Source: Promethearchaeum syntrophicum (GTDB lineage: Archaea; Asgardarchaeota; Lokiarchaeia; Sigyniarchaeales; Promethearchaeaceae). Taken from it: 32,000 bases of DNA. The stretch is taken from contig NZ_CP042905.2 in NCBI RefSeq assembly GCF_008000775.2, forward strand, positions 2,070,001-2,102,000, read 5' to 3'. Below the pieces are notes generated by a model. That model saw only the letters and a program-made list of their open reading frames with translations, did not search any database and had not been told where the DNA came from. The translations under genes and the position numbers were made by a program. How positions within the stretch are numbered: the first letter of the stretch is position 1; the number at the start of each line of letters is the position of its first letter. Of this stretch, positions 1 to 32,000 are shown in pieces.

Positions 1-519
1 CGTTAGTATTTTTATTTTTTTTTGAGTATATCTCATTAAAGTCGAAATTAATTCAATCATCAACGCCTGGTTCTTTGGATCGATTGCAACCATAGGATAT
101 GTTTTTATTTTTAATAGGTCTTCAACACGATCAGGGGTCATATGCCCTTTAAGATCTTGTTTGTTAGCTAGACACACAATTTCACATAGATCATCATCGA
201 TTAGATTTCTTGCGTGATCGATAATTTCCATCGTCGAAAGAACATTTTTTGGAGTCGAATCAGTAACAATAAAGATCAAATCCGAACCATGGATATATTT
301 ACTGAGTTGTTGTTTGATGAATGCTTTTTGACCTCCAAAGTCCCAGATCTTGAAAGGATTTATGTTTGGGTCGTTTAAAGTTGCCAAATTAAAACCCATT
401 GTAGGATTATATCTTCCTGTGATTAATTGCCCACGGATCATTTTAGAGATAGTAGTTTTACCTGTAGCTGGTGCTCCGACAAGACTGATTTTTGCAAATT
501 TTGCAAATTTTTGATCCAT
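1..519 (-). CDS. Arf/Arl-like small GTPase (C-terminal end runs off the left edge; absent from the supplied ORF track)
   Basis: My own reverse translation from ATG (519-517) stays open to position 1: MDQKFAKFAKISLVGAPATGKTTISKMIRGQ...FKIWDFGGQKAF...CLANKQDLKG. It has G1 P-loop GAPATGKT, Arf-type G3 WDFGGQ and G4 NKQD. Confidence 0.85.
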   Translation of the reverse strand, partial: MDQKFAKFAKISLVGAPATGKTTISKMIRGQLITGRYNPTMGFNLATLNDPNINPFKIWDFGGQKAFIKQQLSKYIHGSDLIFIVTDSTPKNVLSTMEIIDHARNLIDDDLCEIVCLANKQDLKGHMTPDRVEDLLKIKTYPMVAIDPKNQALMIELISTLMRYTQKKIKILT

Positions 520-614
520 AATTTTTAACTAGAGTTTACATTCTTTATATTGAGATATCATTGAGATAATATTGTGATAAGAAATAAAAAACAAACAAAC
601 TGAGAATAACCTAA

Positions 615-1391
615 ATGCCGAAAGATATACTTGAATTGGTCCGTGATTTTAATTATTTAGTAAAAGATGCAATTTCTGGCCCAAATTGTATTGATCCTAA
701 AGTGTGTCATGGAGATTGCTGCTTTATTCACATAGATATTCCAAGAATTTTAGCTCAACATTACATTGAAAAGGGTTGGGCAAGTAAAGAAGATTTCAAA
801 CGAGGTTCAACTTTTAGCTTTGAAATTAATGTTGATTTAGACATATTAAAGTGTGTGTTCTTTTCCAAAGAGGTAAATGGTTGTTCTCTGCATATAACTG
901 GAATGAAACCTCCACAGTGTTGGGTATATCCTACTGGTTTAGATCCTGATAAAGTAAATACATCATGTAAAAAAGCAGGTGGTTGGTTTATAAATGATTC
1001 TGTGAGTGTTAGGAACGCTAAAAATATTTTAAGTGATTATGTTTCAATGTGTCAAGCAGAAGCTATAGAAGAAAACTCTCCCGATAAGATAAATCGGAGA
1101 TTACAAGCATTATCTACAGAAAAATTTGATACCCTTACGCCAAGTAGTATTGCCGGAATTGAGGATGATTGGGATAGGTTCAAAATTTTGATAGGCGAGG
1201 GTTATAATTTAGGCGTACGATCTTTTTGTTCAAAAATTGATTGTGGGATTGAATATTTCGAGTGCCCTGTTGTGTGTGAACCTCTGAAGAAAAAATTACT
1301 AAAATTTCTTTCTGAGAAATTATCCCATTTTATTCAACAAAACGGGTTTAAATCTCAATATACATTCATGGAATTAAAAGGACAGAACTGA
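615..1391 (+). CDS. Cysteine-rich putative Zn/Fe-binding protein (YkgJ/UPF0153-like CxxCxxCC family)
   Basis: 258-aa ORF. The N-terminal motif C-IDPKV-C-HGD-CC-F resembles the Cx..CxGxCC signature of YkgJ-type metal-chelating domains. More Cys clusters follow (CSLH..PPQCW, CSKIDCGIEYFECPVVC). Confidence 0.5.
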   Translation: MPKDILELVRDFNYLVKDAISGPNCIDPKVCHGDCCFIHIDIPRILAQHYIEKGWASKEDFKRGSTFSFEINVDLDILKCVFFSKEVNGCSLHITGMKPPQCWVYPTGLDPDKVNTSCKKAGGWFINDSVSVRNAKNILSDYVSMCQAEAIEENSPDKINRRLQALSTEKFDTLTPSSIAGIEDDWDRFKILIGEGYNLGVRSFCSKIDCGIEYFECPVVCEPLKKKLLKFLSEKLSHFIQQNGFKSQYTFMELKGQN

Positions 1392-1607
1392 AATTAATTA
1401 TAAATATGCCGATTTTTGTCGGATCCCACATTGAATAAAATCTTAATTATATTCCAGTCGGACCATCACGATGTTATATCGGATTATATATTATCATCAT
1501 TCTTTTTAACATAACCTTAAATAACTACAATCTTAAAGTTTATTAATGGGTAAATAATTTTTGCTCAAAGTCTACTTTTTGACATAGTTAGAAATGGGAT
1601 TAGGGTT

Positions 1608-1976
1608 TTGGACGTGCAAAAAAAAATGGAAAATGAATTAAGCTTAACCGAATTGACTAAAAAATTCTTCAGTCGAAAATATGAATATATTATTCCTGAA
1701 AATCCAATCAAAGGTAGATCAGGTCAAAAATGGAAATTCAATGCGTTCGTGATGTATGAGAATCAGAAGTACGGTGTGTTTATCCGAGAGTGGAATAGGA
1801 GTATAGGGGTTAACCAGATTCGACAATTGGAGAAAGCTTGTAGGGATACAAAATGTGCAGGTGGAATCATAGTTGGAGATACATTTTCGTGTAATGCAGA
1901 GATTTTTGGAGAGAATTTAGGTATTCAAGTAGTGGAAAGGAGCACCCTAGTCCAAAAAATGCAGAATGGAATATAG
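1608..1976 (+). CDS. Small hypothetical protein with possible restriction-endonuclease-like (Mrr_cat-type) fold
   Basis: 122-aa ORF (TTG start in track; ATG at 1626 is the more likely start). The pattern GVFIREWNRSIGVNQIRQLEKA...GGIIVGDTFSCNAEIFGENLGIQVVERSTL resembles the core of Mrr-like nuclease domains, but the catalytic residues are not clearly present. Confidence 0.3.
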   Translation: MDVQKKMENELSLTELTKKFFSRKYEYIIPENPIKGRSGQKWKFNAFVMYENQKYGVFIREWNRSIGVNQIRQLEKACRDTKCAGGIIVGDTFSCNAEIFGENLGIQVVERSTLVQKMQNGI

Positions 1977-2053
1977 AAATTCCATATTGATATTCCAAAT
2001 CCAAATTTCCCATTCAATAACTTTTTCTAATAAAATTTCTTTCTTTTTATGTG

Positions 2054-3607
2054 ATGTCTTTTATTATACGTAAAGAAAAAAAGCAATTTGATGATGATAC
2101 TTTACTAAAGAATTTTGATGAGTGGTCTCAATCTTCAATCGAAAAGCATGATCTCTATAATTTTGAAGTTAAACTTGATTATGGTCTAGAGAAACAATTT
2201 GCCAAGAATATTTATGAATTAACTTCCTACGTATTTATCCCAAATGCATTGCAGATCAATAATTCGACATATACTAAGAGTCAGTTTTTTGCTGATCGGA
2301 ACAATTATTTAAGATTTAGAACTGCTAGAATGAGTTTAACGGGGCTTTTAAATAGTGAAAATGAATTATCTCCATTCAAAATGATTTTAATTAATATGAA
2401 TATGATTAAAAATGGTAATTTTGACCCGGAAATTATAAAAAAAGTTTCATATGAGTTAAGAGTAATGGGCTGTATTGTTAAGTCAAATTTAAGGGATCAA
2501 GTTGAATTTTTTATAACAAACATTGCTAATTTTGAGGAATCACCTGCTGATTATAAAAGTTTTATCTTATATCTTGATGATATTAAGAGTTTACAAATCC
2601 ATATGCAAAATTTAAGGATGGAATTCCAACTAATTCAAATTCCTGAGGAATTAAAAGAAACGTTTTCGTTTGTAGATGAATACATCAGCAACCAAATAGA
2701 AGAATTTATGACTTTATTATTATATAAATCCAATTTTAATGATGAAACAAGAGAGAAATTAGTTAGTTTGATTGAATTTGAACAAAAACACAAGAAACAA
2801 GTAAATAGTAAGATTTTGATTGAGAAAGATTCTGATAATAAAAGCGTTGTATATTGGAAAAGTATTCTGAAAAAATTTGTTCAAGGTGTTTTGTACTTAG
2901 ACCTTAACCAAAAGGATGAGAAATCTAAACCACTAGAATTCCTTTACTCAGTAGCAGCAGGATTAGCAATGTTTTTCTCCGTATTACTTGGGTTTTTTAT
3001 TGTTTCTCAATTTCAAAATCAAGAATGGGCTTATGTTGTTGCATTGGTTATTGTTTATATGTTAAAAGATAGAATTAAAGAAAATATACGTACCTTATTT
3101 CGAGGAATAGTTCAGAAATATTATCCTGATCGCTCTTTTGAAATTTTTGATAATAATAATAAAATGAAGATTGGTTCCTGTAAAGAAATCATGGATTTTA
3201 TAAAATGGGGAGAAATTCCTAATGAAATATTACAAATTAGGGAAGCCAGCCATAAAACTATGATCGAAAGAGAAGGAAAACCAGAAATTGTTCTCAAATA
3301 TTCCAAGATTATTGAACTGAAAACGAAAAATATTAGTGAGAATCATAAAAGGCATTCAAATATTAATGATATCATACGGTTTAATATCATAGATTTTCTT
3401 CAATATGCCGATGATCCCATTACAAATGAAGAATTTTGGGATTCTGAGAAGAAAAAAGTAATAAAAATCTCGAGTGTTAAAGTCTATCATCTCAATATAA
3501 TATTTAAGATGAAAATGCCCAACCAACAGATAAAATACAAGAAGATTCGTGTCATTTTGGATCAAAAGGGAATTAAAGAAGTAAAAGAACTGACCTTCGT
3601 ATTATGA
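2054..3607 (+). CDS. Hypothetical membrane protein (two central TM helices), no recognisable family
   Basis: Long ORF (track start GTG 2051; ATG at 2054). Hydrophobic segments LEFLYSVAAGLAMFFSVLLGFFIVSQF and WAYVVALVIVYMLKD are flanked by large soluble regions. I recognise no catalytic motifs. Confidence 0.6.
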   Translation: MSFIIRKEKKQFDDDTLLKNFDEWSQSSIEKHDLYNFEVKLDYGLEKQFAKNIYELTSYVFIPNALQINNSTYTKSQFFADRNNYLRFRTARMSLTGLLNSENELSPFKMILINMNMIKNGNFDPEIIKKVSYELRVMGCIVKSNLRDQVEFFITNIANFEESPADYKSFILYLDDIKSLQIHMQNLRMEFQLIQIPEELKETFSFVDEYISNQIEEFMTLLLYKSNFNDETREKLVSLIEFEQKHKKQVNSKILIEKDSDNKSVVYWKSILKKFVQGVLYLDLNQKDEKSKPLEFLYSVAAGLAMFFSVLLGFFIVSQFQNQEWAYVVALVIVYMLKDRIKENIRTLFRGIVQKYYPDRSFEIFDNNNKMKIGSCKEIMDFIKWGEIPNEILQIREASHKTMIEREGKPEIVLKYSKIIELKTKNISENHKRHSNINDIIRFNIIDFLQYADDPITNEEFWDSEKKKVIKISSVKVYHLNIIFKMKMPNQQIKYKKIRVILDQKGIKEVKELTFVL

Positions 3608-3843
3608 TTATACCTTAAAATATCTAATAAATTTACTTTTAAAATCGAATAATTGTATCTGAATGTTTTTTTGGGATTTTACTTTTAGTTTGTTAGGAAA
3701 TACTCATGAAATTTAATTGGCGAGATGACTTATCTGACCCAACTGAATTAAGACTCCCTATTTTTTAGAGAGTGCTGATTATGACGAAGATCTTGAGTAA
3801 TGATCGTTAATTTCGGAGTATTTCCTAAGTGGTGGAATTATAT

Positions 3844-6114
3844 ATGTCTCGTCGCACAAAAATGACTGAAGATATTTTAAAAATGATGGAAAATCCGAAA
3901 CAGATCAGAAATCTTGCTCTAATCGGCCATATAGATCATGGAAAAACAACATTATCTGATTCTCTTTTAGCAGAAGCTGGACTTTTAGCAGAAAGTTTGG
4001 CGGGAGAAGCAAGAGTATTAGATTATCTTGAAGAAGAACAAAGACGAGGCATTACAATAAAATCTGCTAATATTTCATTATATTATGAGCATAGTCTTGA
4101 AAAATCGCTTCCCTTCTTGATAAACTTGATTGACACTCCCGGGCATCTAGATTTCTCTGGGAAAGTTACCCGAGCTCTTCGGATGGCAGATGGTGTCATT
4201 GTTATTGTCGATAGTGTTGAAGAAGTAAGTAGTCAAACAGAAACTGTTGTTCGTCAAGCATTAGATGAAGCTGTCCGGCCAATACTATTTATAAACAAGA
4301 TAGATCGCCTTTTTAAAGAATTAAAACTTGACATGGAAGAAATCAAGGAAAAATTTAGTCGAATCATTCAAGATTTTAACAAATTAATATTCATGTATGG
4401 AGATGAATTGGCTAAATCTAACTGGATGGTTTCAGCTGAATTAGGTTCCGTGATTTTTGGGTCTGCACTTCATAGATGGGGATTTGTAATATCTGATCTT
4501 AAAACAAAAAATCACTCATTACAATATTTTGAAAACAAATACCAAGATGGCACTTATAAAGAAATTTCTTCATTATATCCCGTTTGGAAGAGTGTTCTTG
4601 CAGCTGTTGTTCAATTTGTTCCAGATCCAGCTCAAGCTCAATCTTACAGAACACAAACAATATGGAGTGGGGATATCGAGACTGAAATTGGAAAAGCTAT
4701 TCAAAAATGTGATCCTACTGGACCTTTAGTAATAGGTATGGGGAAAGTTCAAAAAATTAAGAATAGATTAATTGGAACTGGAAGGATATTTTCAGGAACT
4801 TTGAAAAGAGGGCAACATGCATGGCTTGTGAATGATGGATCAAAAACTTCGGTCAATCAATTGAGTATCTTCATGGGTTCTAGAATGGAAACTGTTATAG
4901 AAATTCCAGCAGGTAATATTGCAGCTATAGGTGGCATTAAAAAAATTAGCAGTGGAGAAACAATTTTTGATATTAAAAATATAGATGAAGCTAAACCCTT
5001 TGAGGCTGTAAAATATGTGAGTGAACCTGTTGTAACTGTTGCAGTTGAACCTGATATGTTAAAAAATCTTGCTCAATTACAAGAGATTCTCGAAGATATT
5101 AAAATAGAAGACCCAAATATTAATGTTGAAATTAGCAATGATTCCGGTGAATGTCTGCTATCTGGTATGGGACCATTGCATTTAGAAATCGTTGCAAAAA
5201 CAATAAAAGAAAGAGGTATTGAAGTTTCAGTTTCAAAACCAACAAGCGTATTTCGAGAATCAGTTCAAAAAATTAGTAAATATCACGAAGCAAAAAGCCC
5301 CAATGGATTGAATTCAATACAAATGCTGGTTATGCGTATGGATCCCTCGTCTGTAGAATATTTTAGAGGTGCCAAACGGCATATATTAGAAAATGAATAC
5401 TTACGGATAAACGATTTGAAAGAAAAAACCAATTTTAGTGAATATGAAGCCAAAGGGCTATGGAATGTGGATCGGTTTCAAAATATTATTATTTCTAGAT
5501 TGGAAGAAGATACAGGTATTGTATACAATGAAAATGATGAAATTAGCCCTAAGTCTCTGAAAAAACCAAAATCTCAAAAAGCAAAACCAAGTAGTCAAAG
5601 ACAAATAACTCATGAAATGCGAGATCAAATCATTAAAATCATTGGTAATTTATGCAATAACGGGACAATCGCTAAAGAACCGATGTCAGAATTAAAAATT
5701 ATCATTAAATATGCCCAGATTGTATCCGATCCTGAAGATTCTAATTATTTTGAAATTTCAACGATGATTAATGATGCATTTATCAATTGCATTCGTGAAG
5801 CTCAACCAGTTTTATTAGAACCTATATATCGAATGTTAATAACATCTCCCGAAGAACACATTGGGACAGTGACTTCTCTTATAAATCAATTTCAAGGGAA
5901 AATTAATGAAATCAGCCAGGATGCATTTAAATCATACATTGACGCGAAGATGTCTGTTAGGAAATCAATTTTATTTGCGGATGAAATTCGCGGTCAAACA
6001 TCTGGACGTGTTTTTTGGCAGAATTTATTTGATCGATTTTCACCTGTGCCAGAACATGATTTAGAAGAAATTGTAAAAGATATTAAATTTCGAAAAGGAT
6101 TGGCGTTTTTCTAA
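3844..6114 (+). CDS. Elongation factor 2 (aEF-2/eEF2 family) paralog, divergent translocase-like GTPase lacking the diphthamide histidine
   Basis: G1 GHIDHGKTT, G3 DTPGHLDF and G4 NKIDR are present with EF-2 domain order, and the C-terminal QPVLLEPIY motif is present. MSRRTKMTEDIL (ATG 3844) matches the usual aEF-2 N-terminus better than the GTG at 3829. The domain IV tip reads VSDPEDSNYFEIS where HxDxxHRGxxQ is expected. Confidence 0.85.
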   Translation: MSRRTKMTEDILKMMENPKQIRNLALIGHIDHGKTTLSDSLLAEAGLLAESLAGEARVLDYLEEEQRRGITIKSANISLYYEHSLEKSLPFLINLIDTPGHLDFSGKVTRALRMADGVIVIVDSVEEVSSQTETVVRQALDEAVRPILFINKIDRLFKELKLDMEEIKEKFSRIIQDFNKLIFMYGDELAKSNWMVSAELGSVIFGSALHRWGFVISDLKTKNHSLQYFENKYQDGTYKEISSLYPVWKSVLAAVVQFVPDPAQAQSYRTQTIWSGDIETEIGKAIQKCDPTGPLVIGMGKVQKIKNRLIGTGRIFSGTLKRGQHAWLVNDGSKTSVNQLSIFMGSRMETVIEIPAGNIAAIGGIKKISSGETIFDIKNIDEAKPFEAVKYVSEPVVTVAVEPDMLKNLAQLQEILEDIKIEDPNINVEISNDSGECLLSGMGPLHLEIVAKTIKERGIEVSVSKPTSVFRESVQKISKYHEAKSPNGLNSIQMLVMRMDPSSVEYFRGAKRHILENEYLRINDLKEKTNFSEYEAKGLWNVDRFQNIIISRLEEDTGIVYNENDEISPKSLKKPKSQKAKPSSQRQITHEMRDQIIKIIGNLCNNGTIAKEPMSELKIIIKYAQIVSDPEDSNYFEISTMINDAFINCIREAQPVLLEPIYRMLITSPEEHIGTVTSLINQFQGKINEISQDAFKSYIDAKMSVRKSILFADEIRGQTSGRVFWQNLFDRFSPVPEHDLEEIVKDIKFRKGLAFF

Positions 6115-6178
6115 AATTTCTATTTTTTAAAGAAGTATAGGTTATTTAGGTTTCTTTAACATCTTATACTTTGAAAAT

Positions 6179-8233
6179 ATGAATATTAGAAATATACTTA
6201 ATAAAAATAGAACTAAGCAATTTTTTTTTCTATTTCTAATTTACATTTTAATTACCTTAGTGTCATTTTCTAATTTTTCATTTAAGCCATCAAGTTCTGA
6301 ATCTATTCACTTGAAAGTTGGAGCTTATGAGAACAGCCCGAAGATTTTTACCAACGAACAAGGTGAGATTGATGGTTTTTTCCCTTCGATTTTAGGTCAT
6401 ATTGCTGATAAAGAGGGATGGGAATTGGAATATATTCATGGAAATTGGAGTGAAAGTTTAGCCCTCCTTAAGGCAAATCAAATAGATATTTTACCTGATG
6501 TTGGTTTTTCATACGATCGTCAAATGGAGTATGATTTTAATAATGAATCTGCGATAACTGGTTGGGGTATTGCTTATACCCATGATGAATCAGATATCTA
6601 TTCTATGCAAGATTTAAAAAATAAAAAGATCGGAGTAATGAAAGATGATATTAACTATATTGGACCCTTGGGAATAAAAATTATATCTGATCAAAATAGA
6701 TTAAATTGTACTTTTGTTGAATATGATAGCCTTGAAGATGTTTTAACTAGTTTAAATCTCAAAATCGTTGATGTGGGCATCGTAAATGAGTTTTTTGGAA
6801 ATTTAAATGCTTATAAATTTGATGTGAAAAAAACTTCAATCGCGTTTAATCCTATCGATTTTAAATTTGCTTTTCCTAAAAATGCAAGTTTAAATTCGTT
6901 CTTGATTGAGAAAATAGATAATTGGTTAAAGACTTCTAAAAGTGACCTTGATTCTATCTATTATCAAGAAGCCGAAATATACTTATCTGATCAAGAAAGT
7001 TCAATTCCTTCATGGATATTCCCTAGCTTTTTAATTTTAATCGGTTTAGCTGCATTTTTAACAATTTCTGCAATGACTTTGAGATATCAAGTAAAAATTA
7101 GAACGAAGAGTTTACATGATTTAAACCAAGAATTAAGTACAGAATCAATCCAGAAGAAAAATCAATTAGCAAATATTGTAGAAAATTCAAACGATGGGAT
7201 TATTAGTGCTGAATTAGATGGAACAATTAGGTCTTGGAATAAAAGTGCAGAAGTTATTTTTGGTTTTTCATCAGAAGAGATTATTGGAAAAAAATTAGAT
7301 CTTATAATTCCGTCAAATCGTTTTAATGAGGTCAAATATATTATTGATAAAATAAAGCAAGGAGAGCCTGTCAATCATTTTGAAACTAAACTTATGAGAA
7401 ACGATGGTAAACTTCTCGATATATCAATAACAGCTTCTCCATTAAAAAACCTAAAAGGTAAAATTAATGGCTTTTCCGCAATTGGACGCGATTTTACAGA
7501 AACAATTGAGAGACAAAAATTATATCAAGACCAAATTCTAAAAGCCTCTAAATTTAAATCAGATTTCATGGCTTCTATGTCACACGAATTAAGAACCCCT
7601 TTGAATAGTATCATCGGCTTTACCGATGTCATTTTAGAAAGAATAAGTGGGGAAATTAATGAGGAACAAGATAAATACCTCACACATGTAAAAACTTCAG
7701 CTATGCTTCTATTAGATTTAATAAACGATATTTTAGATATTACAAAAATTGAATCGGGTAAAATGGAACTGAATATTGAAGAGGTCAATCTAAGTCAGAT
7801 AATTAGTCAAGTTGATACAATGATAAAACCAATATACATGAAAAAAAGCCTAATTTTTGAAGTGCAAGAAATTGATAAAGAGAAAGTTATTCGAGTAGAT
7901 CGGTTGAGGTTTAAGGAAATACTTTTTAATCTACTTAGTAACGCTGTGAAATATACAAAAGAAGGAAAAATTATGATAAAATTTTCAGAGGAAGAAGAGT
8001 TTTGGAAATTTGATGTAATAGATACGGGTATAGGAATCAAAAAAGAAAATTTTGACATCTTGTTCAAAGATTTTAGAAGGATTGCTTCTAAATATGTAGT
8101 GGCAACAGAAGGAACAGGGCTCGGATTATCTTTGTCTAAAAGATTAGTCGAATTCCATGGAGGAACTATTTCTTTTACCAGCACTTTCGGAAAAGGGTCA
8201 AAATTTACATTTACAATTCCAAAACAATTATAA
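6179..8233 (+). CDS. Membrane sensor histidine kinase: extracytoplasmic solute-binding-protein-like domain, TM, PAS, HisKA, HATPase_c
   Basis: N-terminal TM/signal anchor FFFLFLIYILITLVSF. An SBP_bac_3-like region follows (LKVGAYENSPKIF..GEIDGFFPSILGHIA..), then a second TM (WIFPSFLILIGLAAFLTISAM) and a PAS domain. The kinase core has H-box SHELRTPLNSIIGF, N-box LLSNAVKYT, G1 DTGIGI and G2 GTGLGLS. Confidence 0.9.
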   Translation: MNIRNILNKNRTKQFFFLFLIYILITLVSFSNFSFKPSSSESIHLKVGAYENSPKIFTNEQGEIDGFFPSILGHIADKEGWELEYIHGNWSESLALLKANQIDILPDVGFSYDRQMEYDFNNESAITGWGIAYTHDESDIYSMQDLKNKKIGVMKDDINYIGPLGIKIISDQNRLNCTFVEYDSLEDVLTSLNLKIVDVGIVNEFFGNLNAYKFDVKKTSIAFNPIDFKFAFPKNASLNSFLIEKIDNWLKTSKSDLDSIYYQEAEIYLSDQESSIPSWIFPSFLILIGLAAFLTISAMTLRYQVKIRTKSLHDLNQELSTESIQKKNQLANIVENSNDGIISAELDGTIRSWNKSAEVIFGFSSEEIIGKKLDLIIPSNRFNEVKYIIDKIKQGEPVNHFETKLMRNDGKLLDISITASPLKNLKGKINGFSAIGRDFTETIERQKLYQDQILKASKFKSDFMASMSHELRTPLNSIIGFTDVILERISGEINEEQDKYLTHVKTSAMLLLDLINDILDITKIESGKMELNIEEVNLSQIISQVDTMIKPIYMKKSLIFEVQEIDKEKVIRVDRLRFKEILFNLLSNAVKYTKEGKIMIKFSEEEEFWKFDVIDTGIGIKKENFDILFKDFRRIASKYVVATEGTGLGLSLSKRLVEFHGGTISFTSTFGKGSKFTFTIPKQL

Positions 8234-8271
8234 ACTGATGTAAAAACTAATAAATACACATTAAAACAGAT

Positions 8272-8691
8272 TTATTCTAAATATTTTATTACTAATTCCC
8301 TAAATTCTTTAATCTGCAAGGGTTTTGATATATAATCATTAAAACCTGAATTTAAAATTCGTTCTTTATCTCCTTTCATTGCAAATGAAGTTACAGCCAT
8401 AATTGGTGTTTTTTTATATTTTTCCAGCTTTCGAATTTCTTTGCAAATATCAATCCCGCTCATATCAGGTAGCTGAATATCTAAAATAATAACATCAATA
8501 TTGTTACTTGCTATTGATTGAAGCCCTTCTTTTCCGGTAATAGATGTTAATATATTTAAATTAGGAATAGTTCCTAATACTGCTTTAAATAATTCCATGT
8601 TTTTTTCATTGTCTTCCACAATGAATATTTGTTTTTCTTCTGTCATACTTCGTTCCTTCAATTCGAACAAAATTGCCATTATTTCAAACAA
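8272..8691 (-). CDS. Single-domain CheY-like response regulator receiver
   Basis: IFIVEDNEKN...VIILDIQLPDMSG...TPIMAVTSFAMKGD...DYISKPL gives the acidic pocket, phospho-acceptor Asp, and conserved T/S and K. The likely true start is the internal MTEEKQ at 8646. Confidence 0.9.
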   Translation of the reverse strand: MFEIMAILFELKERSMTEEKQIFIVEDNEKNMELFKAVLGTIPNLNILTSITGKEGLQSIASNNIDVIILDIQLPDMSGIDICKEIRKLEKYKKTPIMAVTSFAMKGDKERILNSGFNDYISKPLQIKEFRELVIKYLE

Positions 8692-8973
8692 TAACGAATT
8701 TATAATGTTCTTGATCGTAAAAATATATCTTTAGAATTATATACAATAATGTGAAATCTATTAAATTTTTTGAGAAACTTAAAAAATACTTTTCTATTGT
8801 AATAATTCAATACCACTTATTTATCATTTCAATGAAAAATAAAATTTTAATTAATTTTTTTGAAGTGTTATAAGAAATCGAATAATAATATAAGTAAACG
8901 GAACTATTTTTTAACTTGATTCCTTAAAAAGGATAAGTAAAAGAAAAACGCTAGTTAAAGAAAACGATCGAAA

Positions 8974-9354
8974 ATGAGAACCAAAAAAGTTTACATAGTT
9001 GAAGATAATCCACTAAATATTGAACTTTATTTAGCAATTCTTAACCAAATTGAAAATATAGAAGTTTTTGTAGAAAAACAAGGTGATAAAGGATTAAATC
9101 TTATTAAATTAGGAGATCCTGATTTATGCATATTAGATTACGATATTCCTGTTCTAAATGGAGTTAAAATCTGTAAAGAACTTAGAAAAATCGAAAAATT
9201 TCAAAAAATACCAATTATTGTAATATCTTCATCCCCTATTAAGGGAAATAAAGATGATATATTTCGAGAAGCTGGTTTTGATAAATGGTTCGAAAAACCT
9301 TTGAATGTTAAGGAATTTAAAAATAACATTACAAATTTGTTGTTTCAAAATTGA
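8974..9354 (+). CDS. Single-domain CheY-like receiver (divergent paralog), upstream of and co-directional with a Rag-like GTPase gene
   Basis: VYIVEDNPLN...LCILDYDIPVLNG...IPIIVISSSPIKGN...WFEKPL. This is the receiver fold signature but is clearly more divergent than the three other receivers in the window. Confidence 0.8.
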   Translation: MRTKKVYIVEDNPLNIELYLAILNQIENIEVFVEKQGDKGLNLIKLGDPDLCILDYDIPVLNGVKICKELRKIEKFQKIPIIVISSSPIKGNKDDIFREAGFDKWFEKPLNVKEFKNNITNLLFQN

Positions 9355-9574
9355 AATCCATGAAGAGCATGCAAATTTATAGTATCTATAATCAGAACAT
9401 TTTTAGAAGAGATTTCTTAAAATTTTTAGTTTTTCTACATGAATAATCCAAATGCCTAATAGAACTCTTAGATTACTTTTCAAAACCTCCTAATTTATAT
9501 ATATCAAAATTATTAGGTTACCAAATCGATCATTAGATATATCACCTAAACAAAGTAAAACATTAAGGATAATT

Positions 9575-11077
9575 ATGAGTAAAAAAATTGTTTTTACGGG
9601 ACCACCGAAAGTTGGGAAAACTACTCTTCGAAAAATCTTTTTTGAAGGCGAAAATCCATCAAAACTGTTAGAGTATTCCTTAACACCCACACATGGTCAA
9701 GAATCCATCCTCCTAAATTTAAAAGAGAAGGTGGGTGTTTTTGATTTAGCAGGTCAAGAAAATCAACGGTGGTATGAAACAGAAGCAAAATCAGTATTCT
9801 TTGATACACAAATTATTATTGTGGTGTTAGATAGTTCATCTCCTAAAGAAGAAATCGTGAAATTTACTAAAAAAGTATTAAAATTAAGAGATGAAATAAC
9901 GCCTTCTTCATTTGTTTATTTACTCCTCCATAAAATTGACTTAATCTCAAAAGATAAATTAAAAATAATAAAAGATAAGGTCAACGATGAGTTTCAGGAT
10001 GTGAATTTATTAGAAATCGCTTATACAAGTATTATGAAATATTCATTTTTACCAACTTTTACATTATTTACAGAGATATTAAAGTTAAGCTTAGGAATTA
10101 AAAAAGATGAAAATGAAAAATATAGTCTTAAATTTCTTGAATATGTAGTAAGTATATTAAATATTATCGATCAAAATGTGGTAATCCCAAAAGAAGATAT
10201 AAAGAGAGATTTGAAACTTCCTGATAAAATTTTCAATAATTTTATTGAATATTTAGAGAAAATGGAGTTTTTAGAAGCTTCAAAATTAAATAAAAAACCT
10301 GTGATATCATTAACTAAGGCTGGTAAAAATTATATTAATGAAATAGTAGGAAAATTCTCTATAGAATCCATACAGAATTTCAAAAACAATATAGAAGAAT
10401 CAAAATTTGAGGAAATTCCTTCGTTCTTAGGATTTTTAATTGCGGATAGGAATGGAAGAACCATCTCGGCTACTGAAGTATATGAAGGAGCTTTTGGTTT
10501 ATTTTTAAAGTATAATGATGAGGTAGAAAAAGGAAATGAACTGGATTTAATTCCTATGTTTATCAGTGCATTAGAAAAGTTTGCGGAAGAAATTAATATA
10601 ATGGATTTACCAGGCTTTAAATTAGAAGGTTCAAATCTCAAAATTCATACAATAAAATATGATATTTGCACACTCTGCCTCTTTATGAGAAATGATGTTA
10701 ATTTCAATTCTGTTAAAAAAGAAGTATTTGCCTGGTTTGATAATTTGATGGAAACCTATCAAGATAAATTAAAACAGAGTATTGAAAGTGGAAACATGGT
10801 TTATTCTAGTAGTCTGCATAGTGAAGCTAAGAAATGGTTAGAGCAAATGAACAAAAACTATGACGATTTGCTGATAAATTTAAAAATCTATAATTTTGAA
10901 CATGTAAAGAAACTGTATCAGAAATTAGATGAGCTTTATTTAAAAATTGATTTTAAATATTCAATGATTCTGGAAAAATTAAAAAAGTTGAAAATAAATT
11001 TGATGGAATCTGCAATGGATAATAATTTTCAAAGTTTTAAAGATATCGTAAAGAAAATAAAAGAATTAGATTCTTAA
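9575..11077 (+). CDS. Rag/Gtr1-like small GTPase fused to a putative winged-helix, a roadblock/LC7-like domain and a C-terminal coiled coil
   Basis: G1 GPPKVGKTT, G3 FDLAGQE and G4 variant HKID (the HKxD form typical of Rag/Gtr1). The wHTH-like part is PKEDIKRDLKLPDKIFNNFIEYLEKMEFLEAS..ISLTKAGKNY. The roadblock-like part is FLGFLIADRNGRTISATEV...LIPMFISALEKFAEEI...LEGSNLKIHTIKYDICTLCLFM. The tail is heptad-rich. Confidence 0.75.
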   Translation: MSKKIVFTGPPKVGKTTLRKIFFEGENPSKLLEYSLTPTHGQESILLNLKEKVGVFDLAGQENQRWYETEAKSVFFDTQIIIVVLDSSSPKEEIVKFTKKVLKLRDEITPSSFVYLLLHKIDLISKDKLKIIKDKVNDEFQDVNLLEIAYTSIMKYSFLPTFTLFTEILKLSLGIKKDENEKYSLKFLEYVVSILNIIDQNVVIPKEDIKRDLKLPDKIFNNFIEYLEKMEFLEASKLNKKPVISLTKAGKNYINEIVGKFSIESIQNFKNNIEESKFEEIPSFLGFLIADRNGRTISATEVYEGAFGLFLKYNDEVEKGNELDLIPMFISALEKFAEEINIMDLPGFKLEGSNLKIHTIKYDICTLCLFMRNDVNFNSVKKEVFAWFDNLMETYQDKLKQSIESGNMVYSSSLHSEAKKWLEQMNKNYDDLLINLKIYNFEHVKKLYQKLDELYLKIDFKYSMILEKLKKLKINLMESAMDNNFQSFKDIVKKIKELDS

Positions 11078-11182
11078 TTTTGTTTTACTATGATTCTTAA
11101 TTTATTAAGAAATTCTGATTCGATTTTTTATCAATTTAACTAGCATACAGAAAATTTTCTCCATTCATCTGAAAAACAAAAA

Positions 11183-12319
11183 TTAACGTTTTAAATAAAT
11201 CGACACAATATCTCCATCTTCTAAATTATGGTCTGTTTGTATAAATTTTTGCCCTGGATGTTTGGCAGATTTTCCCCAGACTAATGCATATCGGTAGTTA
11301 ATTAAGAACCTTTTGTGCAGTTTCAAGCAAAGCTTTTTAATATTATCTCCTTTATGAAGAATGATAGGTTCACTCATATCAACCTCTTTTTGAGGGGGTT
11401 TTAGGTAAACACGGATTAATTCCAGCTCTTGAAAAATTTGATGTCGTAATTTATCAATATTTTCTTTATTCAGAGCTGAAATTTTGACCCAATGATTGTG
11501 CCCGATTTTGTTTGTGATTTCTTCATCTTTTATTTTCTTTTTTGCTAAATCTTTTTTGTTTATAACTACAAATTCCTTTGTATAGATTCGATTTCCCATT
11601 ATATGGTCAATCAGCTGATCTGGAGTTACATGAGGTTCAGAAAAATATACACTTGCGTTGCTAAAACCCATTTCATTTAGAATTCCCTTTACTTCTTCCC
11701 GATCCATATCTTGATGTCCATTATATGTAAATCCAATTCCACCACGATTTGTCTTTGTTATCTGAATTCTGGGGGGTTTTTCATTTAAACGCATTCCTGC
11801 ATTAAAAAGTTCTTGTCTTATAGTTGTAAGGTGGGAAAATTCAATGGACCCATCTGGAAGAAAACAAATCAAATTTAAAATCAAATCAGCACTACGAACC
11901 GCACCGAGAATTTCTCTCCCTCTCCCTTTTCCACTTGCTGCTCCAAGAATAATACCAGGTAGATCGATCAGCTGTATTTTTGCTTCTTCTATATCCATCA
12001 TTCCAGGAATCGCTGTTAATGTGGTGAAATCATAAGATGCAACTTTTGAATCTGTATTTCCTCTTGTAAGAAGGTTAAGTAGAGAAGATTTCCCTACTGA
12101 TGGAAATCCAATAAACGCTACTTGGGAATCTCCCGTTTTCTTAACCCCAAATCCAGAACCTCCTCCTTTTTTGGAAGTTGCAATTTTGATGAGGTCATTT
12201 CGGAGCTTTGCAATTTGTGCTTTCGTATAATTTATTGCTTTCTGCGTAGCTTTATTTTTTTGAGTGCGACTAAGCCGTTCTTCAAAATCCCGAATTTTCT
12301 CTTCTATTTTTTCACTAAT
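11183..12319 (-). CDS. drg: DRG-family (developmentally regulated GTP-binding protein, Obg-like) GTPase with C-terminal TGS domain; proposed non-canonical ATT start
   Basis: The track ORF (11183-12001) begins at MMDIEEAKIQLIDLPG, which is the G3 motif. My translation shows the same frame stays open upstream to 12325. That stretch encodes ISEKIEEKIRDFEERLSRTQKNKATQKAINYTKAQIAKLRNDL...VAFIGFPSVGKSSLLNLLT, the DRG N-terminal helix plus the G1 P-loop. The TGS-like C-terminus is IRVYLKPP...GDIVSIYLKR. There is no ATG/GTG/TTG between the in-frame TGA (12326-12328) and 12001. Confidence 0.8.
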   Translation of the reverse strand: MSEKIEEKIRDFEERLSRTQKNKATQKAINYTKAQIAKLRNDLIKIATSKKGGGSGFGVKKTGDSQVAFIGFPSVGKSSLLNLLTRGNTDSKVASYDFTTLTAIPGMMDIEEAKIQLIDLPGIILGAASGKGRGREILGAVRSADLILNLICFLPDGSIEFSHLTTIRQELFNAGMRLNEKPPRIQITKTNRGGIGFTYNGHQDMDREEVKGILNEMGFSNASVYFSEPHVTPDQLIDHIMGNRIYTKEFVVINKKDLAKKKIKDEEITNKIGHNHWVKISALNKENIDKLRHQIFQELELIRVYLKPPQKEVDMSEPIILHKGDNIKKLCLKLHKRFLINYRYALVWGKSAKHPGQKFIQTDHNLEDGDIVSIYLKR

Positions 12320-12325
12320 TTTTTG

Positions 12326-12334
12326 TCACACTCC
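12326..12334 (-). promoter_or_regulatory. Shine-Dalgarno-like element GGAGTGTGA, 6 nt upstream of the proposed ATT start of the DRG gene
   Basis: The minus strand reads GGAGTGTGA-CAAAAA-ATT AGT GAA. The purine-rich element resembles the GGAGGTGA core complementary to the archaeal 16S 3' end. Confidence 0.35.
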
Positions 12335-12534
12335 AAATTTAAAACCAAGAAAGAAAATTGATTAAGAGCAAAAAATTTTTCGAAAAACAAAAATATCGTG
12401 ATAGCAGCAATGAAATTAGTGAATGAAACAAGGGAATATAATTAATTTATCATAAAGGTTACAGAATGAAAAATTAATTCTATGAAAAAAATTCGGTGGA
12501 TTGAATGTTATTTTTAGATTTTTAGAATATGAAT

Positions 12535-12930
12535 TTAAGATGTAATAGATGTTATTTCAATTTCTAATAATCTTTGAATTTTCTTTCTGAACTCGATTAT
12601 ATTTAATGGTTTTGATATATAATCACTAAATCCTGAATCTACTATTCTTTCTTTATCTCCTTTCATCGCAAATGAGGTTACAGCGATAATTGGTGTGCTC
12701 TTAAACTTGTCCATCTTCCGAATTTCTTCACAAATTTCTGTTCCATTAATTCCTGGAAGTTGAATATCTAGAAGAATAATATCCGGATCTTCGGATTTAA
12801 TTAATTCAAGGCCGTCTATTCCATTCTCCTTGGTTAAAATTTCTAGATTCGGGATCATTCCTAAAACGGCTTTGAATAACTCCAAATTTTTTTTATTATC
12901 TTCAACAATAATGATTTTTTTCAAATTCAT
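12535..12930 (-). CDS. Single-domain CheY-like response regulator receiver
   Basis: KIIIVEDNKKN...IILLDIQLPGING...TPIIAVTSFAMKGDKERIVDSGFSDYISKPL. It is a close paralog of the receivers at 8272 and 19696 and is transcribed divergently from the GTPase gene at 13182. Confidence 0.9.
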   Translation of the reverse strand: MNLKKIIIVEDNKKNLELFKAVLGMIPNLEILTKENGIDGLELIKSEDPDIILLDIQLPGINGTEICEEIRKMDKFKSTPIIAVTSFAMKGDKERIVDSGFSDYISKPLNIIEFRKKIQRLLEIEITSITS

Positions 12931-13181
12931 ATACTTCCCTAATAGAATTCTGTTTATTGTACTTGTATTAACATGATTATATTTATCATTAATTTTGGGA
13001 AATTTTCTAAAAAAAACTTATCTAAACATTAGATTTATTCTTGATTTTTTTCTCAATTCTATGATTAAATGTAATGTAAAAAGAAATTAAGGAAAATATG
13101 TTTTTAGCAAGTAATTACTATACATAATTTATATTTCATGTAATTTAATGTAAAAAAAAATAATTAAACGGTAATTAAAAA

Positions 13182-14471
13182 ATGCCCAAAGGAATCGTTC
13201 TAGTTGGATGGGATAATAAAATGGGATCTACAATTGAGGTGAAATTCCCAAAGGATTATCAAATCCAAAATAAAAAAATAACTCAGTATTTGGTAACTCT
13301 ACAAACTTTCGGAAGAAGTTCAAATATTCAAATTCGAGATAATGAGGATATAATTTTAATTTTTGGTTATCCGGTAAGAGAAGGGCCTGCAAATTATGAC
13401 TTTATTATTGTAATTCTGGATAGTTTAGAGGAATCCGAAATTCCAAAAATTCAAAGTAAACTAAATCTTGAAGGAGGAAATATTTTAAAAACTCCCAAAC
13501 CTAAAAGATCAAAATTATTCCTGGATTTTGCAGGAAATTTCATCAAACAGGAACAAAAGAAAATAGTTTTTATGGGATATCCGAATTCAGGGAAAACTAC
13601 AACAAAATTATTCTTTTTTGAGAAGATTCAGAGTGAGAAACTTTTAGAAACTACATTTACGCCCACAAAAGGAATTGAAACGGATCGGTATAGTTTAATT
13701 GATTCGAATATTGCATTATTTGATACTTCTGGCCAAGAAATTGAAAGATGGTTTAACATAGATGAAACTCCTTTAATTGGTTCTGACCTAACAATTTTCT
13801 TTATAACAGCAATGGATTGGAAACGAAACCCAGAGAAGGTAAAAAATGATTTAAATAGACTTATTCAACTCTCTGAAAAACTTGATGAGTCTGATCACGA
13901 TTTAGTTCTATTCTGCCATAAATTTGATGAAATTACTGAGAATATAGAAGAATTTAAAATAAGTCTTATAGATTTCACTCAAACGTTAGATATCTCTGTA
14001 TTTTTCACTTCAATTAAAGATACGGGGAATTTTGATATTTATATTGGTTATCAACTCATGTTGAGAAAATTCTCACCACTATTTGCTTTTATAAATAATT
14101 CACTCAATCCACTTATGAGCAGGTATCAACAAAGCGGAAATCTCCTATTTATTCTCGATTCTGATTTCACTCTAATCACAGATTTTACTCATAGCATTGA
14201 GGATTTTGATGTGGCGAACATCCAACAGTTTAAAAGTACTACAATCAAAATGATGAAAATTATTAATTTAGATGATAATAAATCTAGTGATTTCATTACT
14301 TTTACTTACGAATCAAGTGCTAAAATAGTCGTTTGTTTAAGAATATCTAAATTTAATCCCGATTTTTCTTATGTTATAATGCAAGCTGATTCATATCAAC
14401 TTGTGGATGAAATCTATAAGGAATATAATAAAATGAAAGAGAATTTTACGTGGGTAGAGCATAATAATTAA
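13182..14471 (+). CDS. Three-part small GTPase: N-terminal longin/uDENN-like domain, Rag/Gtr1-like G domain, C-terminal roadblock-like domain
   Basis: The N-terminal ~100 aa (GIVLVGWDNKMGSTIEVKFP...DFIIVILDSLEESEIPKIQ) have an alpha/beta regulatory-domain pattern. The G domain has G1 GYPNSGKTT, G3 FDTSGQE and G4 variant HKFD. The C-terminal part is GNLLFILDSDFTLITDF...KIVVCLRIS. Confidence 0.7.
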   Translation: MPKGIVLVGWDNKMGSTIEVKFPKDYQIQNKKITQYLVTLQTFGRSSNIQIRDNEDIILIFGYPVREGPANYDFIIVILDSLEESEIPKIQSKLNLEGGNILKTPKPKRSKLFLDFAGNFIKQEQKKIVFMGYPNSGKTTTKLFFFEKIQSEKLLETTFTPTKGIETDRYSLIDSNIALFDTSGQEIERWFNIDETPLIGSDLTIFFITAMDWKRNPEKVKNDLNRLIQLSEKLDESDHDLVLFCHKFDEITENIEEFKISLIDFTQTLDISVFFTSIKDTGNFDIYIGYQLMLRKFSPLFAFINNSLNPLMSRYQQSGNLLFILDSDFTLITDFTHSIEDFDVANIQQFKSTTIKMMKIINLDDNKSSDFITFTYESSAKIVVCLRISKFNPDFSYVIMQADSYQLVDEIYKEYNKMKENFTWVEHNN

Positions 14472-14481
14472 AATAACTCTC

Positions 14482-14513
14482 TTTTTTTTTTAAAAAAAAT
14501 TTTATAAAAAAAA
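14482..14513. terminator. Bidirectional oligo-T/oligo-A tract in the 45-bp gap between convergent GTPase genes
   Basis: A T10 run (14482-14491) is followed by two A8 runs, which read as T8 on the minus strand. Oligo-T tracts are the established archaeal termination signal. Confidence 0.5.
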
Positions 14514-14516
14514 GGT

Positions 14517-15668
14517 TTATTCAGTTAAATTTCTTAATTTAAACACTTTTCTCAGTTCTGACATTACATCATTTCTATTCGGTTTAACTTTTTGTTGCAC
14601 TTTTTTCTTTGGTGGGGGAGGAGGAGGTTGAACTATTTGTTTATTTGATGATTTCACTTCAATATTTTTTGTACTTGGAATTTTTCCTAGATTCGATCCT
14701 CCAATTATACCTTTTAATTCTTGAAATTGATTCATTATTGAACTATTTAACTTAATTACCATTTCTGAAAGAATTGAAACTTGTTCTTCTAAATTTTTTG
14801 CAATTTTATCTGGACCGAAAAATTGCTTAAAGGATTTTGCAAATTCGGGCTCATTTGCATAGAAATTATAAATACTCGATTGAATTAATTCAAAACTAAA
14901 TTTCTTCTCATTAAGCGATGTTGAGATTATTTCAGAGATCATTTCTAAATTAATTTGAAAATCTACTTCTTGACGTATATCAGGATCTGATTTATGTAAG
15001 AGTACTAATACATATGGATTTTCTTTGAAATAACTCACTATATCTAGAATTTTATCAAAATATTCTATTGATTCATCAAAACGTTCCGAATCTTGGATAT
15101 CTATAACATAGATAATTAAATCGATATGTAAGAAAAATTCTTCTGGATTTTTTAAATAATCCTGCCTGTGGAATTCTTGTCCACCGAAATCCCATATCGT
15201 TAAATTAAAATTTTCAACTTCAATTTTTTGAATGTCCACTCCTTTTGTAGGAGGAAGATTAGTTATATCGCCAAATTTTGTTTTTCCTTTTAAGCTTTCA
15301 AGCATGGATGTTTTTCCTGCGTTATTAAGACCCAAAACTATTATTTTTTGCTTGGATTTTTTTAAATAAAGTGATCTTTTTTTCCATGCTCTTGATAATA
15401 ATTCAGCTGTTAAAATCCATTTTTCGAATAGTTCTTCACTAATACTAGTTTCTTTTGCAATTTTTTTAATTTTTTCAGATTTTAATTTTACAAAATCTCT
15501 AATTTGGGTGATTTTGTATTTTTTAAGTTTCTCTCCATATTCATTCTTGCATTCTTTTAAAACGCTTGGATTCATATTCAAAATTTCTGAAAAAGAATTT
15601 GGTGTTTTTTCAACAACAAGAAATTTCTTACAAAAAATATCGATTATTTTTTCTTTATCTGTTGACAT
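14517..15668 (-). CDS. Arf/Rag-like small GTPase with N-terminal extension, C-terminal coiled coil, poly-proline tract and WH2-like tail
   Basis: G1 GLNNAGKTS (Arf-like GLDxAGKT), G3 WDFGGQE and G4 variant HKSD. The C-terminus is ...QPPPPPPKKKVQQKVKPNRNDVMSELRKVFKLRNLTE. Confidence 0.8.
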   Translation of the reverse strand: MSTDKEKIIDIFCKKFLVVEKTPNSFSEILNMNPSVLKECKNEYGEKLKKYKITQIRDFVKLKSEKIKKIAKETSISEELFEKWILTAELLSRAWKKRSLYLKKSKQKIIVLGLNNAGKTSMLESLKGKTKFGDITNLPPTKGVDIQKIEVENFNLTIWDFGGQEFHRQDYLKNPEEFFLHIDLIIYVIDIQDSERFDESIEYFDKILDIVSYFKENPYVLVLLHKSDPDIRQEVDFQINLEMISEIISTSLNEKKFSFELIQSSIYNFYANEPEFAKSFKQFFGPDKIAKNLEEQVSILSEMVIKLNSSIMNQFQELKGIIGGSNLGKIPSTKNIEVKSSNKQIVQPPPPPPKKKVQQKVKPNRNDVMSELRKVFKLRNLTE

Positions 15669-15746
15669 AATTTTAATGTTTTTTTCATTCCTAAAACTCT
15701 TCCTATCGAATTCTCAGTTAATAAATATAAAATCAGTGAAAACATT

Positions 15747-18700
15747 CTAAATTAATTTCTTGGGTAATGTAAATGAAAAGGATGAACCTTCACCCAATAC
15801 ACTGGTAAATGTGATATGTCCTCCGTGAAGTTCAATTAACTTTTTTGTCAACATCAACCCCAATCCAGTTCCTTCAATAGATTCCACATAATCTGATTCA
15901 ACTCTCTTAAATTCTTGAAAAATAATTCCAAAATCCTCTGGTGCAATCCCAATTCCAGTATCAATTATTTTAAATTTCCAATTCTTTTCATCTTCCATAA
16001 AATCTAATTTTATTCCGCCTTTTTCAGTATATTTGATAGCATTACTTAAGAGATTTAGAAGTATTTCTTTAAACCTTATCGGATCTGCATTAATAATTGT
16101 GCCTTTTTCAAACCCAACTAACTCAAAATTCAATCCTTTTTTTTTATAAAGTGGTTTTACTTCGATTTCAATTTGAGAAACCAAATTCAATAAATCAAAA
16201 TCTCTGTACTTTAATTCTACTTTTCCTGCTTCTATTTTTGAAATATCTAAAATATCATTTATTAGATTTAATAAGTGTTCTGCCGATGTTCTGACGTTAT
16301 TAAGATAATGATCTTGTTTTTCGTTCACATCTCCATAGAATTTCTCAATCAAAATATCTGTAAAGCCAATGATACTATTTAATGGAGTTCTTAGTTCATG
16401 AGACATTGATGCCATAAAATCAGATTTAAATTGGGAAGATTTAATAAGTTGATCTTGATATTGTTTTTGCTGCTCTAATGATTCAGTAACATCACGAGAA
16501 ATCGAGGAAATTCCAACAATATCTCCCTTTAAATCTAAAATTGGGGAAATTGTCACATTAACACTTAATACCTTTCCATCTTTTCTAAGACGTTTAGTTT
16601 CAAACAATTTGTAGGATTCACCTTGAACAACTTTTTCTATTAAGTTGGGAATCTCTTCCATGCGATCAGGTGGAATCAACATGCTTATTGATTTTTCTAA
16701 AACTTCCTCCAATGCATAACCATATATTCTTTCAGCACCCTTATTCCATGATTTAATCATTCCCTCTTTATCCATGCTTACAATCGAATCTGATGAAGTT
16801 CCAACAATACTTGCTAATCTCTTCGTTTCTAATTTATATTCTATACTGATTATTCCTAATTTAATTCGTGTTAAAATTTCTTTTAATAATCTTTTTTCTT
16901 CATCTAAAAATTCCTTATTAATTTCATAAACTACCTCAATTTTCAATGGAATATCATTAATTTTATCAGAAATGGTTAATTTCCATTCGGATTCTTTAAA
17001 ACTTGTTGTTTGGGCTTGATTTTCTCCATAAATTATTTTTACCATAGTTATTTCTGGATATTGCCATGATGAACGAATCAGAGGTAGAACTCCATAGAGC
17101 AATTCCTTGATGGTAATGTCTGGTACAACTAAAAGACTGGAAATTCCATATAAACATTTTAATCCTTTAATCCTGACTTGAAGCATTAATTCGGATTCCA
17201 AAATTTGTTTTTCTTTTTTTTTCCGGTCAGTAATATCTTCAAATATTTCTAAAAGTGCCGGTTTTCCATTGAAATTTTCAATTTTTGTGGAACTAATCTC
17301 AAAATCTCGTTCTTCGTCAAATTTTGACAAAAATAATTTGTCCTCAAATTTTAAAGATTTAATATTCTGACTGAGTGATTTGTTTCTCAGTGGACACATA
17401 TCATCACATGGTTGCTCTCTGCCTCTTAAAATTTTATAACATATCTTCCCGTCAAGAATTCCGTCATATATTTTAGAAGAGCTTCTATTATGGAATAAAA
17501 TTTCATAATCTTCAGATATTACAAAAACGGGATAATTTAGAGTATTTAATATAATATTTAATTGATTTTTTGAATTTTCCAGCTCCCTAGTCCTTAATTC
17601 TACCTTTTGATCTAAATCCAAATTTAAATTTCGTAATCTGAATTCTGTTTCCTTTAATTTATTCTCCCGTGATTTACTTTCAGTAATATTTCTGACAAAA
17701 ACAGCAATTTTATTCTCATCATAGAAAAACAATCTCGCCTCAAAAATTTCAATTATCTCATTTTGTTGTTTTAAAGGAAATTCAACTACCTGTGGTTTTT
17801 TTGTTTTAAATACTTCTAAAGATTTTTCTTCAATCAATTTTGAAATCTTATTTGGAAAACCAATAAAAAGATCTTTTCCCAATAAATTATCTAAAGGAAC
17901 GTGAAGTAAATTTTTATCTCCGTGAAATTCCAAGACATCTCCCTTTTTAGAGAGTAATAAAAATAAATCAGGAATAGCTTGAAAAATGGTTGTAAATTTT
18001 TTAAGTGAATTTCTTAAATTTTTCTCATTTTTTTTCTGAATCTTATAATAACGCATTTTTGCGATTCCTAAGGAGAGATTATTCACCATTTTTGATATTA
18101 ATTCCACATCATCTTCATCGAATGTGTTTTTATTTCCTGAATATATGCCTAACACACCAATTACAATATTCTCTATAATGATTGGGATTGAAATTGATGA
18201 TAGAAAACCTGATCCATCGAAAACAGTTTTCCAATTTTTAAATTTTTTTTCTGCACTTAAATCGTTAATAATATAATTTTTTCTTGTTCTTATCGCTGTT
18301 CCGCTAGGACTTTGATCTTTTACAGATTCGGACCATGTAAATTTCAATTTTTTTCCATCATATTTAGAATTATCAAAGATATTATATCCAGCTAAAGCAA
18401 CTGGTTTTATTGATTTTTCTTCATCATATTGGACTAACCCAATCCAACAAAATTGGTAATTTTTAAATTGAATAATCTCTTCACAAAATTCTTGAAACAT
18501 TCCCATTTCATTTTTTGCATTTGAAATTAGAAAGTTAGTTTGACCTTGAATAAAGGTTAATTTCTCAATCTTTCTCTGTCGCGTTATGTCAGTTCCTAAG
18601 CTAAGAACACCTTCAATATTCCCTTTTTTATTATATACATTAGAATTATGCCATCTAATGATTTTTTCTAATCCTTTTTTAGTTTGTACAGCATTTTCAA

Positions 18701-18932
18701 AATAATCTACTTCTTTTTCACCATTTATCACCTTATTAAAAACTCTCTCCATTTCTTCCCTTTTAGAATGAGGAATACAAGTTTTGAACCAATTTTTACC
18801 CAATATTTCATTTTCTCTATATCCAAGTATTTTGTTACCCTTTACGTTAATATAAAGTATTTTCCCTTTTCTATCTAATTGTAGAACTATCGCATCAATA
18901 ATGTTCAAATATTTTCTATCGTTTCCAATCAT
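15747..18932 (-). CDS. Cytoplasmic multi-sensor histidine kinase (PAS-GAF-PAS-PAS-uncharacterised module-PAS-HisKA-HATPase_c)
   Basis: 1061 aa with no TM segments. It has PAS-like blocks, a GAF-like block (FCWIGLVQYDE...IGVLGIYSG), H-box SHELRTPLNSIIGF, N-box LLSNAIKYT, DTGIGI and GTGLGLM. Confidence 0.9.
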   Translation of the reverse strand: MIGNDRKYLNIIDAIVLQLDRKGKILYINVKGNKILGYRENEILGKNWFKTCIPHSKREEMERVFNKVINGEKEVDYFENAVQTKKGLEKIIRWHNSNVYNKKGNIEGVLSLGTDITRQRKIEKLTFIQGQTNFLISNAKNEMGMFQEFCEEIIQFKNYQFCWIGLVQYDEEKSIKPVALAGYNIFDNSKYDGKKLKFTWSESVKDQSPSGTAIRTRKNYIINDLSAEKKFKNWKTVFDGSGFLSSISIPIIIENIVIGVLGIYSGNKNTFDEDDVELISKMVNNLSLGIAKMRYYKIQKKNEKNLRNSLKKFTTIFQAIPDLFLLLSKKGDVLEFHGDKNLLHVPLDNLLGKDLFIGFPNKISKLIEEKSLEVFKTKKPQVVEFPLKQQNEIIEIFEARLFFYDENKIAVFVRNITESKSRENKLKETEFRLRNLNLDLDQKVELRTRELENSKNQLNIILNTLNYPVFVISEDYEILFHNRSSSKIYDGILDGKICYKILRGREQPCDDMCPLRNKSLSQNIKSLKFEDKLFLSKFDEERDFEISSTKIENFNGKPALLEIFEDITDRKKKEKQILESELMLQVRIKGLKCLYGISSLLVVPDITIKELLYGVLPLIRSSWQYPEITMVKIIYGENQAQTTSFKESEWKLTISDKINDIPLKIEVVYEINKEFLDEEKRLLKEILTRIKLGIISIEYKLETKRLASIVGTSSDSIVSMDKEGMIKSWNKGAERIYGYALEEVLEKSISMLIPPDRMEEIPNLIEKVVQGESYKLFETKRLRKDGKVLSVNVTISPILDLKGDIVGISSISRDVTESLEQQKQYQDQLIKSSQFKSDFMASMSHELRTPLNSIIGFTDILIEKFYGDVNEKQDHYLNNVRTSAEHLLNLINDILDISKIEAGKVELKYRDFDLLNLVSQIEIEVKPLYKKKGLNFELVGFEKGTIINADPIRFKEILLNLLSNAIKYTEKGGIKLDFMEDEKNWKFKIIDTGIGIAPEDFGIIFQEFKRVESDYVESIEGTGLGLMLTKKLIELHGGHITFTSVLGEGSSFSFTLPKKLI

Positions 18933-18983
18933 AAGTTTGCTACCTTATCTAGTAGTTAAAAAAAGAAGTATATATCATATATA

Positions 18984-19616
18984 TTACTTCATGCCTTCTG
19001 GTGAAAACATATTATTTAACACATTTTCTATCTCTTTAGCGGATTCTCTCATCATTTTAATATAATTTAAAAAATCTCCTTCTGAAATTTCAGTTTTTTG
19101 TTCTATGATTAAATCACAAAATCCTAAAATCGTGTTAACTTCGCCTCTAATTTTAACATTAAAAGATTCTAAAGGCACTAAATATTCCTTATTCATAAAC
19201 ATTGAATGAATTTTAACAAAAAAATCCAAAAATGCAGCATTATCATCAGTTAAAATTCGTTTGGTTCCAATCTTTCGAAATAATTCTTCAATTTGCTGAA
19301 AAATAAATGTAGATATCACTGGTAATTCTGCATCTCTTAAAAATATTAAAGCATAAGATTGTTTTCCTCCTCTTGCACTTGCATCTTCCACTTCTATTTT
19401 GCAAACTTGAGAATAAAATTTCTTATAATCTAAATAAACATATTTATTAGTTGTATTCAACGAATCTCGAAGTAAATCTCTGATGAAATCTTCATCTTTA
19501 ATATCGATTGATGAATAAAGAGATGTAGGACCTAAGATCTGGTCATATTTTCCAATAATTAATAAAAATTGCTCTTTATCTAGCCATTTTTTGAAATTGC
19601 TGTATTTTTCCGACAT
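18984..19616 (-). CDS. Longin/roadblock-like domain protein with a C-terminal His-less DHp (HisKA-like) helix pair
   Basis: The N-terminal part is FLLIIGKYDQILGPTSLY...SYALIFLRDAELPVISTFIFQQIEELF. The C-terminal NVKIRGEVNTILGFCDLIIEQKTEISEGDFLNYIKMMRESAKEIENVLNNMF aligns by eye to MSHELRTPLNSIIGFTDILIEKFYGDVNEKQDHYLNNVRTSAEHLLNLINDIL of the adjacent kinase, with Val at the phospho-His position. Confidence 0.55.
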   Translation of the reverse strand: MSEKYSNFKKWLDKEQFLLIIGKYDQILGPTSLYSSIDIKDEDFIRDLLRDSLNTTNKYVYLDYKKFYSQVCKIEVEDASARGGKQSYALIFLRDAELPVISTFIFQQIEELFRKIGTKRILTDDNAAFLDFFVKIHSMFMNKEYLVPLESFNVKIRGEVNTILGFCDLIIEQKTEISEGDFLNYIKMMRESAKEIENVLNNMFSPEGMK

Positions 19617-19695
19617 TTTAACGCCATGAATTTTTTATTAAATAATTTAAGAAGAATATTTTTAAAAATAAAATTCTCCAAAATAGGAGATCCGT

Positions 19696-20091
19696 TCATA
19701 TCCTTAATAAGTTTTGAATTTTCTCTCTAAAATTTTTAATAAGTAATGGCTTTGATATATAATCATTAAAGCCAGATTCTAATATTCGTTCCTTATCTCC
19801 TTTCATAGCAAATGAAGTTACAGCAATAATAGGAGTTTTATTAAATTTTTTATCTTTTCGAAGTTGTTTACAAATATCTGTTCCACTTATATCGGGAAGT
19901 TGAATATCTAATAAAATTATATCTGGATTACTTGAATATATTAAATTAAGACCATCTCTGCCAGTAGCTGAGGTTAGAATTTCTAAATTTGGGATAGTCG
20001 CTAAAACTGCTACAAATAATTCCAGATTTTTTTCATTATCTTCGATGATATATATTTTCTTCTTCAAATTATTTCCTCCATTTTCATGCAC
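19696..20091 (-). CDS. Single-domain CheY-like response regulator receiver (first gene of a 4-gene co-directional array)
   Basis: KIYIIEDNEKN...IILLDIQLPDISG...TPIIAVTSFAMKGDKERILESGFNDYISKPL. An alternative TTG start sits after an internal GGAGGA (..AATGGAGGAAATAATTTG..). Confidence 0.9.
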   Translation of the reverse strand: MHENGGNNLKKKIYIIEDNEKNLELFVAVLATIPNLEILTSATGRDGLNLIYSSNPDIILLDIQLPDISGTDICKQLRKDKKFNKTPIIAVTSFAMKGDKERILESGFNDYISKPLLIKNFREKIQNLLRI

Positions 20092-20621
20092 AAAAACTCC
20101 TTTGTAATTTTACTTAAAATTGTTATTAATGCAAACCGTAGAAATGAGATTTTTAACTTTCTTTCTATTTGGTTTGATTATTTTTCTTAATTAAGAACCT
20201 GTTCATTTCTTCTATACGATGTTTCATTAGGGCAATATCCGAAAATTTTGTCTTTTCTACCTTAAAATTCATCCCTTTGTTTTGTGTTGAATCGAGCATT
20301 ATAAATTCATATTTTAATGTGTTTAAGTATGTAAATTATATTCCAAAATCCTTATAAAAATTTGGAATTTAATATAATAATATATTTTTGGGTTAATTTC
20401 AATTTATTACCTAAAATTGAAAAAAAAATTTATTTAAATCATAATTTGGAGAAAAATGTTATCCTAATTTGTGTTCTAAAAGCAAATGAGATATATTTAC
20501 TGAAAATCTTAAGTAATATAAGAATTCAATTTATTTTTTTCTATTGAGAAAATGAGAAAAAAAATCATTTTTATATAAAGGTTTAAATTTTTTTCTTACC
20601 CTATATAATTAACACAAAATT

Positions 20622-20627
20622 AGGAGA
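20622..20627 (+). promoter_or_regulatory. Shine-Dalgarno-like AGGAGA, 7 nt upstream of ATG 20635
   Basis: The sequence is ttAGGAGAtgatacaATG. A TTTATATA TATA-like box lies at 20570-20577. Confidence 0.35.
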
Positions 20628-20634
20628 TGATACA

Positions 20635-21021
20635 ATGGAAAAAAAACAAACAATTCGGAAAATTATTTTTTTAAGTATGCTTTTACTAAATCTTTTTGTA
20701 ATTTCTATAGCGGTTAGTGAAAATTCGGAAACAATTTTAGATTTTCGAGATGATTTAACTAGTAATTTTGACTCAACTACAATTCAAAAAGAAGAAAATG
20801 GTGGCGGTGGACCGCAGAGTGTCCCAGAGGATTATATGATCATAATCCAAAAAGAAGACAATGGTGGTGGTGGACCGCAGAGTATCCTAGATGACTATTT
20901 GATCTTAATCCAAAAAGAAGACAATGGTGGTGGTGGACCGCAGAGTGTCCCAGAGAATAATTTGATCATAATTCAAAAAGAAGATAATGGTGGCGGTGGT
21001 CCACAATTAATTGAAATTTAA
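20635..21021 (+). CDS. Small secreted protein with four tandem 21-aa IQKE[ED]NGGGGPQ repeats
   Basis: The N-terminal signal-like segment is KIIFLSMLLLNLFVISIAVSE. It is followed by IQKEENGGGGPQSVPEDYMII / IQKEDNGGGGPQSILDDYLIL / IQKEDNGGGGPQSVPENNLII / IQKEDNGGGGPQLIEI. Confidence 0.75.
   Translation: MEKKQTIRKIIFLSMLLLNLFVISIAVSENSETILDFRDDLTSNFDSTTIQKEENGGGGPQSVPEDYMIIIQKEDNGGGGPQSILDDYLILIQKEDNGGGGPQSVPENNLIIIQKEDNGGGGPQLIEI
20782..21006 (+). repeat. In-frame 63-nt tandem repeat, about 3.6 copies
   Basis: The units attcaaaaagaaga[ac]aatggtgg[ct]ggtggaccgcagagt... recur at a 63-nt period within the CDS at 20635-21021. Confidence 0.85.
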
Positions 21022-21028
21022 TCATAAG

Positions 21029-21039
21029 TTTTTTTTTTT
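21029..21039 (+). terminator. T11 oligo-T tract right after the repeat-protein stop codon
   Basis: The sequence is taatcataagTTTTTTTTTTT. Oligo-T is the archaeal terminator signal. Confidence 0.45.
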
Positions 21040-21043
21040 AATA
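21036..21043 (+). promoter_or_regulatory. TATA-like box TTTTAATA, about 26 nt upstream of ATG 21065 (implies a leaderless transcript)
   Basis: ttttaatatatatataggattttatacgaATG. The spacing from box centre to ATG matches the archaeal TATA-to-TSS distance, and no SD is present. Confidence 0.3.
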
Positions 21044-21064
21044 TATATATAGGATTTTATACGA

Positions 21065-22195
21065 ATGTCAAAAAATACTTATCTAAAAAACTTGAATCAA
21101 CAAGAACTTCGAATTTTGATGGAAATTCAAGAACATCCCTTAGCCACTTATGATGAATTAGCTCAAATTTCAAAATTTCCAAAGACTCAAGTATATCGGT
21201 TAGTTAAAAAATTAGAAGATCCATCTTTAAAACCCCCATATTTTAAAATTGTTACAGTTCCAGATCTTCAAAATTTGGGATTAAATCATCTGGAAGTTCT
21301 TGTTGAAACTGAGACTATATACCAATTAGATAAATGTAAACTACTTTGTGAAGAGCATCCTTATATATGGTATTATTCCAAATGTTTTGGTAAAATTAAT
21401 GGTATGTATGTTCAATTTCGAATACCCCTTGGTAAAAACGACAAAATTAATGAATTATTCAATTTAATGAAAGCACGCGGTTGGATTAAGAATTTTGAAT
21501 TGATACACTTTCATACTGAATCGATTTTAACTAAACCAGAAGTAAAAAATTGGAATTTTGATACTTTATCATGGAATTTCAATTGGAAAGATTGGCTAAA
21601 ACTTGCTGTTCCACAAAAAATGTACCCCAAAACCTTAAAAAAACACACCTTTGAAGATATTAGGAAATGGCTTCAGAGAAGAGATATTGCAATTCTTGCT
21701 GAATTATTAAGAAATGTAAGAAGAAAAAACAACACAATGATTCAGTTTTTGAAGGTCAGGGGATTTGACTTAACCCCTCAAATATTTAGTCGTAGGTTAA
21801 AAAATATTCGTAAATATCTAGTTAAAGATTATAGGACTGAAATTCACAGTGAGACTTTCGATTTGCTTTTTTCAATTCTGATTTTTGGTTATGGAGATAA
21901 ATTTAAATTGGAAGAAATTCGTAATCGTATTATTTCCAATCCCATTCCCTATTATTCCACTGTTAAAATAGATGATTATAAGATTTTTTGGTATTTACAT
22001 ATTTCTTTGGTAAATTTATCTGATCTTCTAGAATATTTTCAACCATTACTTCATAATCTGCAGTTTTATTATATAGATTCCCCTAAATCTAAAACTTTTT
22101 TACCTGATTATACAACTTTTAATGAAGAAAAAAAGGAATGGGTCCAGAATGATGAATTTCTAATTCAAGATGTGTTAAAAAAATTAGAGTCTTAA
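21065..22195 (+). CDS. Putative transcriptional regulator with two Lrp/AsnC-type winged-helix-like units
   Basis: Unit 1 is LNQQELRILMEIQEHPLATYDELAQISKFPKTQVYRLVKKLED, followed by a FKIVTVPDLQNLGLNHLEVLVE effector-like strand. A second similar unit is RRDIAILAELLRNVRRKNNTMIQFL..TPQIFSRRLKNIRKYLVKDY. Confidence 0.5.
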   Translation: MSKNTYLKNLNQQELRILMEIQEHPLATYDELAQISKFPKTQVYRLVKKLEDPSLKPPYFKIVTVPDLQNLGLNHLEVLVETETIYQLDKCKLLCEEHPYIWYYSKCFGKINGMYVQFRIPLGKNDKINELFNLMKARGWIKNFELIHFHTESILTKPEVKNWNFDTLSWNFNWKDWLKLAVPQKMYPKTLKKHTFEDIRKWLQRRDIAILAELLRNVRRKNNTMIQFLKVRGFDLTPQIFSRRLKNIRKYLVKDYRTEIHSETFDLLFSILIFGYGDKFKLEEIRNRIISNPIPYYSTVKIDDYKIFWYLHISLVNLSDLLEYFQPLLHNLQFYYIDSPKSKTFLPDYTTFNEEKKEWVQNDEFLIQDVLKKLES

Positions 22196-22315
22196 GAAAT
22201 CAACAACAGACATTCATATTAAGTAAAAAATATTAAAGATTCTGATAATTGAAATTGAGAAATCCATTTTAATATTAATATAAGTGTTAATGTAAATTTA
22301 AAAAAGAAAGAAGAT

Positions 22316-23470
22316 TTAATCCGAAATTTTCTTTGTTTCGTCCCCTTGTATTCTTTGGGTCGCGCTAGCATCATTCTTGATCGTTTGCTCGGTGATTTCT
22401 TCAGCTTGAGAAAACAAGTTCGCATACTGTTTATTGATTTGTGGATTGATTCTATGATTTGAGCTATCATTACTAAAATTAACTCCAATTTCCTTGGTTG
22501 CTTGCATGCCTTTATCAAAATCGAATTGAATTTTAAGTAGTTCATTGTTTTCTTCAAGTTTAAGCTTATCTCCGTCAAGATTTTGCCTTAATTTAAGTAA
22601 AATTTGATATGTATCTCCCGCTTCAAAGGCTCTCAACCAAGTTTTATAACGATATTCTTTGAATTTTCCTCGAATTTTTTCGAATGGCATTCTTATAACC
22701 GTGGGTTTGTATTGGACAGCGTCATCAACTTCGATTTGCCCCATCACCGGTATTATTGTAATACTTGGAGAGGAGAAAACAATTTTTGTAGCTTGATCGC
22801 TCGCAATTACCATTTTTGTTTTCAATTCATCAGCATTTTCTGCAAAAATATATTTTCCTGTGCTTTGCTTTGCAATTTCATAAAGTAGATATACATTATG
22901 ATCTCCCAATGCTCCAACTGTATCAATTGATGCTCTATATTCAAGTGCTTCACGGGCAAGCATGAAATATTTTTCATAGTTTTTATCATCTTTATTCCCT
23001 AACTCAACAGTAACATCCCCAGGTTCACCATCAGTAATCAAAATAATTTTCTTTGTTAGGTTTCCATTATAATTTTTCATCACTTTAATACCGTGTTTTA
23101 GGGCGTCGAATAATGCCGTTCCACCGCTGGCCCGTATCTTTTTGATATGATCAATAATTTTTTGTCTTGATTTTATAGTTATGGTTTCATTTCTAATAAT
23201 GGTCTTCAATGTGGATTCAAAAATTACCAGGTTAAAACCGGTTTCCAAAGGTAAACTCTTTACTTGCTCAATCAGTGATTCTTTGGCTTTTTTTATCCTT
23301 GAACCCGCCATTGATCCAGAAACATCTAATAACCAAACTCCCCAATATGGCTTTGAATCGGTTGTCCTCTCTGGTAGGATTTTGATGTCTAAACTCATTG
23401 AAAGTGTGTCTGTTGGTGGAACGCAATTAACTGATTGGTTGATTCCTATATATGGTATTTTCTCTGACAT
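22316..23470 (-). CDS. von Willebrand factor type A (vWA) domain protein with intact MIDAS motif and an unassigned C-terminal domain
   Basis: It has the MIDAS motif LLDVSGSMAG, then GGTALFDAL and ILITDGEPGD. The C-terminal ~170 aa are unassigned. Confidence 0.8.
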   Translation of the reverse strand: MSEKIPYIGINQSVNCVPPTDTLSMSLDIKILPERTTDSKPYWGVWLLDVSGSMAGSRIKKAKESLIEQVKSLPLETGFNLVIFESTLKTIIRNETITIKSRQKIIDHIKKIRASGGTALFDALKHGIKVMKNYNGNLTKKIILITDGEPGDVTVELGNKDDKNYEKYFMLAREALEYRASIDTVGALGDHNVYLLYEIAKQSTGKYIFAENADELKTKMVIASDQATKIVFSSPSITIIPVMGQIEVDDAVQYKPTVIRMPFEKIRGKFKEYRYKTWLRAFEAGDTYQILLKLRQNLDGDKLKLEENNELLKIQFDFDKGMQATKEIGVNFSNDSSNHRINPQINKQYANLFSQAEEITEQTIKNDASATQRIQGDETKKISD

Positions 23471-23832
23471 TTTATTTCCCTTATAAAGTATCTATTTTTT
23501 TTAACGAAAGAACATTATTAATTTTTCAATGATACAATGAAAAACTGTGAGAATAAAAATATGATGAATCAAGGAAAAACCAATTATCTAAGGAAAATTT
23601 CTGAATCAAATAATATCATGACAAGGCTCAAGCCATAAATTCTTAATTCTATTCTTTTAATAAAATTTTTCTCTTATTATCTTTAAACTCCGTTTTATTG
23701 AAATACTTAAACATTTGAGAATAAAACAAGGGATTTAATGGTAAATTTCTTAGTATTCTAAGGTATTGTATTTAATTTTACAGATTTATATGGTTTTTTA
23801 ATTTTTTATTACTTTTTGAAAAAAATTCAGAA

Positions 23833-26754
23833 TTAATAATTTTCAATGCCCATCGTTTGTGAAAATTTTGGGAGAGTAATTGTAAAGGTTGATCCTTCTT
23901 TCCATTTACTTTTAAAGCTGATATTTCCATTATGTAATTCAATCAATCTTTTAGTTAATGATAATCCCAATCCTGTGCCTTCAACTGTTGCCGTATGTTC
24001 ATTTTTTAATCTTTTAAAATCTTGAAAAATAAACTTAAAATCTTTTTCTTCAATCCCAATTCCCGTATCAATTACAGAAAATTCCCAATGATTCCTAGTT
24101 TCAAAAATCTCAAGGGTAATTCCACCGGATATAGTATATTTTATTGCATTACTAAGTAGATTAAAAATAATTTCTTTAAACCTTTTGGGATCACATTTGA
24201 TCATTTTTCCTTCTTCAAGTCCAATAATTTCAAAGGTTAGGTTTTTTTTTTCATACTCGGGTCTAATTGTAGTACCAATTTGATTCAATAATTCTTTTAA
24301 ATTTACATCAACAAATCGCAAAGTTATTTTTCCCGCTTCGATTTTAGATATATCTAAGATATCGTTTATTAATTCAAGTAAGTGTTGAGCTGAAGATCTT
24401 ACATTTTCAATATAATTCTCTTGTTTTTCGTTTAAATCTCCATAGAATTTCTCTTTTAAAATATCAGAAAATCCAATAATACTATTTAGAGGAGTCCTTA
24501 ATTCATGAGACATTGAAGACATGAATTCCGATTTAAATTCTGACGCTTTTATAATATGGTCTTGAAATTTTTTTTGCTGTTCAAATTTTTCGGTGAAATC
24601 ACGTGCGATGGAAAAAACTCCTATAATTTTATCTTCATAATTAATAAAGGGAGAGTAGGTTACTGATATATCAAGTTCTTTACCATCTTTTCTTAAGCGT
24701 TTAGTTTCAAAATGTTTTACTTTCTCACCTTTTTTTATTCTATCGAAAATAAATTTTCTCTCTTCATAACGATCTGGTGGAACTAAATCTAAATTTTTTC
24801 TGTATAAAACTTCTTTAGCTGTATACCCAAATGTTTGTTCAGCACCTTTATTCCAATATATCATAGTTCCATCCAAATCCATATTAATAAAAGCATCATC
24901 TGAATTTTCTACCATTTTTAATAAATTTTCCTTTTCATTTTCTATTTCCCTTCGCAAGAGACCGATTTTTAGAAGTTCTCCGATTTTTTTTATTAAATTT
25001 TCTTCTTCTTTAAGGAAAGGAAGGTTATCTTGGTAAAATATCTCAATTAATAATATTTTATCGTTAACAAATTCTTTCCTGGATATTTTCCATGTGGTGT
25101 CTAAAATGTTGTTTAATTTGTACTCAATTCCATTAAATGTTATTTTAACATTAATCAAATTTGGAAATTTAAAAGTTGGAGGAATTAAATTTAGGACATT
25201 TTGAAGAGTTTCTCTTATCGAAATATCTGGTGTTGATAATAAATGTGATATACCAAATAAACAATTAAGTTGGTTAATTTGATCTTTTTGTTTGTTTTCA
25301 GATGTTCTCAATTTGTTTTCTATAATTTTACGTTCTCTTATTTCTTGTTGTAATTCAAGAGTTTTTAGATCAACTTCTTTTTCCAATTTCACATTGAATT
25401 TTCTCATCATATCTTCAGATTTTTTCTTTTCTGTTTCATCTCTCAAGATTCCAATATATTCAATTTGATCCCCAGATTCAATTCCTACTACCTTTCCAGA
25501 AAACGGGATATAATGTCCGGATTTATGTTTCAATTGACAATCATATGATAATACAACTCCTGGAACGCCAATTATTTTTTTCCCCACCGATAATAAAGCT
25601 TTAGGATTAGCCAGTAGTTTGAAAAATTTTTGTCCTAACAATTCTTCTGGTTTATAACCCAGTAGCGTATAAACCTGAGGATTACAATAGTTAATTTTTC
25701 CTTTTGGGTCAACAGCTCCAATAATATCTGTTAGATTGTTAACTAGATTAGTATATTTCTTGAGAGATTCTTCCATTTTCTTATTAAATTCTTTTGATAA
25801 ATTTTCAGATTTTTTCTTTTCTGTTTCATCTCTCAAGATTCCGATATATTCAATTTCTTTACCCCATTCAATTCCTACTACCTTTCCAGAAAACGGGATA
25901 TAATGCCCGGATTTATGTTTCAATTCGCAATCAAATGATAAAACAACTCCAGGAACACCCTTTATTTTTCTTGTAAGCGAATATATCGCTTTTGGGTCAA
26001 GATAAAGCGCGAAAAAATTTTGACCTTTCAATTCTTCAGGTTTATAGCCTAAAGAGGTATACATTTGAGAATTACCGTAAATAATTTTTCCTTTTTTATC
26101 TATAACTCCAACAATATCTGTGAGATTATCAACCAAATTACTATATTTCTTACTAGATTCTTCTAATTTCTTTTCATATTCCTTTTGTTCAGATATATCT
26201 CTAATTAAGACTGCAAATTTTTCCTCCGAATAATATAATGAGCGAACTTCATAATATTTTCTTTTATTTTCTTCATCCTCAGCATTATAATTGAAAATGA
26301 GAGGTTTCTTAAATTTTAAAATAGCTTCTATGTTAGCAGTAATAGTGTCTGAAATCCTTTTGGGGAATATTTCAGATAATTTTTTTCCCAAGACAGATCT
26401 TTGATAAAACTGAGAATTCTTCTTATTTCCATTAAATTCCAAAGCCGTTCCATCTTTTGAGAATAAAAATAAGGAATCTGGAATGGTTTGGAAAATATTA
26501 TTAAATGTTCGGTCGTATGTTCTAATCTGACGTATAATTTTATATCCTAAAATATGAAATAGGGCTACAATTAATAAGCGCATAAATAAATTATAGGGGG
26601 GAATTTTTAGAATCATTAAATCCCAGAAATTTTCACCTAAATTAAAAAAATAAAAGGCTATCGTGGCATCTAATATCCATACAAGAATTCCAGAGAGAAA
26701 AACTATAAAATATGTGTGTCTTACCTTCTTTTTATCATCAGATTTTGGTGTCAT
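23833..26754 (-). CDS. Membrane-anchored multi-PAS sensor histidine kinase with an internal tandem PAS duplication
   Basis: N-terminal TM helices (YFIVFLSGILVWILDATIAFYFF, LFMRLLIVALFHILGY), several PAS blocks, H-box SHELRTPLNSIIGF, N-box LLSNAIKYT, DTGIGI and GTGLGLS. Confidence 0.9.
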   Translation of the reverse strand: MTPKSDDKKKVRHTYFIVFLSGILVWILDATIAFYFFNLGENFWDLMILKIPPYNLFMRLLIVALFHILGYKIIRQIRTYDRTFNNIFQTIPDSLFLFSKDGTALEFNGNKKNSQFYQRSVLGKKLSEIFPKRISDTITANIEAILKFKKPLIFNYNAEDEENKRKYYEVRSLYYSEEKFAVLIRDISEQKEYEKKLEESSKKYSNLVDNLTDIVGVIDKKGKIIYGNSQMYTSLGYKPEELKGQNFFALYLDPKAIYSLTRKIKGVPGVVLSFDCELKHKSGHYIPFSGKVVGIEWGKEIEYIGILRDETEKKKSENLSKEFNKKMEESLKKYTNLVNNLTDIIGAVDPKGKINYCNPQVYTLLGYKPEELLGQKFFKLLANPKALLSVGKKIIGVPGVVLSYDCQLKHKSGHYIPFSGKVVGIESGDQIEYIGILRDETEKKKSEDMMRKFNVKLEKEVDLKTLELQQEIRERKIIENKLRTSENKQKDQINQLNCLFGISHLLSTPDISIRETLQNVLNLIPPTFKFPNLINVKITFNGIEYKLNNILDTTWKISRKEFVNDKILLIEIFYQDNLPFLKEEENLIKKIGELLKIGLLRREIENEKENLLKMVENSDDAFINMDLDGTMIYWNKGAEQTFGYTAKEVLYRKNLDLVPPDRYEERKFIFDRIKKGEKVKHFETKRLRKDGKELDISVTYSPFINYEDKIIGVFSIARDFTEKFEQQKKFQDHIIKASEFKSEFMSSMSHELRTPLNSIIGFSDILKEKFYGDLNEKQENYIENVRSSAQHLLELINDILDISKIEAGKITLRFVDVNLKELLNQIGTTIRPEYEKKNLTFEIIGLEEGKMIKCDPKRFKEIIFNLLSNAIKYTISGGITLEIFETRNHWEFSVIDTGIGIEEKDFKFIFQDFKRLKNEHTATVEGTGLGLSLTKRLIELHNGNISFKSKWKEGSTFTITLPKFSQTMGIENY
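25415..26194 (-). repeat. Tandem 390-bp (130-aa) in-frame duplication encoding two PAS domains
   Basis: tcagattttttcttttctgtttcatctctcaagattcc[a/g]atatattcaattt occurs at 25415 and again at 25805. At the protein level, KKYSNLVDNLTDIVGVIDKKGKIIYGN...HKSGHYIPFSGKVVGIEWGKEIEYIGILRDETEKKKSE matches KKYTNLVNNLTDIIGAVDPKGKINYCN...HKSGHYIPFSGKVVGIESGDQIEYIGILRDETEKKKSE. Confidence 0.9.
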
Positions 26755-27034
26755 ATTTGAAAACCTCGTTAGTTTTTATGAAGTCAGATAATTATCATTT
26801 GCGGTCGAGCAAAATATTTTGTTTTACAATATAATACTGATTCCCTATAAATATGTAAATTTATTTACAAAATTTAATTCAACAATAAAACAAAATATAA
26901 TATATAATTAAATTTCCAATAACCTATCTTCATATCTTTTTATTATTTTTTTTTAAGCGACCATGTAATTTTCTAGAAGGATTAATGAAGAAATAACATA
27001 TTTCAATCAAATTTAGTAAATTTAGGTTAGAATT

Positions 27035-29596
27035 CTAAAAAAATCCAAGGAAAATTGAATATAAAGAAGGTAAGTAAAAAACCCAAACGATTATCCCTTC
27101 TTGAATCAATACGATTAAGATACAAAGAAAAACAAATATTACTAAACCAAAAGTGTCAATTAGAGACCATTTCACTTGATATAGATTAGTTCTTCTTTTG
27201 AAAAATCCAAATCCCCTTGCTTCAATAGTTGACGCTGTTGTTTTTGCTTTTCTAATGATTGAAATGAGTAATGTAGTTATACGTTCAATTAAATGATTAT
27301 AGATTTTTCTAATTGAAATTCCTTTACGAATATAAGCTCCCCGTAATTGCTGAGCTATTTCAATAGTATTCGATTCCTGCTCAATTAAAGGGATATATCT
27401 TAAACCTATCATAAATGAAAATGCGTAACGATAGGGAATCCCTATTTGGATTAACGAATAGACTAAATCTTTTGGAGATGTAGTTTTTGTGAACATAATT
27501 GATGTAGAGATGAAAATGATTATTAAAAATCCGGTTCGTAATGAGTAATAGAGTGCTAATCTTCTTACAGGCAAATTATCGGAAAAGAAATAAAATAAAA
27601 CTTCATCTGTTTGGGTTATATTTGCATCAAATAATGTATTTAGTGGAATATAAATTAAAGTCAACATTATTAACCATCGAATTTGTCTTAATATCGAGCT
27701 AACAGACAGATTGGCGCTTTTTGCAATAACTAAGAGCAATAGATAAATTATCACTAAAAATATAATACTATCCTGGTAAAAAAGCAAGAAAGTGAAAATA
27801 ATTAGAAATGTAAGTTTCATAACTGGATTTAATTTACTAATCCAATTTTCGCTTTGGGATGGTGACGATAATCGATTGAGAAATAAATTAATTCTTGGAA
27901 GTTTCCTTGAAGATTTTTTTTTCTTTTTCTTTTTTTTTATCTTTTTGATAGTTGTTGGAGGTTTTGTAATTTCATCATCTACAGATGATTTTGTATTTGT
28001 AGTTTCAAGTTCTATAATTCTTGAACAATTATTCTGTAGAAGTTCTTTATCATGTGATACAATAAGAACGGTTTTTCCTTCTTCAACAAATCTATTTAGA
28101 ATTTTAAAAATATTATCAATTGAAGCTGCATCTTGACCAATAAAAGGTTCATCAACTAGAAGCAATTCAGGAGAATAACTGAATATTGAAGCCAAATTGA
28201 GTCTACGTTTTTGCCCCCAACTCAGAGAAAAAGGGTTTTTATTACGCAAAACATCGAACTCTTTCCGATGTTCACCAATCAATGGTAAATATCTTTCAAC
28301 TATATCATTTTCTTCTCTATTTAGATCTTCTTTACTTGGTTTTTTTTTTTTCCTTGAAAAGATATTTTGAAAAAAATTTCCTTTCAATTTATGTTGTCGT
28401 CTATTAAGTTCAATAAAATTTCTAGGAGCAAATAGGATTTCGTCTTTAATAGTTCTTCCGAATAATTGATTTTCAGGATTTTGAAATATAAAACCCATTT
28501 TTGGAATAAATTCATATAATTTTATTAAATCGTATGATTCTCCTGAAAAATTCATACTTCCGTTTATTGGGTTTAACATATGAGCAATTAAATAGAGCAG
28601 GGTTGTTTTTCCAGTCCCGTTATTTCCAACAATCCCTAAAAATTCTCCTTTATTTACATCTAATGAAAAATTAGAAAAAACCATAGATTTACTATTAGGA
28701 TATTGGTATGATATATTTTCTAATTTTAGAATTGGAGTTTTAGAATTTGAATGATCATTTCTATTATTTACATTAACGTTCTCTAATGTTATATCATCTC
28801 TTAAATAACGAATATTTCCTTTTTTGAGATATTTTTCATAATCCTCTGTTTTTCCATTAAAAATCATTTCTCCATATTGATTTAAAAGAAAAATTCTGTT
28901 AATTAAAGAATAGAACGGCTTTAACCGGTGTTCAATAATAATAATTGTTAATGAAGGGTCTATTTTGTGCAAGTTTTCTAAGAGATTTCGAAGCAATATT
29001 TCACTTTTTTTATCTAAAAATGCTAAAGGTTCGTCCAATAGTAATATCTTAGGGGACATTACTAAATTTGCTGCTAAAATAGTCTTTTGTTTTTCTCCGC
29101 TACTAAGAGAGTAAATTGATCTGTTTAATAATTCAGTAATTCCGAGGGCTTCGGCTATGTGCTTAACCCTTTTTCTAATTTCATCTTGAGATAGTCTTAA
29201 ATTTTCAGCAGCGAACGCAATTTCATCGAAAACACTAAAACTAATTAATTGCTCTTCTGTATTTTGAAAAACATAACTTATTTTTCGTGAAATTTCTTCT
29301 TGATTATAATTCCAAATGTTTTTTTCGAATAAATTTAGGTTTCCCTTCATTTGACCAGAAATTGTTAATGGAATCCTACCCGAAATAGCATTACAGAGTG
29401 TACTTTTTCCAGAACCACTTATTCCTCCTAAAAGTATAATTTCACCTTGAAAAATTGATAAGTTTATATCTTTAAGCGCAAATTCTCGTTGTTTTTCATA
29501 ACGGAAAGAAAAATTTGAAAATTCAATAATCGGAATAGTATCAGAATTTAACGAATTGCTGTTTCCAATAATTTCATCAATTTTTGAACTTTCCAT
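27035..29596 (-). CDS. ECF-type ABC transporter fusion: EcfA-like ATPase, EcfA'-like ATPase and EcfT/CbiQ-like transmembrane domain in one polypeptide
   Basis: ATPase 1 has Walker A GGISGSGKST, signature LSSGEKQK and Walker B ILLLDEP. ATPase 2 has GNNGTGKTT, LSWGQKRR, LLLVDEP and VSHD. A poly-Lys linker (KKIKKKKKKKKSSRK) follows. The C-terminal multi-TM domain carries EcfT-like IEARGFG. Confidence 0.85.
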   Translation of the reverse strand: MESSKIDEIIGNSNSLNSDTIPIIEFSNFSFRYEKQREFALKDINLSIFQGEIILLGGISGSGKSTLCNAISGRIPLTISGQMKGNLNLFEKNIWNYNQEEISRKISYVFQNTEEQLISFSVFDEIAFAAENLRLSQDEIRKRVKHIAEALGITELLNRSIYSLSSGEKQKTILAANLVMSPKILLLDEPLAFLDKKSEILLRNLLENLHKIDPSLTIIIIEHRLKPFYSLINRIFLLNQYGEMIFNGKTEDYEKYLKKGNIRYLRDDITLENVNVNNRNDHSNSKTPILKLENISYQYPNSKSMVFSNFSLDVNKGEFLGIVGNNGTGKTTLLYLIAHMLNPINGSMNFSGESYDLIKLYEFIPKMGFIFQNPENQLFGRTIKDEILFAPRNFIELNRRQHKLKGNFFQNIFSRKKKKPSKEDLNREENDIVERYLPLIGEHRKEFDVLRNKNPFSLSWGQKRRLNLASIFSYSPELLLVDEPFIGQDAASIDNIFKILNRFVEEGKTVLIVSHDKELLQNNCSRIIELETTNTKSSVDDEITKPPTTIKKIKKKKKKKKSSRKLPRINLFLNRLSSPSQSENWISKLNPVMKLTFLIIFTFLLFYQDSIIFLVIIYLLLLVIAKSANLSVSSILRQIRWLIMLTLIYIPLNTLFDANITQTDEVLFYFFSDNLPVRRLALYYSLRTGFLIIIFISTSIMFTKTTSPKDLVYSLIQIGIPYRYAFSFMIGLRYIPLIEQESNTIEIAQQLRGAYIRKGISIRKIYNHLIERITTLLISIIRKAKTTASTIEARGFGFFKRRTNLYQVKWSLIDTFGLVIFVFLCILIVLIQEGIIVWVFYLPSLYSIFLGFF

Positions 29597-29620
29597 ACGA
29601 ACCTTATTCCCCTTTAATGT

Positions 29621-30277
29621 TTATATAATTCCTGAATTTTTAATGCGTTTACTAATTAATTTTCCAAGTAATCCTGCAAGAAATACTCCGGAAATAAACC
29701 CAAACATACAAGCCATAACAAAAAGACTCCAATGAATTAGCCAAATTTTTCCGGTGATTATCCAAAAAAGTGGAACTTGAGATACATTTCCAATTCCTCC
29801 AGCAATCGCCCAACCTAAATTAGAATTTCCCTCACGGAAGAGTTCAACTAAATAAAAACCGAAAATAAGGAAAATACCTTCATATAGCATTATTAAAACT
29901 TCAAAAATTCCCCAATTCGAACCAAATAAAAATCCTATAAAACCTTGAATTGTTGCAGTTAATATCATTGTTTTTTTTTTTTTTGTTAATCCATAAACAA
30001 GAACCATCCATAACAAATGATGTCCCGAAACAAGTTGTGTTCCTCCAATAAAGGGATACCAAGTTTTTATCAAAAGACTAAAAGGAATTAAACTTGAGAT
30101 AAAACCTCCCATAATACCAAGAATTGAAGCAATCAATAATTCTTGAGTAGAGAAGTAATACTTTGATTTGTTATTCAAATTTTTTTCTGCCAAAGATCCA
30201 GTATATTGGAGTTCTTCCTCATCAGCTTTTTGATTTGGCAGATGATTATTATTAAAATTATTATTTTTATGATCCAT
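29621..30277 (-). CDS. Polytopic membrane protein, putative ECF substrate-capture (S) component
   Basis: It has about 5-6 hydrophobic helices and lies 24 bp upstream of the ECF A-A'-T fusion gene, co-directional with it. The assignment rests on context and topology only. Confidence 0.45.
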   Translation of the reverse strand: MDHKNNNFNNNHLPNQKADEEELQYTGSLAEKNLNNKSKYYFSTQELLIASILGIMGGFISSLIPFSLLIKTWYPFIGGTQLVSGHHLLWMVLVYGLTKKKKTMILTATIQGFIGFLFGSNWGIFEVLIMLYEGIFLIFGFYLVELFREGNSNLGWAIAGGIGNVSQVPLFWIITGKIWLIHWSLFVMACMFGFISGVFLAGLLGKLISKRIKNSGII

Positions 30278-30287
30278 TAAACAACCT

Positions 30288-30896
30288 CTAAATTACAATT
30301 AACGTATCGAGATATTTCACATTGAATTTGCTATTATGCACATAATCTTGATTATTATCTTCAAATATTTGCTGCATTTCTGAATCATCTTTAATGCAAT
30401 CAAAATCCACTGCTGCCGCTAGAGGTCCATTACCGCCTAATTCCTTTGAATCCAAAAGTTGGCCATTTTCGTGAGTTACAATGATCACCATTTCAGGATT
30501 ACTCCTGATCAGACGAATAGGAAAATTATATGTCGTGTACCCATCCATAGATTGAAATCTGATATATTCGGCATCCTCACGCAACAAATTATAAATCTTT
30601 AAGATATCTAAAAGCATCACACCCGATAAGGTTCTATTATACTCTGTTCCAACACTATTTACAATATTAAATTCGACATTCTCAACACGAATAAAACTTT
30701 CATTAAGAAGATATGAAATCCCTATAAATTTATCTGCATTAACGTTCCCAGTAATCCAAAGACATGAAGAATCATCACAATTTTCAAATTGATTCTTTGT
30801 TTCCATGTATATATTCCAATTATAAATGAATAGGGATCCAAAAATAGCACTAAAAATTATTGTAGCGATAATAATATTTCGGGTACGGGCTTTCAT
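30288..30896 (-). CDS. N-terminally anchored extracytoplasmic protein with a molybdopterin-oxidoreductase-like (Oxidored_molyb-type) fold pattern
   Basis: It has a TM anchor (IIIATIIFSAIFGSLFIY). The pattern LWITGNV...SGVMLLDILKIYNL...YIRFQSMDGYTTYNFPI...VIIVTHENGQLL...GPLAAAV mirrors l.v.G.v...W.GvpL.dlL...v.f.a.DGy...l...llay.mNGepL...GyP.Rlv. Confidence 0.35.
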   Translation of the reverse strand: MKARTRNIIIATIIFSAIFGSLFIYNWNIYMETKNQFENCDDSSCLWITGNVNADKFIGISYLLNESFIRVENVEFNIVNSVGTEYNRTLSGVMLLDILKIYNLLREDAEYIRFQSMDGYTTYNFPIRLIRSNPEMVIIVTHENGQLLDSKELGGNGPLAAAVDFDCIKDDSEMQQIFEDNNQDYVHNSKFNVKYLDTLIVI

Positions 30897-30924
30897 TTTT
30901 ACTCTTCTTTAGTTTTTTAATATT

Positions 30925-31833
30925 TTAATTTTTGAGTCGATAAATTAAGATAAAGATTATTCCAATCGAAAATGCTATTATACCAGATGCAATTCCGATT
31001 CCATATGGCATATAATCTTTAAATCTAGGATCGAAAGAATTGGTTAAATCTAATTCGTAGGTCCATGAAATGGCATGCTCAACCGATCCGATAGAATCTC
31101 CAATTCCAGTAGAAAAGCGATAGGTGTTGTTATGTTCAAATTGCACATCAAAGTCGGGTTCATCAGTGATTAGAGAACGAATAAGTTCCACTTGATAATA
31201 GCCTTCATTGTTTATCCCTATACCGGATGTAAATGATATTGTAGGATCATTCGATTTTTCACTATCAAGCCAGCCTTCATGTCCATAAACAGTATCAAAC
31301 ATTTTCATTTGAGACCCATTATTTTGAGATAATCTAATCCATGTCCAGCTATCAACTCTTGTCCCATTTTCACTGGTTTGCATTGCTCCAGACTCTAAAA
31401 ATTGGGATACCGTAAAATCTGTACAGTTAATATTCCAACAGAGGAAAAGTTGATCTTGTCTGTTAATTGGAGTAGAATCGTTCCAACGCGCTTTAATATA
31501 TAGGTTTGAATCATCATATATGTATTTTATGAACATATAAGATTTAACACGCATATTGCTATAGTAATTATTTGCCATTGGAATTTCATATTCATGTACA
31601 TCTTGTTGATTCCAGGATTCCTCAGTAGATTCTATTCCATCAATTGTAATATTAGGAGAACTAATGTATCTTCCATAATGTCGAGTAATTCCGTGATGTA
31701 TGGAGCAATCAGAATCTGAAGCACCCCAATCTCCTTTCACATTCAATGAGAAACTTAAAATAATGGACGAAATGAGCAGTACTGTTAGAAATAATGAAGA
31801 TTTCAATTTTTTCATTTTCGGGTATTCCGCCAA
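30925..31833 (-). CDS. Surface protein with N-terminal signal/anchor, DOMON/EB_dh-like (heme-binding-type) beta-sandwich pattern and a C-terminal TM anchor
   Basis: The signal-like segment is LFLTVLLISSIILSFSL. ITIDGIES.EESWNQ...SNLYIKARWNDSTP...DQLFLCW...VDSWTWIR resembles EB_dh/DOMON family motifs. The C-terminal anchor is GIGIASGIIAFSIGIIFILIYRLKN. Confidence 0.35.
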   Translation of the reverse strand: MAEYPKMKKLKSSLFLTVLLISSIILSFSLNVKGDWGASDSDCSIHHGITRHYGRYISSPNITIDGIESTEESWNQQDVHEYEIPMANNYYSNMRVKSYMFIKYIYDDSNLYIKARWNDSTPINRQDQLFLCWNINCTDFTVSQFLESGAMQTSENGTRVDSWTWIRLSQNNGSQMKMFDTVYGHEGWLDSEKSNDPTISFTSGIGINNEGYYQVELIRSLITDEPDFDVQFEHNNTYRFSTGIGDSIGSVEHAISWTYELDLTNSFDPRFKDYMPYGIGIASGIIAFSIGIIFILIYRLKN

Positions 31834-31888
31834 ATATAATTATGCTAAATTAATAAAAAAAAAATTTATAATTTTGAATCTATAGATT

Positions 31889-32000
31889 TCAGTTCTTTTT
31901 ACTTTTCATGACTAACGCACTAATAGCAAAAATCGAAATTATAAATAGCAATTGTACTTGAAAACCAGGAATCCAATTTTCTTCAGGTATAATTATTATT
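31889..32000 (-). CDS. C-terminal fragment of a CDS entering from the right edge (TM anchor plus a short basic tail)
   Basis: My own reverse translation gives ...IIIIPEENWIPGFQVQLLFIISIFAISALVMKSKKN*, with the stop at 31889-31891. The anchor style matches the neighbouring surface protein. Confidence 0.4.
   Translation of the reverse strand, partial: IIIIPEENWIPGFQVQLLFIISIFAISALVMKSKKN

Follow-up and report, generated by a model that had tools for sequence, protein, structure and literature searches.

The window, by which we mean the whole 32,000-nucleotide stretch of DNA analysed here, comes from the cultured Asgard archaeon Promethearchaeum syntrophicum MK-D1. It contains the following genes and features, with the supporting matches in brackets:

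1..519, minus strand: Arf-like single-domain GTPase (Arf 2e-17; NKQD G4 motif); the ORF runs off the window
6179..8233, plus strand: membrane sensor histidine kinase (Pfam SBP_bac_3 7e-11, PAS 2e-15, HisKA 3e-18, HATPase_c 7e-27)
8272..8691, minus strand: single-domain receiver, CheY-like (Response_reg 4e-25)
8974..9354, plus strand: single-domain receiver (Response_reg 1e-16)
9575..11077, plus strand: Rag-like GTPase, G512 family (Gtr1_RagA 1e-14)
12535..12930, minus strand: single-domain receiver (Response_reg 2.5e-25)
12931..13181, no strand: divergent intergenic region of 251 bp between receiver 12535 and GTPase 13182 (from the coordinates)
13182..14471, plus strand: Rag-family GTPase, G435 family (Gtr1_RagA 9e-8, Arf 2e-7)
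14517..15668, minus strand: Arf/Rag-like GTPase, G490 family (Arf 8e-24, Gtr1_RagA 4e-22)
15747..18932, minus strand: cytoplasmic PAS-GAF-PAS histidine kinase (Pfam)
18984..19616, minus strand: LD, longin/DHp protein of 210 aa, locus tag DSAG12_02452, annotated 'hypothetical' (Pfam Folliculin 5.7e-5 and a HisKA-like hairpin)
LD aa 15-141: FLCN/NPRL2-type longin domain with Y24-D25, G29-P30 ('GP motif') and invariant R82
LD aa 146-201: His-less HisKA-like DHp hairpin
19371-19373: codon of LD R82
19155-19157: codon of LD V154, at the acceptor-His position
19696..20091, minus strand: single-domain receiver (Response_reg 5e-23)
23833-26754, minus strand: third PAS histidine kinase (Pfam)

The first-pass annotation had already placed most of these genes and assigned their domains, and the ORFs and Pfam matches bear out both. 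The spacers it gave are likewise correct, namely 251 bp between the divergent 12535 and 13182 and 51-79 bp (79, 51 and 78 bp by the coordinates) within a co-directional array that receiver 19696 opens and GTPase 14517 closes (receiver 19696, LD, kinase 15747, GTPase 14517). Receiver 8974 ends 220 bp before GTPase 9575, which lies downstream on the same strand. As it had also proposed, four receivers carry no output domain: Response_reg is the only Pfam domain of receivers 8272, 8974, 12535 and 19696, and all four keep the acidic pair, the acceptor Asp, the Thr/Ser and the Lys. Kinase 15747 has an intact H-box (SHELRTPLN) and an ATPase domain. Receiver 8272 is 65-66% identical to receivers 12535 and 19696, and the kinases and receivers of the window are recent paralogues (53-73% identity), which indicates that local duplication contributes to the two-component genes of this island.

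The extensions previously described on three of the GTPases were confirmed. GTPase 9575, labelled 'GXLX' in the Tran 2024 supplement, consists of a G domain (HKID G4 motif), a weak winged-helix region, a longin/roadblock-like domain and a coiled coil; it clusters in a 20-member family whose proteins are about 511 aa long, and the wHTH matches in its homologues are below threshold. GTPase 13182 ('LGR' in the same supplement) carries an N-terminal longin domain (aa 2-121; W10 invariant, D11 near-invariant), a G domain (HKFD G4 motif) and a C-terminal roadblock domain (aa 322-428). Its AF2 model (pLDDT 74.5; AF2 predictions were made on monomers) gave RagA/RagC, Gtr1/2 and Lokiarchaeal Rag crystal structures as the best Foldseek matches, over about 330 columns, and the G435 family profile matches human RagA at 6e-11 in an alignment that extends into the C-terminal domain. 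GTPase 14517, by family clustering a short G490 member of 383 aa, combines an N-terminal helical domain, a G domain (HKSD), a coiled region, a poly-Pro stretch and a conserved C-terminal amphipathic helix. By sequence, fold and the HKxD motif, the island GTPases belong to the Rag family. All of them keep the DxxGQ glutamine, which, as in Arf and Rag GTPases generally, we read as implying an arginine provided in trans. The GTPase at 1..519, which had been counted as a fourth member of the island, is a singleton in the GTPase clustering, has five unrelated genes between itself and the island and had no counterpart beside the island in relatives; we therefore rejected it as an island member, and 9575, 13182 and 14517 stand.

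We compared the locus with two independent samples, namely loci centred on LD in 47 species-level genomes and loci centred on G512, the 500-aa GTPase, in 80 metagenome contigs. Both show the same canonical order of receivers (RR), GTPases and kinases (HK): ←RR, G435→G512→, ←HK←HK←G293←LD, G490→RR→. Gene order and orientation in relatives divide this island into four transcription units. A single-domain receiver forms the first (a); the tightly coupled G435 and G512, which carry roadblock/longin domains, run divergently from it (b); convergent on these is LD, followed by the G293 GTPase and one or two PAS/GAF histidine kinases (c); and, divergent from LD, the G490 GTPase precedes a receiver or a DHp-receiver protein (d). 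In the 47 LD-centred loci, 319 of 455 genes belong to GTPase, kinase or receiver classes, at defined positions. G435 precedes G512 in 50 of 56 cases (median gap about 2.5-3 bp), a convergent kinase follows G512 in 34 of about 60, and, of the 21 G512 genes flanked on both sides by three neighbours, 19 have a two-component gene no more than three genes away. Upstream of G435, a divergent receiver is present in 27 of 40 metagenome loci and 9 of 21 genome loci, as well as in loci L002, L004 and L009, with a median spacer of 165 bp (range 142-382 in 27 loci; 251 bp in MK-D1); the divergent 12535/13182 pair, to which attention had been drawn earlier, is thus the MK-D1 copy of the best-conserved pair. 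G293 follows LD, at a gap of about 20 bp, in 27/44 and 10/23 cases, a kinase follows LD directly, which is the order in the window, in 11/44 and 6/23, and the G490 family is the divergent neighbour of LD in 21/42 and 11/24 cases in other genomes.

The island tolerates rearrangement, and MK-D1 has a rearranged copy that lacks G293 and in which G435 and G512 are split apart, leaving receiver to LD to kinase to G490-type GTPase, a receiver divergent from G435, and a receiver upstream of G512. The first of these arrays is also present in L002/L003, the receiver-to-500-aa-GTPase order of 8974/9575 recurs in L004, and orthologues of kinase 15747 lie within the island in L002, L004, L009, L010 and L011. 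G435 orthologues at only 37% identity still adjoin a receiver and a kinase. Conservation in related genomes, which the first-pass annotation had made the test of its proposal, is what we found, the island being common to two independent Lokiarchaeial samples. The genome of MK-D1 (about 4.3 Mb) encodes 74 small GTPases, a density that predicts roughly 0.3 per 20 kb vs. the 4 seen, and the window alone holds three kinases and four receivers, so that one might suspect chance clustering in a genome rich in such genes. We consider this scarcely credible: dozens of species-level genomes and metagenome contigs show these families again in the same order, which refutes it in both samples, and genes more than about 7 positions from LD are mostly unrelated. 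The arrangement is not peculiar to one genome, and this cross-genome conservation is the decisive evidence against chance.

LD is the most constant member of the island and physically joins the two-component and GTPase worlds. Its earlier description as a longin-like protein with a His-less DHp domain holds: the Folliculin match is just above the gathering score, Pfam Folliculin is found in 18/21 family members and HisKA in 7/21, and the AF2 model shows a longin fold followed by a helical hairpin. The best Foldseek matches are NPRL2 chains of GATOR1 and chains of FLCN complexes, and sensor kinases are matched over the whole length. A non-iterated HMM matches the hairpin to the DHp of the kinases in the window itself (E 4.5e-6), the LD profile matches multi-HisKA proteins at 2e-20, and the acceptor-His position is occupied by V, L or M across the family. 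Judged by this replacement, the hairpin would be incapable of phosphorylation; it could be a plain dimerisation module. Invariant positions of the family are L28-G29-P30 and D78/A81/R82/G83/Y88 in the longin domain, and the HisKA-typical R157, T162, I163, G165 and F166 in helix 1 of the hairpin. D78, A81, R82, G83 and Y88 align with FLCN D160, A163, R164, G165 and Y170, in a pairwise alignment that is not significant alone (z about 1.3), and hhalign of LD vs. a single NPRL2 sequence found nothing. A GP motif together with an arginine finger is reported as the signature of longin GAPs and of some Asgard longins with unknown GTPase partners (PMC12290439). As far as sequence can tell, the LD longin carries both hallmarks of eukaryotic longin GAPs, the GP motif and an arginine aligned to FLCN Arg164, and LD is best read as a candidate GAP, or subunit of one, that would offer an arginine finger to the Rag-like GTPases beside it. 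Because it carries these hallmarks, we rank LD as the strongest candidate coupler, free receivers touching roadblock domains being a weaker candidate. The family is narrow (35 representatives among 1.84 billion proteins), so that any mechanism would be specific to Lokiarchaeia.

The two-component and GTPase genes might instead be co-located modules that are mechanistically separate, kept together for co-expression or through shared descent, with the LD hairpin a mere dimeriser from a kinase ancestor and no phospho-dependent crosstalk. When gene labels were shuffled within the island, the receiver-GTPase adjacencies on which the first-pass annotation had built its case were not in excess (42 observed vs. 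37.5 +/- 4.5); the signal therefore lies in the island and in family-specific pairs, which do stand, and not in a general adjacency rule. This result is what separate modules would give, and the rearrangement in MK-D1, the Lokiarchaeum ossiferum lineage, where the G435 orthologue has lost its two-component neighbours, and the local duplication of the window's kinases and receivers point the same way. Conversely, both samples keep gene order and orientation even where protein identity falls to 37-50%, the member that joins both worlds is the most constant one, and the hairpin keeps more HisKA-typical residues than a generic coiled coil needs; we consider separate modules unlikely.

Comparison with known systems shows that the actinobacterial conservon is the closest genomic precedent, ahead of the Frz/Mgl system proposed at first. 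A conservon operon (CvnA-D / MfpA-E) combines, like the island, genes for a histidine kinase, a roadblock/longin-superfamily protein and a small Ras-superfamily GTPase, and neither system has a DNA-binding response regulator, the conservon GTPase being thought part of the output (PMC4316618). However, the GTPase of the conservon belongs to MglA group 2 and not to Rag, CvnB is a plain roadblock protein without DHp or arginine-finger longin, CvnC has no counterpart in the island, and the conservon lacks both the single-domain receivers and the four GTPase families, several fused to longin or roadblock, that the island has. In Myxococcus (Frz, RomR-RomX, FrzX-FrzZ), kinase-fed receiver proteins act on a small GTPase whose GAP, MglB, belongs to the roadblock/longin superfamily, and this part of the earlier parallel stands, whereas the genes are dispersed, the GTPase is MglA and not Rag-type, and the GAP is a roadblock dimer without arginine-finger longin or kinase-derived domain; the role of RomRX is itself under revision, according to the abstract of PMC13408092.

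The conservon suggests that signals could flow the other way, with the kinases downstream of LD and the Rag-like GTPases: a GTPase-LD complex would, through its nucleotide state, set kinase or phosphatase activity by way of mixed bundles or contacts between the LD pseudo-DHp and kinase DHp, and the receivers would be the output. In most genomes LD, a GTPase and one or two kinases form one co-directional unit resembling CvnA-D, where kinase, roadblock protein and GTPase interact and a classical response regulator is lacking (PMC4316618); the nearest match of the LD hairpin is the DHp of the kinases in this window, and the receivers lack output domains. Set against this, LD has a conserved GP motif and arginine, which speak for catalysis on a GTPase more than for sensing alone, the kinases have several PAS/GAF input domains of their own, and the existence of PAS-LD fusions suggests that LD receives signals. 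We regard this direction as possible though rather doubtful; the two directions are not mutually exclusive.

We give about an even chance to the reading that the two-component proteins and Rag-like GTPases of the MK-D1 island form one system with LD as the physical link. Conserved gene order, the anatomy of LD, the Rag-type GTPases and the DivL, conservon and Frz precedents count for it; the non-significant LD-FLCN alignment, the shuffling result, the rearrangements and the narrowness of the LD family count against it, as does the conclusion of Tran et al. that the GTPase genes of MK-D1 do not, in general, share operons with roadblock or longin genes. In such a system, PAS/GAF kinases, plus the SBP-type kinase in MK-D1, would phosphorylate the CheY-like receivers. 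The LD pseudo-DHp would form a four-helix bundle pairing two longin domains and offer the usual receiver-docking face, and binding of a phospho-receiver or kinase would switch LD, as DivL senses DivK~P. DivL of Caulobacter, a kinase without phospho-acceptor His that works in reverse by sensing a phosphorylated single-domain receiver (PMC4211667), resembles LD in being a histidine-kinase module minus the acceptor His; it keeps CA and PAS domains and controls the kinase CckA, whereas LD keeps only the hairpin, fused to a longin. LD may then supply R82 as arginine finger to the neighbouring DxxGQ/HKxD Rag-like GTPases, with G490/G293 as candidate clients and possibly the G435-G512 pair, the G435 longin carrying a partner-type W-D motif. 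The GTPases would pass their state on via their own extra domains (roadblock dimers, winged helix, poly-Pro/amphipathic tail).

Such a scheme would parallel GATOR1 NPRL2-NPRL3, FLCN-FNIP and C9orf72-SMCR8, which share with LD the longin, GP motif and arginine finger (PMC12290439), and eukaryotic longin GAPs have Rag GTPases with a C-terminal roadblock as clients, comparable to 13182 with its RagA/C and Gtr1/2 matches. Unlike them, LD has a His-less DHp in place of a DENN or NPRL2 C-terminal domain, its partner longin could be either a second LD joined through the DHp or the W-D longin of G435, and the regulators beside it are two-component proteins and not amino-acid sensors; unlike eukaryotic Rag systems, there is no TOR kinase, according to Liu et al. 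The island places bacterial-type sensor kinases and receivers beside eukaryote-like Rag GTPases, conserved across Lokiarchaeia, and with LD it offers a prokaryotic parallel to Rag/GATOR/folliculin signalling that can be put to the test. The idea has a forerunner: Liu et al. (2020/2021) described Asgard proteins in which NPRL2-like longin domains are joined to two-component domains and proposed that Asgard growth control remains two-component-centred, with eukaryote-like regulators. The earlier view that the arrangement was uncharacterised holds for the island as far as the excerpt of their text goes, which gives domain fusions and contains neither this gene island and its four partner GTPase families nor the His loss and GP/arginine hallmarks of the LD family; it does not hold for the fusions. 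As a whole, the first-pass interpretation is partly supported.

In kinase 6179 an extracytoplasmic SBP_bac_3 solute-binding domain lies between two TM segments, which show as hydrophobic stretches in the translation, and PAS, HisKA and HATPase_c follow in this order. The SBP domain was absent from the 56 other loci searched (L001-L057), so this type of kinase is specific to MK-D1, where it marks the edge of the island.

The window has a G+C content of ~28% and comes from the chromosome of Promethearchaeum syntrophicum (Prometheoarchaeum) MK-D1, the first Asgard archaeon in culture. The first-pass annotation had proposed a phosphorelay-controlled Rag/Arf-like GTPase system at positions 1-20091. 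All of the genes it listed are present at their coordinates, the spacers it quoted are correct, and Pfam confirms its domain calls for the GTPases, receivers and PAS kinases and shows a third histidine kinase beyond position 20091:

Small GTPases and histidine kinases of the window (Pfam; families from the locus comparison)
1-519, minus strand: small GTPase
6179-8233, plus strand: PAS histidine kinase with an extracytoplasmic SBP_bac_3 domain
9575-11077, plus strand: small GTPase, family G512
13182-14471, plus strand: small GTPase, family G435
14517-15668, minus strand: small GTPase, family G490
15747-18932: PAS-GAF-PAS histidine kinase
23833-26754: third histidine kinase

The four receivers, 126-139 aa long and without an output domain, match Response_reg in Pfam at E values of 1e-16 to 4e-25; in the alignment all four keep the acidic pair, the acceptor Asp, the Thr/Ser and the Lys, and three of them are paralogues at 65-73% identity. 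MK-D1 proteins at 100% identity were identified for the 429-aa (QEE16619), 500-aa (QEE16616) and 210-aa (QEE16622) products, the last being the longin/DHp protein, hereafter LD (18984-19616, minus strand).

Among the contexts of six homologues of GTPase 13182, a receiver and a kinase adjoin the homologues at 75%, 68% and 37% identity, and no two-component neighbours are found in the Lokiarchaeum ossiferum lineage. There (L. ossiferum and a relative; L005 9214-11281 and L007 9227-11293), the 13182 homologue is 42% identical and is always preceded by the gene of a conserved ~233-aa protein without a Pfam match. We then compared 48 loci from species-representative genomes, each taken around a homologue of LD; in the 47 that have an LD gene, ORFs were annotated by HMMs built from the receivers, kinases and G domains of the window. 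The island GTPases fall into four families, namely G490, G435 and G512, which include 14517, 13182 and 9575, respectively, and G293, which has no member in the window; 319 of the 455 genes in these loci encode LD, a kinase, a receiver or a GTPase, at defined offsets from LD. Because this sample was selected by LD, we took a second, independent sample of 80 metagenome contigs centred on G512, which yields the same map: a receiver divergent from G435; G435 followed by G512; converging on G512, two successive kinases preceded by G293 and, before it, LD; and, divergent from LD, G490 followed by a receiver or, alternatively, by a protein with DHp and receiver domains. G435 is followed by G512 in 50/56 and 11/23 cases (median gap 2.5-3 bp), a stand-alone receiver lies divergently upstream of G435 in 27/40 (median spacer 165 bp), and a convergent kinase follows G512 in 34 of ~60. 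LD precedes G293 in 27/44 and 10/23 cases (gap ~20 bp) and otherwise precedes a kinase, as in the window; LD and G490 are divergent in 21/42 and 11/24. This anatomy and its conservation are direct observations, and chance clustering of the genes is excluded. The first-pass annotation had named a lack of conservation in related genomes as evidence against its proposal; instead, the island recurs in both samples. The accompanying claim of receiver-GTPase adjacency stands for the island and for particular pairs, but not as a general rule, with 42 adjacencies observed vs. 37.5 ± 4.5 in gene-label shuffles within each locus. The MK-D1 version is rearranged (receiver, LD, kinase and G490-type GTPase in series; a receiver divergent from G435; a receiver preceding G512) and contains an inserted DRG gene of the housekeeping type.

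GTPase 1-519, included in the island by the first-pass annotation, has no counterparts in other loci. The DRG gene (11183-12322) was considered for a fifth place among the island's signalling GTPases and rejected: it encodes a housekeeping DRG/TGS protein and is present only in the Promethearchaeum arrangement. Kinase 6179-8233 (plus strand) carries, between two TM segments, an extracytoplasmic family-3 solute-binding domain, a type that often binds amino acids, and it adjoins Rag-like GTPases in an organism that ferments amino acids; as a conserved amino-acid-sensing input it was rejected, this SBP_bac_3 kinase being without a counterpart in any other locus examined and therefore outside the conserved design.

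In many loci (L021, L024, L032, L035, L043, L047, L052 and others; e.g., L024 1932-2681), G490 adjoins the gene of a ~220-290-aa protein with a possible ribbon-helix-helix N-terminus, a DHp domain that has its His, and a receiver, without an ATPase domain, a layout resembling that of a Spo0B-like phosphotransfer protein. These DHp-receiver proteins suggest a multi-step relay; the window contains no such gene. The left flank of many islands (L010-L056, L059-L135) shares a trio of co-directional genes for ~510-570-aa proteins (e.g., 562, 560 and 514 aa in L028) that match none of the HMMs for receivers, kinases and G domains, and the conserved neighbourhood may extend beyond signalling genes.

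The GTPases of the island are Rag-like. Gtr1_RagA bit scores in Pfam (cutoff 22) are 32.3 for 13182, 54.8 for 9575 and 79.2 for 14517, and the best PDB match of the G435 profile is human RagA (6e-11), with the match extending into the C-terminal domain. In Rag GTPases HKxD replaces NKxD at G4; the motif reads HKFD in 13182, HKID in 9575 and HKSD in 14517, compared to HKMD in RagA (aligned with the G435 profile) and NKQD in 1-519. All four window GTPases keep the DxxGQ glutamine, which in Arf/Rag GTPases is taken to mean that an arginine is supplied in trans. GTPase 13182 is a Rag-family protein that has a longin domain at its N-terminus and a roadblock domain at its C-terminus: its C-terminal alpha/beta domain spans aa 322-428 in the AF2 model, and Foldseek aligns it best, over ~330 columns, with RagA/RagC, Gtr1/Gtr2 and crystal structures of Lokiarchaeal Rag proteins; MglB/MglC are matched as well. 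From AF2 models, MK-D1 13182 has been labelled 'LGR' and 9575 'GXLX' (Tran et al. 2024), and the putative C-terminal roadblock domain of 9575 is taken from that label; the alignment of 14517 shows no C-terminal roadblock after the G domain. That G435 and G512 form so tight an operon suggests that their products may pair as a Rag-like heterodimer; MK-D1 has the two genes apart. In the G435 longin W10 is invariant and D11 nearly so, a pair like the W-D of C9orf72, and most members have an arginine with the R-x5-Y spacing of LD. Its hhalign alignment with LD, not significant at E = 0.55, places WD on YD and R-x5-Y on R-x5-Y. Given the W-D and R-x5-Y in the G435 longin, one can conceive of a mixed pair of longins or of a GAP that acts in cis.

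The C-terminus of G490 proteins (14517: 14520-14627, minus strand; also L013-L049) consists of a Lys-rich stretch, a conserved PPPPPP and, after 10-25 residues, a conserved amphipathic helix with the consensus R..(I/M)SELK..F.K(K/R)G(L/I), somewhat resembling poly-Pro plus WH2. Pfam WH2 matches none of nine C-termini at E values up to 10, and the WH2 reading was rejected; a membrane anchor of polybasic, amphipathic character would be as good a guess.

The candidate link between the GTPases and the two-component proteins is LD, a protein annotated as 'hypothetical', for which the reading of the first-pass annotation from sequence alone, a longin with a DHp domain lacking its His, holds. In the AF2 model (pLDDT 82) aa 15-141 form a longin fold of beta-beta-alpha-beta-beta-beta-alpha topology, and a Foldseek comparison with the PDB gives as best matches the NPRL2 chains in GATOR1 (probability 1.0, E = 7e-5 to 1e-3), a chain from the FLCN complex in its active form and a Lokiarchaeal longin; sensor kinases match LD over the whole length. 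Pfam Folliculin matches LD at 5.7e-5 and 18 of 21 family members. The family alignment shows two invariant motifs. In the model, the GP motif L28-G29-P30 belongs to the beta1-beta2 region (between strands 18-25 and 29-35), and the loop that joins beta4 to beta5 carries D78..A81-R82-G83..Y88. In a local alignment R82 falls on FLCN R164 and the flanking D, A, G and Y are identical (the residue numbering of FLCN and NPRL2 was fixed against PDB chains); because this pairwise score is not significant alone, R82 is a likely but unproven arginine finger. In eukaryotes the catalytic arginine is carried by the FLCN and NPRL2 subunits. A GP motif together with an arginine finger has recently been described as the signature of the longin GAPs of eukaryotes, shared by certain Asgard longins for which no client GTPases are known (PMC12290439). 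Unlike FLCN/SMCR8 and NPRL2, LD lacks a C-terminal DENN or NPRL2-specific domain: no DENN match was found, and the C-terminus is instead a HisKA-like hairpin. Against PDB sequences the LD profile gave a weak DHp match at E = 0.7 and nothing significant, and its hhalign comparison with a single NPRL2 sequence was not significant.

The hairpin is antiparallel and spans aa 146-201 (helices 146-172 and 179-201; AF2). A non-iterated, seed-only HMM built from the three kinases of the window matches aa 151-203 at DHp positions (E = 4.5e-6), Pfam HisKA matches 7 of 21 family members (best 1e-3), and in a search of 1.84 billion representatives the LD profile matches multi-HisKA (HisKA-repeat) proteins at 2e-20. 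The phospho-acceptor His position holds V154 in MK-D1 and L/M/V in relatives, an arginine three residues after it and a T-I-x-G-F motif are invariant, and the protein stops after the hairpin, without a CA (ATP-binding) domain. The family has 35 representatives among the 1.84 billion proteins and is confined to Lokiarchaeia; the genome loci with LD are all labelled Promethearchaeota, except for two MAGs labelled Odinarchaeota. Claims about eukaryotic ancestry therefore remain speculative. Two LD homologues (P0250 and P0252; ~390 aa) carry an N-terminal PAS domain, giving PAS-longin-DHp proteins in which a sensor is fused directly to the candidate GAP; such fusions in other Lokiarchaeia are consistent with an LD that is regulated by signals.

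We propose that the kinases would phosphorylate the CheY-like receivers, that LD would be dimerised by its pseudo-DHp, and that this hairpin would keep a receiver-docking face through which a phospho-receiver or a kinase could control LD, which in turn would supply R82 to the neighbouring Rag-like GTPases. Longin pairs are the working form of eukaryotic longin GAPs (PMC12290439), and Caulobacter DivL is controlled in like manner by DivK~P (PMC4211667). The PAS-LD fusions, the W-D and R-x5-Y of the G435 longin and the closely spaced G435-G512 pair are in keeping with this proposal. The main rival is a reverse flow of the signal, as in the actinobacterial conservon, in which kinase, roadblock protein and GTPase are encoded in one operon and interact (PMC4316618). 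That four-gene unit consists of CvnA (kinase with an LPxR tail), CvnB (roadblock), CvnC and CvnD (MglA group 2), whereas the island has Rag-like GTPases, the longin-DHp protein instead of CvnB, no CvnC, and receivers. The MglA/MglB polarity module differs as well: the GTPases score as Rag/Arf and not as MglA-family, Pfam finds no stand-alone roadblock gene in the window, and only the fused C-terminal domain of 13182 matches MglB/MglC. In a second rival reading the modules would simply share a location, and the LD hairpin would act only as a dimeriser.

Asgard genomes encode many Rag/Arf-like GTPases, longins and roadblock proteins whose pairing is unknown. Several elements of the island were known: the MK-D1 GTPases of Rag-like type that carry fused longin and roadblock domains (Tran 2024), GP and arginine motifs in some Asgard longins (PMC12290439), and links between two-component systems and small GTPases in bacteria (PMC4316618); Liu et al. 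describe NPRL2-like longin fusions to two-component domains and suggest a two-component-centred growth control in Asgard archaea. MK-D1 GTPase genes have been reported to lie generally outside operons with longin or roadblock genes, genome layout being no help in pairing regulators with GTPases (Tran et al.), and a 2025 survey of longin GAPs asks for the GTPase partners of Asgard GP-motif longins (PMC12290439). In the literature we found no account of the island, of the fusion to a His-less DHp that LD represents or of the GTPase families that partner it, no paper on an Asgard kinase-GTPase neighbourhood, and none on the Lokiarchaeal Rag crystal structures 8yl2/8zla or mentioning these accessions. 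For one longin family the island offers a concrete answer: a single longin of GAP type, GTPases of four families, and the accompanying kinases and receivers. These partners can be tested, since the archaeon is in culture and the proteins are all small and soluble enough to be studied in vitro. Should the coupling be real, phosphotransfer of the prokaryotic type would drive a GTPase switch of the eukaryotic type, with a direct bearing on the origin of Rag/GATOR/folliculin signalling, and LD would be a second repurposed pseudo-kinase module after DivL. A bolder reading, which we regard as rather doubtful, is that the island is a living counterpart, in a prokaryote, of the eukaryotic Rag-GATOR1/folliculin nutrient switch and perhaps related to its ancestor. 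LD, as a receiver-gated longin GAP with an arginine finger, would act on a Rag-like G435-G512 heterodimer and on accessory Rag-like GTPases; PAS/GAF kinases, together in MK-D1 with a kinase that has an extracellular solute-binding domain, would stand where eukaryotic amino-acid sensors came later; and His-Asp phosphotransfer would have been the original Rag input.

The DRG-type GTPase gene (11183-12331, minus strand; MMR_HSR1_Xtn and TGS) has an intact frame, 91% identical to a 382-aa orthologue in L010, and an anomalous start: a GTG aligned with the start of the orthologue is directly followed by TGA, and no ATG, GTG or TTG occurs before codon 111. The product is 272 aa in GenBank and 309 aa in RefSeq, and either version would be without the P-loop; initiation at a non-canonical codon (ATT/ATA), an error in the sequence or damage to the gene could explain the anomaly. 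The 761-aa EF-2/EF-G-like protein encoded at 3829-6114 (plus strand; GTP_EFTU, EFG_III and EFG_C, with a weak domain IV) may correspond to the divergent paralogue of EF-2 that is known in Asgard archaea. At 20635-21021 (plus strand) a 128-aa protein has an N-terminal hydrophobic segment and five tandem ~20-aa units, (I/L)IQKE(D/E)NGGGGPQ.... Finally, 27035-29596 (minus strand) is a single 853-aa ORF whose translation has a pair of ABC ATPase cassettes (GISGSGKST and GNNGTGKTT) ahead of a region with several TM segments, and which looks like a fused ECF-transporter EcfA-EcfA'-EcfT.

Follow-up and report, generated by a model that had tools for sequence, protein, structure and literature searches.

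Two-component genes, Rag-like GTPase genes and a longin–DHp gene clustered in Promethearchaeum syntrophicum

The locus of Promethearchaeum syntrophicum considered here (GCF_008000775.2, contig NZ_CP042905.2, positions 2,070,001–2,102,000 of the forward strand; this whole stretch of 32,000 nt is called the window) raises the question of whether histidine kinases and receivers encoded among small GTPases form one system with them, and in which direction a signal would pass. A sequence-only reading had proposed that a phosphorelay gates the GTPases. This idea is partly supported, since the domains, the adjacencies and the His-less DHp stand, but several points had to be corrected. The clustering of two-component, Rag-like GTPase and longin–DHp genes is genuine. 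The region from about 6.2 to 20.1 kb (6179–20091), with HK3 added, is interpreted, with a probability of roughly 0.55, as one expanded copy of a signalling module that is lineage-restricted within Lokiarchaeia.

Composition of the cluster

Table 1. Positions in the window of the module genes and of neighbouring features.
Feature	Position	Strand	Description
GTP1	1–519	−	Plain Arf-like, ~180 aa; Arf 63.6 bits; canonical NKQD G4
Mrr-like ORF	1608–1976		Unrelated to module
EF-2	3829–6114		Unrelated to module
HK1	6179–8233	+	TM–SBP_bac_3–TM–PAS–HisKA–HATPase; SBP_bac_3 extracytoplasmic, solute-binding (Pfam)
REC_a	8272–8691	−	Stand-alone receiver, Pfam 88.6 bits
REC_b	8974–9354	+	Stand-alone receiver, Pfam 61.4 bits
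GTP2	9575–11077	+	Rag-type G domain (HKID)–winged helix–roadblock/longin fold–helical tail
DRG GTPase	11183–~12325		Unrelated to module
REC_c	12535–12930	−	Stand-alone receiver, Pfam 89.3 bits; divergent from GTP3, 251 bp
GTP3	13182–14471	+	NPRL2/NPRL3/FNIP-type longin–Rag G domain (HKFD)–C-terminal roadblock
GTP4	14517–15668	−	~100-aa conserved N-domain–Arf/Rag-like G domain (HKSD)–Pro-rich linker–basic C-terminal motif
HK2	15747–18932	−	Cytoplasmic GAF–2×PAS–HisKA–HATPase (Pfam)
P0004	18984–19616	−	Longin–DHp adaptor, 210 aa; NPRL2/FLCN-type longin and His-less DHp hairpin (146–204)
REC_d	19696–20091	−	Stand-alone receiver, Pfam 81.9 bits; opens array REC_d–longin-DHp–HK2–GTP4
wHTH protein	21065–22195		
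HK3	23833–26754	−	2 TM–3×PAS–HisKA–HATPase; same kinase subfamily as HK1 (Pfam)

The Pfam profiles supported the domain assignments, and the two PAS kinases already recognised are present; HK3 is a third, beyond the range of the earlier reading. HK1, with TM segments at residues 15–33 and 280–298, belongs to a non-hybrid kinase subfamily, its sensor domain and position being peculiar to this genome. The kinase cores of HK2 and HK3 are 77% identical in DNA. HK2 is the top genome-wide match for most module kinases of a second family of the same order (f3; about 40% protein identity), the catalytic cores being 54–56% identical.

All four receivers consist of REC only, as had been described, and the acidic pair, the Asp, the Thr/Ser and the Lys are intact in each. 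Their missing output domains had been stressed; in archaea REC-only proteins are the usual form (PMC5847659), which makes this feature unremarkable in itself. REC_a, REC_c and REC_d are recent paralogues (mutually 66–74% identical in protein and 70–75% in DNA), and REC_b is 42–47% identical to these three. REC_b precedes GTP2 on the same strand by 220 bp, an order kept in the three genomes of the same genus, and no arrangement of the module is conserved more widely than the divergent REC_c/GTP3 pair. The spacers of the co-directional array are 79, 51 and 78 bp; all distances and adjacencies claimed earlier match. On contig C228 of genome G001 a receiver gene likewise lies 74 bp upstream of the longin–DHp gene. 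The sole 'RNA' run was genome-like.

Four Arf/Rag-like GTPases had been counted, and three of them, GTP2–4, are Rag-type, with the P-loop, DxxGQ and an HKxD G4 motif intact. In GTP2 the Gtr1_RagA match (54.8 bits, residues 4–161) is followed by about 340 aa comprising a winged helix (~180–280), a roadblock/longin fold (~282–400) and the helical tail, and the best PDB sequence match is human RagA (E 1.7e-6). The G domain of GTP3 (Gtr1_RagA 32.3 and Arf 31.1 bits, residues 121–334) lies behind a 120-aa N-terminal longin, which was modelled by AF2 with a pLDDT of 87.5 and carries an invariant W10-D11-x3-G15; residues 122–425 superpose on full-length fungal Gtr1/Gtr2 with TM 0.52–0.63. GTP4, the last gene of the REC_d array, scored 84.4 bits with Arf and 79.2 with Gtr1_RagA (residues 99–268), and its basic C-terminal motif is conserved. 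Among the Lokiarchaeal Rag-like crystal structures its G domain is nearest to 8zla/9m28 (E 9.5e-30), 8yl2 being the other best PDB match. The roadblock/longin extensions attributed to three GTPases were thus found in GTP2 and GTP3; GTP4 is extended, but no roadblock was detected in it, nor a longin. The remaining protein, GTP1, is plain Arf-like (Gtr1_RagA 21.5, slightly below the cut-off of 22), and its membership of the module is unsupported, EF-2 and unrelated ORFs intervening and no conserved linkage being seen.

The longin–DHp protein

The longin-like protein with a His-less DHp was upheld by several lines of evidence. Its Folliculin-N match is marginal in score (23.4 bits against a cut-off of 23.3) and recurs in 7/7 orthologues, while the C-terminus was assigned as DHp by hhalign with a probability of 90% (E 1.4e-6). 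The position of the DHp histidine is occupied by L, V, I or M in 25/25 family members. Structural comparison gave VIA Z scores of 12.8 to NPRL2 and 11.9 to FLCN for the longin fold, and a Z of 8.5 to the HK853 DHp (taken from the HK853–RR468 complex) for the hairpin; sequence searches did not reach FLCN or NPRL2. The elements Y24-D25-x3-G29-P30 and R82 are invariant in 25/25 members. A GP motif with an arginine finger is the hallmark of GAP-type longins (PMC12290439), which suggests that P0004 belongs to this type, with R82 as a candidate counterpart of the catalytic arginines of NPRL2/FLCN. The family is restricted to one order; PAS–longin–DHp variants exist.

The protein has no ATPase domain and retains the α1 surface N-[ST]-I-x-G-F-x-[DE] common to the co-clustered kinases. 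A complex of two P0004 chains with REC_d was predicted from alignments of our own making with an ipSAE of 0.38, whereas the highest of three controls scored 0.00; contacts agreed by at least 72% between runs and the pLDDT of the partner was at least 76. Of 80 solved complexes, 58 attain the pass mark, as do 2 of 110 mismatched pairs; a pass at ipSAE ≤0.60 is shared by only 7 of those 80 and by both passing mismatches. The score therefore falls in the weak band and lends weak support to a predicted P0004–REC_d contact; the pass may reflect likeness only, because the alignments were our own and kinase–receiver complexes have already been solved.

Conservation of the linkage

Conservation in related genomes, on which the earlier proposal depended, was found: receiver–GTPase adjacency and co-occurrence are kept in at least eight genera of three families, although these counts overstate independence because related genomes are kin. 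In f3 the arrangement occurs in 12 genomes of genera g9, g13, g15, g16 and g19, where one stand-alone receiver per locus (55–65% identical to REC_a/REC_c) lies divergently upstream of an operon consisting of a GTP3-like gene (~435 aa) and a GTP2-like gene immediately 3′ of it (~505 aa, 37–44% identical over its full length); HK2-like kinases with cores up to 56% identical come next. These loci often add a longin–DHp gene (47–53% identical), a 293-aa GTPase containing a winged helix and, adjoining the longin–DHp gene, a GTP4-like gene (35–40% identical). Outside the genus, a Rag-like GTPase gene directly adjoins a receiver-subfamily gene in 16/22 loci and lies within about 5 kb of one in 19/22. 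The longin–DHp gene abuts a Rag-like GTPase gene in 8/12 loci; in the others its neighbour is a module kinase.

Among 60 relatives, the receiver, GTP2 and longin–DHp genes have matching patterns of occurrence; longin–DHp and receiver occur together in 21, one only in 6 and neither in 33. Full-length GTP2 orthologues occur only in genomes that also encode the receiver subfamily, and both are found in the same 3 of 11 genomes of g9 and the same 8 of 17 of g15. In the same family the module is absent from g3, g5 (except G011, whose longin–DHp gene neighbours a GTP3 orthologue), g6 and others, among them the two closed genomes of 4.36 and 6.0 Mb, with only ~30% paralogues elsewhere; the system is therefore accessory. 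One 100% complete genome (G028) has the receiver, GTP2 and GTP3 without a longin–DHp match, so that the adaptor is not obligatory.

In the present genome all four members of the receiver subfamily lie within the window; it also holds four of seven stand-alone receivers and three of the four non-hybrid kinases, whose HisKA scores highly and which carry no fused receiver. The linkage of two-component and GTPase genes is not due to chance. What makes it significant is that it is conserved in other genomes, and not GTPase density, as four GTPases per 20 kb are borderline alone (~0.06 after window correction) and Lokiarchaeal genomes encode about 60 each. That the clustering has no functional meaning, being a signalling hot spot rich in paralogues that tandem duplication or inertia of synteny has held together, would agree with this density, with the recent paralogy of the three receivers and with the DNA identity of the HK2/HK3 cores. 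It is very improbable, since the adjacency survives at 25–45% GTPase identity over three families despite rearrangements, the GTP3–GTP2 operon is split in the own genus with a receiver kept by each half, and presence and absence are matched within genera. Even less credible is an accessory conflict or defence island, to which the patchy distribution within genera and the Mrr-like ORF might point: the components are signalling proteins and not effectors, PADLOC families matched the core proteins only by generic receiver similarity, and tRNA, flanking repeats and composition shift are absent at the island. The two-component and GTPase/longin genes likely constitute one functional system.

Signal direction and comparison with known systems

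His-Asp phosphotransfer is probably coupled to the GTPase cycle through the longin–DHp adaptor. As judged from the intact motifs, the kinases would phosphorylate themselves at the His of the H-box and pass the phosphoryl group on to REC_a–d; a receiver may then dock on the His-less DHp dimer of P0004, in line with the weak in silico contact. Docking would switch the longin, which by homology with GATOR1/FLCN might serve as a GAP or platform on GTP3, GTP2 and/or GTP4. GTP3 and GTP2 probably form a roadblock-mediated heterodimer, because they make up one operon in other genomes. Output might pass through the winged helix and coiled coil of GTP2 and the Pro-rich tail of GTP4. This exact order of events is doubtful. 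The direction of signalling is not derivable from neighbourhood data.

It is conceivable that the flow is reversed or lateral, with the GTPases and longin as input and P0004 as a pseudo-kinase modulator which reads the Rag-like nucleotide state, its DHp heterodimerising with HK2-type kinases or sequestering the receiver, and the phospho-receiver being a diffusible output. A DHp devoid of His and ATPase passes no phosphate but can dimerise with a kinase DHp, to which its α1 is closely alike; the P0004 gene lies 51 bp upstream of HK2 and adjoins HK2-like kinases in g13, the PAS–longin–DHp variants resemble a sensor front end, and in the Streptomyces conservon GTPase and kinase activities affect each other's interactions (PMC4316618). 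We nevertheless regard it as unlikely, since the invariant GP motif and Arg82 favour an enzyme-like GAP over a passive sensor (PMC12290439), a complete kinase bearing a P0004-type longin was not found, and it is the receiver, not the kinase, that adjoins the GTPase operon most tightly. Co-regulation only, in which the two-component system controls or shares a regulon with the GTPase genes via winged-helix proteins and no receiver contact occurs, appears more improbable still. It would suit the winged helices of GTP2 and the 293-aa GTPases, the nearby wHTH gene, the conserved divergent receiver/GTPase promoters and the Thaumarchaeota REC-only genes divergent from HTH genes (PMC5847659), but the receivers have no DNA-binding domain, the intergenic regions of the island share no operator-like motif above shuffled background, and the fusion of a His-less DHp to a GAP-type longin is not easily accounted for unless there is a link to the two-component system at protein level.

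The preferred coupling through P0004 has its closest eukaryotic counterpart in GATOR1 (NPRL2–NPRL3–DEPDC5) and FLCN–FNIP acting on RagA/B–RagC/D. Common to both are HKxD Rag G domains with a C-terminal roadblock (GTP3, and a variant in GTP2), a longin structurally closest to NPRL2 and FLCN with the GP motif and conserved Arg, and a second, NPRL3/FNIP-like longin, here fused to GTP3; the module's GAP activity and heterodimerisation are predicted. The module differs in lacking a DENN domain, the NPRL2 C-terminal domain, DEPDC5, Ragulator and TOR kinase, in the fusion of the longin to a His-less DHp, in the winged helix inserted between G domain and roadblock of GTP2, and in genes that travel with histidine kinases and receivers.

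The arrangement had been thought uncharacterised, which holds in part. Liu et al. (bioRxiv 10.1101/2020.10.19.343400, Fig. 5c; Nature 2021) reported an Asgard NPRL2-like longin fused to two-component domains, probably the protein class of P0004, and proposed that Asgard growth regulation is two-component-centred with 'eukaryotic' regulators. With these fusions and the bacterial precedents, the idea of coupling is not wholly new. The parts of their text available to us place most ESP genes outside conserved neighbourhoods and treat domain fusions only, with no description of a conserved operon-level module, a dedicated receiver subfamily, the Rag-like GTPase pair, kinases, His loss or GP/Arg motifs. 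Tran et al. 2024 (PMC10933270) described an operonic Rag-like GTPase pair in 'Ca. Prometheoarchaeum syntrophicum' MK-D1, likewise with predicted roadblock dimerisation; they found GTPases mostly not operonic with regulators and described no link to two-component systems.

Kinase/receiver–small GTPase coupling has bacterial precedents in the Streptomyces conservon and Myxococcus Frz/RomR/MglA (PMC4316618). The conservon unites in a conserved operon a histidine kinase (CvnA), a roadblock/MglB-like protein (CvnB), CvnC and an MglA-like GTPase (CvnD), the proposed output, but it is bacterial, uses an MglA-type and not a Rag-type GTPase, and has a plain roadblock in place of a GAP-type longin, no receiver and no pseudo-DHp adaptor (PMC4316618). 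In Myxococcus the receivers FrzX/FrzZ/RomR link the His-Asp pathway by contact to MglA and its roadblock-fold regulator MglB; the kinase is, however, CheA-type chemosensory, the MglA family functions in polarity, the genes and the GTPase are not in a single conserved cluster, and what RomRX does is now a matter of dispute (PMC13408092).

Bacterial-type histidine-kinase/receiver signalling is here joined in one cluster with Rag GTPases and a GATOR1/folliculin-type longin. The module is amenable to experiment and represents a concrete candidate for the control of eukaryote-like Rag GTPases in those archaea that are most closely related to eukaryotes.

Receivers, kinases and neighbouring genes

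The island lies in a window (G000:C1:2070001-2102000) of a closed genome (4.32 Mb, ~28% GC); related proteins in public databases carry the labels Promethearchaeota or Lokiarchaeota, and the nearest genomes compared belong to the same order. The gene content proposed for the first 20 kb by the sequence-only reading agreed with Pfam as regards four Ras-superfamily GTPases (GTP1 to GTP4), two PAS histidine kinases (HK1 and HK2, a third, HK3, lying beyond them) and four receivers consisting of a REC domain only (REC_a to REC_d), and its spacers of 79, 51, 78 and 251 bp were exact. This range also contains the genes for EF-2 and for a DRG GTPase, both of the translation type and unrelated to the claim.

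Positions of the features, in window coordinates unless a contig or locus is named
Feature	Position	Strand	Description
GTP1	1-519	-	GTPase
HK1	6179-8233	+	histidine kinase
REC_a	8272-8691	-	stand-alone receiver
REC_b	8974-9354	+	stand-alone receiver
GTP2	9575-11077	+	GTPase
DRG gene	11183-12331	-	GTG at 12331-12329, TGA at 12328-12326, first ATG at 12001
REC_c	12535-12930	-	stand-alone receiver
GTP3	13182-14471	+	GTPase
GTP4	14517-15668	-	GTPase
GTP4 C-terminus	14517-14700	-	linker and terminal motif
HK2	15747-18932	-	histidine kinase
P0004	18984-19616	-	longin-DHp protein
REC_d	19696-20091	-	stand-alone receiver
Small ORF	20635-21021	+	tandem repeats at 20781-21005
HK3	23833-26754	-	histidine kinase; PAS duplication at 25378-26185
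Upstream GTPase	G000:C1:2066807-2067427	-	own genome, outside the window
DHp-receiver proteins, genus g13	L024:3824-4684; L024:6944-7819	+	286-291 aa
293-aa GTPase genes, family f3	L028:5585-6466; L031:4530-5417; L032:5086-5955; others		289-298 aa
GTP2 and GTP4 orthologues, two ORFs each	L023 (G003:C17): 4286-5750 and 9067-10256		same-genus MAG

The three kinases contain the H-box His within SHELRTP together with HATPase_c, and in the four receivers the E/D-D acidic pair, the phospho-acceptor Asp, the T/S and the K are all intact. The genome encodes 21 receiver domains, only ~7 of them stand-alone, four of which are in the window. The window holds every one of the four genome members of this receiver subfamily and three of the genome's four non-hybrid, high-scoring HisKA kinases, the subfamily counts being equal (four kinases, four receivers). 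REC_a, REC_c and REC_d are recent paralogues, as are HK2 and HK3.

The sensor of HK1 is extracytoplasmic (TM-SBP_bac_3-TM), and SBP_bac_3 is mostly an amino-acid-binding family. At the HK1 position other genomes of the genus have different kinases, of 969 and 1183 aa; the sensor input is therefore variable, with kinase core, receiver and GTPases conserved. In HK3 the PAS units are duplicated internally, the DNA repeats being 175-228 nt long, 76-82% identical and 390 nt apart. The islands of genus g13 (L024, L025 and L026) encode proteins of 286-291 aa composed of an N-domain of ~100 aa, a DHp (HisKA) domain in which an 'ISH' box supplies the His, and a receiver, without an ATPase domain; these are possibly phosphotransfer intermediates of the same module, that is, of the set of receivers, kinases, Rag-like GTPases and longin-DHp protein.

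The DRG gene keeps the GTG start of three same-genus orthologues, followed by a TGA codon, past which the frame is open through the P-loop; the first canonical start, an ATG, lies beyond the P-loop. A pseudogene, a non-canonical start (ATT three codons past the TGA), read-through and a sequencing error are all possible. The small ORF has an N-terminal TM helix and at least three tandem 63-nt (21-aa) repeats of 89-91% identity, and no family match was obtained for it. About 2.6 kb upstream of the window, beyond GTP1, there is a further Rag-like GTPase (333-aa frame, Gtr1_RagA 90.6 bits).

Rag-type GTPases and the longin-DHp protein

A Pfam Gtr1_RagA score above the gathering cut-off of 22 bits was taken as the criterion for the Rag family. 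GTP2 (54.8 bits, with 15 of 15 orthologues matching), GTP3 (32.3 bits) and GTP4 (79.2 bits) lie above this cut-off. GTP1, the remaining one of the GTPases originally listed as Arf/Rag-like, falls just short of it at 21.5; it is an Arf-like protein of ~180 aa with nothing appended and with NKQD as G4. In RagA and Gtr1 the G4 motif HKxD replaces NKxD. The corresponding sequences are HKID in GTP2, HKFD in GTP3 and HKSD in GTP4, H and K being invariant across the orthologue alignments, and the P-loop and DxxGQ are present in all three.

Roadblock/longin-like or other extensions had been proposed for three GTPases. In the Rag/Gtr family a C-terminal roadblock comes straight after the G domain. GTP2 has a roadblock/longin fold and GTP3 a predicted C-terminal roadblock; GTP4 is extended as well, with no roadblock detected. 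The first 125 residues of GTP3 form a confident longin domain in the model (pLDDT 87.5, pTM 0.84), with NPRL2, Npr2, NPRL3, FNIP2 and Lst4 as best solved matches. In this N-longin W10-D11-x3-G15 is invariant, with the spacing of the WD...GP element of C9orf72 (PMC12290439). Residues 122-425, comprising the G domain and a C-terminal roadblock in the predicted structure, superpose on full-length fungal Gtr1/Gtr2 (TM 0.52-0.63, ~290 residues). In GTP2, whose nearest solved sequence relative is human RagA, the roadblock does not directly follow the G domain: a MarR-like winged helix (~180-280) is inserted between it and the roadblock/longin fold (~282-400), which is followed by a helical tail. GTP4 opens with a conserved N-domain of ~100 aa. 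Its G domain has the Lokiarchaeal Rag-like structures 8zla/9m28 and 8yl2 as closest matches and is followed by a linker rich in Pro and by a basic motif conserved at the C-terminus. No literature on these PDB entries ('LokiRagO', 'LokiRagM') was found in searchable sources. The poly-Pro/Lys-rich linker and the terminal R-x-D-V-x-S-E-L-x3-F are common to the GTP4 orthologues, and this tail may bind membrane or cytoskeleton. In family f3 a 293-aa GTPase (G domain plus winged helix) is encoded 13-47 bp behind the longin-DHp gene. The window's genome lacks an orthologue of it; the best match is GTP2, of which it is a short relative.

P0004 had been described as a longin-like protein with a His-less DHp domain, and both halves of this description were borne out. 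The Folliculin-N (longin) Pfam match is barely above the cut-off and recurs in 7/7 orthologues. The AF2 model (pLDDT 83) contains a longin at 18-141 (beta-beta-alpha-beta-beta-beta-alpha-alpha) and a helical hairpin at 146-204. For the longin the best match is NPRL2 (Foldseek E 1.3e-5; VIA Z 12.8, rmsd 3.0 A, 133 residues), then FLCN (VIA Z 11.9), generic longins giving about 10; profile searches of the PDB and of 1.84 billion representatives starting from P0004 did not reach FLCN or NPRL2. The hairpin has a structural counterpart in the DHp of HK853 as seen in the HK853-RR468 complex (Z 8.5, rmsd 2.8 A, 66 residues) and, in profile-profile comparison, also matches that of the neighbouring kinases (probability 90%, E 1.4e-6), whose N-S-I-I-G-F-T-D is echoed in the P0004 family by N-[ST]-I-x-G-F-x-[DE] in helix 1, just after the phospho-acceptor column. 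The hairpin is thus DHp-like in fold and sequence. In 25/25 diverse family members the phospho-acceptor column is L, V, I or M, which rules out P0004 as a phosphotransferase acting through this column. CheY-like matches to residues ~33-62 (E 0.025-0.12) were weak and were taken as chance.

Y24, D25, G29, P30 and R82 are invariant in the same 25 members. The GAP-type longins FLCN, NPRL2 and SMCR8 are marked by an arginine finger together with a GP motif at the beta1-beta2 junction, and so is a class of Asgard longins to which no GTPase partner had been assigned (PMC12290439). In the P0004 model G29-P30 stands at the start of beta2 and R82, the candidate arginine finger, in the beta4-beta5 loop; profile searches of the PDB gave no residue-level match of R82 to the NPRL2 or FLCN arginine.

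The P0004 family is very small, with 88 clusters when grouped at 90% identity and 36 representatives at the 50% level among 1.84 billion proteins, and every member is annotated as hypothetical. In families f1 and f3, 29 of 75 genomes have it; in 28 other families of the phylum none of 226 does. A complete kinase bearing a P0004-type longin was found neither among the 1.84 billion representatives nor in a search counting as weak evidence; the fused forms seen were unrelated multi-HisKA proteins and rare PAS-longin-DHp proteins, such as the ~390-aa P0004 relatives P0102 and P0104 with an N-terminal PAS.

Conservation of the linkage

The whole island is kept in order in the three other genomes of the genus, and the adjacency of REC_d and the longin-DHp gene is conserved within it (G001, contig C228). 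A MAG of the same genus (74% complete) shows two ORFs in place of one for each of the GTP2 and GTP4 orthologues, the cause being either frameshifts or assembly errors. Twelve f3 genomes contain one stand-alone receiver, with 55-65% identity to REC_a/c, beside an operon of a GTP3-like (24-28% identity) and then a GTP2-like gene (37-44%). The receiver is mostly directly divergent from the operon and lies ~4.5 kb off in g13. One or two kinases come next, with HK2, HK1 or their one paralogue as best genome-wide match, and many f3 loci (e.g. L028, L031) add a longin-DHp gene, the 293-aa GTPase and a divergent GTP4-like gene, giving a compact supermodule of ~10 kb. In the genus itself the ancestral GTP3-GTP2 operon is split by rearrangement and the DRG gene, and a receiver paralogue flanks each half.

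The adjacency of receiver and GTPase proposed from the one genome was thus kept in relatives: at loci outside the genus a Rag-like GTPase is the immediate neighbour of the receiver in 16/22 cases and within ~5 kb in 19/22, the expectation for a random gene being about 3% by our own estimate. Seen from the longin-DHp gene, a Rag-like GTPase is next door at 8 of 12 loci and a module kinase at the other four. The receiver subfamily is present wherever a genome encodes a full-length orthologue of GTP2, the two occurring in the same 3/11 genomes of g9 and the same 8/17 of g15. Longin-DHp and receiver are both present in 21 genomes, one only in 6 and neither in 33. These counts are not independent events, because the compared genomes are relatives; a linkage conserved through such divergence and rearrangement is nevertheless hard to reconcile with chance. 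The module is lineage-restricted and accessory.

Two further lines were set aside. With ~60-65 GTPases per genome, the presence of four within 20 kb is no more than borderline, and this density was dropped as evidence. Some f3 genomes have a roadblock gene close to the receiver; this adjacency is taken as incidental, since its 80%-identical orthologue is 290 kb away in the window's genome.

Possible wiring, alternatives and known systems

Comparative genomics gives good support to a functional coupling of the two-component and GTPase genes, and the probability that they form one system is put at about 0.8. From co-location and the equal subfamily counts, HK1-3 would phosphorylate REC_a-d; a receiver would dock on the DHp dimer of P0004, as receivers do on kinase DHp helix 1, and could thereby control the action of a GAP-type longin towards the Rag-like GTPases. 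Rag/Gtr GTPases are obligate heterodimers of two paralogues. GTP3 and GTP2 would pair through their roadblock domains, like another Lokiarchaeal pair modelled by Tran et al. (PMC10933270), and the N-longin of GTP3 might pair with the longin of P0004, as in NPRL3-NPRL2 or FNIP-FLCN. This exact order, from kinase to receiver to P0004 to GTPases, is tentative and rather less likely than not. Prediction of two P0004 chains with REC_d, made with self-built alignments, gave an ipSAE of 0.38 against 0.00 for the best control, which amounts to weak support (contacts agree between runs to 72% or more; partner pLDDT 76 or above). Among solved complexes 58 of 80 passed the score mark, against 2 of 110 mismatches, and the band up to 0.60 held 7 of the 80 together with both passing mismatches; the score could reflect likeness to solved kinase-receiver complexes alone.

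The main rival keeps the same parts and reverses the flow, the longin-DHp protein reporting the GTPase state to kinases or receivers; we regard it as rather unlikely. A link through transcription only is less probable still: k-mers common to at least three island intergenic regions, as a shared operator would leave, were not above shuffled controls. The one public run that holds the locus (X1, filed as TRANSCRIPTOMIC RNA-Seq) was rejected as evidence on expression or operons; it behaves like genomic DNA of this organism, with the locus in 32-89 kb contigs at uniform depth and a total of ~4.3 Mb, about the genome size. That the genes have no link at all is very improbable in view of the conserved neighbourhoods, and a defence island is the least credible reading, PADLOC giving no matches to GTP2-4, P0004, HK2 or the unknown ORFs. 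NCBIfam gave only generic small_GTP and receiver matches.

It is tempting to speculate that the single system is an archaeal counterpart of the nutrient-GATOR1/FLCN-Rag axis, with two-component kinases as the upstream sensors, among them HK1 with its extracytoplasmic SBP_bac_3 domain, and a phosphorylated receiver on the pseudo-DHp of the GAP-longin gating GTP hydrolysis by a Rag-like heterodimer; such a reading is doubtful, and if true it would mean that His-Asp and eukaryote-type Rag/longin signalling were physically coupled before eukaryogenesis. The module appears to work like a hybrid of GATOR1/FLCN-FNIP and the Streptomyces conservon. It is not a member of the former, having neither DENN, nor the NPRL2 C-terminal domain, nor DEPDC5; P0004 has the DHp hairpin where the NPRL2/FLCN class has its C-terminal DENN or NPRL2-specific domain, and the place of the partner longin subunit of that class could be taken by the GTP3 N-domain. 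The conservon is one operon of a CvnA-type kinase, the roadblock CvnB, CvnC and the MglA-like CvnD, without a receiver, whereas the module has receivers, Rag-type GTPases and a longin-DHp protein instead of a roadblock, and is thus an analogue.

The original suggestion that the arrangement had not been characterised was overstated. The conservon and Myxococcus Frz/RomR/MglA are bacterial precedents (PMC4316618), and Liu et al. (bioRxiv 10.1101/2020.10.19.343400) describe Asgard NPRL2-like longins fused to two-component domains, of which P0004 is very likely one. The operon-level module, with its own receiver and kinase subfamily, Rag-like pair, GTP4 and GAP-signature longin on a His-less DHp, was not found in the searchable literature.

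Rag-, Arf- and Rab-like GTPases number in the dozens in Asgard genomes, where longin and roadblock proteins are numerous too; the GTPases were left unmatched to regulators because their genes are rarely in operons (Tran et al. 2024, PMC10933270), and a 2025 study in Traffic raises the question of which GTPases are the partners of the Asgard longins with GP motif and Arg finger. The module provides a conserved candidate set of one GAP-type longin, three Rag-type GTPases and one receiver and one kinase subfamily; the proteins are small, soluble apart from HK1 and HK3, expressible and assayable, and offer a tractable entry to Asgard GTPase regulation. REC-only receivers of archaea are mostly without conserved context (PMC5847659), and one family of them here gains a likely role. 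Should the coupling prove true, it would illustrate how a phosphorelay of prokaryotic type fed eukaryote-like GTPase switches.

Follow-up and report, generated by a model that had tools for sequence, protein, structure and literature searches.

Single-domain receivers and Rag-like GTPases share a conserved gene neighborhood in an order of Asgard archaea

In a genome of Promethearchaeum, a genus of Asgard archaea, sensor histidine kinases and receivers without output domains are encoded beside eukaryote-like GTPases, and one receiver gene stands head-to-head with the gene of a Rag-like GTPase in an arrangement kept in at least three families of the order. On balance, we favor the view that these genes form a conserved module of this order, in which kinase-phosphorylated receivers regulate a pair of Rag-like GTPases, either directly or through a longin-domain protein. 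The conserved neighborhood shows that the genes are used jointly rather than that receiver binds GTPase, and it leaves room for receiver targets other than GTPases, such as the kinases or the longin protein.

Asgard archaea count among the prokaryotes most closely related to eukaryotes, and they carry ancestral Rag, roadblock, and longin parts. In eukaryotes, Rag GTPases and their roadblock/longin partners (Ragulator, FLCN-FNIP, and GATOR) form the core of nutrient signaling to mTORC1. We know of no regulators of the ancestral Rag parts in archaea, and the locus offers a concrete, conserved, and testable answer: kinases and output-less receivers beside Rag-like and longin genes.

Results

The window (the whole stretch of 32,000 nucleotides that was analyzed) spans positions 2,070,001-2,102,000 of a closed 4.32-Mb Promethearchaeum genome (31.1% GC). 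It encodes four small GTPases (two Rag-like and two Arf-like), three PAS histidine kinases, four single-domain receivers, and one longin-domain protein. A sequence-only reading of its first 20 kb had preceded our analysis, and the gene calls and coordinates of that reading were all correct on re-check. Its spacings also hold by gene coordinates: receiver REC2 and GTPase 9575 lie on the same strand, a 251-bp gap separates a divergent receiver-GTPase pair, and four genes form a co-directional array (19696 > 18984 > 15747 > 14517) with spacers of 79, 51, and 78 bp. This 20-kb stretch holds four of the genome's seven single-domain receivers, and the three kinases of the locus carry the three strongest of the genome's 20 HisKA domains. 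No receiver was found near any of the ~31 other Gtr1_RagA-matching loci in the same genome. The Logan contig of the only RNA run with the region (X1) was identical to the 32-kb genome contig and uninformative on transcripts or operons.

The core receiver of the module, REC3 (12535-12930, minus strand; Pfam), has orthologs with 55-80% identity in over 100 genomes from the order. A divergent intergenic region of 251 bp (12931-13181) separates it from the longin-Rag GTPase gene, and we find this spacing to be kept: in 21 of the 26 receiver-ortholog loci that have a GTPase in range, the longin-Rag GTPase stands head-to-head with the receiver, 144-252 bp away, a count that overstates its statistical weight because close kin are not independent. 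A second Rag-like GTPase, histidine kinases, and the longin protein are usually encoded close by. Receiver loci lacking a GTPase were either incomplete or had one 1.2 kb off. The receiver-GTPase adjacency from which the sequence-only reading had proposed a phosphorelay-controlled GTPase system is thus conserved, as tested across ~30 genomes and three families. Wider neighborhoods were compared in nine genomes, which represent several genera and three families. All nine contained PAS/GAF kinases, receivers, and Rag-like GTPases, the longin-Rag GTPase gene and that of a second, G-CRD Rag GTPase were adjacent and co-directional in seven (with a four-nucleotide overlap in L043), and the longin-DHp protein was present in five. 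The module is confined to a single order, and the longin-Rag GTPase is limited to two of its families, f1 and f3. As a control, receivers outside the order (L045-L047) had no GTPase neighbors.

It is possible, though rather unlikely, that the genes share a location without being coupled. The locus would then be a signaling hotspot, in which a two-component circuit has some other output (kinase feedback, a phosphate sink, or a distant target), the GTPases work independently in membrane trafficking, and the genes stay together by chance or because they share transcriptional control. Such a reading gains from Tran et al. (2024), who report that the small-GTPase genes of MK-D1 as a rule do not share operons with genes for roadblock or longin proteins (PMC10933270), a rule to which the Promethearchaeum locus is an exception. 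It also gains from a DRG-type GTPase and an EF-2 paralog that are embedded in the locus, though neither is a conserved member. We rejected both as parts of the module, which lacks them outside Promethearchaeum, and their presence indicates that not every neighbor is functionally tied. However, the head-to-head receiver/longin-Rag pair recurs at a fixed 144-252-bp spacing across many genera and in three families, which is difficult to account for unless selection acts on co-regulation or co-function, and the distant receivers that lack GTPase neighbors also speak against mere co-location.

The DRG-type protein itself is an Obg-family GTPase with a TGS domain (11183-12325, minus strand; Pfam MMR_HSR1_Xtn and TGS, as a stop-to-stop ORF). 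Its N-terminal start is odd, with a TGA straight after the GTG, and the relatives L002 and L003 read through.

All four receivers match Pfam Response_reg only, as expected from the earlier description of receivers with no output domain, and alignment finds the phosphorylation residues (acidic pair, phospho-Asp, Thr/Ser, and Lys) in each. REC1 (8272-8691, minus strand; E = 4e-25) has the conserved D, D, T, and K, and its true start is probably an internal ATG, giving ~125 aa. REC2 (8974-9354, plus strand; E = 1e-16) carries Ser for Thr at the T position, and GTPase 9575 starts 221 bp downstream in the same direction. REC4 (19696-20091, minus strand; Pfam) heads the co-directional array, 79 bp upstream of the longin gene. 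The α4-β5-α5 face of receivers is the usual surface for phosphorylation-induced change and target binding, and this face is invariant in 26 REC3 orthologs (TSFAMKGDKER). Chemotaxis CheW was not found in the genome, so these receivers are not CheY. A complex prediction for REC3 (with an ortholog alignment) and the longin-Rag GTPase returned no answer (score 0), which counts neither for nor against binding.

Pfam matches to Arf or Gtr1_RagA support the four small GTPases that had been proposed. The first, an Arf-like protein of 177 aa (1-519, minus strand; Arf E = 2.1e-17, also Roc and Ras), has intact G1-G4 motifs, and its gene ends ~15 bp past the window start. The second Arf-like protein, of 383 aa (14517-15668, minus strand; Arf E = 8e-24, Gtr1_RagA E = 4e-22, also SRPRB), is extended by ~100 aa at its N-terminus and by a C-terminal region with a proline/lysine-rich tail, neither of which matches any Pfam domain, and its orthologs are present in module loci. 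The other two are Rag-like. GTPase 9575 (9575-11077, plus strand; 500 aa; Gtr1_RagA E = 1.2e-14) is predicted by AlphaFold to contain a G domain (residues 1-172), a CRD-like roadblock region, and a C-terminal helical bundle (~380-500). The longin-Rag GTPase (13182-14471, plus strand; 429 aa; Gtr1_RagA E = 8.7e-8, also Arf) is predicted to begin with a longin-type fold (b1b2a1b3b4b5a2a3, residues 1-122), followed by a G domain with intact G1-G4 motifs and a roadblock-like β-α domain (~320-421) at the weaker end of the model.

Both Rag-like models are of modest confidence (pTM 0.40-0.43), built on alignments of 12 sequences for 9575 (pLDDT 77) and 14 for 13182 (pLDDT 69). In Foldseek, their top matches were Rag/Gtr heterodimers, Ragulator/FLCN complexes, and Asgard LokiRag structures. 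GTPase 9575 best matched RagA/RagC, Gtr1/Gtr2, and LokiRagO at a TMt of ~0.5, spanning the Rag G domain and CRD, and 13182 best matched Rag/Gtr and LokiRagO/M. A PDB sequence search gave only weak RagA matches for 9575 and none for 13182. Two traits of the Rag/Gtr family are recognizable: a Gtr1/RagA-type G domain, which Pfam detects in 9575, 13182, and 14517, and a CRD after the G domain, which the models place in 9575 and 13182. The adjacency of the two Rag-like genes and the Rag-type C-terminal roadblock domains modeled in both proteins suggest that the longin-Rag and G-CRD GTPases may form a heterodimer, as RagA/RagC and Gtr1/Gtr2 do.

The fused modules fared less uniformly. Profile searches matched the Gtr1_RagA, Arf, Response_reg, and HisKA families named in the sequence-only reading, but Pfam detected no roadblock or longin domain in the GTPase extensions at E up to 1, and we therefore took these assignments from AlphaFold topology and structure matches. 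On that basis, the proposed roadblock/longin fusions stand, except that the extension of 9575 is a CRD and not a separate longin domain.

The longin-domain protein (18984-19616, minus strand) matches Pfam Folliculin (E = 5.7e-5) with 23.4 bits, barely above the 23.3-bit threshold. It consists of a longin domain (residues ~20-130) and a C-terminal helical hairpin (~150-210), whose motif IRSGxNTIxGFxELI is conserved in an alignment of its orthologs. By sequence, the hairpin resembles helix 1 of a DHp domain minus the histidine, at best a weak profile match (HisKA, E = 0.19), and the Atlas language-model neighbors of the protein are HisKA clusters (0.85-0.88). The earlier description of a longin protein with a His-less DHp domain is sustained to this extent.

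The receivers might act on this protein instead, with the DHp-like part as a pseudo-kinase scaffold to which phosphorylated receivers dock, as DivK~P does to DivL, the longin domain as a GAP/GEF platform for the Rag-like pair, and the GTPases regulated only indirectly; we regard this as unlikely. The conserved His-less motif is what such docking would call for, the receiver-then-longin order is co-directional both in the window and in the relative locus L040, where the REC4-longin pairing recurs, and eukaryotic longin-type GAP/GEF complexes for Rag and Rab GTPases (FLCN-FNIP and Mon1-Ccz1) offer a parallel. Yet the DHp resemblance is weak, the longin protein is missing within the fetched range of four module loci (L036, L038, L041, and L043), and the most conserved neighbor of the receiver is the longin-Rag GTPase.

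All three kinases have canonical HisKA/HATPase domains by Pfam. The two that the sequence-only reading had noted are both genuine, with the H box SHELRTPL, but the window holds a third beyond the 20-kb range. HK1 (6179-8233, plus strand) is a membrane sensor with an N-terminal TM, a periplasmic solute-binding SBP_bac_3 domain, a TM, PAS, HisKA, and HATPase_c. HK2 (15747-18932, minus strand) is cytoplasmic, with GAF, two PAS, HisKA, and HATPase_c, and PAS/GAF kinases orthologous to it were found in every module locus. HK3 (23833-26754, minus strand), also cytoplasmic, has three PAS domains, HisKA, and HATPase_c, and its HisKA is the strongest in the genome. Its PAS region contains a 390-bp internal duplication, as a tandem repeat. 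We rejected amino-acid sensing through an SBP_bac_3 kinase as a general feature, since this domain occurs in only two of the ~11 module kinases examined and most are PAS/GAF.

Discussion

In the mechanism that we propose, sensor kinases (cytoplasmic with PAS/GAF domains, and in some genomes with periplasmic solute-binding domains) would phosphorylate the single-domain receivers. Having no output domain, these receivers would act through phosphorylation-dependent protein binding, and their likely targets are the eukaryote-like GTPases of the module, with the longin-G-roadblock and G-CRD proteins as the central pair. A phosphorylated receiver may bind the Rag-like GTPase that is its conserved head-to-head partner, or dock on the His-less hairpin of the longin protein, modeled on the binding of phospho-DivK to the DivL pseudo-kinase. 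Either contact could alter the nucleotide state or membrane localization of the GTPases, with the FLCN/longin-like regulator as a candidate GAP/GEF platform and the Arf-like GTPase alongside.

Taken this way, the locus suggests that archaeal two-component signaling controls ancestors of the eukaryotic Rag/mTOR nutrient switch. The fullest version of this idea appears improbable to us: a phosphorelay that controls the Rag heterodimer via the receivers and an FLCN-like pseudo-DHp longin regulator, takes its input in some genomes from a periplasmic solute-binding sensor, possibly of nutrients (e.g., amino acids), and is a forerunner of eukaryotic Rag signaling. Were it true, phosphorylated receivers would fill the role later held by GATOR/FLCN regulation. 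The head-to-head receiver/Rag-GTPase arrangement more broadly points to two-component phosphorylation regulating pre-eukaryotic small-GTPase switches, contrasts with the published view of MK-D1 GTPases as not co-operonic with regulators, and names specific protein pairs for biochemistry. The literature that we searched contained no report of a link between small GTPases and the receivers or kinases of Asgard archaea, nor of a genomic tie of LokiRagO or LokiRagM to two-component signaling.

Comparison with known systems

The best structure matches of the GTPases are to the eukaryotic Rag heterodimer and its partners (RagA/RagC, Gtr1/Gtr2, and FLCN-Rag-Ragulator). Like that system, the module has GTPases with a G domain followed by a C-terminal roadblock domain, Rag-like proteins that come as a pair, and a longin protein that matches Folliculin. 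It differs in that input here comes from prokaryotic kinases and receivers, one GTPase has a fused N-terminal longin domain, no LAMTOR/Ragulator or GATOR homolog came up among the genes of the locus, and there is no lysosome. LokiRagO and LokiRagM (structures 8yl2, 9m28, and 8zla) belong to the same Asgard Rag-like structural class and are matched by both Rag-like models, and a PDB sequence search found no close homology between them and the window GTPases.

In Myxococcus, which the sequence-only reading had cited as precedent, receivers without classical output (FrzX and FrzZ) and the receiver-containing RomR are tied to a Ras-like GTPase and a roadblock regulator (PMC4316618, PMC13408092), and a 2026 paper describes RomR/RomX as an MglA-GTP effector rather than an exchange factor (PMC13408092). 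That system drives a motility-polarity oscillator. The parallel fits loosely: Myxococcus uses the CheA-type kinase FrzE and the GTPase MglA, whereas here the kinases are canonical HisKA proteins in a genome lacking CheW, the GTPases are of Rag/Arf type, and Pfam finds no separate MglB-like roadblock (Robl_LC7) protein in the window, where roadblock modules are fused instead. We set aside membership in the Frz/MglA system, as CheA/CheW, an MglA-family GTPase, and a separate MglB are all lacking.

The Streptomyces conservon, with its histidine kinase CvnA, roadblock protein CvnB, CvnC, and Ras-like GTPase CvnD (PMC4316618), is likewise a conserved cluster coupling kinases, a small GTPase, and a roadblock-fold protein. 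Conservons are actinobacterial, their kinases are membrane-spanning, single-domain receivers are absent, and the roadblock protein is encoded on its own, whereas here roadblock/longin domains are fused to the GTPases. The receiver-free, four-gene cvnABCD order does not describe our module, in which single-domain receivers and longin proteins occur and no roadblock protein has a gene of its own.

Caulobacter DivK is a single-domain receiver that docks on the DHp of the DivL pseudo-kinase. The receivers here are likewise single-domain and output-less, and a putative His-replaced DHp-like helix, with a weak profile match only, lies in the longin protein; DivL is a complete pseudo-kinase that includes a CA domain, whereas here a putative DHp-like hairpin and a longin domain make up one protein. 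By analogy, DivK-DivL and the conservon appear to be closer precedents for parts of the module than the Myxococcus system.

Results

The window comes from a Promethearchaeum genome (Promethearchaeota, Asgard archaea), as its Rag-like GTPase shares 76-77% amino-acid identity with those of its nearest relatives, the Promethearchaeum MAGs CSMAG_2474 and CSMAG_2396. The genome is one contig of 4,324,194 bp with 31.1% GC, of which the window covers positions 2,070,001-2,102,000; a protein look-up also traced the window to a Logan contig of run DRR199588. A sequence-only reading had described an island of interleaved two-component proteins and small GTPases, and Pfam confirmed each of its components. 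These comprise a 177-aa Arf-like GTPase (1-519, minus strand), a Rag-like GTPase (9575-11077, plus; Gtr1_RagA), a GTPase with an N-terminal extension (13182-14471, plus; Gtr1_RagA/Arf), a further GTPase (14517-15668, minus; Arf/Gtr1_RagA/SRPRB), four single-domain receivers, a longin-type protein with a Folliculin match at the cut-off (18984-19616), and two canonical sensor kinases, one with a solute-binding-protein sensor with TM and a PAS domain (6179-8233) and the other with a GAF and two PAS domains (15747-18932). Reading the translations by eye, we found the G1-G4 motifs of the GTPases intact. Pfam also identified a third PAS kinase beyond the range of that reading (23833-26754), in which a 390-bp internal tandem duplication (25414-26187) coincides with repeated PAS domains.

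Among the window's other genes, a DRG/Obg-family TGS GTPase (11183-12325, minus) has an in-frame TGA directly after the GTG at its expected start and thus lacks a canonical start; the Promethearchaeum loci L002 and L003 read through at this point (GTG AGA TTA...). A sequence error could account for this oddity, as could a non-canonical start. An EF-2/EF-G-like paralog of 761 aa with all EF-G domains (3829-6114, plus) shares 35% identity with the canonical aEF-2, which the genome encodes at 3.08 Mb; the paralog keeps its position in Promethearchaeum relatives (L003) but is absent from the module elsewhere. Between it and the Arf-like GTPase lie two plus-strand genes with no Pfam domain, encoding 258 aa (615-1391, with a weak CxxCxxCC match) and 518 aa (2051-3607). 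A small ORF (20635-21021, plus) contains four tandem 63-bp repeats coding for QKEDNGGGGPQS-like motifs, and the window holds no tRNA genes. Outside the window, some 3.2 kb before it begins, the genome encodes another Gtr1_RagA/Arf GTPase of 323 aa (positions 2066807-2067418) that is probably a member of the same cluster.

Gene order was identical in the Promethearchaeum MAGs. Searching 400 genomes of the phylum with the receiver at 12535-12930 (minus) recovered single-domain orthologs at 55-80% identity in three families of the order. We examined 30 receiver neighborhoods of ±1.5 kb, of which 26 had a GTPase in range, and in 21 of these 26 the receiver stood head-to-head with a GTPase, so that the proposed receiver-GTPase adjacency is kept in relatives. 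The best match of that GTPase was the longin-Rag GTPase at 13182-14471, with its N-terminal extension covered, and the intergenic gaps were 144-252 bp (251 bp in the window). Several loci had a 9575-type Rag-like GTPase on the receiver's other side, co-directional with it, and two had a PAS kinase immediately upstream.

Wider regions of 14-20 kb were compared in nine genomes from different genera and families. PAS/GAF histidine kinases were present in all nine, and the longin-Rag gene adjoined a 9575-type gene in seven, co-directionally and with longin-Rag first; in L043, the two overlap by four nucleotides. In the window, this pair is split by the DRG gene and a receiver. The 14517-type Arf-like GTPase recurred in several regions. 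Receiver homologs outside the order (L045-L047) had no GTPase neighbors, and at E<1e-20 the longin-Rag GTPase was confined to two of the order's families (f1 and f3). Because close kin in these counts are non-independent, we read them as evidence of a conserved receiver/kinase/GTPase module within one Asgard order, rather than as a statistic across life.

The modeled folds suggest that both Rag-type proteins carry fused roadblock/longin modules, as originally proposed. The AlphaFold model of the 13182 protein (14-sequence MSA, pLDDT 69) has an N-terminal domain of longin topology (beta1-beta2-alpha1-beta3-beta4-beta5-alpha2-alpha3), followed by a G domain and a roadblock-like C-terminal beta-alpha domain, and its top Foldseek matches were Rag heterodimers, FLCN-Rag-Ragulator, Gtr1-Gtr2, and the Asgard LokiRagO/LokiRagM. 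The 9575 model (pLDDT 77) matched full Rag GTPases across the G domain and C-terminal roadblock domain (target-normalized TM ~0.5) and has an additional C-terminal helical bundle.

The four receivers (8272-8691, minus; 8974-9354, plus; 12535-12930, minus; 19696-20091, minus) all retain the acidic pocket, phospho-Asp, Lys, and Thr (Ser in 8974), and from these residues they look like functional phospho-acceptors. Across 26 receiver orthologs, the alpha4-beta5-alpha5 face, the canonical target-binding surface of receivers, is invariant. Genome-wide, there are 21 receiver domains, of which seven are single-domain, four of them in one 12-kb stretch of the window. There are also 20 HisKA domains, mostly in hybrid kinases, and the strongest three are the window's kinases. 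No receiver lies near any other of the genome's ~35 GTPase loci matching Gtr1_RagA. The absence of CheW from the genome rules out that the window receivers are chemotaxis CheY proteins.

Discussion

The best explanation of this arrangement is a pathway in which the sensor kinases would phosphorylate the output-less receivers, which would then exert control by binding one of two targets, the pair of Rag-like GTPases or the longin regulator. The receiver and the longin-Rag GTPase are nominated as candidate partners by their conserved head-to-head arrangement. By another route, a phospho-receiver might dock on the pseudo-DHp of the longin protein (18984-19616, minus), by analogy with DivK-DivL; a rival reading is that the receivers work through this protein alone. 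This protein occurs in five of the nine wider regions, and in L040 it lies directly downstream of a receiver, as in the window. Its C-terminal hairpin has a motif kept in orthologs (IRSGxNTIxGFxELI) that looks like DHp helix 1 (HELRTPLNAIIGF) except that another residue takes the place of the histidine. Evidence for this likeness is weak, namely a Pfam HisKA match at E=0.19 and protein-language-model neighbors in HisKA clusters at 0.85-0.88, under the 0.9 level, and the earlier "His-less DHp" label is therefore plausible but weakly supported. Co-location of these genes without any coupling is less likely than the kinase-receiver-GTPase pathway, since spacing and orientation are conserved across families.

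The predicted architectures agree with the longin-G-roadblock proteins described in MK-D1 by Tran et al. (PMC10933270). The same study found that MK-D1 GTPase genes are generally not co-operonic with their own regulators, a pattern to which this locus is a conserved exception. We found no earlier description of the arrangement in the literature searched. It resembles the Myxococcus Frz/Mgl system, invoked as precedent by the sequence-only reading, and the Streptomyces conservon, both of which bring two-component proteins together with small GTPases and roadblock proteins (PMC4316618; PMC13408092). However, the defining features of those systems, namely a CheA/CheW kinase, the MglA family, and a separate MglB or roadblock gene, are absent here. 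Unlike either system, the module has Rag-like GTPase parts and a longin-type regulator and is confined to an Asgard order.

Follow-up and report, generated by a model that had tools for sequence, protein, structure and literature searches.

In eukaryotes, copies of EF-2 have been turned to jobs other than translocation. EFL1/Ria1 belongs to the eukaryotic EF-2 radiation, is about 1,100 amino acids long with a large insertion, and works with SBDS; Snu114 is spliceosomal, with about 970 amino acids and an acidic N-terminal extension. In bacteria, the ribosomal protection proteins Tet(M)/Tet(O) and EF-G2 are EF-G paralogs in which the tip of domain IV has been remodelled. The closest described system is archaeal. 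Narrowe et al. (2018, PMC6143161) reported that Asgard archaea lacking dph genes carry an aEF-2 with the substitution R702T together with a paralog, aEF-2p, which is without both decoding-centre loops and is also found in Kor 1/3 Korarchaeota and some Bathyarchaeota. The class was restated by Eme et al. (2023, PMC10307638), and the literature that we searched contains no experiment with an aEF-2p.

Here we describe an EF-2-family gene in a 32,000-nucleotide stretch (the window) of the genome of the Lokiarchaeial Promethearchaeum syntrophicum (NZ_CP042905.2, positions 2,070,001 to 2,102,000). The gene very probably encodes an aEF-2p, standing beside an R702T-type aEF-2 in a dph-lacking Asgard archaeon, and its product is presumed to be a ribosome-dependent GTPase and not a translocase.

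Results

The aEF-2p gene lies on the forward (+) strand, as do all features given below, and occupies positions 3844–6114 as one uninterrupted frame of 756 amino acids plus stop, encoding a five-domain EF-2-family GTPase. The start codon, ATG 3844, is common to the orthologs, every one of which opens with MSRR-KMTEDI; the list of open reading frames also holds an alternative start, GTG 3829, upstream of it. Pfam matches were obtained for GTP_EFTU (residues 19–260), GTP_EFTU_D2 (311–374), EFG_III (392–464) and EFG_C (656–742), and the Pfam search returned no match to EFG_IV in this protein. An AF2 model (pLDDT 88.7, pTM 0.82) had as its best Foldseek match the aEF-2 of M. nitroreducens, 6u43 (TM 0.88/0.92). 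The protein has the domain order and fold of canonical aEF-2 (TIGR00490; 8hl1, 5h7j, 6u43), is 42–49% identical to it in the G domain, and keeps the C-terminal RKGL tail. It differs in scoring below the family cut-off (604 bits against 738 for TIGR00490), in a domain IV that is only about 19% identical, and in lacking the diphthamide His, the Arg-Gly that follows it and the Lys-His of the second loop.

The GTPase motifs are all intact, in agreement with the original prediction that they are canonical for EF-2. G1/P-loop GHIDHGKT (residues 28–35, 3925–3948) shows almost no variation in alignments A1 and A2. G3/switch II DTPGH (residues 97–101, 4132–4146), with the catalytic His101, is invariant in both, as are N151, K152 and D154 of G4 NKID (residues 151–154, 4294–4305). 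G206, S207 and A208 of G5 GSAL (residues 206–209, 4459–4470) are invariant in A1, and G2/switch I RGITI (residues 68–72, 4045–4059) was read from the translation and alignment.

The tip of domain IV is where the protein departs from the canonical pattern, with the loop V-S-D-P-E-D-S-N-Y-F (5722–5751) in place of H-x-D-x-x-H-R-G-x-x. In the phmmer alignment with aEF-2 8hl1 (E 4e-161), V-V-H-E-D-P-A-H-R-G-P-A-Q pairs without gaps with Q-I-V-S-D-P-E-D-S-N-Y-F-E, so that the modified His stands opposite Asp632, the Arg opposite Ser and the Gly opposite Asn. Two MAFFT alignments give the identical register at the tip, and the codons from 5722 onwards are gta tcc gat cct gaa gat tct aat, with GAT 5737–5739 encoding Asp632. 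The predicted change of the diphthamide His to Asp is thus upheld by all three, and the predicted replacement of the HRGxxQ tip by DSNYFE by the gap-free pairing with H-R-G-P-A-Q. In the AF2 model, the loop lies between a strand (residues 617–625) and a helix (635–653). Alignment revealed no conserved His at the tip position in any of the Lokiarchaeial family members (0 of 22), and congeneric orthologs that are 91% identical have the identical tip, indicating that the loss of the His is due neither to chance nor to sequencing error. The motif N-[YF]-F-E that follows is kept in 19–21 of these 22 proteins, and the tip is acidic, with a mean net charge of −1.9 compared to about 0 in canonical proteins. 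Beyond Lokiarchaeia, the aligned tips of the wider aEF-2p clade vary and are not conserved.

A second decoding-centre loop, SPNGLN (residues 485–490, 5296–5313), stands where canonical proteins have SPNKHN or SPHKHN, and the tRNA-contacting Lys and stacking His described for this loop (PMC6143161) are therefore gone. Both domain IV loops that reach the decoding centre have been rewritten, leaving a His-less, acidic tip, while the GTPase core and domains II, III and V are kept.

Domain IV also contains a lineage-specific insertion of residues about 553–590 (5500–5613), a segment that has 9 residues in canonical proteins, as seen in the alignments and the model. It is bipolar, acidic in its first half and rich in Lys and Ser in its second, and the K-rich core, SPKSLKKPKSQKAKPSSQRQ, spans residues 568–587 (5545–5604), about 45 residues ahead of the tip. 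The Lys-rich insertion that had been predicted thus exists; it had been placed before domain IV, and lies instead within it as a variable loop. The segment is 30–56 amino acids long in most proteins of one family (f1) and short or absent elsewhere, its model pLDDT is 60–69, and its dN/dS is 0.09–0.19. The insert is a labile, low-confidence loop confined to part of one family.

The genome, a single contig of 4.32 Mb, contains a second EF-2 gene at 3,077,739–3,079,904, 1 Mb from the window gene. Its product has the tip H-T-D-P-A-H-T-G and the second loop SPNGHN, retaining the tip His (His610 of this protein, at the place of His701) and carrying Thr for Arg702. Past the tip, both Lokiarchaeial paralogs have in common a Tyr after position 703 and a Thr-Met, which may stem either from shared ancestry or from co-adaptation. 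This copy rules out the window gene as the sole EF-2 of the genome, the finding that would have told against the original prediction of a specialised paralog distinct from the housekeeping EF-2, and that prediction gains support from it. Searches for dph1/2, dph5 and dph6, which matched four archaeal control genomes, gave no match in this genome (estimated completeness 92.65%), which fits an aEF-2p. Within the order, none of 31 genomes gave a dph2 match, and 24 of the 31 have two EF-2-family genes. Nine relatives in which both copies were read each have one His-less copy and one with H..HT[GQ].

The domains of the two copies have diverged unequally. Compared with canonical aEF-2, the window protein is 44.5% identical in the G domain (H-T copy 39%), 43% in domain III (H-T copy 32%) and 19% in domain IV (H-T copy 28.5%), and so is the closer of the two in the first two domains and the more distant in domain IV. 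It is conceivable that the paralog is still a translocase, serving as an alternative elongation factor under particular conditions, given that its GTPase motifs and five domains are all intact and that beyond domain IV it is as close or closer to canonical aEF-2 than the H-T copy. However, both decoding-centre loops are gone, including the tRNA-contacting Lys and His, Pfam EFG_IV found no match, and at 604 bits the protein falls short of the 738 required by TIGR00490. We consider such a role quite improbable.

In our tree, the window protein fell within a His-less clade of 27 rows (SH-aLRT 89), with inner Lokiarchaeial nodes at 97–100; the H-T clade and a eukaryote-like clade, each with 100, stand apart from this clade. 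The tree is a quick LG+G4 search in which deep nodes are weak, 12 rows deviate in amino-acid composition and named EFL1 sequences are absent. Support for the wide His-less clade is moderate at this value of 89.

To quantify selection, we compared synonymous and nonsynonymous divergence, which gave a dN/dS of 0.06 for the whole gene, 0.08–0.16 for the tip and 0.01 for domain V, at a dS of 0.74–0.79. Domain V with the C-terminal tail (residues 656–756, 5809–6111; Pfam EFG_C), which ends in IKFRKGLAFF, is the most constrained region of the protein. The gene is intact and under strong purifying selection. A decaying duplicate or functionless pseudogene might have been suspected from the strongly diverged domain IV and its low-complexity insert, but the low dN/dS at this level of dS, a frame that is open here and in orthologs across the order, and the conservation of the new tip motif contradict that reading and make it extremely unlikely.

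Examination of the gene neighborhood gave no functional clue, as the 30 loci of aEF-2p or EF-2 that we compared, drawn from 15 Asgard families, showed no neighbor family that was conserved across families. The block of histidine kinase, response regulator and Rag/Arf GTPase genes is shared by this genome with two congeneric ones only, and a functional link to these signalling genes was rejected. The placement beside signalling GTPases, originally thought notable, is kept within the genus alone, in genomes that abound in such genes. In families f1 and f9/f24, small GTPases do recur close to the gene, and we take this as chance because these genomes encode very many of them. The protein encoded upstream (518 amino acids) is a membrane protein that Pfam did not match; its synteny is limited to five genomes of family f1, and it was rejected as a partner for this reason and for having no link to translation. 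An adjacent SBDS homolog, which had been suggested as a check, was not found: SBDS is about 2 Mb from the window gene, and aIF6 is 16 kb from the other EF-2 copy, ruling out adjacency of either to the gene.

Discussion

All of the features that define aEF-2p were checked and all are present. The protein has the five-domain EF-2 fold with G1–G5 kept; HxDxxHRG is changed to V-S-D-P-E-D-S-N, and SPHKHN (Lys584, His585) to SPNGLN; the same genome has an aEF-2 with His701 kept and Arg702 changed to Thr; no dph1/2, dph5 or dph6 was found; and the protein falls within the His-less clade. It differs from the published description in two respects: the tip is conserved within Lokiarchaeia (N-[YF]-F-E), whereas Narrowe et al. 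(PMC6143161) stress its non-conservation, and part of one family carries the 30–56-residue insert, acidic and then Lys-rich, in domain IV. The original prediction stated that divergent EF-2 paralogs and loss of diphthamide had been discussed for some Asgard lineages; that statement was accurate, and since the proteins in question are the aEF-2p described in 2018 (PMC6143161), the observation is correct and not new.

Resemblance to the eukaryotic paralogs does not extend to descent. Like EFL1/Ria1 and Snu114, which are precedents for a non-translocation job of an EF-2 copy, the window protein is an EF-2 paralog that keeps the GTPase and has no diphthamide-type translocase tip. In phmmer comparisons, it scored E 3e-63 against EFL1 (5anb) and 3e-57 against Snu114 (3jcr), compared to 4e-161 against aEF-2. 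At 756 amino acids it lacks the large EFL1 insertion, its sole insert being in domain IV, and it has no N-terminal domain of the Snu114 type, since G1 begins at residue 28. Size, insertions, scores and tree position rule out orthology to either protein; the suggested kinship gives way to a place in an archaeal His-less clade and an independent origin. Tet(M)/Tet(O) and EF-G2 are likewise ribosome-dependent GTPases with non-canonical domain IV loops, on an EF-G scaffold, but they belong to a different domain of life, and the window protein shows no specific similarity to the Tet(M) type (164 bits against the NCBIfam tet_protect cut-off of 775).

EF-2 docks on the ribosomal GTPase centre through its domains II, III and V. 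From the sequence, we infer that aEF-2p would bind the ribosomal factor site and hydrolyze GTP there and would not drive tRNA-mRNA translocation, which would fall to the second EF-2 with the tip H-T-D-P-A-H-T-G. The paralog probably bears a split-off EF-2 side function that needs no decoding-centre contacts, with the large subunit or idle ribosomes as its most plausible site of action.

What that function may be can be postulated in two ways. Narrowe et al. (PMC6143161) proposed, from the co-occurrence of dph loss, R702T aEF-2 and aEF-2p, that the paralog compensates for missing diphthamide. It could then act on the translating 70S ribosome as a fidelity, back-translocation or regulatory factor. 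The same three traits co-occur here and across the order, a full-length domain IV is kept, and Lokiarchaeia conserve the new tip motif. However, an acidic tip (−1.9 vs about 0) fits oddly beside the tRNA-mRNA backbone, the paralog is absent from some dph-lacking lineages, and the tip varies across the wider clade. We therefore regard compensation as unlikely, if worth entertaining.

An EFL1-like role for aEF-2p, reached by convergent subfunctionalization, is possible and in our judgement about equally tentative: the paralog would eject the anti-association factor aIF6 from the 50S subunit, freeing the other copy for translocation. In eukaryotes, this kind of release job was given to an EF-2 paralog without diphthamide. 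In Sulfolobus solfataricus, the ribosome-dependent GTPase of the single-copy aEF-2 releases aIF6 from 50S (PMC8024482). The constraint on the G domain, domain III and domain V, together with the rewritten decoding tip, fits a large-subunit role, and the genome encodes both aIF6 and SBDS. On the other hand, the gene adjoins neither of them, with aIF6 close to the other EF-2 copy; the protein has no kinship with EFL1 by descent; SBDS inhibits release instead of assisting it in the archaeal in vitro system (PMC8024482); and an aIF6 role leaves unexplained why the paralog tracks the loss of dph genes (PMC6143161).

A broader conjecture, which we hold to be doubtful and somewhat less probable than either of these, is that archaea reinvented EFL1 independently in the form of aEF-2p, which would be a GTPase dedicated to the large subunit, ejecting aIF6 or licensing 50S in some other way. 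If so, the emergence of aEF-2p would have relaxed the constraint that keeps diphthamide on the translocase copy, and the acidic N-[YF]-F-E tip of Lokiarchaeia, together with the Lys-rich loop, would be a new working surface.

With the class on record since 2018 and taken up again in 2023, the window gene is one more member of it, from a closed Lokiarchaeial genome. To the published description we add a measured dN/dS of 0.06, a domain-wise account of divergence in which the G domain and domain III are nearer to canonical aEF-2 than those of the presumed translocase copy and domain IV is far more distant, a clade-specific conserved tip motif, and the observation that the Lys-rich insert and signalling-gene neighborhood are not general features. 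The aEF-2p class breaks two textbook rules, that each archaeon has one EF-2 and that diphthamide is universal, and it provides a prokaryotic parallel to the eukaryotic split of EF-2 into eEF2, EFL1 and Snu114. With Lokiarchaeia now in culture, the function of aEF-2p is open to test.

An EF-2 scaffold with a replaced decoding tip

The gene at 3844-6114 (+) is one open frame of 756 aa, and the ATG at 3844 was taken as its start because the orthologs in two congeneric genomes begin with the same N-terminus, MSRR-KMTEDI. Pfam matches covered the EF-Tu-type GTP-binding domain, domain 2, EFG_III and EFG_C, with no match to EFG_IV, and the best NCBIfam family was TIGR00490 (aEF-2 equivalog; 604 bits vs a cut-off of 738), the match being broken into two parts with domain IV between them. 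The top phmmer match among solved structures was the crenarchaeote aEF-2 8hl1 (E 4e-161), whose tip V-V-H-E-D-P-A-H-R-G-P-A-Q pairs gap-free with Q-I-V-S-D-P-E-D-S-N-Y-F-E. Because this alignment has no gaps, the first His, the modified His, the Arg and the Gly of the canonical tip can be assigned to Val627, Asp632, Ser633 and Asn634. Positions 5722-5745 carry the codons gta tcc gat cct gaa gat tct aat, so the original prediction had placed an Asp codon (GAT, 5737-5739) at the diphthamide position exactly. Its core observation, an EF-2 paralog with an intact GTPase and a destroyed diphthamide site, is confirmed by Asp632 and by the presence of all five G motifs, which are invariant or nearly so in family alignments. 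The second decoding loop is SPNGLN, replacing SPNKHN.

Asn634, Tyr or Phe at 635, Phe636 and Glu637 are each conserved in 19-21 of 22 lokiarchaeial proteins, and the rewritten tip is non-random within Lokiarchaeia; across the wider His-less clade it is variable. The eight-residue tip is acidic, with a mean net charge of -1.9 vs about 0 in canonical proteins. Nei-Gojobori comparison of the whole gene with the two congeneric orthologs gave a dN/dS of 0.06 (dS 0.74-0.79); domain V stood at 0.01, domain IV at 0.09-0.10, the surroundings of the tip at 0.08-0.16 and an insert at 0.09-0.19. The AlphaFold model (74-row alignment; pLDDT 88.7, pTM 0.82) shows the tip as a loop connecting strand 617-625 to helix 635-653, and its best Foldseek matches were full-length aEF-2 structures (TM 0.88-0.92 to 6u43). 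Our results show an EF-2 scaffold that is intact and constrained, with its decoding tip replaced.

The Lys-rich stretch, which had been thought to precede domain IV, instead sits inside it (residues 568-587; 5545-5604). It belongs to an insert of 30-56 residues where canonical EF-2 has a 9-residue loop, the first half acidic and the second Lys/Ser-rich. The insert is the only part of the model to drop to pLDDT 60-69, and is probably disordered. It occurs in most proteins of the organism's own GTDB family, but several close relatives, like all other EF-2 proteins, have a short version or none; it is a labile, lineage-specific feature and no defining trait of the class.

A second EF-2, with no dph genes found

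A TIGR00490 search of the whole genome (a single contig of 4,324,194 bases) revealed that this is not its sole EF-2 gene. A second, full-length EF-2 of 750 aa lies at 3,077,739-3,079,904 (-) and shares 31% identity with the window protein; with the tip H-T-D-P-A-H-T-G and second loop SPNGHN, it retains the His, has Thr for Arg, and has lost the loop-2 Lys. The suggestion that the window gene encodes a specialised paralog rather than the housekeeping factor was thus right in substance, since the second EF-2 keeps the tip His. Identity to eight canonical aEF-2 proteins was higher for the window protein than for the second EF-2 in the G domain (44.5 vs 39%) and domain III (43 vs 32%), equal in domain V (about 30% for both), and much lower in domain IV (19 vs 28.5%). 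This drop in domain IV indicates that divergence is focused on the region extending to the decoding centre of the small subunit. Residues following the tip (window 5746-5775; about 613-622 in the second EF-2) are common to both lokiarchaeial paralogs and absent from canonical EF-2, namely a Tyr after position 703 and E-I-[AS]-T-M-I vs canonical A-Q-I-x-P-A, for which common descent of the pair, gene conversion and co-adaptation are possible explanations.

Searches for Dph1/2 (PF01866), Dph5 (TIGR00522) and Dph6 (PF01902) found none in this genome, while the same profiles matched all four archaeal control genomes; across 31 genomes of the order, PF01866 likewise gave no match.

Relatives and phylogeny

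With the C-terminal half of the protein as query, a word-indexed search retrieved about 22 close relatives from Lokiarchaeum ossiferum and Promethearchaeota/Lokiarchaeota MAGs, annotated as "elongation factor 2" or "GTP-binding protein". An exhaustive search of representatives added many more His-less EF-2 proteins (650-745 aa), which ranked above canonical ones. Two EF-2-family genes occur in 24 of the 31 genomes of the order, and two copies are also the majority state among 121 genomes sampled from the phylum. Both copies were read in nine relatives, and in these one is His-less and the other carries H..HT[GQ]; HRG is present in both single-copy families whose locus was fetched (n = 2).

A 75-row tree (IQ-TREE quick search under LG+G4, with four bacterial EF-G as outgroup) contained an H-T clade on a long stem (SH-aLRT 100), which holds this genome's second EF-2; a eukaryote-like clade (100); and a 27-row His-less clade that includes the window protein (89; inner lokiarchaeial nodes 97-100). 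The tree supports membership of the window protein in the His-less paralog clade; it does not back an order of events, because deep nodes are weak, 12 of the 75 rows deviate in composition and LG+G4 is not a mixture model. The proposed kinship with EFL1 or Snu114 was wrong, as the eukaryote-like clade is separate. In a genome of another Asgard family (L066, G032:C29), two EF-2-family genes are divergent direct neighbors at 8473-11187 (-) and 11743-13977 (+), one an H-T aEF-2 (H-E-D-P-A-H-T-G) and the other a second family member with a long open frame. Matches to the His-less paralog in some relatives contain an in-frame stop (one TAG each in G017:C272 and G104:C539, one TGA in G071:C1); the window copy is uninterrupted.

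Gene neighborhood

Three genes on the same strand lie upstream (615-3607), encoding a 258-aa Cys-rich protein and a 518-aa membrane protein, both with no Pfam match, and a 122-aa Mrr_cat-like protein. The 518-aa gene accompanies the paralog in five further genomes of this organism's GTDB family (G001, G007, G011, G012, G013), the other two in only three or four of these, and none of the three was found outside that family. Downstream is a 20-kb signaling island (6179-26754) with three PAS histidine kinases (6179-8233, 15747-18932, 23833-26754), at least three single-domain response regulators (8974-9354, 12535-12930, 19696-20091), three Rag/Arf-like GTPases (9575-11077, 13182-14471, 14517-15668), a DRG-like GTPase with a TGS domain (11183-12001) and a VWA protein (22316-23470). 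The significance attached to this signaling-GTPase neighborhood did not hold up: only the two congeners share the kinase, the response regulators and the Rag/Arf-type GTPases with this genome, and ORF clustering of 30 loci from 15 Asgard families yielded no neighbor family accompanying the paralog across families. SBDS, suggested as a possible adjacent gene, lies at 21 kb on the genome, and aIF6 (3095755-3096342) is about 16 kb from the second EF-2; neither is near the window gene.

A PAS histidine kinase also lies directly downstream on the same strand in three genomes of one genus in another family (L044, L045, L046), as at 6179-8233 here. Kinase-core identity is 30-33%, with the third at 43% over a short stretch, and since identity is low and such kinases are abundant, the likeness is probably coincidence. 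In four other Asgard families (f6, f7, f14, f17; loci L063, L066, L067, L071, L072, L077), orc1/cdc6 lies about 0.1-8 kb from the paralog, perhaps an ancient synteny close to a replication origin.

Identity and possible role

The window gene is a member of an already known class, aEF-2p, in the situation described by Narrowe et al. 2018 (PMC6143161). In that study, dph genes were absent from nearly all Asgard archaea; the bona fide aEF-2 had universal R702T and had lost K584 while keeping H701; and aEF-2p retained G1-G5, with both domain IV loops lost and H701 among the residues gone. The authors judged it unlikely to be a translocase and discussed Tet-like, back-translocation and regulatory roles. 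Eme et al. 2023 (PMC10307638) restate the pattern, with dph genes and a single canonical EF-2 kept only in Hodarchaeales. Our literature search found no report of an experiment on aEF-2p.

An EFL1-like, 50S-directed role, such as release of aIF6, has precedents by analogy in Sulfolobus aEF-2, which releases aIF6 (PMC8024482), and in aEF-2 on 50S dimers of M. acetivorans (chain 9ou7_DC; PMC12605026), and we regard it as rather unlikely. A 70S-directed role compensating for the loss of diphthamide seems to us similarly improbable, and both are compatible with the data. More generally, we infer that aEF-2p binds the ribosomal factor site and hydrolyzes GTP there, in a role other than that of a translocase.

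Follow-up and report, generated by a model that had tools for sequence, protein, structure and literature searches.

A longin-GTPase-roadblock protein of Promethearchaeum syntrophicum with a Rag-like G domain, a longin WD-x3-G-[S/P] motif and a conserved gene neighbourhood

The window, i.e., the whole stretch of 32,000 nucleotides of P. syntrophicum DNA that was analysed, contains at 13182..14471 (+) a gene with an ATG start that encodes a 429-aa protein in which, as we hold with high confidence, a longin domain, a Rag-family G domain and a roadblock domain are joined in one chain. This three-domain layout is already known. The product is 100% identical to WP_147663503.1 / QEE16619.1 of P. syntrophicum MK-D1, and the supplement of Tran et al. 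2024 (Commun Biol 7:273) labels this exact protein "WP_147663503.1-LGR", where LGR denotes longin-GTPase-roadblock. Two observations are added here: the longin domain carries a WD-x3-G-[S/P] motif without a conserved arginine finger, and the gene cluster around LGR is kept across deep divergence.

Rag GTPases and their regulators built from longin and roadblock domains (Ragulator, GATOR1, FLCN-FNIP) form a eukaryotic nutrient-sensing switch whose origin has been traced to Asgard archaea. In LGR, the three module types are already present in a single archaeal chain, in a culturable organism. The WD loop lacking an Arg finger, together with a cluster of folliculin (FLCN)-like, GTPase and two-component genes, bears on whether longin-GAP control of Rag-like GTPases predates eukaryotes.

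Domain architecture and affiliation with Rag GTPases

Because an identical database protein exists and 24 further 90%-identity clusters (423-468 aa) align with LGR end to end, at identities down to 37%, the ORF at 13182-14471 did not arise by chance but is a genuine, conserved gene. When the N-domain by itself served as query in an exhaustive profile search, about 30 more 50%-identity clusters of like length and layout were retrieved. The database names of these relatives vary, including "Rab family GTPase" and "signal recognition particle receptor subunit beta", and JGI names extended members "Ras-related GTP-binding protein A/B". The ORF and the motifs quoted in a preliminary description of this DNA were all found in the translation (GIVLVGWDNKMGSTIEVKFP at aa 4-23, YDFIIVILDS at 72-81, GYPNSGKT at 132-139, DTSGQE at 181-186, and HKFD at 246-249). 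The features of the gene are as follows.

13182..14471, + strand: LGR gene, longin-Rag-like GTPase-roadblock protein of 429 aa, WP_147663503.1 / QEE16619.1 (ORF, identical entry, label of Tran et al. 2024)
13182..13547, + strand: predicted N-terminal longin domain, aa 1-122 (AF2 model of the domain alone, Foldseek against PDB)
13209..13229, + strand: W10-D11-N-K-M-G15-S16, the WD-x3-G-[S/P] motif in the strand1-strand2 loop (family conservation, C9orf72 spacing)
13548..14075, + strand: Rag/Gtr-type G domain, aa 123-298 (Pfam, family profiles against PDB, motif conservation)
13575-13598, + strand: G1 motif of the G domain, GYPNSGKT
13659-13673, + strand: switch I motif of the G domain, TPTKG
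13722-13739, + strand: G3 motif of the G domain, DTSGQE, aa 181-186
13917-13928, + strand: G4 motif of the G domain, HKFD, aa 246-249
14001-14018, + strand: G5 motif of the G domain, FFTSIK (TSI at aa 276-278)
14076..14468, + strand: predicted C-terminal roadblock domain, aa 299-429 (AF2 secondary structure, RagA profile alignment, Foldseek)

The G1-G5 motifs of LGR are intact, including the catalytic Gln185. In Pfam, the protein matched Gtr1_RagA (E 8.7e-8, 32.3 bits, gathering cut-off 22) and, nearly level with it, Arf (E 2e-7, 31.1 bits, also above the gathering cut-off). Among the 34 members of the extended family, Gtr1_RagA was matched by 30 at E<=0.01 (best 2e-24), Arf by 33, and SRPRB, weakly, by eight. 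The near-equal Pfam scores and the Arf matches of almost all members, along with the variable names in source databases, could be taken to mean that LGR is an Arf-like and not a Rag-like GTPase, flanked by unrelated domains. We consider this very improbable. When family profiles were searched against the PDB, RagA was found by the first profile at E=5e-11, with HKFD aligned to HKMD of RagA and TSI to TSIWD, and by the LGR family profile at E=1.7e-24 (89.8 bits) over RagA residues 6-281. In the latter search, which also matched Gtr1/Gtr2, the top 21 PDB sequences were all Rag/Gtr, with LokiRagO 8yl2 among them (E 1.7e-17), whereas the best non-Rag match, Arl3, reached 44.7 bits and Arf1 34.5 bits; RagA thus scored twice as high in bits as the best protein of the Arf family. 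Moreover, the profile alignment extends through the roadblock domain, which is absent from Arfs, the HKxD G4 and TSI G5 motifs are as in RagA, and the JGI naming also argues against an Arf-like protein. The top 18 Foldseek matches of the LGR model were likewise all Rag/Gtr/LokiRag (8yl2 E 3e-9), with about 318 aligned columns that span the G and roadblock domains of RagA/RagC/Gtr1/Gtr2/LokiRagO, and single-domain Rab/Arf proteins ranked 4-5 orders of magnitude in E-value below the Rags.

The G4 variant that the preliminary description had called Rag-type holds across the family, since HKxD was present in 22 of 26 extended members (DxxGQ in 27 of 27). A placement of the G domain outside Rag/Arf-like GTPases, which would have spoken against that description, was not seen in the ranking of profile scores (RagA 89.8 vs. 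Arl3 44.7 bits) by which closeness to Rag/Gtr was judged. A published structure-based tree with alignments places the LGR protein with RRAGA/RRAGC, and an Asgard RagGtr clade is established in the literature.

In the AF2 model, aa 299-429 follow the order helix-strand-strand-helix-strand-strand-strand-helix, and the profile alignment runs on through RagA residues ~190-281, i.e., nearly the whole C-terminal roadblock. The profile of the isolated C-domain found nothing significant in the PDB, and the Pfam family Robl_LC7 was not matched by LGR. The roadblock assignment is therefore a predicted one, based on the unbroken alignment with the C-terminal domains of Rags and on the modelled fold. Sequence-profile and structure evidence, independent of each other, support the earlier proposal that a longin, a Rag-like G domain and a roadblock are combined in one chain, in agreement with the published LGR label.

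The N-terminal longin domain

Modelled alone, aa 1-122 gave an AF2 prediction with pLDDT 84.9 and pTM 0.81 and the topology E2-11 E15-22 H30-42 E48-53 E56-64 E72-80 H81-103 H106-121, with no N-terminal helix. Foldseek against the PDB retrieved a Loki longin (8yqg, E 2.3e-4, TM 0.65) and the Lst4 longin (4zy8, TM up to 0.68), followed by chains of GATOR1, DENND1A, SMCR8-C9orf72 and FLCN complexes; the top matches are thus longin regulators of Rag or Arf GTPases. By sequence only, the isolated N-domain had no significant match in Pfam or the PDB, the best being Afi1 (E 0.083) in one of 11 members. uL23, a phage collar protein and CFTR, which came up as relatives of the N- or C-domain in searches of isolated-domain profiles against the PDB and Pfam, were rejected as chance-level matches.

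The most conserved residues of the domain fall in the loop between strands 1 and 2. In the 38-member extended family, W10 and P23 were invariant (38/38), and D11 and G15 were found in 37 and 36 members, respectively. Position 16 was Ser in 23, Pro in eight and another residue in seven (S/P 31/38), so that only half of the GP motif, which precedes strand 2 in the GAP-longin class (PMC12290439), is kept in most members. The spacing from WD to G-[S/P] is the same as in C9orf72, in which W33-D34 and G38-P39 are described as essential/conserved (PMC12290439). The LGR longin profile could be aligned to C9orf72 residues 28-52 with a score reached by only one of 1000 shuffles, the match itself amounting to a few bits. 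The human C9orf72 and FLCN sequences used in the motif alignments have the expected lengths and key residue numbers.

In the longin GAPs known so far, the Arg finger is invariant (FLCN R164, SMCR8 R147, NPRL2 R78; PMC12290439). No positionally conserved arginine was found in the LGR longin across the 38 members: position 66, whose spacing to the strand-5 Tyr is that of FLCN R164, was Arg in 11 and Lys in another 11, and was deleted in three close relatives. R66 was consequently ruled out as an in-cis arginine finger for lack of conservation. As the arginine is not conserved, the LGR longin, if it belongs to the GAP-longin class, resembles the non-catalytic subunits.

These data also bear on the suggestion, made in the preliminary description, that LGR is a self-contained GTPase with its own regulator. 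In such a switch, the longin and roadblock domains, in one chain or in a homodimer, would form a platform on the protein's own G domain and serve as an internal GAP or GEF, which would make an external regulator unnecessary. The covalent fusion of the three modules over the whole family would fit this arrangement, as would the R or K found at position 66 in 22/38 with its FLCN R164-like spacing, and longin/roadblock dimers are classical small-GTPase platforms (MglB, Ragulator, TRAPP; PMC10933270, introduction). However, the longin lacks a conserved arginine finger of the kind that known longin GAPs use, and the full-length AF2 model (pTM 0.54) showed no confident inter-domain packing. We therefore regard a self-contained switch as unlikely.

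Alternatively, the longin may be an oligomerisation or localisation module only. LGR would then form a homo-oligomer in which longin pairs with longin and roadblock with roadblock, and the nucleotide cycle would not involve the longin. The AF2 homodimers of MK-D1 longin-containing GTPases of Tran et al. show typical roadblock or longin dimeric interactions, the closest solved structure, 8yqg, is a dimeric Lokiarchaeal longin, and, according to the title of 8yl2, a Loki Rag-like GTPase of solved structure forms a homotetramer. On the other hand, the most conserved residues (W10, D11, G15, and P23) sit in the strand1-strand2 loop, which in C9orf72/SMCR8/FLCN/NPRL2 lines the GTPase-binding catalytic pocket and not the dimer interface (PMC12290439). 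We give this alternative limited credence.

The folliculin-like protein and the gene neighbourhood

LGR is surrounded by genes for GTPases, a folliculin-type longin protein and two-component proteins:

9575..11077, + strand: paralogous Rag-like GTPase of 500 aa, "GXLX" of Tran et al. (Pfam Gtr1_RagA 1.2e-14)
12535..12930, - strand: stand-alone receiver (CheY-like), divergent from the LGR gene (Pfam Response_reg 2.5e-25)
14517..15668, - strand: Arf-like GTPase of 383 aa with an N-terminal extension and a polyproline and WH2-like tail, convergent with the LGR gene (Pfam Arf 8.3e-24)
15747..18932, - strand: PAS-GAF histidine kinase of 1061 aa (ORF, orthologue in L005)
18984..19616, - strand: folliculin-type longin protein of 210 aa with a His-less DHp-like segment at aa 149-204 (Pfam Folliculin, invariant motifs, DHp similarity)
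19696..20091, - strand: receiver-domain gene (Pfam Response_reg 4.8e-23, L005 orthologue with 79% identity)

The 18984 protein carries a GP motif (Y24-D25...G29-P30) and A81-R82-G83, both invariant in its family, which comprises 88 clusters compared with 25 in the core LGR family. Each of the 16 aligned members matched Pfam Folliculin at E<=1, the best at 5.6e-5, and R82 aligns to FLCN R164 with a score reached by none of 1000 shuffles, a match of only a few bits; the family profile did not reach FLCN in the PDB. The DHp-like similarity of aa 149-204 has an E of 2e-4, the position of the phospho-His is never His, and the C-terminus aligns with the DHp region of the 15747 kinase.

The preliminary description had also noted a likeness between the N-domains of LGR and of the 18984 protein, and the strings that it quoted from the latter were found in its translation. 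Both share [W/Y]-D-x3-G-[S/P] and a strand-5 Tyr, as in the GAP-longin class, but their relationship could not be demonstrated statistically: pairwise BLASTP found nothing, and the hhalign alignment of the LGR N-domain with the 18984 family did not reach significance (prob 0.2%, E 0.28). This alignment put R66 on the Arg of the 18984 family and Y72 on its Tyr.

LGR stays clustered across deep divergence with the FLCN-like longin gene, paralogous Rag-like GTPases, PAS histidine kinases and receivers. LGR and an FLCN-like gene lie within 5 kb of each other in the window and in L003, L004, L005 and L009, including cases in which LGR identity is 26-37% and gene order is rearranged. The 9575 protein is a clear paralogue, with 33% identity to LGR in the G domain (E 4e-15), and its orthologues co-cluster in L004, L005, L008 and L009. 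An orthologue of the 12535 receiver occupies the same position in L004 and L005 (70-71% identity), and L006 also has a divergent receiver. Orthologues of the Arf-like GTPase, with a conserved tail, occur in L005, L008, L009 and L010, and the L005 orthologue of the kinase (59% identity) has recorded PAS/GAF_2/HisKA domains. In the window, the 19696 receiver heads a same-strand run of receiver, FLCN-like, kinase and Arf-like genes. If the LGR longin served only in oligomerisation or localisation, it would be left unexplained why LGR keeps clustering with the gene of an Arg-finger longin protein.

The linkage of LGR with the FLCN-like gene is not universal. No FLCN-like gene was found within 8-10 kb of LGR in L001 and L007 (Lokiarchaeum ossiferum and a relative) or in L006, and the list of 18984 homologues contained none from L. 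ossiferum. In the Lokiarchaeum lineage, a conserved gene of ~233 aa lies upstream of LGR. It was considered as a folliculin-like candidate and rejected; its weak Frag1/DUF998 matches suggest a membrane protein. No roadblock-bearing paralogue adjoins LGR in the window, and no Ragulator/EGO or TORC1 genes were identified there. A scan around LGR for sigma-70 promoters and intrinsic terminators, two models inapplicable to archaea, gave background levels.

The heterodimer of LGR and the 9575 protein through roadblock domains that had been envisaged earlier is unlikely, since Tran et al. 2024 describe the 9575 protein as G-X-longin-X, without a roadblock.

Proposed regulation and comparison with known systems

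Taken together, LGR is probably a Rag/Gtr-family GTP/GDP switch with an extra GAP-longin, an Arg finger provided in trans and gating by two-component signalling. LGR would alternate between GTP and GDP and oligomerise via its roadblock domain as Rags do, and its longin would contact the GTPase as the non-catalytic member of a longin pair (C9orf72/FNIP/NPRL3-like), a partner protein supplying the arginine finger. As for this last point, we lean slightly towards regulation in trans and not by an in-cis GAP. The 18984 protein, whose gene stays in the same cluster and whose GP motif and Arg82 are invariant, would be the best candidate for this partner. That it is the specific partner of LGR is doubtful: in the window, its gene and that of the Arf-like GTPase belong to one same-strand run, and this GTPase could be the true client. 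The GTPase cycle may well be gated by two-component signalling, because the 18984 protein has a His-less DHp-like segment and adjoins PAS kinases and receivers. More speculatively, LGR and its neighbours might represent a prokaryotic forerunner of the folliculin/GATOR-Rag axis, in which the LGR and 18984 longins would form a heterodimeric GAP on the G domain of LGR or of its GXLX/Arf-like neighbours, the DHp-like segment would dock on the PAS kinase, and the state of the kinase would gate GTP hydrolysis; we rate this full scheme as rather improbable.

Eukaryotic Rag/Gtr proteins (RagA/B, RagC/D, Gtr1, Gtr2; PF04670) share with LGR the G domain followed by a C-terminal roadblock, the HKxD G4, the TSI G5, the switch II insertion and the catalytic Gln, but they have no N-terminal longin, and their identity to LGR is only ~15-18%. 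They are obligate heterodimers that act on Ragulator/EGO upstream of TORC1. Neither Ragulator/EGO nor TORC1 is known in archaea. Two proteins from the same phylum, LokiRagO 8yl2 (homotetramer) and LokiRagM 8zla/9m28 (monomer), have the same G and roadblock core; the solved Loki Rag proteins are ~290-340 aa long and match LGR over these two domains only. Our literature search found no paper describing the LokiRagO/LokiRagM structures. Asgard Rag-like GTPases have been divided into the classes LGR/GR/LG/GXLX (Tran et al. 2024).

The clustering of LGR with receiver and PAS-kinase genes parallels the arrangement of MglA-MglB(-RomR) and of the actinobacterial conservons (CvnA-D), in which a small Ras-like GTPase is accompanied by roadblock proteins and nearby receiver or histidine-kinase-like genes. 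Unlike in LGR, the roadblock proteins of these systems are separate from the GTPase, the GTPases are of the MglA type and have an intrinsic arginine, and there is no longin. SR-beta is an Arf-related GTPase bound by the longin-fold SRX of SR-alpha; here, in contrast to LGR, the longin is on another polypeptide, there is no roadblock and the role is in protein targeting.

Finally, the longin fold of the LGR N-domain is common to C9orf72-SMCR8, FLCN-FNIP (Lst7-Lst4) and NPRL2-NPRL3 of GATOR1. The Pro of the GP motif of GAP longins is mostly Ser in the LGR family, with no significant sequence-profile match between them, and the eukaryotic GAP longins are separate DENN-domain proteins that are not known to be fused to their client GTPase. 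Within this group, the loop spacing of the LGR longin is that of C9orf72 (W33-D34/G38-P39), whereas the 18984 protein, with a GP motif and an Arg finger, is like the catalytic longin-GAP subunits.

The LGR gene and its GTPase and roadblock domains

The gene lies in a window of ~28% G+C, and the ORF listing placed it exactly at 13182..14471 on the + strand. The encoded longin-GTPase-roadblock protein (LGR, 429 aa) is 100% identical to the GTPase domain-containing protein QEE16619.1 / WP_147663503.1 of P. syntrophicum MK-D1 (4.32-Mb chromosome), and the sequence motifs quoted for it in the preliminary description are all present at the positions assigned to them. Full-length relatives, aligning down to 37% identity, make up another 24 clusters (90% identity, 423-468 aa), among them Lokiarchaeum ossiferum NEF87_001696. 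When 1.84 billion representatives were searched exhaustively with a profile of the N-terminal domain only (N-domain, aa 1-122), 44 clusters were returned. Most of these have 414-447 aa, carry the domain at residues 1-122 and continue with the same G motifs. All family members with an organism name belong to Promethearchaeota (Lokiarchaeal lineage). Judged from these sequence comparisons, the gene is real and conserved. Database names vary: close members are called 'Rab family GTPase' or 'signal recognition particle receptor subunit beta' at NCBI, and the distant members P0158 and P0159 (cluster of P0050) carry the JGI/IMG name 'Ras-related GTP-binding protein A/B'.

In Pfam searches, only the middle of LGR was matched, by Gtr1_RagA (8.7e-8, aa 127-334) and by Arf (2e-7), both above the gathering score. 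A 15-member LGR-family profile run against all PDB sequences matched human RagA (5e-11), then Gtr1, Arl6 and Gtr2. Its alignment started at the P-loop and reached RagA residue 272, which is well within the RagA C-terminal roadblock domain, and it paired LGR HKFD with RagA HKMD and LGR FFTSIK with RagA FRTSIW. With a 34-member profile including members to ~20% identity, RagA (residues 6-281) reached 1.7e-24 and 89.8 bits, followed by Gtr1, the solved Lokiarchaeal 'LokiRagO' (8yl2, 1.7e-17), Gtr2 and RagC, whereas the top non-Rag protein, Arl3, scored 44.7 bits and Arf1 34.5 bits, arguing against the rival reading that LGR is misassigned and Arf-like. The GTPase active site is intact: DxxGQ was found in 27/27 extended-family members with a G domain checked, and HKxD, which had been proposed as a Rag-type G4 variant, in 22 of the 26 covering that region, which bears out the proposal.

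The full-length AF2 model (pLDDT 72.4, pTM 0.54) had low confidence only near switch I, and its C-terminal 130 residues followed the order helix-strand-strand-helix-strand-strand-strand-helix, which is that of roadblock domains. When the model was compared with the PDB by Foldseek, places 1-18 were taken by RagA/RagC, S. pombe Gtr1, LokiRagO, Gtr1/Gtr2 and LokiRagM over ~318 columns (E down to 6e-10), above single-domain Rab/Arf proteins (only ~1e-5 to 1e-4, ~185 columns), again speaking against an Arf-like protein. Because Pfam, the PDB profile searches, the AF2 topology and the Foldseek ranking agree, LGR is, on sequence and model evidence, a Rag/Gtr-type GTPase including the roadblock domain.

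The N-terminal longin domain

For residues 1-122, sequence-only methods (Pfam and profile searches against PDB and Pfam) were uninformative. Modelled alone by AF2 with 11 homologues (pLDDT 84.9, pTM 0.81), the N-domain showed the order strand-strand-helix-strand-strand-strand-helix-helix, which is longin topology. In Foldseek, its top match came from a Lokiarchaeal roadblock-longin protein whose longin domain has been solved (8yqg, E 2.3e-4, TM 0.65). The Lst4 longin of K. lactis (TM up to 0.68) came next, and after it several GATOR1-complex chains, DENND1A, SMCR8-C9orf72 and FLCN-complex chains; roadblock and PAS folds ranked below longins. The Foldseek check proposed earlier thus returned longins for the N-domain and Rag/Gtr G and roadblock domains for the full chain. 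Together with the profile and Pfam Rag matches, this confirmed the initial observation on LGR and supported its interpretation as a longin, a Rag-like G domain and a roadblock domain in one protein.

A recent study of longin GAPs (Traffic 2025, PMC12290439) reported that W33-D34 of C9orf72 are essential and described a 'GP motif' before strand 2, adjoining the arginine finger, in C9orf72 (G38-P39), SMCR8, FLCN and NPRL2. This motif is absent from FNIP2, NPRL3 and non-GAP longins, and the GP-plus-Arg arrangement also occurs in one class of Asgard longins (PMC12290439). Across 38 extended-family representatives, the most conserved N-domain positions were W10 and P23 (38/38 each), D11 (37/38), G15 and Y72 (36/38 each), with Ser (23/38) or Pro (8/38) at position 16. 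The resulting loop, W-D-x-x-x-G-[S/P], has a spacing identical to that of C9orf72, and the N-domain profile aligned to C9orf72 28-52 with a small score of 5.5 bits, equalled by 1/1000 shuffles. The human C9orf72 sequence used in this alignment agrees with the published length and residue numbers.

Six residues ahead of the strand-5 Tyr, at the equivalent of the FLCN-type arginine, only 11/38 representatives have Arg and 11/38 have Lys, and in three close relatives the position is deleted. A conserved arginine finger is thus missing, which argues against an arginine-finger GAP built into LGR; the rival reading of a switch regulating itself in cis, as in the earlier suggestion of a self-contained GTPase with its regulator, is less favoured for this reason. 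Since the WD-G loop is kept and the arginine position is not conserved, the LGR longin resembles, at the sequence level, that half of a longin GAP pair which contacts the client and is not catalytic. A purely structural role of this longin is a rival to the reading as a non-catalytic half.

The WD-motif longin domain is also N-terminal in proteins lacking a GTPase domain, namely P0067 (211 aa) and P0066 (359 aa), whose C-terminal parts are winged helix-turn-helix in appearance, and P0058 (312 aa), which has an unrelated C-terminus.

Gene neighbourhood and FLCN-like proteins

The window contains the following neighbours of LGR (single numbers name genes by coordinate):

6179, 15747 and 23833: three PAS histidine kinases
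8272, 8974, 12535 and 19696: four stand-alone receivers
9575: GXLX (G-X-longin-X) GTPase, an LGR paralogue, G domain 33% identical to that of LGR (E 4e-15)
11183-12325, - strand: DRG-type GTPase
14517-15668, - strand: Arf-like GTPase
18984-19616, - strand: 210-aa FLCN-like (folliculin-type longin) protein, barely reaching the Pfam Folliculin cut-off

The family of the FLCN-like protein comprises 88 clusters of ~210 aa, and its members with an organism name are all Lokiarchaeal. Pfam Folliculin matched 16/16 aligned members at E<=1 (best 5.6e-5). K-Y-D-x-x-L-G-P and A-R-G are invariant (Y24, D25, G29, P30 and R82), and the family profile places R82 on FLCN R164 with a score reached by 0/1000 shuffles. 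The resemblance noted between the N-termini of LGR and this protein comes down to a short common motif; homology was not demonstrable by BLASTP or hhalign.

The C-terminal segment of the FLCN-like protein (aa 149-204) can be aligned to the DHp/H-box region of the histidine kinase next to it (BLASTP E 2e-4), and Pfam HisKA is weakly matched in 7/16 family members; the phospho-acceptor position is L/V/I/M in 16/16 and His in none. At loci L009 and L010, 14-53 nt separate the FLCN-like gene from PAS kinases of the same strand. The protein may be a longin GAP subunit docking on a kinase.

Two other neighbours deserve comment. The C-terminal 40 aa of the Arf-like GTPase end 'QPPPPPPKKK...RNDVMSELRKVFKLRNLTE', and its orthologues (L005, L008_415) have kept the polyproline run and, after it, '[VL]MSEL[RK][KD][VI]F', with a diverged linker. 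In sequence, this tail is reminiscent of a polyproline stretch that binds profilin, joined to a WH2-like motif; Pfam gave no WH2 match. The Asgard WH2 has been reported as 'LKDV', and a preprint describes co-immunoprecipitation of an Arf GTPase with Lokiactin in L. ossiferum. The DRG-type gene has its listed Met at 12001, and the frame is open upstream to 12325, encoding the canonical DRG N-terminus and the P-loop GFPSVGKSS. This upstream stretch contains no in-frame ATG/GTG/TTG, only ATT/ATA codons; either the start codon is non-canonical or there is an error close to the A-runs at ~12320.

At L004 and L005 (68-75% identity), LGR occurs with orthologues of the divergent receiver, the GXLX, FLCN-like and Arf-like proteins and the kinase, in a different order. 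In five LGR/FLCN-like cluster pairs, the longest contigs are equal in size (7612, 8630, 19243, 9999 and 66462 bp), an indication that the paired genes share contigs. L003, the deepest core LGR member (37% identity), has a remote FLCN-like homologue immediately and divergently upstream (hhalign E 3.4e-5, RGG kept), with its 'GKYDHKLGP' segment in a shifted frame on an indel-rich contig. Split Ras (108+54 aa) and Gtr1_RagA (223+80 aa) genes and the frameshifted FLCN-like gene on this contig (ENA contig_71653) suggest an indel-prone assembly, where gene calls need care.

A search begun from distant FLCN-like genes gave the same picture. L009 holds genes for a kinase, an FLCN-like protein, a G-plus-helix-turn-helix protein, an LGR of 435 aa (profile E 4e-110, 26% identity to that of the window), an orthologue of the Arf-like GTPase, two GXLX proteins and a receiver, and the themes are the same at L008 and L010. 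The fused proteins of L009 (8659-9525, +, directly downstream of the FLCN-like gene) and L008 (3733-4629, +) are Rag-like G domains of 288-298 aa with a C-terminal segment ('...HLKRLSNLGFIKF...') resembling a winged-helix DNA-binding domain. A Lokiarchaeal supercluster of PAS histidine kinases, stand-alone receivers, FLCN-like protein, LGR, 1-2 GXLX and an Arf-like GTPase extended at its N-terminus recurs (window 8272-20091, L004, L005, L008, L009 and L010), retained despite reordered genes and 26-55% protein identity.

The LGR/FLCN-like linkage is absent in the L. ossiferum lineage loci and in L006, the latter still keeping a PAS-GAF kinase and a receiver that is divergently placed. A certain amount of co-location would arise by chance, because genes of both classes are numerous in Lokiarchaeal genomes. 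In the L. ossiferum lineage (L001 7214-7915, + and L007 9227-9925, +), a conserved gene for a 232-233-aa protein stands 75-86 nt upstream of LGR on the same strand, in place of the two-component genes found elsewhere; weak Frag1/DUF998 matches suggest a membrane protein.

Published work and a model for LGR

The architecture of LGR is already published. Tran, Akil, Senju and Robinson (Commun Biol 2024, PMC10933270) applied AlphaFold2 to the full set of 74 small GTPases of MK-D1, and since their supplement labels the protein 'WP_147663503.1-LGR', aligned beside RRAGA and RRAGC, the finding as stated was known; the 9575 protein appears there as 'WP_147663498.1-GXLX', with further MK-D1 LGR paralogues. 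These authors argued from the missing MglA-type arginine that such GTPases need GAPs (PMC10933270), and Vargova et al. placed eukaryotic Rags inside the Asgard RagGtr clade. The literature searched held no LGR biochemistry or experimental structure, and as far as it shows, the motif analysis and the Rag-like/longin/two-component supercluster are undescribed. They lead to a testable model but draw on motif scores that are weak, on structure predictions and on synteny.

LGR would be a GTP/GDP switch oligomerising through its roadblock domain. Its longin may offer a docking surface both to a G domain and to a second longin, which would bring the arginine, and its input would be two-component signalling. 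Eukaryotic heterodimeric longin GAPs (PMC12290439) provide a precedent for this mechanism. MglA-MglB-RomR is a further precedent, as are the actinobacterial conservons with their kinase-like protein, roadblock protein and small GTPase.

Follow-up and report, generated by a model that had tools for sequence, protein, structure and literature searches.

A Conserved C-Terminal Module in an Asgard Family of Arf/Rag-Like GTPases, with Actin as a Candidate Partner

Results

The MK-D1 Gene Specifies a Multidomain GTPase with a Terminal Helix

The gene under study occupies positions 14517-15668 on the minus strand of the window, which is the entire 32,000-nucleotide stretch of the Promethearchaeum syntrophicum MK-D1 genome that was analyzed. 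The open reading frame (stop codon at 14517-14519) specifies a multidomain Arf/Rag-like small GTPase of 383 residues that is a 100% match to the NCBI entry 'ADP-ribosylation factor-like protein [Promethearchaeum syntrophicum]'. Pfam searches matched residues 99-268 to Arf (8e-24) and Gtr1_RagA (4e-22), and the two profiles also matched 44/44 members of the family alignment A1, which comprises 44 sequences with 31-82% identity to the query. The closest folds were LokiRagO (8yl2), Gtr1 and Arl2/3, and PDB sequence matches were found too. The Pfam, NCBI and fold data bear out the original prediction, namely that an Asgard archaeon encodes here a GTPase of Arf/Rag-like type.

The GTPase domain spans residues 105-270 (14859-15356, minus strand) as delimited by Pfam, by PDB sequence and fold matches and by invariant columns in alignment A1. 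The motifs expected of Arf/Rag-like members of the Ras superfamily are intact and vary little, if at all, between family members: G1 (GLNNAGKT, residues 113-120), the switch-I threonine (T141), G3 (WDFGGQ, residues 159-164) and G4 (HKSD, residues 225-228) accompany the profile match. Invariant columns are K108, G113, A117, G118, K119, P140, T141, W159, D160, G162, G163, K226 and D228. The domain is preceded by a family-specific, all-helical domain (residues 1-100; 15369-15668, minus strand) that is conserved in A1, was modeled by AF2 with pLDDT values of ~80-93 and is possibly helix-hairpin-helix-like. A weak match to DUF4332 was obtained with the isolated N-terminus (E 0.004) and was seen in 2/44 family members. 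In the AF2 model, this folded domain of 100 residues replaces the single amphipathic helix with which eukaryote-type Arf proteins begin.

Asgard GTPases reportedly include ArfL and RagGtr groups, as described by Klinger et al. in 2016 and Vargova et al. in 2024. The MK-D1 protein probably belongs to the 'ArfL'-type group, which is restricted to Asgard archaea (bioRxiv 10.1101/2024.02.28.582541), rather than to Arf proper. The family has the G domain in common with Asgard Arf/Rag-like GTPases (ArfL, RagGtr; LokiRagO 8yl2) and likewise has an Asgard-restricted distribution, but the solved Asgard GTPases 8yl2 and 8zla gave no match to the profile of the family tail. The Asgard GTPase literature that was searched reports N-terminal amphipathic helices, longin domains and roadblock domains, and does not describe a C-terminal module.

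The order of elements after the GTPase domain is helix, coiled coil, disordered proline-containing linker and amphipathic basic helix. The post-GTPase helical segment (residues 273-324; 14697-14852, minus strand) consists of AF2 helices 273-284 and 293-324, which are of low confidence, and is homologous to the coiled-coil helix of the stand-alone proteins considered below. The linker (residues 325-364; 14577-14696, minus strand) is predicted to be disordered with pLDDT values of 35-48 and without secondary structure, and includes a proline run and the basic sequence KKKVQQKVK (residues 354-362; 14583-14609). Its length and sequence differ greatly between members of A1, and it is unalignable ahead of the final helix. 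The conserved basic helix itself, RNDVMSELRKVFKLRNLTE, comprises residues 365-383 (14520-14576, minus strand) as judged from the logo of 83 tails, and in the full-length AF2 model residues 365-378, which follow the disordered linker, are predicted to form an amphipathic helix (pLDDT 62-72). Translation of 14517-14630 (minus strand) gives QPPPPPPKKKVQQKVKPNRNDVMSELRKVFKLRNLTE followed by the stop codon, the C-terminal 37 residues corresponding to 14520-14630. The tail sequence described originally agrees with this translation, but the interval assigned to it ended at 14627, which is the first base of the first proline codon, and so was one codon short.

The Terminal Helix Is Conserved in Sequence

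The C-terminal motif is common to 168 distinct homologues from MAGs labeled Promethearchaeota/Promethearchaeia (Loki-), Thor-, Hermod- and Hodarchaeota. The family consensus is R-x-x-[VI]-[LM]-[SDNK]-E-L-[KR]-x-[LMV]-F-x-K-[RK], and the consensus tail peptide is SLRSSIMGELKELFKKRR. It had been proposed that the tail be sought in orthologs, and the motif was present in 117/120 best homologues and at no fewer than 67/80 genomic loci in other Asgard MAGs. In alignment A1, L372 never varies and E371 hardly does. Among 83 distinct tails, leucine occupies position 5 in every case, glutamate occupies position 4 in 78 with aspartate in the other five, and arginine at position -3 (76/83) and phenylalanine at position 9 (73/83) are close to invariant. 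Position 8 is L, M or V and never glycine, and position 11 is lysine in 63/83 tails and leucine in 8/83. The helix is cationic and amphipathic with a net charge of +2 to +4. Four to 13 residues separate the motif from the C-terminus in most members, some of which stop right after the basic cluster, and 36-51 further residues are present in several others.

In an exhaustive profile search of 1.84 billion representatives, the motif was confined to members of this GTPase family, fragments of such members and stand-alone module proteins. The tail was not found in other architectures among neighboring ORFs, where the best non-family score was 5 bits compared with 15-34 bits for the family. Four apparent further carriers (P0121, P0137, P0144, P0129) were judged to be spurious as their scores were sums over internal repeats, and two more (P0124, P0139) probably are chimeric assemblies.

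It is exceedingly improbable that the tail is functionless low-complexity sequence thrown up by chance in a K/L/N-rich proteome. The loose WH2 pattern by which the tail had been recognized is indeed common, with 6.6 occurrences expected per 9161 shuffled residues and two observed. The strict WAVE-register pattern is rare (0.01 expected per 9161 residues) which extrapolates to roughly one per proteome by chance. The chance reading is refuted because the motif is conserved, both in the 168 homologues and in the stand-alone family; moreover, a proline run encoded by CCN codons persists despite a genome of ~28% G+C. The sequence data show the tail to be genuine, conserved and under selection, and the pattern of near-invariant residues after an unalignable linker is typical of a docking motif and not of a mere amphipathic surface.

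The Module Also Exists as Stand-Alone Proteins

Proteins that correspond to the C-terminal region alone form 33 clusters in Lokiarchaeia/Promethearchaeota MAGs, with complete members of 128-162 residues. The stand-alone genes are real: they reside on contigs of up to 355 kb, and examples include genes with an upstream spacer of ~200 nt, one with a tRNA gene upstream, and one whose protein recurs on six independent contigs. Comparison by hhalign of the stand-alone alignment (A5) with alignment A1 aligned residues 275-383 of the MK-D1 protein with a probability of 99% (E 6.6e-18). AF2 predicted a single helix at residues 17-73 of a stand-alone protein (pLDDT 90-98), a disordered proline linker and a terminal helix (pLDDT 72-81). 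PDB profile matches to the coiled-coil part were generic coiled coils. The stand-alone proteins preserve the tail invariants without any G domain or N-terminal domain in cis. On this evidence, the last ~110 residues of the GTPase are a separable module, which is shared widely among Asgard archaea and apparently is new to the literature.

Proline Runs and Their Spacing from the Helix

The hexaproline run of the MK-D1 protein (residues 348-353; 14610-14627, minus strand, from the translation) lies 11 residues before the conserved arginine of the helix and is the sole run of at least three prolines in the 23 ORFs of the window (9161 residues; ~28% G+C). Runs of at least four prolines occur in ~20% of the 168 distinct fused homologues and are missing from ~80%, including the largest fused clade (416-residue proteins). 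The succession of proline run and helix nevertheless recurs across several clades, with 10-27 residues between run and arginine, or 10-20 in all but one protein. In all complete stand-alone proteins listed (30/30), five or more consecutive prolines are separated from the helix by 11-27 and mostly by 16 residues; 'PG-APPPP-PGAP' shows little or no variation among the aligned stand-alone sequences and 'PGAPPPPPGAP' is the typical run. Proline runs track the tail subtype, as the ratio of [IV][MI]SELK to VL[DN]ELK tails was 29/4 among proteins with a run and 16/119 among those without (Fisher P 6e-17 with phylogeny ignored). A proline tract before the helix, as postulated originally, occurs in the MK-D1 clade as a run of P5-P6 and in the stand-alone proteins, and is missing from ~80% of the fused homologues.

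Gene Neighborhoods

Neighborhoods were surveyed at 80 loci by clustering of 648 neighboring ORFs and annotation of the recurrent clusters only. Synteny was solely clade-specific and involved genes for roadblock- and longin-like proteins, GTPases, two-component signaling and housekeeping functions. The window contains a neighboring small GTPase gene (13182-14471) and a gene for a folliculin-like longin protein (18984-19616), and small GTPase genes together with a folliculin-like longin gene adjoin family genes here and at loci L001, L002, L035 and L055. One stand-alone gene (L081) is positioned between genes for a degenerate Ras/Roc-like GTPase and a roadblock/MglB-like protein. These roadblock/GTPase neighbors are not kept around the stand-alone genes at L091-L093, where archease, RtcB and a coiled-coil protein of ~205 residues recur, the last being called recurrent in L092 and L093 by size and position only. 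Genes for actin, profilin or gelsolin were not recognized among the annotated recurrent clusters of the 80 loci or around the stand-alone genes, and guilt by association with the cytoskeleton was discarded as no cytoskeletal gene was recognized in these clusters.

The Tail and the WH2 Family

The tail had been proposed to fit the WH2 actin-monomer-binding pattern. A search with the Pfam WH2 profile (PF02205), as had been advised, matched 0/44 tails at E<=10 and detected nothing in the MK-D1 tail alone or in the full protein, whereas 8/8 eukaryotic WH2 peptides of 24 residues were matched as positive controls (best E 2e-13). A PDB search with the tail profile retrieved no WH2 chains (E<=10), and a local WH2 HMM scored the MK-D1 tail at -3.1 bits which is within the range of shuffled proteins. 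Alignment of the tail with WH2 by hhalign had a probability of 12% and reproduced the register with WASP-type WH2 that was put forward originally; the score was reached by 2/200 column-shuffled WH2 alignments (empirical P ~0.01), and WH2 was the best of six motif classes compared with the tail. The WH2 helix pattern of a hydrophobic pair, two residues and a further hydrophobic residue is present, as the conserved [VI][LM]-x-E-L aligns with LLxxI. The LKK[TV]-type motif and the helix-terminating glycine of WASP-type WH2 are lacking in the family tails, and 'LRNL', which had been nominated as the LKKV equivalent, is confined to the MK-D1 clade. What is left is a weak likeness to WH2 in pattern.

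It is very unlikely that the tail is a true WH2 domain, a homologue of PF02205 that was passed from Asgard archaea to eukaryotes. The register does coincide with that of WASP, WAVE and WIP helices (R-x-x-hydrophobic-L-[DSN]-x-[LI]-[KR]), the fit to WH2 surpasses that of most column-shuffled controls, and a proline run is upstream in the MK-D1 clade. However, the Pfam result with its controls, the PDB profile, the HMM and the hhalign probability effectively refute a place in the WH2 family. The tails keep neither LKK[TV] nor the glycine that is invariant in WH2, and the motif is too short for a phylogenetic signal. Two other motif classes were rejected. In the ESCRT-III MIM1 motif, (D/E)xxLxxRLxxL(K/R), the arginine falls at the position of the conserved glutamate, and the hhalign score of 8.7 was within the null range (6.8 +/- 1.9). 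The formin DAD pattern did not fit, and its hhalign score was in the null range too.

Discussion

The tail is probably a peptide that docks on a partner in trans. A credible, although unlikely, competitor is a role as a membrane anchor, in which the linker and cationic C-terminal helix would resemble the hypervariable region/polybasic anchor of Ras/Rho or the helix of MinD/FtsA. In that case avidity would come from the coiled coil, and the membrane would be the site of GTPase action. The helices are amphipathic with a charge of +3 and the high hydrophobic moment of MinD/FtsA/Arf-type helices (median muH 0.32, z +3; Heliquest-type D 1.25, 'possible lipid-binding'), values similar to those of the N-terminal helix of Arf1 and the membrane-targeting sequence of MinD, and are close to the C-terminus in most members. 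Membrane-targeting sequences, represented by a small set, ranked second best in the hhalign comparison (score 10.8). Physicochemistry was uninformative in separating lipid binding from protein binding, as the tails overlapped in these values with both WH2 and membrane-targeting sequences. Known membrane-targeting helices keep amphipathicity and not sequence, whereas Arg(-3), L5 and F9 are near-invariant in the tail and the acidic residue at position 4 lies at the edge of the hydrophobic face; the near-invariant glutamate and the conservation at sequence level would argue against a purely lipid-binding role. Anchoring also leaves unexplained the invariant 'PGAPPPPPGAP' and the constrained spacing in the stand-alone proteins, and sits uneasily with the long extensions beyond the motif in several members, but it is in keeping with the binding of Asgard Arf-related GTPases to membranes by amphipathic helices (PMC11914678; bioRxiv 10.1101/2024.02.28.582541).

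A second credible competitor, equally unlikely, is that the helix binds a component of the GTPase machinery. This could be a GAP/GEF of roadblock/MglB-like or longin/folliculin-like type, a paralogous GTPase, or another domain (N-terminal or G) of its own chain, much as a formin DAD does or as an Arf helix does until freed by GTP binding. The small GTPase and folliculin-like longin genes that adjoin family genes are consistent with docking on a regulator, as are the flanks of the stand-alone gene at L081 and the resemblance to DAD-type autoinhibitory peptides, in which a basic cluster likewise follows an amphipathic helix. Against this, the roadblock/GTPase neighbors are not conserved at L091-L093, the DAD set was the weakest of the six in hhalign, and the moderate pLDDT of the tail helix in the full-length model gives no sign of firm docking. 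As the invariants are kept in stand-alone proteins that possess neither a G domain nor an N-terminal domain, a docking site in the same chain is not the only target.

Docking on a separate partner by a tethered module, with actin as the leading candidate, is the overall explanation that we tentatively adopt, while rating it as short of probable. It builds on the established conservation, modularity, predicted disorder and helicity, and constrained proline-helix spacing of the region. The last ~110 residues would be an autonomous effector module that is carried in cis by the GTPase. The terminal helix would be a tethered short linear motif that docks in a hydrophobic groove of the partner and, in the proline-run subtype, to which the MK-D1 protein and every stand-alone protein belong, the run 10-20 residues upstream would contact a further site of the same partner complex, with the coiled coil making the module multivalent. 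The GTPase may be a switch on the same chain, the nucleotide state of which gates access to the tail. The candidate partner is a Lokiactin monomer or profilin-actin, and the module would then be a functional analogue, and not a detectable homologue, of the polyproline and WH2/GAB unit of WASP-family and Ena/VASP proteins. Actin or profilin-actin is the leading single candidate for the docking partner, but in its own right is doubtful: as the formal WH2 tests all failed, actin binding is an attractive guess and not a finding.

Published observations bear on this candidate. A 38.1-kDa 'Arf' GTPase of Lokiarchaeum ossiferum (UYP48373.1) was enriched in co-immunoprecipitation with Lokiactin (log2 1.34, adjusted P 0.009), and Asgard gelsolins possess a WH2-like LKDV motif (bioRxiv 10.1101/2025.11.30.690169). 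Typical members of the GTPase family are 43-56 kDa, and UYP48373.1 was absent from the top 120 homologues and the 80 genome loci, among which no protein matched its mass. Since UYP48373.1 is smaller than typical members, the link to the family is circumstantial. Polyproline is bound by Heimdall and Thor profilins (PMC8410842), whereas Loki-1, Loki-2 and Odin profilins reportedly lack binding to VASP polyproline (PMC8410842, citing Akil and Robinson 2018).

The likeness of the tail to WH2 with an upstream proline-rich region, as in WASP, WAVE and WIP, consists of a short amphipathic helix that is followed by basic residues and closes a disordered region at its C-terminal side, a polyproline sequence 10-20 residues upstream in the MK-D1 clade and stand-alone family, and a functionally associated small GTPase. 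In contrast with those proteins, the Asgard tail shows no significant profile similarity and no conserved LKK[TV], has a conserved hydrophobic residue in place of the WH2 glycine, and has a helix that is one turn longer (L8, F9). The module is without an acidic region or a CA region, its GTPase lies in cis and resembles Arf/Rag instead of Rho, most fused members lack polyproline, and actin binding is putative.

Ena/VASP proteins combine polyproline, a WH2-like GAB and coiled-coil tetramerization, and the Chlamydia TARP-type minimal nucleator oligomerizes around one WH2-like helix and is grouped with this likeness. The same three Ena/VASP ingredients are found in the stand-alone Asgard proteins as a long helix of oligomerization type, the invariant 'GAPPPPPG' and a single basic amphipathic helix ~16 residues later. 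However, the order is reversed with the stand-alone coiled coil N-terminal, neither an EVH1 domain nor an F-actin-binding segment is present, and sequence similarity was not detected in the PDB profile search, which gave generic coiled coils. The proposal that the module is an Asgard minimal actin-assembly factor of VASP/WASP type, with an oligomerizing coiled coil, a profilin-binding polyproline and a G-actin-binding helix in free and GTPase-fused forms, is unlikely although conceivable.

To our knowledge, profilins and gelsolins are the only Asgard actin regulators characterized so far. Cultured Asgard archaea crawl and build dynamic actin-based protrusions (bioRxiv 10.1101/2025.11.30.690169), and the literature that was searched reports no Asgard actin nucleator, elongation factor or upstream switch. 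A conserved, separable module that is organized like the actin-delivery tails of eukaryotes, borne by one expanded Asgard GTPase family and existing also as a free protein, suggests a hypothesis that links an archaeal small GTPase to the cytoskeleton. If the VASP/WASP-like reading is true, a GTPase directly controlled the delivery of actin monomers before eukaryotes arose, at first with both functions on one polypeptide chain. If instead the partner is a membrane or a GAP/GEF, the module would define the localization or regulation of a large Asgard-specific GTPase family and a family of small 'hypothetical' proteins would gain an annotation. The design of a folded domain, a variable disordered linker and a short conserved amphipathic and basic C-terminal peptide, the tether to a membrane or hub partner, is shared with the Ras/Rho hypervariable region, MinD/FtsA helices and the FtsZ C-terminal peptide. 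Unlike these targeting-peptide systems, the Asgard tail is conserved in sequence with an invariant Glu-Leu pair, is preceded in some members by a proline run at fixed spacing, and belongs to a module that is also encoded by a separate gene.

The GTPase and Its C-Terminal Tail

The ORF at 14517-15668 (-), in a window with a G+C content of ~28%, specifies a 383-residue protein that matches 'ADP-ribosylation factor-like protein [Promethearchaeum syntrophicum]' of NCBI with 100% identity, and thus is a protein of MK-D1, a Lokiarchaeon in culture. Its identity as an Arf/Rag-like GTPase was borne out by Pfam, which placed the G domain at residues 99-268 (Arf, 8e-24; Gtr1_RagA, 4e-22), and the motifs GLNNAGKT, Thr141, WDFGGQ and HKSD all are intact and conserved in the family alignment of 44 sequences. 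The last 37 residues quoted in the original prediction matched the translated C-terminus exactly, but the tail spans 14520-14630, one codon beyond the end position assigned originally. An AlphaFold2 model generated with the family alignment as input comprised an N-terminal domain modeled with confidence as all-helical (residues 1-100), the G domain, a post-GTPase stretch that was helical with low confidence (residues 273-324), a disordered linker that holds the hexaproline run (residues 325-364; pLDDT 35-48), and a terminal helix (residues 365-378; pLDDT 62-72). The top fold matches of the protein were a Lokiarchaeal RagA-like GTPase (8yl2), Gtr1 and Arl2/Arl3.

The terminal helix motif was retained near the C-terminus in 117 of the 120 best homologues (31-100% identity), the remaining three being truncated, and the tail was present in at least 67 family genes across 80 loci from species-representative genomes, which were MAGs labelled Promethearchaeota, Promethearchaeia, Thor-, Hermod- and Hodarchaeota. 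The logo of 83 distinct tails read R(76)-x-x-[V40 I33]-[L48 M24]-[S D K N]-E(78)-L(83)-[K58 R14]-x-[L55 M13 V12]-F(73)-x-K(63)-[R41 K33], and the linker that precedes the motif was unalignable across the 44 sequences. The WH2 reading of the tail had been proposed originally from a loose WH2 pattern and a comparison with WAVE. The loose pattern proved to be common by chance, with 6.6 matches expected per 9161 shuffled residues. A strict pattern in the WAVE register is expected 0.01 times per 9161 residues, which extrapolates to about one occurrence per proteome, and therefore a single WAVE match proves nothing. It is conservation, not the lone match, that establishes the tail as a real feature, and an origin as chance sequence is excluded. 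Rows of four to five paralogous small-GTPase genes also were noted at two loci, with degenerate versions of the tail on some of the array GTPases (RKRIIEEIKDMLKTR in L007 and TLSQLKDVIIKKEKD in L010).

Relationship of the Tail to WH2

Eight eukaryotic peptides (WASP, two from N-WASP, WAVE1, WAVE2, WIP, MIM and verprolin) served as a positive control for WH2 membership. Pfam PF02205 matched all eight (best E 2e-13), and the control set recovered 2a3z, 2a40, 2a41, 2d1k and 3m3n from the PDB. In contrast, PF02205 matched none of the 44 archaeal tails at E ≤ 10, nor the MK-D1 tail alone or the full protein, and the tail profile retrieved no WH2-containing PDB chain at E ≤ 10. The MK-D1 tail scored -3.1 bits under the WH2 HMM, compared to a 95th percentile of 0.7 bits for shuffled family proteins. 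Profile-profile alignment with hhalign reproduced exactly the register proposed originally with a probability of 12%, and the score of 12.6 was reached by two of 200 column-shuffled WH2 profiles (null 6.8 ± 1.9). WH2 was the highest-scoring of six motif classes aligned with the tail, the comparator sets for the other five (membrane-targeting helices, WASP C-helix, thymosin type, MIM1 and DAD) having been compiled by hand. The LRNL sequence that had been equated with LKKV is confined to the MK-D1 clade, Lys replacing that Leu elsewhere, and whereas WH2 possesses an invariant glycine, the archaeal tail has a conserved hydrophobic residue at that position. Thus, the tail and the first half of WH2 are weakly similar at the level of pattern, in the register proposed originally, but family membership was rejected on the Pfam, HMM, hhalign and PDB results, and true WH2 homology is very improbable.

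A Module Shared with Stand-Alone Proteins

A 33-position tail profile was searched exhaustively against 1.84 billion cluster representatives, yielding 28 matches at E ≤ 1e-3 that included family GTPases, GTPase fragments, and small complete proteins without a GTPase domain. Four profile-search hits (P0121, P0129, P0137 and P0144) were judged to be spurious as tail carriers, their scores being summed over internal repeats. Two further hits, P0139 with a signal peptide and a cytochrome-c-like N-terminus and P0124 with a thioredoxin-like N-terminus, carry the tail as apparent fusions and most likely are chimeric assemblies.

When P0136, one of the small proteins without a GTPase domain, was used as query, 33 clusters were recovered with complete members of 128-162 aa from Lokiarchaeia/Promethearchaeota MAGs, on contigs of up to 355 kb. 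The proteins begin with an 'M-A-D-E-F-x-x-x-L' helix followed by one long helix; 'PG-APPPP-PGAP' is invariant or nearly so among aligned members, and the C-terminal motif 'NP-I-S-L-R-S-S-I-M-G-E-L-K-E-L-F-K-K-R-R' lies 11-27 (mostly 16) residues past the proline core. AlphaFold2 modeled a 57-residue helix (pLDDT 90-98), a disordered proline linker and a terminal helix (pLDDT 72-81), and profile matches in the PDB were generic coiled coils, often trimeric. The family aligned with MK-D1 residues 275-383 with 99% hhalign probability (E 6.6e-18). The stand-alone genes are genuinely separate from GTPase genes: those at L081-L084 are preceded by ~200 nt of spacer and by a gene in divergent orientation, and a tRNA gene is upstream in L088. 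The existence of these separate homologous genes indicates that the post-GTPase region is a module in its own right, borne in cis by the GTPase family. The tail belongs to a GTPase-borne effector module with an apparently undescribed family of stand-alone proteins. Tandem stand-alone paralogues occur in L087 (20-529 and 658-1083), the second of which is a 141-aa protein that contains a P7 run and in which the helix motif occurs twice (as SVLDELREKF and as LIIDELRELTKE), showing that the helix can be duplicated.

Other than the hexaproline, the 23 ORFs of the window contain no stretch of three or more prolines. Runs of at least four prolines were found in ~20% of 168 distinct fused C-termini, and the largest clade, of 416 aa, has 'PP' at most. 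The distance from the end of the run to the conserved Arg in fused proteins is 10-27 residues, and 10-20 in all but one. The tail subtype [IV][MI]SELK is associated with proline runs, whereas VL[DN]ELK accompanies their absence (29/4 versus 16/119, kinship ignored).

Gene Neighborhoods

The family gene is convergent with a gene for a Rag/Arf-like GTPase of 429 aa that has long extensions at both termini (13182-14471, +), across a 45 nt A/T-rich spacer (14472-14516). This arrangement also is kept at L005 and at the Promethearchaeum MAG loci L001-L003, which suggests that the two GTPases function as a pair, perhaps following a Rag-like heterodimer logic. Another Rag-like small GTPase of 500 aa is encoded at 9575-11077 (Gtr1_RagA, 1e-14). 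A 210-aa folliculin-like longin protein (18984-19616, -) matched PF11704 at a borderline 23.4 bits against a cut-off of 23.3, and proteins that cluster with it are encoded near family genes in four loci (L001, L002, L035 and L055). As folliculin is a Rag GAP in eukaryotes, the longin protein may by analogy be a GAP or GEF of the local GTPases. Signaling genes are dense at 6179-12930 and 15747-26754. Four receiver-only response regulators (8272-8691, 8974-9354, 12535-12930 and 19696-20091), three with near-identical C-termini, and three PAS histidine kinases (6179-8233, 15747-18932 and 23833-26754) are encoded, and the small GTPases may be wired to two-component signaling. The arrangement of signaling genes is retained in the Promethearchaeum MAGs L001-L003. 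The 128-aa ORF at 20635-21021 (+), which has no Pfam match, bears two terminal copies of 'IIQKEDNGGGGPQ'.

The 416-aa clade (L012-L076) has a different synteny that is strongly conserved over ~35 species. Its genes always are preceded by what we take to be TFIIB and a ~1240-aa protein that has long helical repeats and an N-terminus similar to GTPases, and the genes downstream are putatively those of PAP2, PHP and acetyl-CoA synthetase, these names deriving from reading of representative sequences rather than from Pfam. The stand-alone gene of L081 is located between genes for a degenerate Ras/Roc-like GTPase (1012-1974, -; Roc E 8e-4), whose P-loop appears from the sequence to be lost, and a roadblock/MglB-like protein (2917-3306, +; 7yh1 E 0.04, MAPKK1_Int E 0.008), and the locus resembles a split system composed of GTPase, roadblock protein and module. 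Other stand-alone genes are near archease, RtcB and a ~205-aa coiled-coil protein, the last recognized in L092 and L093 solely from its size and position. Annotation of the recurrent neighbor clusters recognized no actin, profilin or gelsolin gene in the window, the 80 family loci or the stand-alone contexts.

Candidate Partners of the Tail

The tail carries what would be the signature of a tethered docking peptide for a partner acting in trans: the Arg, Glu-Leu, Phe and basic pair are conserved at the sequence level, the same residues are kept where the G and N-terminal domains are missing, in the stand-alone proteins, and the tail peptide is attached by a disordered tether to an oligomerizing helix. 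For tails of the proline-run subtype, the invariance of the run and its fixed distance from the helix point to a bipartite site. The physicochemistry of the tail also fits a membrane anchor, but this improbable role would explain neither the invariant Glu nor the invariant proline run. A similarly unlikely alternative is that the helix docks to a GTPase-system regulator, which the gene neighborhoods of the family fit but the contexts of the stand-alone genes do not favor. To our knowledge, profilin is the sole polyproline-binding fold reported so far in Asgard archaea, and we know of no partner class for 'polyproline plus amphipathic basic helix' other than profilin-actin. Actin therefore is the leading single candidate for a docking partner, albeit a doubtful one. 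The direct tests open to this analysis all were negative or silent. Moreover, the passage of PMC8410842 that cites Akil and Robinson 2018 describes no binding of VASP polyproline by Loki-1, Loki-2 and Odin profilins, and weak binding (Kd 0.25-0.5 mM) by Heimdall LC3 and one Thor profilin; the Loki data count against the actin reading. Of the actin-delivery function proposed originally, a real, conserved and modular tail with the grammar of actin-regulator tails thus survives, but the WH2 assignment does not.

Studies of Asgard GTPases describe N-terminal amphipathic helices, longin domains, roadblock domains and an Asgard-only 'ArfL' group (PMC11914678; bioRxiv 10.1101/2024.02.28.582541), and no description of the C-terminal module was found in the Asgard GTPase literature searched. 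In a 2025 preprint on the motility of L. ossiferum, co-immunoprecipitation of Lokiactin is reported to have significantly enriched 'an Arf GTPase', UYP48373.1 (38.1 kDa; log2 1.34, adjusted P 0.009; bioRxiv 10.1101/2025.11.30.690169). Its mass matched none of the family homologues found, and L. ossiferum is absent from the 80 loci. A WH2-like LKDV motif has been noted on Asgard two-domain gelsolins (bioRxiv 10.1101/2025.11.30.690169). P0129 (L086, 278-1303), a probably eukaryotic protein from a Tara Oceans marine metagenome, was considered as a bridge between the archaeal helix and WH2 and set aside as a curiosity, since the WH2 HMM found nothing in it and its ~5 tandem 'NRAALLSELKSSRP' repeats, although similar to the helix of the archaeal proteins, score only 3-12 bits each; its C-terminus matches the WASH-complex subunit CCDC53 with 26.9 bits.

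Follow-up and report, generated by a model that had tools for sequence, protein, structure and literature searches.

Here, we describe DSAG12_02452, a 210-aa protein of Promethearchaeum syntrophicum MK-D1, as a probable dimer that regulates GTPases, likely as a GAP, and that would dock a receiver or a kinase through its degenerate H-box helix; taken as a whole, we give this reading about an even chance of being correct. Genes of this family lie almost always beside genes for a Rag/Arf-like GTPase and for histidine kinases, which makes the family a plausible link between bacterial-style phosphorelay and eukaryote-style GTPases. Asgard archaea possess many eukaryote-like small GTPases as well as longin and roadblock regulators, and the pairing and control of these proteins are at issue. 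Regulator-GTPase pairing is hard to predict because the GTPase genes of MK-D1 do not, as a rule, share operons with regulators of this kind (Tran et al., PMC10933270). For a cultured organism, the family provides three concrete components: a GAP-type longin, the Rag/Arf-like GTPases conserved as its neighbours, and a putative docking hairpin, derived from a kinase, that suggests a specific phosphorelay. Should the coupling hold, it would show how prokaryotic signalling came to feed the forerunners of the Rag-GAP machinery of FLCN and GATOR1, and it would represent a new use of a pseudo-DHp domain.

The window (the whole stretch of DNA analysed, 32,000 nucleotides) comes from P. syntrophicum MK-D1, and its open reading frame at 18984..19616 (minus strand) is DSAG12_02452 (100% identity; 100% identical to P0001). 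A single-domain response regulator (19696..20091, minus strand; Pfam Response_reg, E=4.8e-23) is encoded 79 bp upstream on the same strand. A PAS-GAF-PAS histidine kinase of 1061 aa (15747..18932, minus strand; Pfam HisKA 76.6 bits, HATPase_c 89 bits), with its DHp at 16224-16427, is encoded 51 bp downstream, also on the same strand. An earlier note on this DNA had placed the gene between a receiver and a kinase, and these distances agree with it. The idea that the open reading frame is a piece of a split kinase gene was rejected because a stand-alone ~210-aa open reading frame is conserved in 126 distinct sequences.

The N-terminal longin domain

Residues ~16-141 (19194..19571, minus strand) are predicted to fold as a longin domain (AF2, pLDDT 84.7), with five strands and with helices at residues 42-53, 103-114, 118-122 and 126-141. 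Pfam Folliculin matches DSAG12_02452 with E=5.7e-5 and matches 43/43 family members. Foldseek returns the GATOR1 chains 9v0j_A and 7t3b_B as its best matches (E ~7e-6), and the Lokiarchaeal Roadblock-Longin protein 8yqg_B, FLCN complexes and Lst4 are among the others. The beta1/beta2 loop, modelled by AF2 between strands 18-25 and 29-35, carries a GP motif (Gly29-Pro30; 19527..19532, minus strand) in 128/129 family sequences; PMC12290439 reports this motif as specific to GAP-type longins. A candidate arginine finger, Arg82 (19371..19373, minus strand), lies within the motif D-x-x-A-R-G-G-K-Q-x-Y, in the loop that AF2 places between strands 67-77 and 85-95, and the ARG of this motif is likewise present in 128/129 sequences; the two motifs together agree with the signature published for GAP-type longins of Asgard archaea (PMC12290439). 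Profile match, fold match and the two near-invariant motifs support the assignment of the N-terminal half to the folliculin/NPRL2-class, GAP-type longins, and bear out the earlier description of this half as longin-like and of the type that regulates GTPases.

Alignments to individual members of this class are weaker. Arg82 aligns with FLCN R164 in a weak hhalign comparison (P=0.003, probability 11%). Against NPRL2 the probability is 0.2%, with the GP motif aligned and the arginine one residue off. Whether the PDB was searched by sequence with the protein alone, with the profile of the whole family or with a profile of the N-terminal part, nothing significant was returned, and FLCN and NPRL2 were not found. 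The weak Arg82/FLCN alignment, the one-residue offset to NPRL2 and these PDB searches without FLCN or NPRL2 count against the preferred reading, as does a HisKA score below the gathering threshold (see below). So does the architecture of known longin GAPs, which form heterodimers and carry DENN or other additional domains that are absent here: neither a DENN nor an NPRL2 C-terminal domain is present, the C-terminal half being occupied by the DHp-like hairpin, and a profile search of the gene neighbourhoods detected no second longin family. A weak, recurrent match to CheY-like receivers at residues 32-63 (E ~0.1-1) falls on a longin helix and was taken as chance.

The C-terminal hairpin and its phospho-acceptor position

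The C-terminal half contains a two-helix hairpin (residues 149-201; 19014..19172, minus strand), modelled by AF2 as a helix at 149-172, a loop and a helix at 179-201 (pLDDT ~77-93), and the sister-clade protein P0113 has the same two-helix hairpin. The earlier note had aligned residues ~150-205 (150-205 corresponding to its coordinates 19002-19169) with the DHp of the neighbouring kinase, and the same alignment was recovered here. Ungapped, the hairpin aligns to kinase residues 841-893 with a BLOSUM62 score of 64 and 14 identities, exactly the shared residues listed earlier (R, N, I, G, F, D, I, E, Y, R, S, A, N and N); in shuffle controls the score was reached in 0/100,000 and the identity count in 1/100,000. 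BLASTP between the whole proteins places residues 149-204 on kinase residues 840-895 in the same register (29.3 bits, E=2e-4; 16/57 identical, 67% positives). With hhalign, the C-terminal profile of the family aligns to 16 Lokiarchaeal kinase DHp domains with a probability of 92.8% (P=3.9e-7, score 37.1, 53 columns), compared with a mean score of 10.3 (sd 2.1, maximum 19.3) for 200 column shuffles and 14.3 for the reversed alignment, and in this register Val154 falls on the His column of the kinase profile. Full-length Foldseek matches to LOV-kinase chimeras and to CorA were discarded as evidence for a DHp (rmsd >20 Å).

Pfam HisKA (PF00512) matches 25/43 family members (best E=5.4e-4, ~20 bits) and finds residues 160-203 of DSAG12_02452 at 12.3 bits (E=0.19; cut-off 26.9); the gathering score is reached by no family member. 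The HisKA profile check proposed in the earlier note came out in its favour in hhalign, as did the other parts of its interpretation that lend themselves to computation; the PF00512 cut-off, which is not reached, qualifies this. If the hairpin were an unrelated helical one that came to resemble HisKA by convergence or by chance, this would agree with the sub-threshold Pfam scores in all members, with PDB sequence searches in which the hairpin reaches at best E ~0.3 (kinase DHp 7n0e), and with the two-helix hairpin being a non-discriminating fold. We nevertheless find this explanation hardly credible, given the shuffled and reversed controls and an H-box register that agrees across all methods used. 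A transitive link points the same way: a search with the family profile picks up P0107 (E=2e-19) and P0117 (E=2e-6), two proteins with tandem His-less repeats, the second of which matches Pfam HisKA at 76 bits; in addition, relatives of the family carry His in the same column. Homology of the C-terminal hairpin to the HisKA DHp is confirmed at the level of these sequence comparisons.

The phospho-acceptor position is occupied in DSAG12_02452 by Val154 (19155..19157, minus strand, codon gtt), placed on the kinase His by both BLASTP and hhalign, and the following residue (H+1) is Lys155, not an acidic residue. Across the family (n=126), the acceptor position is Leu in 79, Val in 21, Met in 17, Ile in 7 and His in 2 sequences, and H+1 is Gln in 86, Lys in 28, Asn in 6, Glu in 5 and His in 1. 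Pfam gives no HATPase_c match in DSAG12_02452, which stops 5-9 residues past the hairpin, at 210. The earlier note was therefore right both that the phospho-accepting His is replaced by Val and that an ATPase domain is missing, and with the His and the neighbouring acidic residue lost and no ATPase domain, the protein should neither autophosphorylate nor accept a phosphoryl group at this site. The family hairpin appears to descend from a His-bearing DHp, as the sister clade and some main-family relatives keep His in the same column: sister clade B has His in 5/7 and Tyr in 2/7 proteins, P0067 and P0079 of the main family read 'HHEIRSG' or 'HHKIRSG', and a phosphorylatable His is also present in P0095 and P0098.

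A hairpin of this kind could also be a dedicated phospho-receiver phosphatase, like the isolated DHp of EnvZ or NtrB, with the longin having no role beyond its localisation or regulation. For EnvZ and NtrB, the DHp by itself suffices for phosphatase activity, the acidic H+1 residue is needed for kinase activity only, and a hydroxyl or amide residue at H+4 is required for phosphatase activity (PMC3510030). In line with a phosphatase, H+4 is a Ser or Thr in 121/126 family sequences, and the acidic H+1 has given way to Gln, Lys or Asn in 120/126. The canonical H+4 residue is, however, Thr or Asn, not the Ser found in 117/126 sequences; the MK-D1 protein has Gly at H+4; and a bulky hydrophobic residue stands in place of His. 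With its GP and Arg motifs so strongly conserved, the longin is more likely to be catalytic or regulatory in its own right, and we see only a slim chance that the protein is a dedicated phosphatase. That the MK-D1 copy has Gly at H+4, not the Ser of its family, also counts against the preferred reading of a receiver- or kinase-docking GTPase regulator.

Helix 1 of the hairpin is the most conserved segment of the protein (entropy 0.76 bits, vs 1.13 for the longin and 1.69 for helix 2). Its polar residues Glu150, Arg157 (H+3) and Thr162 (H+8) are invariant, and its core positions H+2, H+6, H+9, H+12, H+13 and H+16 are hydrophobic and conserved. Such a core would suit a kinase DHp recruited as a dimerisation module only, giving a homodimeric longin GAP or regulator that makes no two-component contact, with the kinase neighbourhood reflecting co-regulation or sheer kinase abundance. 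Longin/roadblock regulators do act as dimers, as in the dimeric Lokiarchaeal longin structure 8yqg, a fold match to the present protein. A pure dimerisation helix needs no polar H-box or receiver-face residues, whereas the positions of this kind in helix 1 (Glu150, Arg157, Ser158, Asn161 and Thr162) are conserved, and helix 1 is conserved above the longin domain itself; we consider dimerisation as the sole function unlikely. The EnvZ specificity residues T250, L254 and A255 (PMC2991266) correspond to H+7, H+11 and H+12, which read N-G-F here, and the same triad is found in 58/76 local kinases. As N-G-F is the consensus of a kinase subfamily, it does not prove a specific shared partner.

Distribution and gene neighbourhood

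The family is essentially confined to Lokiarchaeia and comprises 126 distinct full-length relatives of ~205-230 aa. Neighbour counts, which cover 50 non-redundant loci, place a Rag/Arf-like GTPase or a PAS kinase directly adjacent to the family gene in 46/50, a raw count for two gene types that are both abundant in these genomes, and GTPase and kinase are both present in 38/50. Conservation of the neighbourhood had been set beforehand as a test on which the proposal could fall, and on these counts the proposal stands. The downstream same-strand neighbour is a GTPase in 28/50 loci (typically 12-40 bp off) and a kinase in 13/50, and a divergent GTPase lies upstream of the family gene in 22/50.

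Relatives of both neighbouring GTPases are encoded in the window. The Arf/Rag-like GTPase at 14517..15668 (minus strand, 383 aa; Pfam Arf E=8e-24, Gtr1_RagA E=4e-22) has 36% identity (E=9e-74) to that encoded at 5225-6724 of locus L031, and is the ortholog of the ~490-aa GTPase found divergent and upstream of the family gene in the 22 loci. The Gtr1/RagA-like GTPase at 9575..11077 (plus strand, 500 aa; Pfam Gtr1_RagA E=1.2e-14) has 36% identity over 245 aa to that at 7678-8559 of the same locus, and is the window's nearest relative of the ~293-aa GTPase placed after the family gene in the 28 loci. Neighbouring GTPases retain the DxxGQ glutamine and Arf-like P-loops, features compatible with a need for a partner-supplied arginine. 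The island also codes for a kinase with an amino-acid-type solute-binding sensor. Intergenic regions of the window are AT-rich, with TATA-like sequences and oligo-T runs at every junction.

The kinase neighbours bear on a further alternative, in which hairpin and kinase DHp would assemble into a mixed four-helix bundle, or the hairpin would capture the ATPase domain of the kinase, making the protein a dominant-negative subunit or inhibitor; its action would be set by the GTPase bound to the longin, and information would flow from GTPase to kinase. The hairpin is indeed most similar to the DHp of local kinases, a PAS kinase gene directly follows the family gene in 13/50 loci including the window (gaps 25-210 bp), and these neighbourhoods code for several further DHp proteins without a CA domain (RHH-DHp-REC). 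Against an inhibitor of this type, helix 1 begins ~5 residues before 154, after the invariant Pro148, and the segment above the His, which forms part of the upper bundle in kinases, is missing. The kinase partner also differs between lineages: judged by its sensor region, the adjacent kinase has orthologs only within the genus Promethearchaeum (63-66% identity), and the idea that it is one class-wide conserved ortholog was rejected. We regard a kinase inhibitor as distinctly improbable.

That the adjacent kinase has no conserved ortholog outside the genus by its sensor region counts against the preferred reading as well, and would suit a hairpin that only dimerises, as would the most frequent immediate neighbours being GTPases, which outnumber kinases in that position. 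The presence of kinases, receivers or RHH-DHp-REC proteins within two genes of the family gene in 33/50 loci argues in the opposite direction, for a two-component contact.

Proposed mechanism and related systems

Under the preferred reading, DSAG12_02452 would be a two-domain adaptor that combines a folliculin/NPRL2-class longin, the arginine-finger class for Rag/Arf-type GTPases, with the receiver-docking half of a HisKA DHp. We infer that the hairpin pairs into a four-helix bundle, which would join two longins as the dimeric platform typical of longin/roadblock regulators, and that the Rag/Arf-like GTPases of the neighbouring genes are the targets of the longin pair, which most probably serves as their GAP via Arg82. 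The polar face of helix 1, made up of the degenerate H-box and the positions that set receiver specificity in kinases, would dock a receiver domain from the two-component system next to it or, as another possibility, the kinase. Through this docking contact, the phosphorylation state of the relay could gate the GTPase cycle, or the reverse. The sequence data establish the domain identities, the conserved motifs and the gene linkage, whereas dimerisation, GAP activity, receiver docking and the direction in which information flows are inferred. Heterodimerisation with a kinase, sequestration of a receiver and GTPase binding, as put forward in the earlier note, likewise stand as hypotheses.

A bolder proposal, towards which we are doubtful, is that the family and its His-bearing sister clade represent an archaeal prototype of nutrient-type Rag-GAP signalling. 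In it, a folliculin/NPRL2-like GAP would be hard-wired to a His-Asp phosphorelay by a hairpin taken over from a kinase, and Rag/Arf-like GTPases would switch directly with the phosphorylation of a receiver. The regulator from which the eukaryotic GATOR1 and FLCN branches arose would then once have been under two-component control.

Parts of this picture have precedents. A preprint by Liu et al., 2020 (10.1101/2020.10.19.343400) already noted that Asgard archaea have NPRL2-like longins in fusion with two-component domains. The GAP-type longins described in that work and in PMC12290439 likewise have the GP motif and an association with two-component domains, and they have an arginine at the finger position, where Arg82 is the candidate here; a link to Rag and Arf GTPases was also proposed by the authors (10.1101/2020.10.19.343400, PMC12290439). 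The His-less HisKA hairpin, the conserved GTPase-longin/DHp-GTPase-kinase gene order and the His-retaining sister clade find no mention in the main text of either source, and the architecture may be in a figure or in the supplements. Among characterised longin GAPs, FLCN-FNIP (a GAP for RagC/D) and GATOR1 NPRL2-NPRL3 (a GAP for RagA/B) provide the best structural match to the longin fold; the GP motif and the candidate arginine appear to lie in equivalent loops, and neighbours of the family encode Gtr1/RagA-like GTPases. Unlike these complexes, the family has neither a DENN or NPRL2 C-terminal domain nor a recognisable heterodimer partner, carries a kinase-derived hairpin instead, and has a GAP role that is predicted.

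HisKA proteins without a CA domain are known as the isolated EnvZ and NtrB DHp phosphatases, the archaeal 'HisKA, no HATPase' proteins, and Lokiarchaeum Arc-RHH-HisKA-REC (PMC3510030, PMC5847659). They share with the family a DHp without an ATPase domain and a possible role in receiver docking or as a phosphatase, and RHH-DHp-REC proteins are encoded in the same neighbourhoods; they generally keep the His, whereas the family has Leu, Val, Met or Ile and a longin fusion. DHp phosphotransferases of the Spo0B/ChpT type have a phosphorylatable His on a DHp-like helix, which the window protein lacks (Val154) and 5/7 sister-clade proteins possess.

The polarity module of Myxococcus consists of the MglA GTPase, its roadblock GAP MglB and the RomR-RomX GEF, which receives Frz phosphorelay input and whose RomR part contains a receiver domain. 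The module resembles the proposed system in that a prokaryotic Ras-superfamily GTPase is controlled by a GAP of the roadblock/longin superfamily and coupled to receiver-domain proteins (10.1101/2022.03.17.484758). Coupling in Myxococcus runs via separate receiver proteins, where the family has a DHp joined to its putative GAP, and the GTPases and GAPs belong to other families. In Caulobacter, the pseudo-histidine kinase DivL, in which the His is replaced by Tyr, senses phospho-DivK via its DHp/CA output domains (PMC4211667). The family protein resembles DivL in having a HisKA DHp without a phospho-acceptor that is proposed to read, not write, receiver phosphorylation, and 2/7 sister-clade proteins also carry Tyr at the His position. 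In DivL, however, the CA domain and the PAS sensors are retained and the target is another kinase, not a GTPase, whereas the family protein has neither CA nor PAS and is fused to a longin.

Domains of the longin-DHp protein

The longin-DHp gene (18984..19616, minus strand) encodes a 210-aa product identical to DSAG12_02452 of Promethearchaeum syntrophicum MK-D1, annotated as 'hypothetical protein', and the segment singled out in the earlier note (19002-19169) corresponds to its residues 150-205. Its neighbours share the strand: 79 bp upstream is the gene of a single-domain receiver (19696..20091, -), and 51 bp downstream that of a PAS-GAF-PAS histidine kinase of 1061 aa (15747..18932, -), with an Arf/Rag-like GTPase (14517..15668, -) located 78 bp beyond the kinase.

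The by-eye alignment of the C-terminus to the kinase DHp, which placed Val at the phospho-accepting His and saw no ATPase domain, proved exact: residues 152-204 pair without gaps with kinase residues 841-893, including all 14 listed identities, Val154 (gtt, 19155-19157) falls on the kinase His, and in the AlphaFold2 model (pLDDT 84.7) the protein ends right after a helical hairpin (helices 149-172 and 179-201). The score of the ungapped pairing was reached by 0 of 100,000 shuffles, and an independent BLASTP of one whole protein against the other aligned 149-204 with 840-895, in the register seen by eye (29.3 bits, E=2e-4). Pfam HisKA matches DSAG12_02452 weakly at residues 160-203 and under its cut-off (12.3 bits, E=0.19, cut-off 26.9), whereas hhalign comparison of the C-terminal 65 columns of the family with a profile built from the DHp domains of 16 kinases at Lokiarchaeal loci yields a match (probability 92.8%, P=3.9e-7, register unchanged) scoring 37.1, against 10.3 ± 2.1 (max 19.3) for 200 column shuffles and 14.3 for the reversed alignment. 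Across the family, HisKA is the second most frequent Pfam match (25/43 members, best E 5.4e-4). In an exhaustive search of 1.8 billion cluster representatives, the family profile retrieves P0107, P0117 and P0119, tandem copies of 'SF(K/E)LRTxLNxIxGFxEL' and nothing else; P0117 scores 76 bits on Pfam HisKA, which links the hairpin transitively to HisKA. The shuffle control, BLASTP and the profile-profile comparison agree on a HisKA-like C-terminus, and a resemblance arising by chance is scarcely credible. Given the alignment, profile, transitive and model evidence, the observation stands: the C-terminal domain is a HisKA-derived hairpin without the His and without an ATPase domain.

The three retrieved proteins are metagenomic and consist only of 3-6 tandem HisKA repeats ('SF(K/E/N)LRTxLNxIxGFxEL') in which Phe replaces the phospho-acceptor His; P0107 has a hydrophobic, Gly/Ala-rich N-terminus.

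The N-terminal half is longin-like, as had been proposed. Pfam Folliculin (FLCN longin) matches 43/43 members tested, right at threshold for DSAG12_02452 (23.4 vs 23.3 bits), and the AlphaFold2 model has longin topology. Its best PDB matches are GATOR1-complex chains of ~362-370 residues (9v0j_A and 7t3b_B, E ~1e-5), which we take as NPRL2 from their length, with further matches to 8yqg_B (the longin domain of a Lokiarchaeal Roadblock-Longin protein), DENND10, FLCN-FNIP2 complexes and Lst4. A 2025 paper (PMC12290439) takes as the signature of GAP-type longins (FLCN, NPRL2, SMCR8, C9orf72) an arginine finger combined with a GP motif that immediately precedes the second strand, and reports both in some Asgard longins. 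In DSAG12_02452, Gly29-Pro30 sits exactly at the beta1/beta2 junction and Arg82, part of the motif 'D-x-x-A-R-G-G-K-Q-x-Y', is on the loop joining strands 4 and 5; GP and ARG are each present in 128/129 family sequences. A weak hhalign match to FLCN, made with an approximate FLCN sequence, places Arg82 on R164, and for that reason we grade its equivalence to the arginine finger as likely and no firmer.

Family distribution and descent

The family is narrow: an indexed protein search and the exhaustive search of cluster representatives turn up proteins of about 205-230 aa, which make 88 clusters at 90% identity and 34 representatives at 50%. A scan of species-representative genomes found 49 loci, all labelled Promethearchaeota or Promethearchaeia save two short contigs, L029 (3.7 kb) and L036 (3.2 kb), whose bins carry the label Candidatus Odinarchaeota; these reflect either contaminated bins or a rare occurrence outside Lokiarchaeia.

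Among 126 distinct sequences, the His position is occupied by Leu (79), Val (21), Met (17), Ile (7) or His (2). Numbering from this position (H+n), H+1 is Gln, Lys or Asn in 120/126, with loss of the acidic residue, and H+4 is occupied by Ser (117), Thr (4) or Gly (5, one being the MK-D1 protein); Arg H+3, Thr H+8, Ile H+9, Gly H+11 and Phe H+12 are invariant. The His is kept in P0067 ('HHKIRSG') and P0079 ('HHEIRSG'), and in the divergent P0095 ('SHHVRA') and P0098 ('SHKIRG'). A sister clade of ~195-aa proteins, which shares the GP and Arg motifs of the longin and is predicted to have the same architecture, has His in P0113, P0118, P0121, P0123 and P0124 and Tyr in P0115 and P0125. Since these relatives retain the His, the fusion most likely began with an ordinary His-bearing DHp and the His was lost later in the main clade. 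Two 390-aa relatives (P0100 and P0101) have an additional N-terminal PAS domain, followed by a degenerate H-box-like helix ('KSDFLRCILSDSLKSILDSIIQF'), the longin domain and the hairpin, an order which suggests that the fusion arose within a PAS kinase.

Gene neighbourhood

ORFs were called in the window and in 57 fetched loci, neighbours were classified by jackhmmer-grown profiles seeded with the kinase, receiver and GTPase domains encoded in the window, and counts were made over 50 non-redundant loci. The setting beside GTPase and kinase genes is conserved in relatives: a GTPase or kinase directly adjoins the longin-DHp gene on either side in 46/50 loci, and both kinds occur somewhere in the locus in 38/50. 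A GTPase lies downstream on the same strand in 28/50, typically 12-40 bp off or overlapping, a PAS kinase lies downstream on the same strand in 13/50, and a divergent GTPase lies upstream in 22/50. Small GTPases account for ~2% of Lokiarchaeal genes, and a GTPase beside the gene in over half of the loci is far above that share. The modal order, [RHH-DHp-REC] [~490-aa GTPase] <-> [longin-DHp] -> [~293-aa Gtr1/RagA-like GTPase] -> [PAS kinase], agrees with precomputed Pfam annotations on independent gene calls. The 383-aa window GTPase (14517..15668) is an ortholog of the ~490-aa GTPase (E=9e-74), the GTPase at 9575-11077 is the closest window relative of the ~293-aa GTPase, and the adjacent kinase is recognisable as an ortholog within the genus only. 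Sister-clade genes are surrounded by four Rag-like GTPases, a hybrid kinase and a receiver.

RHH-DHp-REC genes recur two genes upstream of the longin-DHp gene (for example L031 4156-5019, L045 4177-5031 and L005 6824-7588, all minus strand) and encode ~285-aa proteins with a ribbon-helix-helix-like N-terminus, a CA-less DHp and a C-terminal receiver; at the H-box position, 9 have His and 5 have Tyr. The GTPase at 14517-15668 (-) and its ~490-aa orthologs (e.g. L031 5225-6724) share a conserved ~100-aa N-terminal extension. Their C-terminal tail, which combines a PPPPPP stretch and basic low-complexity sequence with a conserved helix at its end, 'V(M/L)SEL(R/K)..F..R', might bind profilin, actin or membrane. 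A histidine kinase at 6179-8233 (+), with an N-terminal family-3 solute-binding (amino-acid-type) sensor followed by PAS, HisKA and HATPase_c, shares the island with Rag-like GTPases and the GAP-type longin. The 429-aa protein at 13182-14471 (+) has a central Gtr1/RagA-like G domain (residues 127-334) and a C-terminal extension; its ~120-aa N-terminal alpha/beta region may be a longin or roadblock domain, and the longin profile of the longin-DHp family has no match in it. The DRG/Obg-like GTPase at 11183-12001 (-), with MMR_HSR1_Xtn and TGS, has a frame extending upstream to about 12326. Its ~95 conserved codons ahead of the first ATG include the P-loop 'GFPSVGKSS', and with no ATG, GTG or TTG between that ATG and the TGA upstream of it, a non-canonical start (ATT or ATA) is likely. 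In the 128-aa protein at 20635-21021 (+), the N-terminus is hydrophobic and 'IIQKEDNGGGGPQSVPE(D/N)Y(M/L)' occurs four times in tandem.

Proposed function and relation to known systems

Domain identity, motif conservation and gene linkage are shown, and as far as sequence analysis reaches they support the earlier reading of the protein as a candidate coupler of phosphorelay and GTPases. With the His and the acidic H+1 lost and no ATPase domain, the hairpin cannot perform phosphoryl chemistry as a kinase or phosphotransferase. Helix 1 is nevertheless the most conserved stretch of the whole protein (entropy 0.76 bits; longin domain 1.13, helix 2 1.69), with polar invariants Glu150, Arg157 and Thr162 and near-invariant Ser158 and Asn161. 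A bare dimerisation helix would not need these conserved polar residues, and a hairpin serving dimerisation only is unlikely. Helix 1 starts ~5 residues ahead of position 154, after invariant Pro148, which indicates that the part retained is the receiver-facing lower half of the DHp. Receiver specificity in EnvZ is set by T250, L254 and A255, equivalent to H+7, H+11 and H+12 (PMC2991266); these positions are N-G-F in the family, and the identical triad occurs in 58/76 kinases of these loci. That the hairpin heterodimerises with a kinase, or inhibits one, is rather improbable. We also give little credence to a receiver phosphatase such as EnvZ or NtrB forms with its DHp alone. Phosphatase activity there depends on H+4 and kinase activity on H+1 (PMC3510030); the Ser at H+4 and the lost acidic H+1 of the family fit, but the Gly at H+4 of the MK-D1 protein does not.

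In the preferred reading, the hairpin would dimerise the longin-DHp protein, the paired GAP-type longins would act through Arg82 on neighbouring Rag/Arf-like GTPases, and the degenerate H-box face would dock a receiver domain or a kinase, so that phosphorelay and GTPase cycle would control each other. We infer the binding, catalysis and direction of control, and hold the chain as a whole with moderate confidence. The finding is open to experiment in a cultured Asgard archaeon.

No paper treating Asgard, histidine kinase, small GTPase and longin together was found in the literature searched, and kinases go unmentioned in the papers on GAP-type longins and on Arf. Liu et al. (2020 preprint, 10.1101/2020.10.19.343400) had noted fusions of NPRL2-like longins to two-component domains in Asgard archaea and proposed that growth control centres on two-component systems with eukaryote-like regulators; the longin-DHp architecture may already be drawn in their figure or tables. 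Galperin et al. (PMC5847659) reported 'HisKA, no HATPase' proteins of archaea that conserve the His and, from Lokiarchaeum, Arc-RHH-HisKA-REC proteins, which are the RHH-DHp-REC neighbours. The longin-DHp hairpin is homologous to HisKA but does not qualify as a functional one: on testing, it lacked the His, the acidic residue and the CA partner that define HisKA. The classic pseudo-kinase, DivL, reads a phospho-receiver (PMC4211667). The longin-DHp family belongs to the GAP-type longins of Asgard archaea and, across Lokiarchaeia, forms an exception to the statement of Tran et al. that MK-D1 GTPase genes generally lie outside operons with longin or roadblock genes (PMC10933270).
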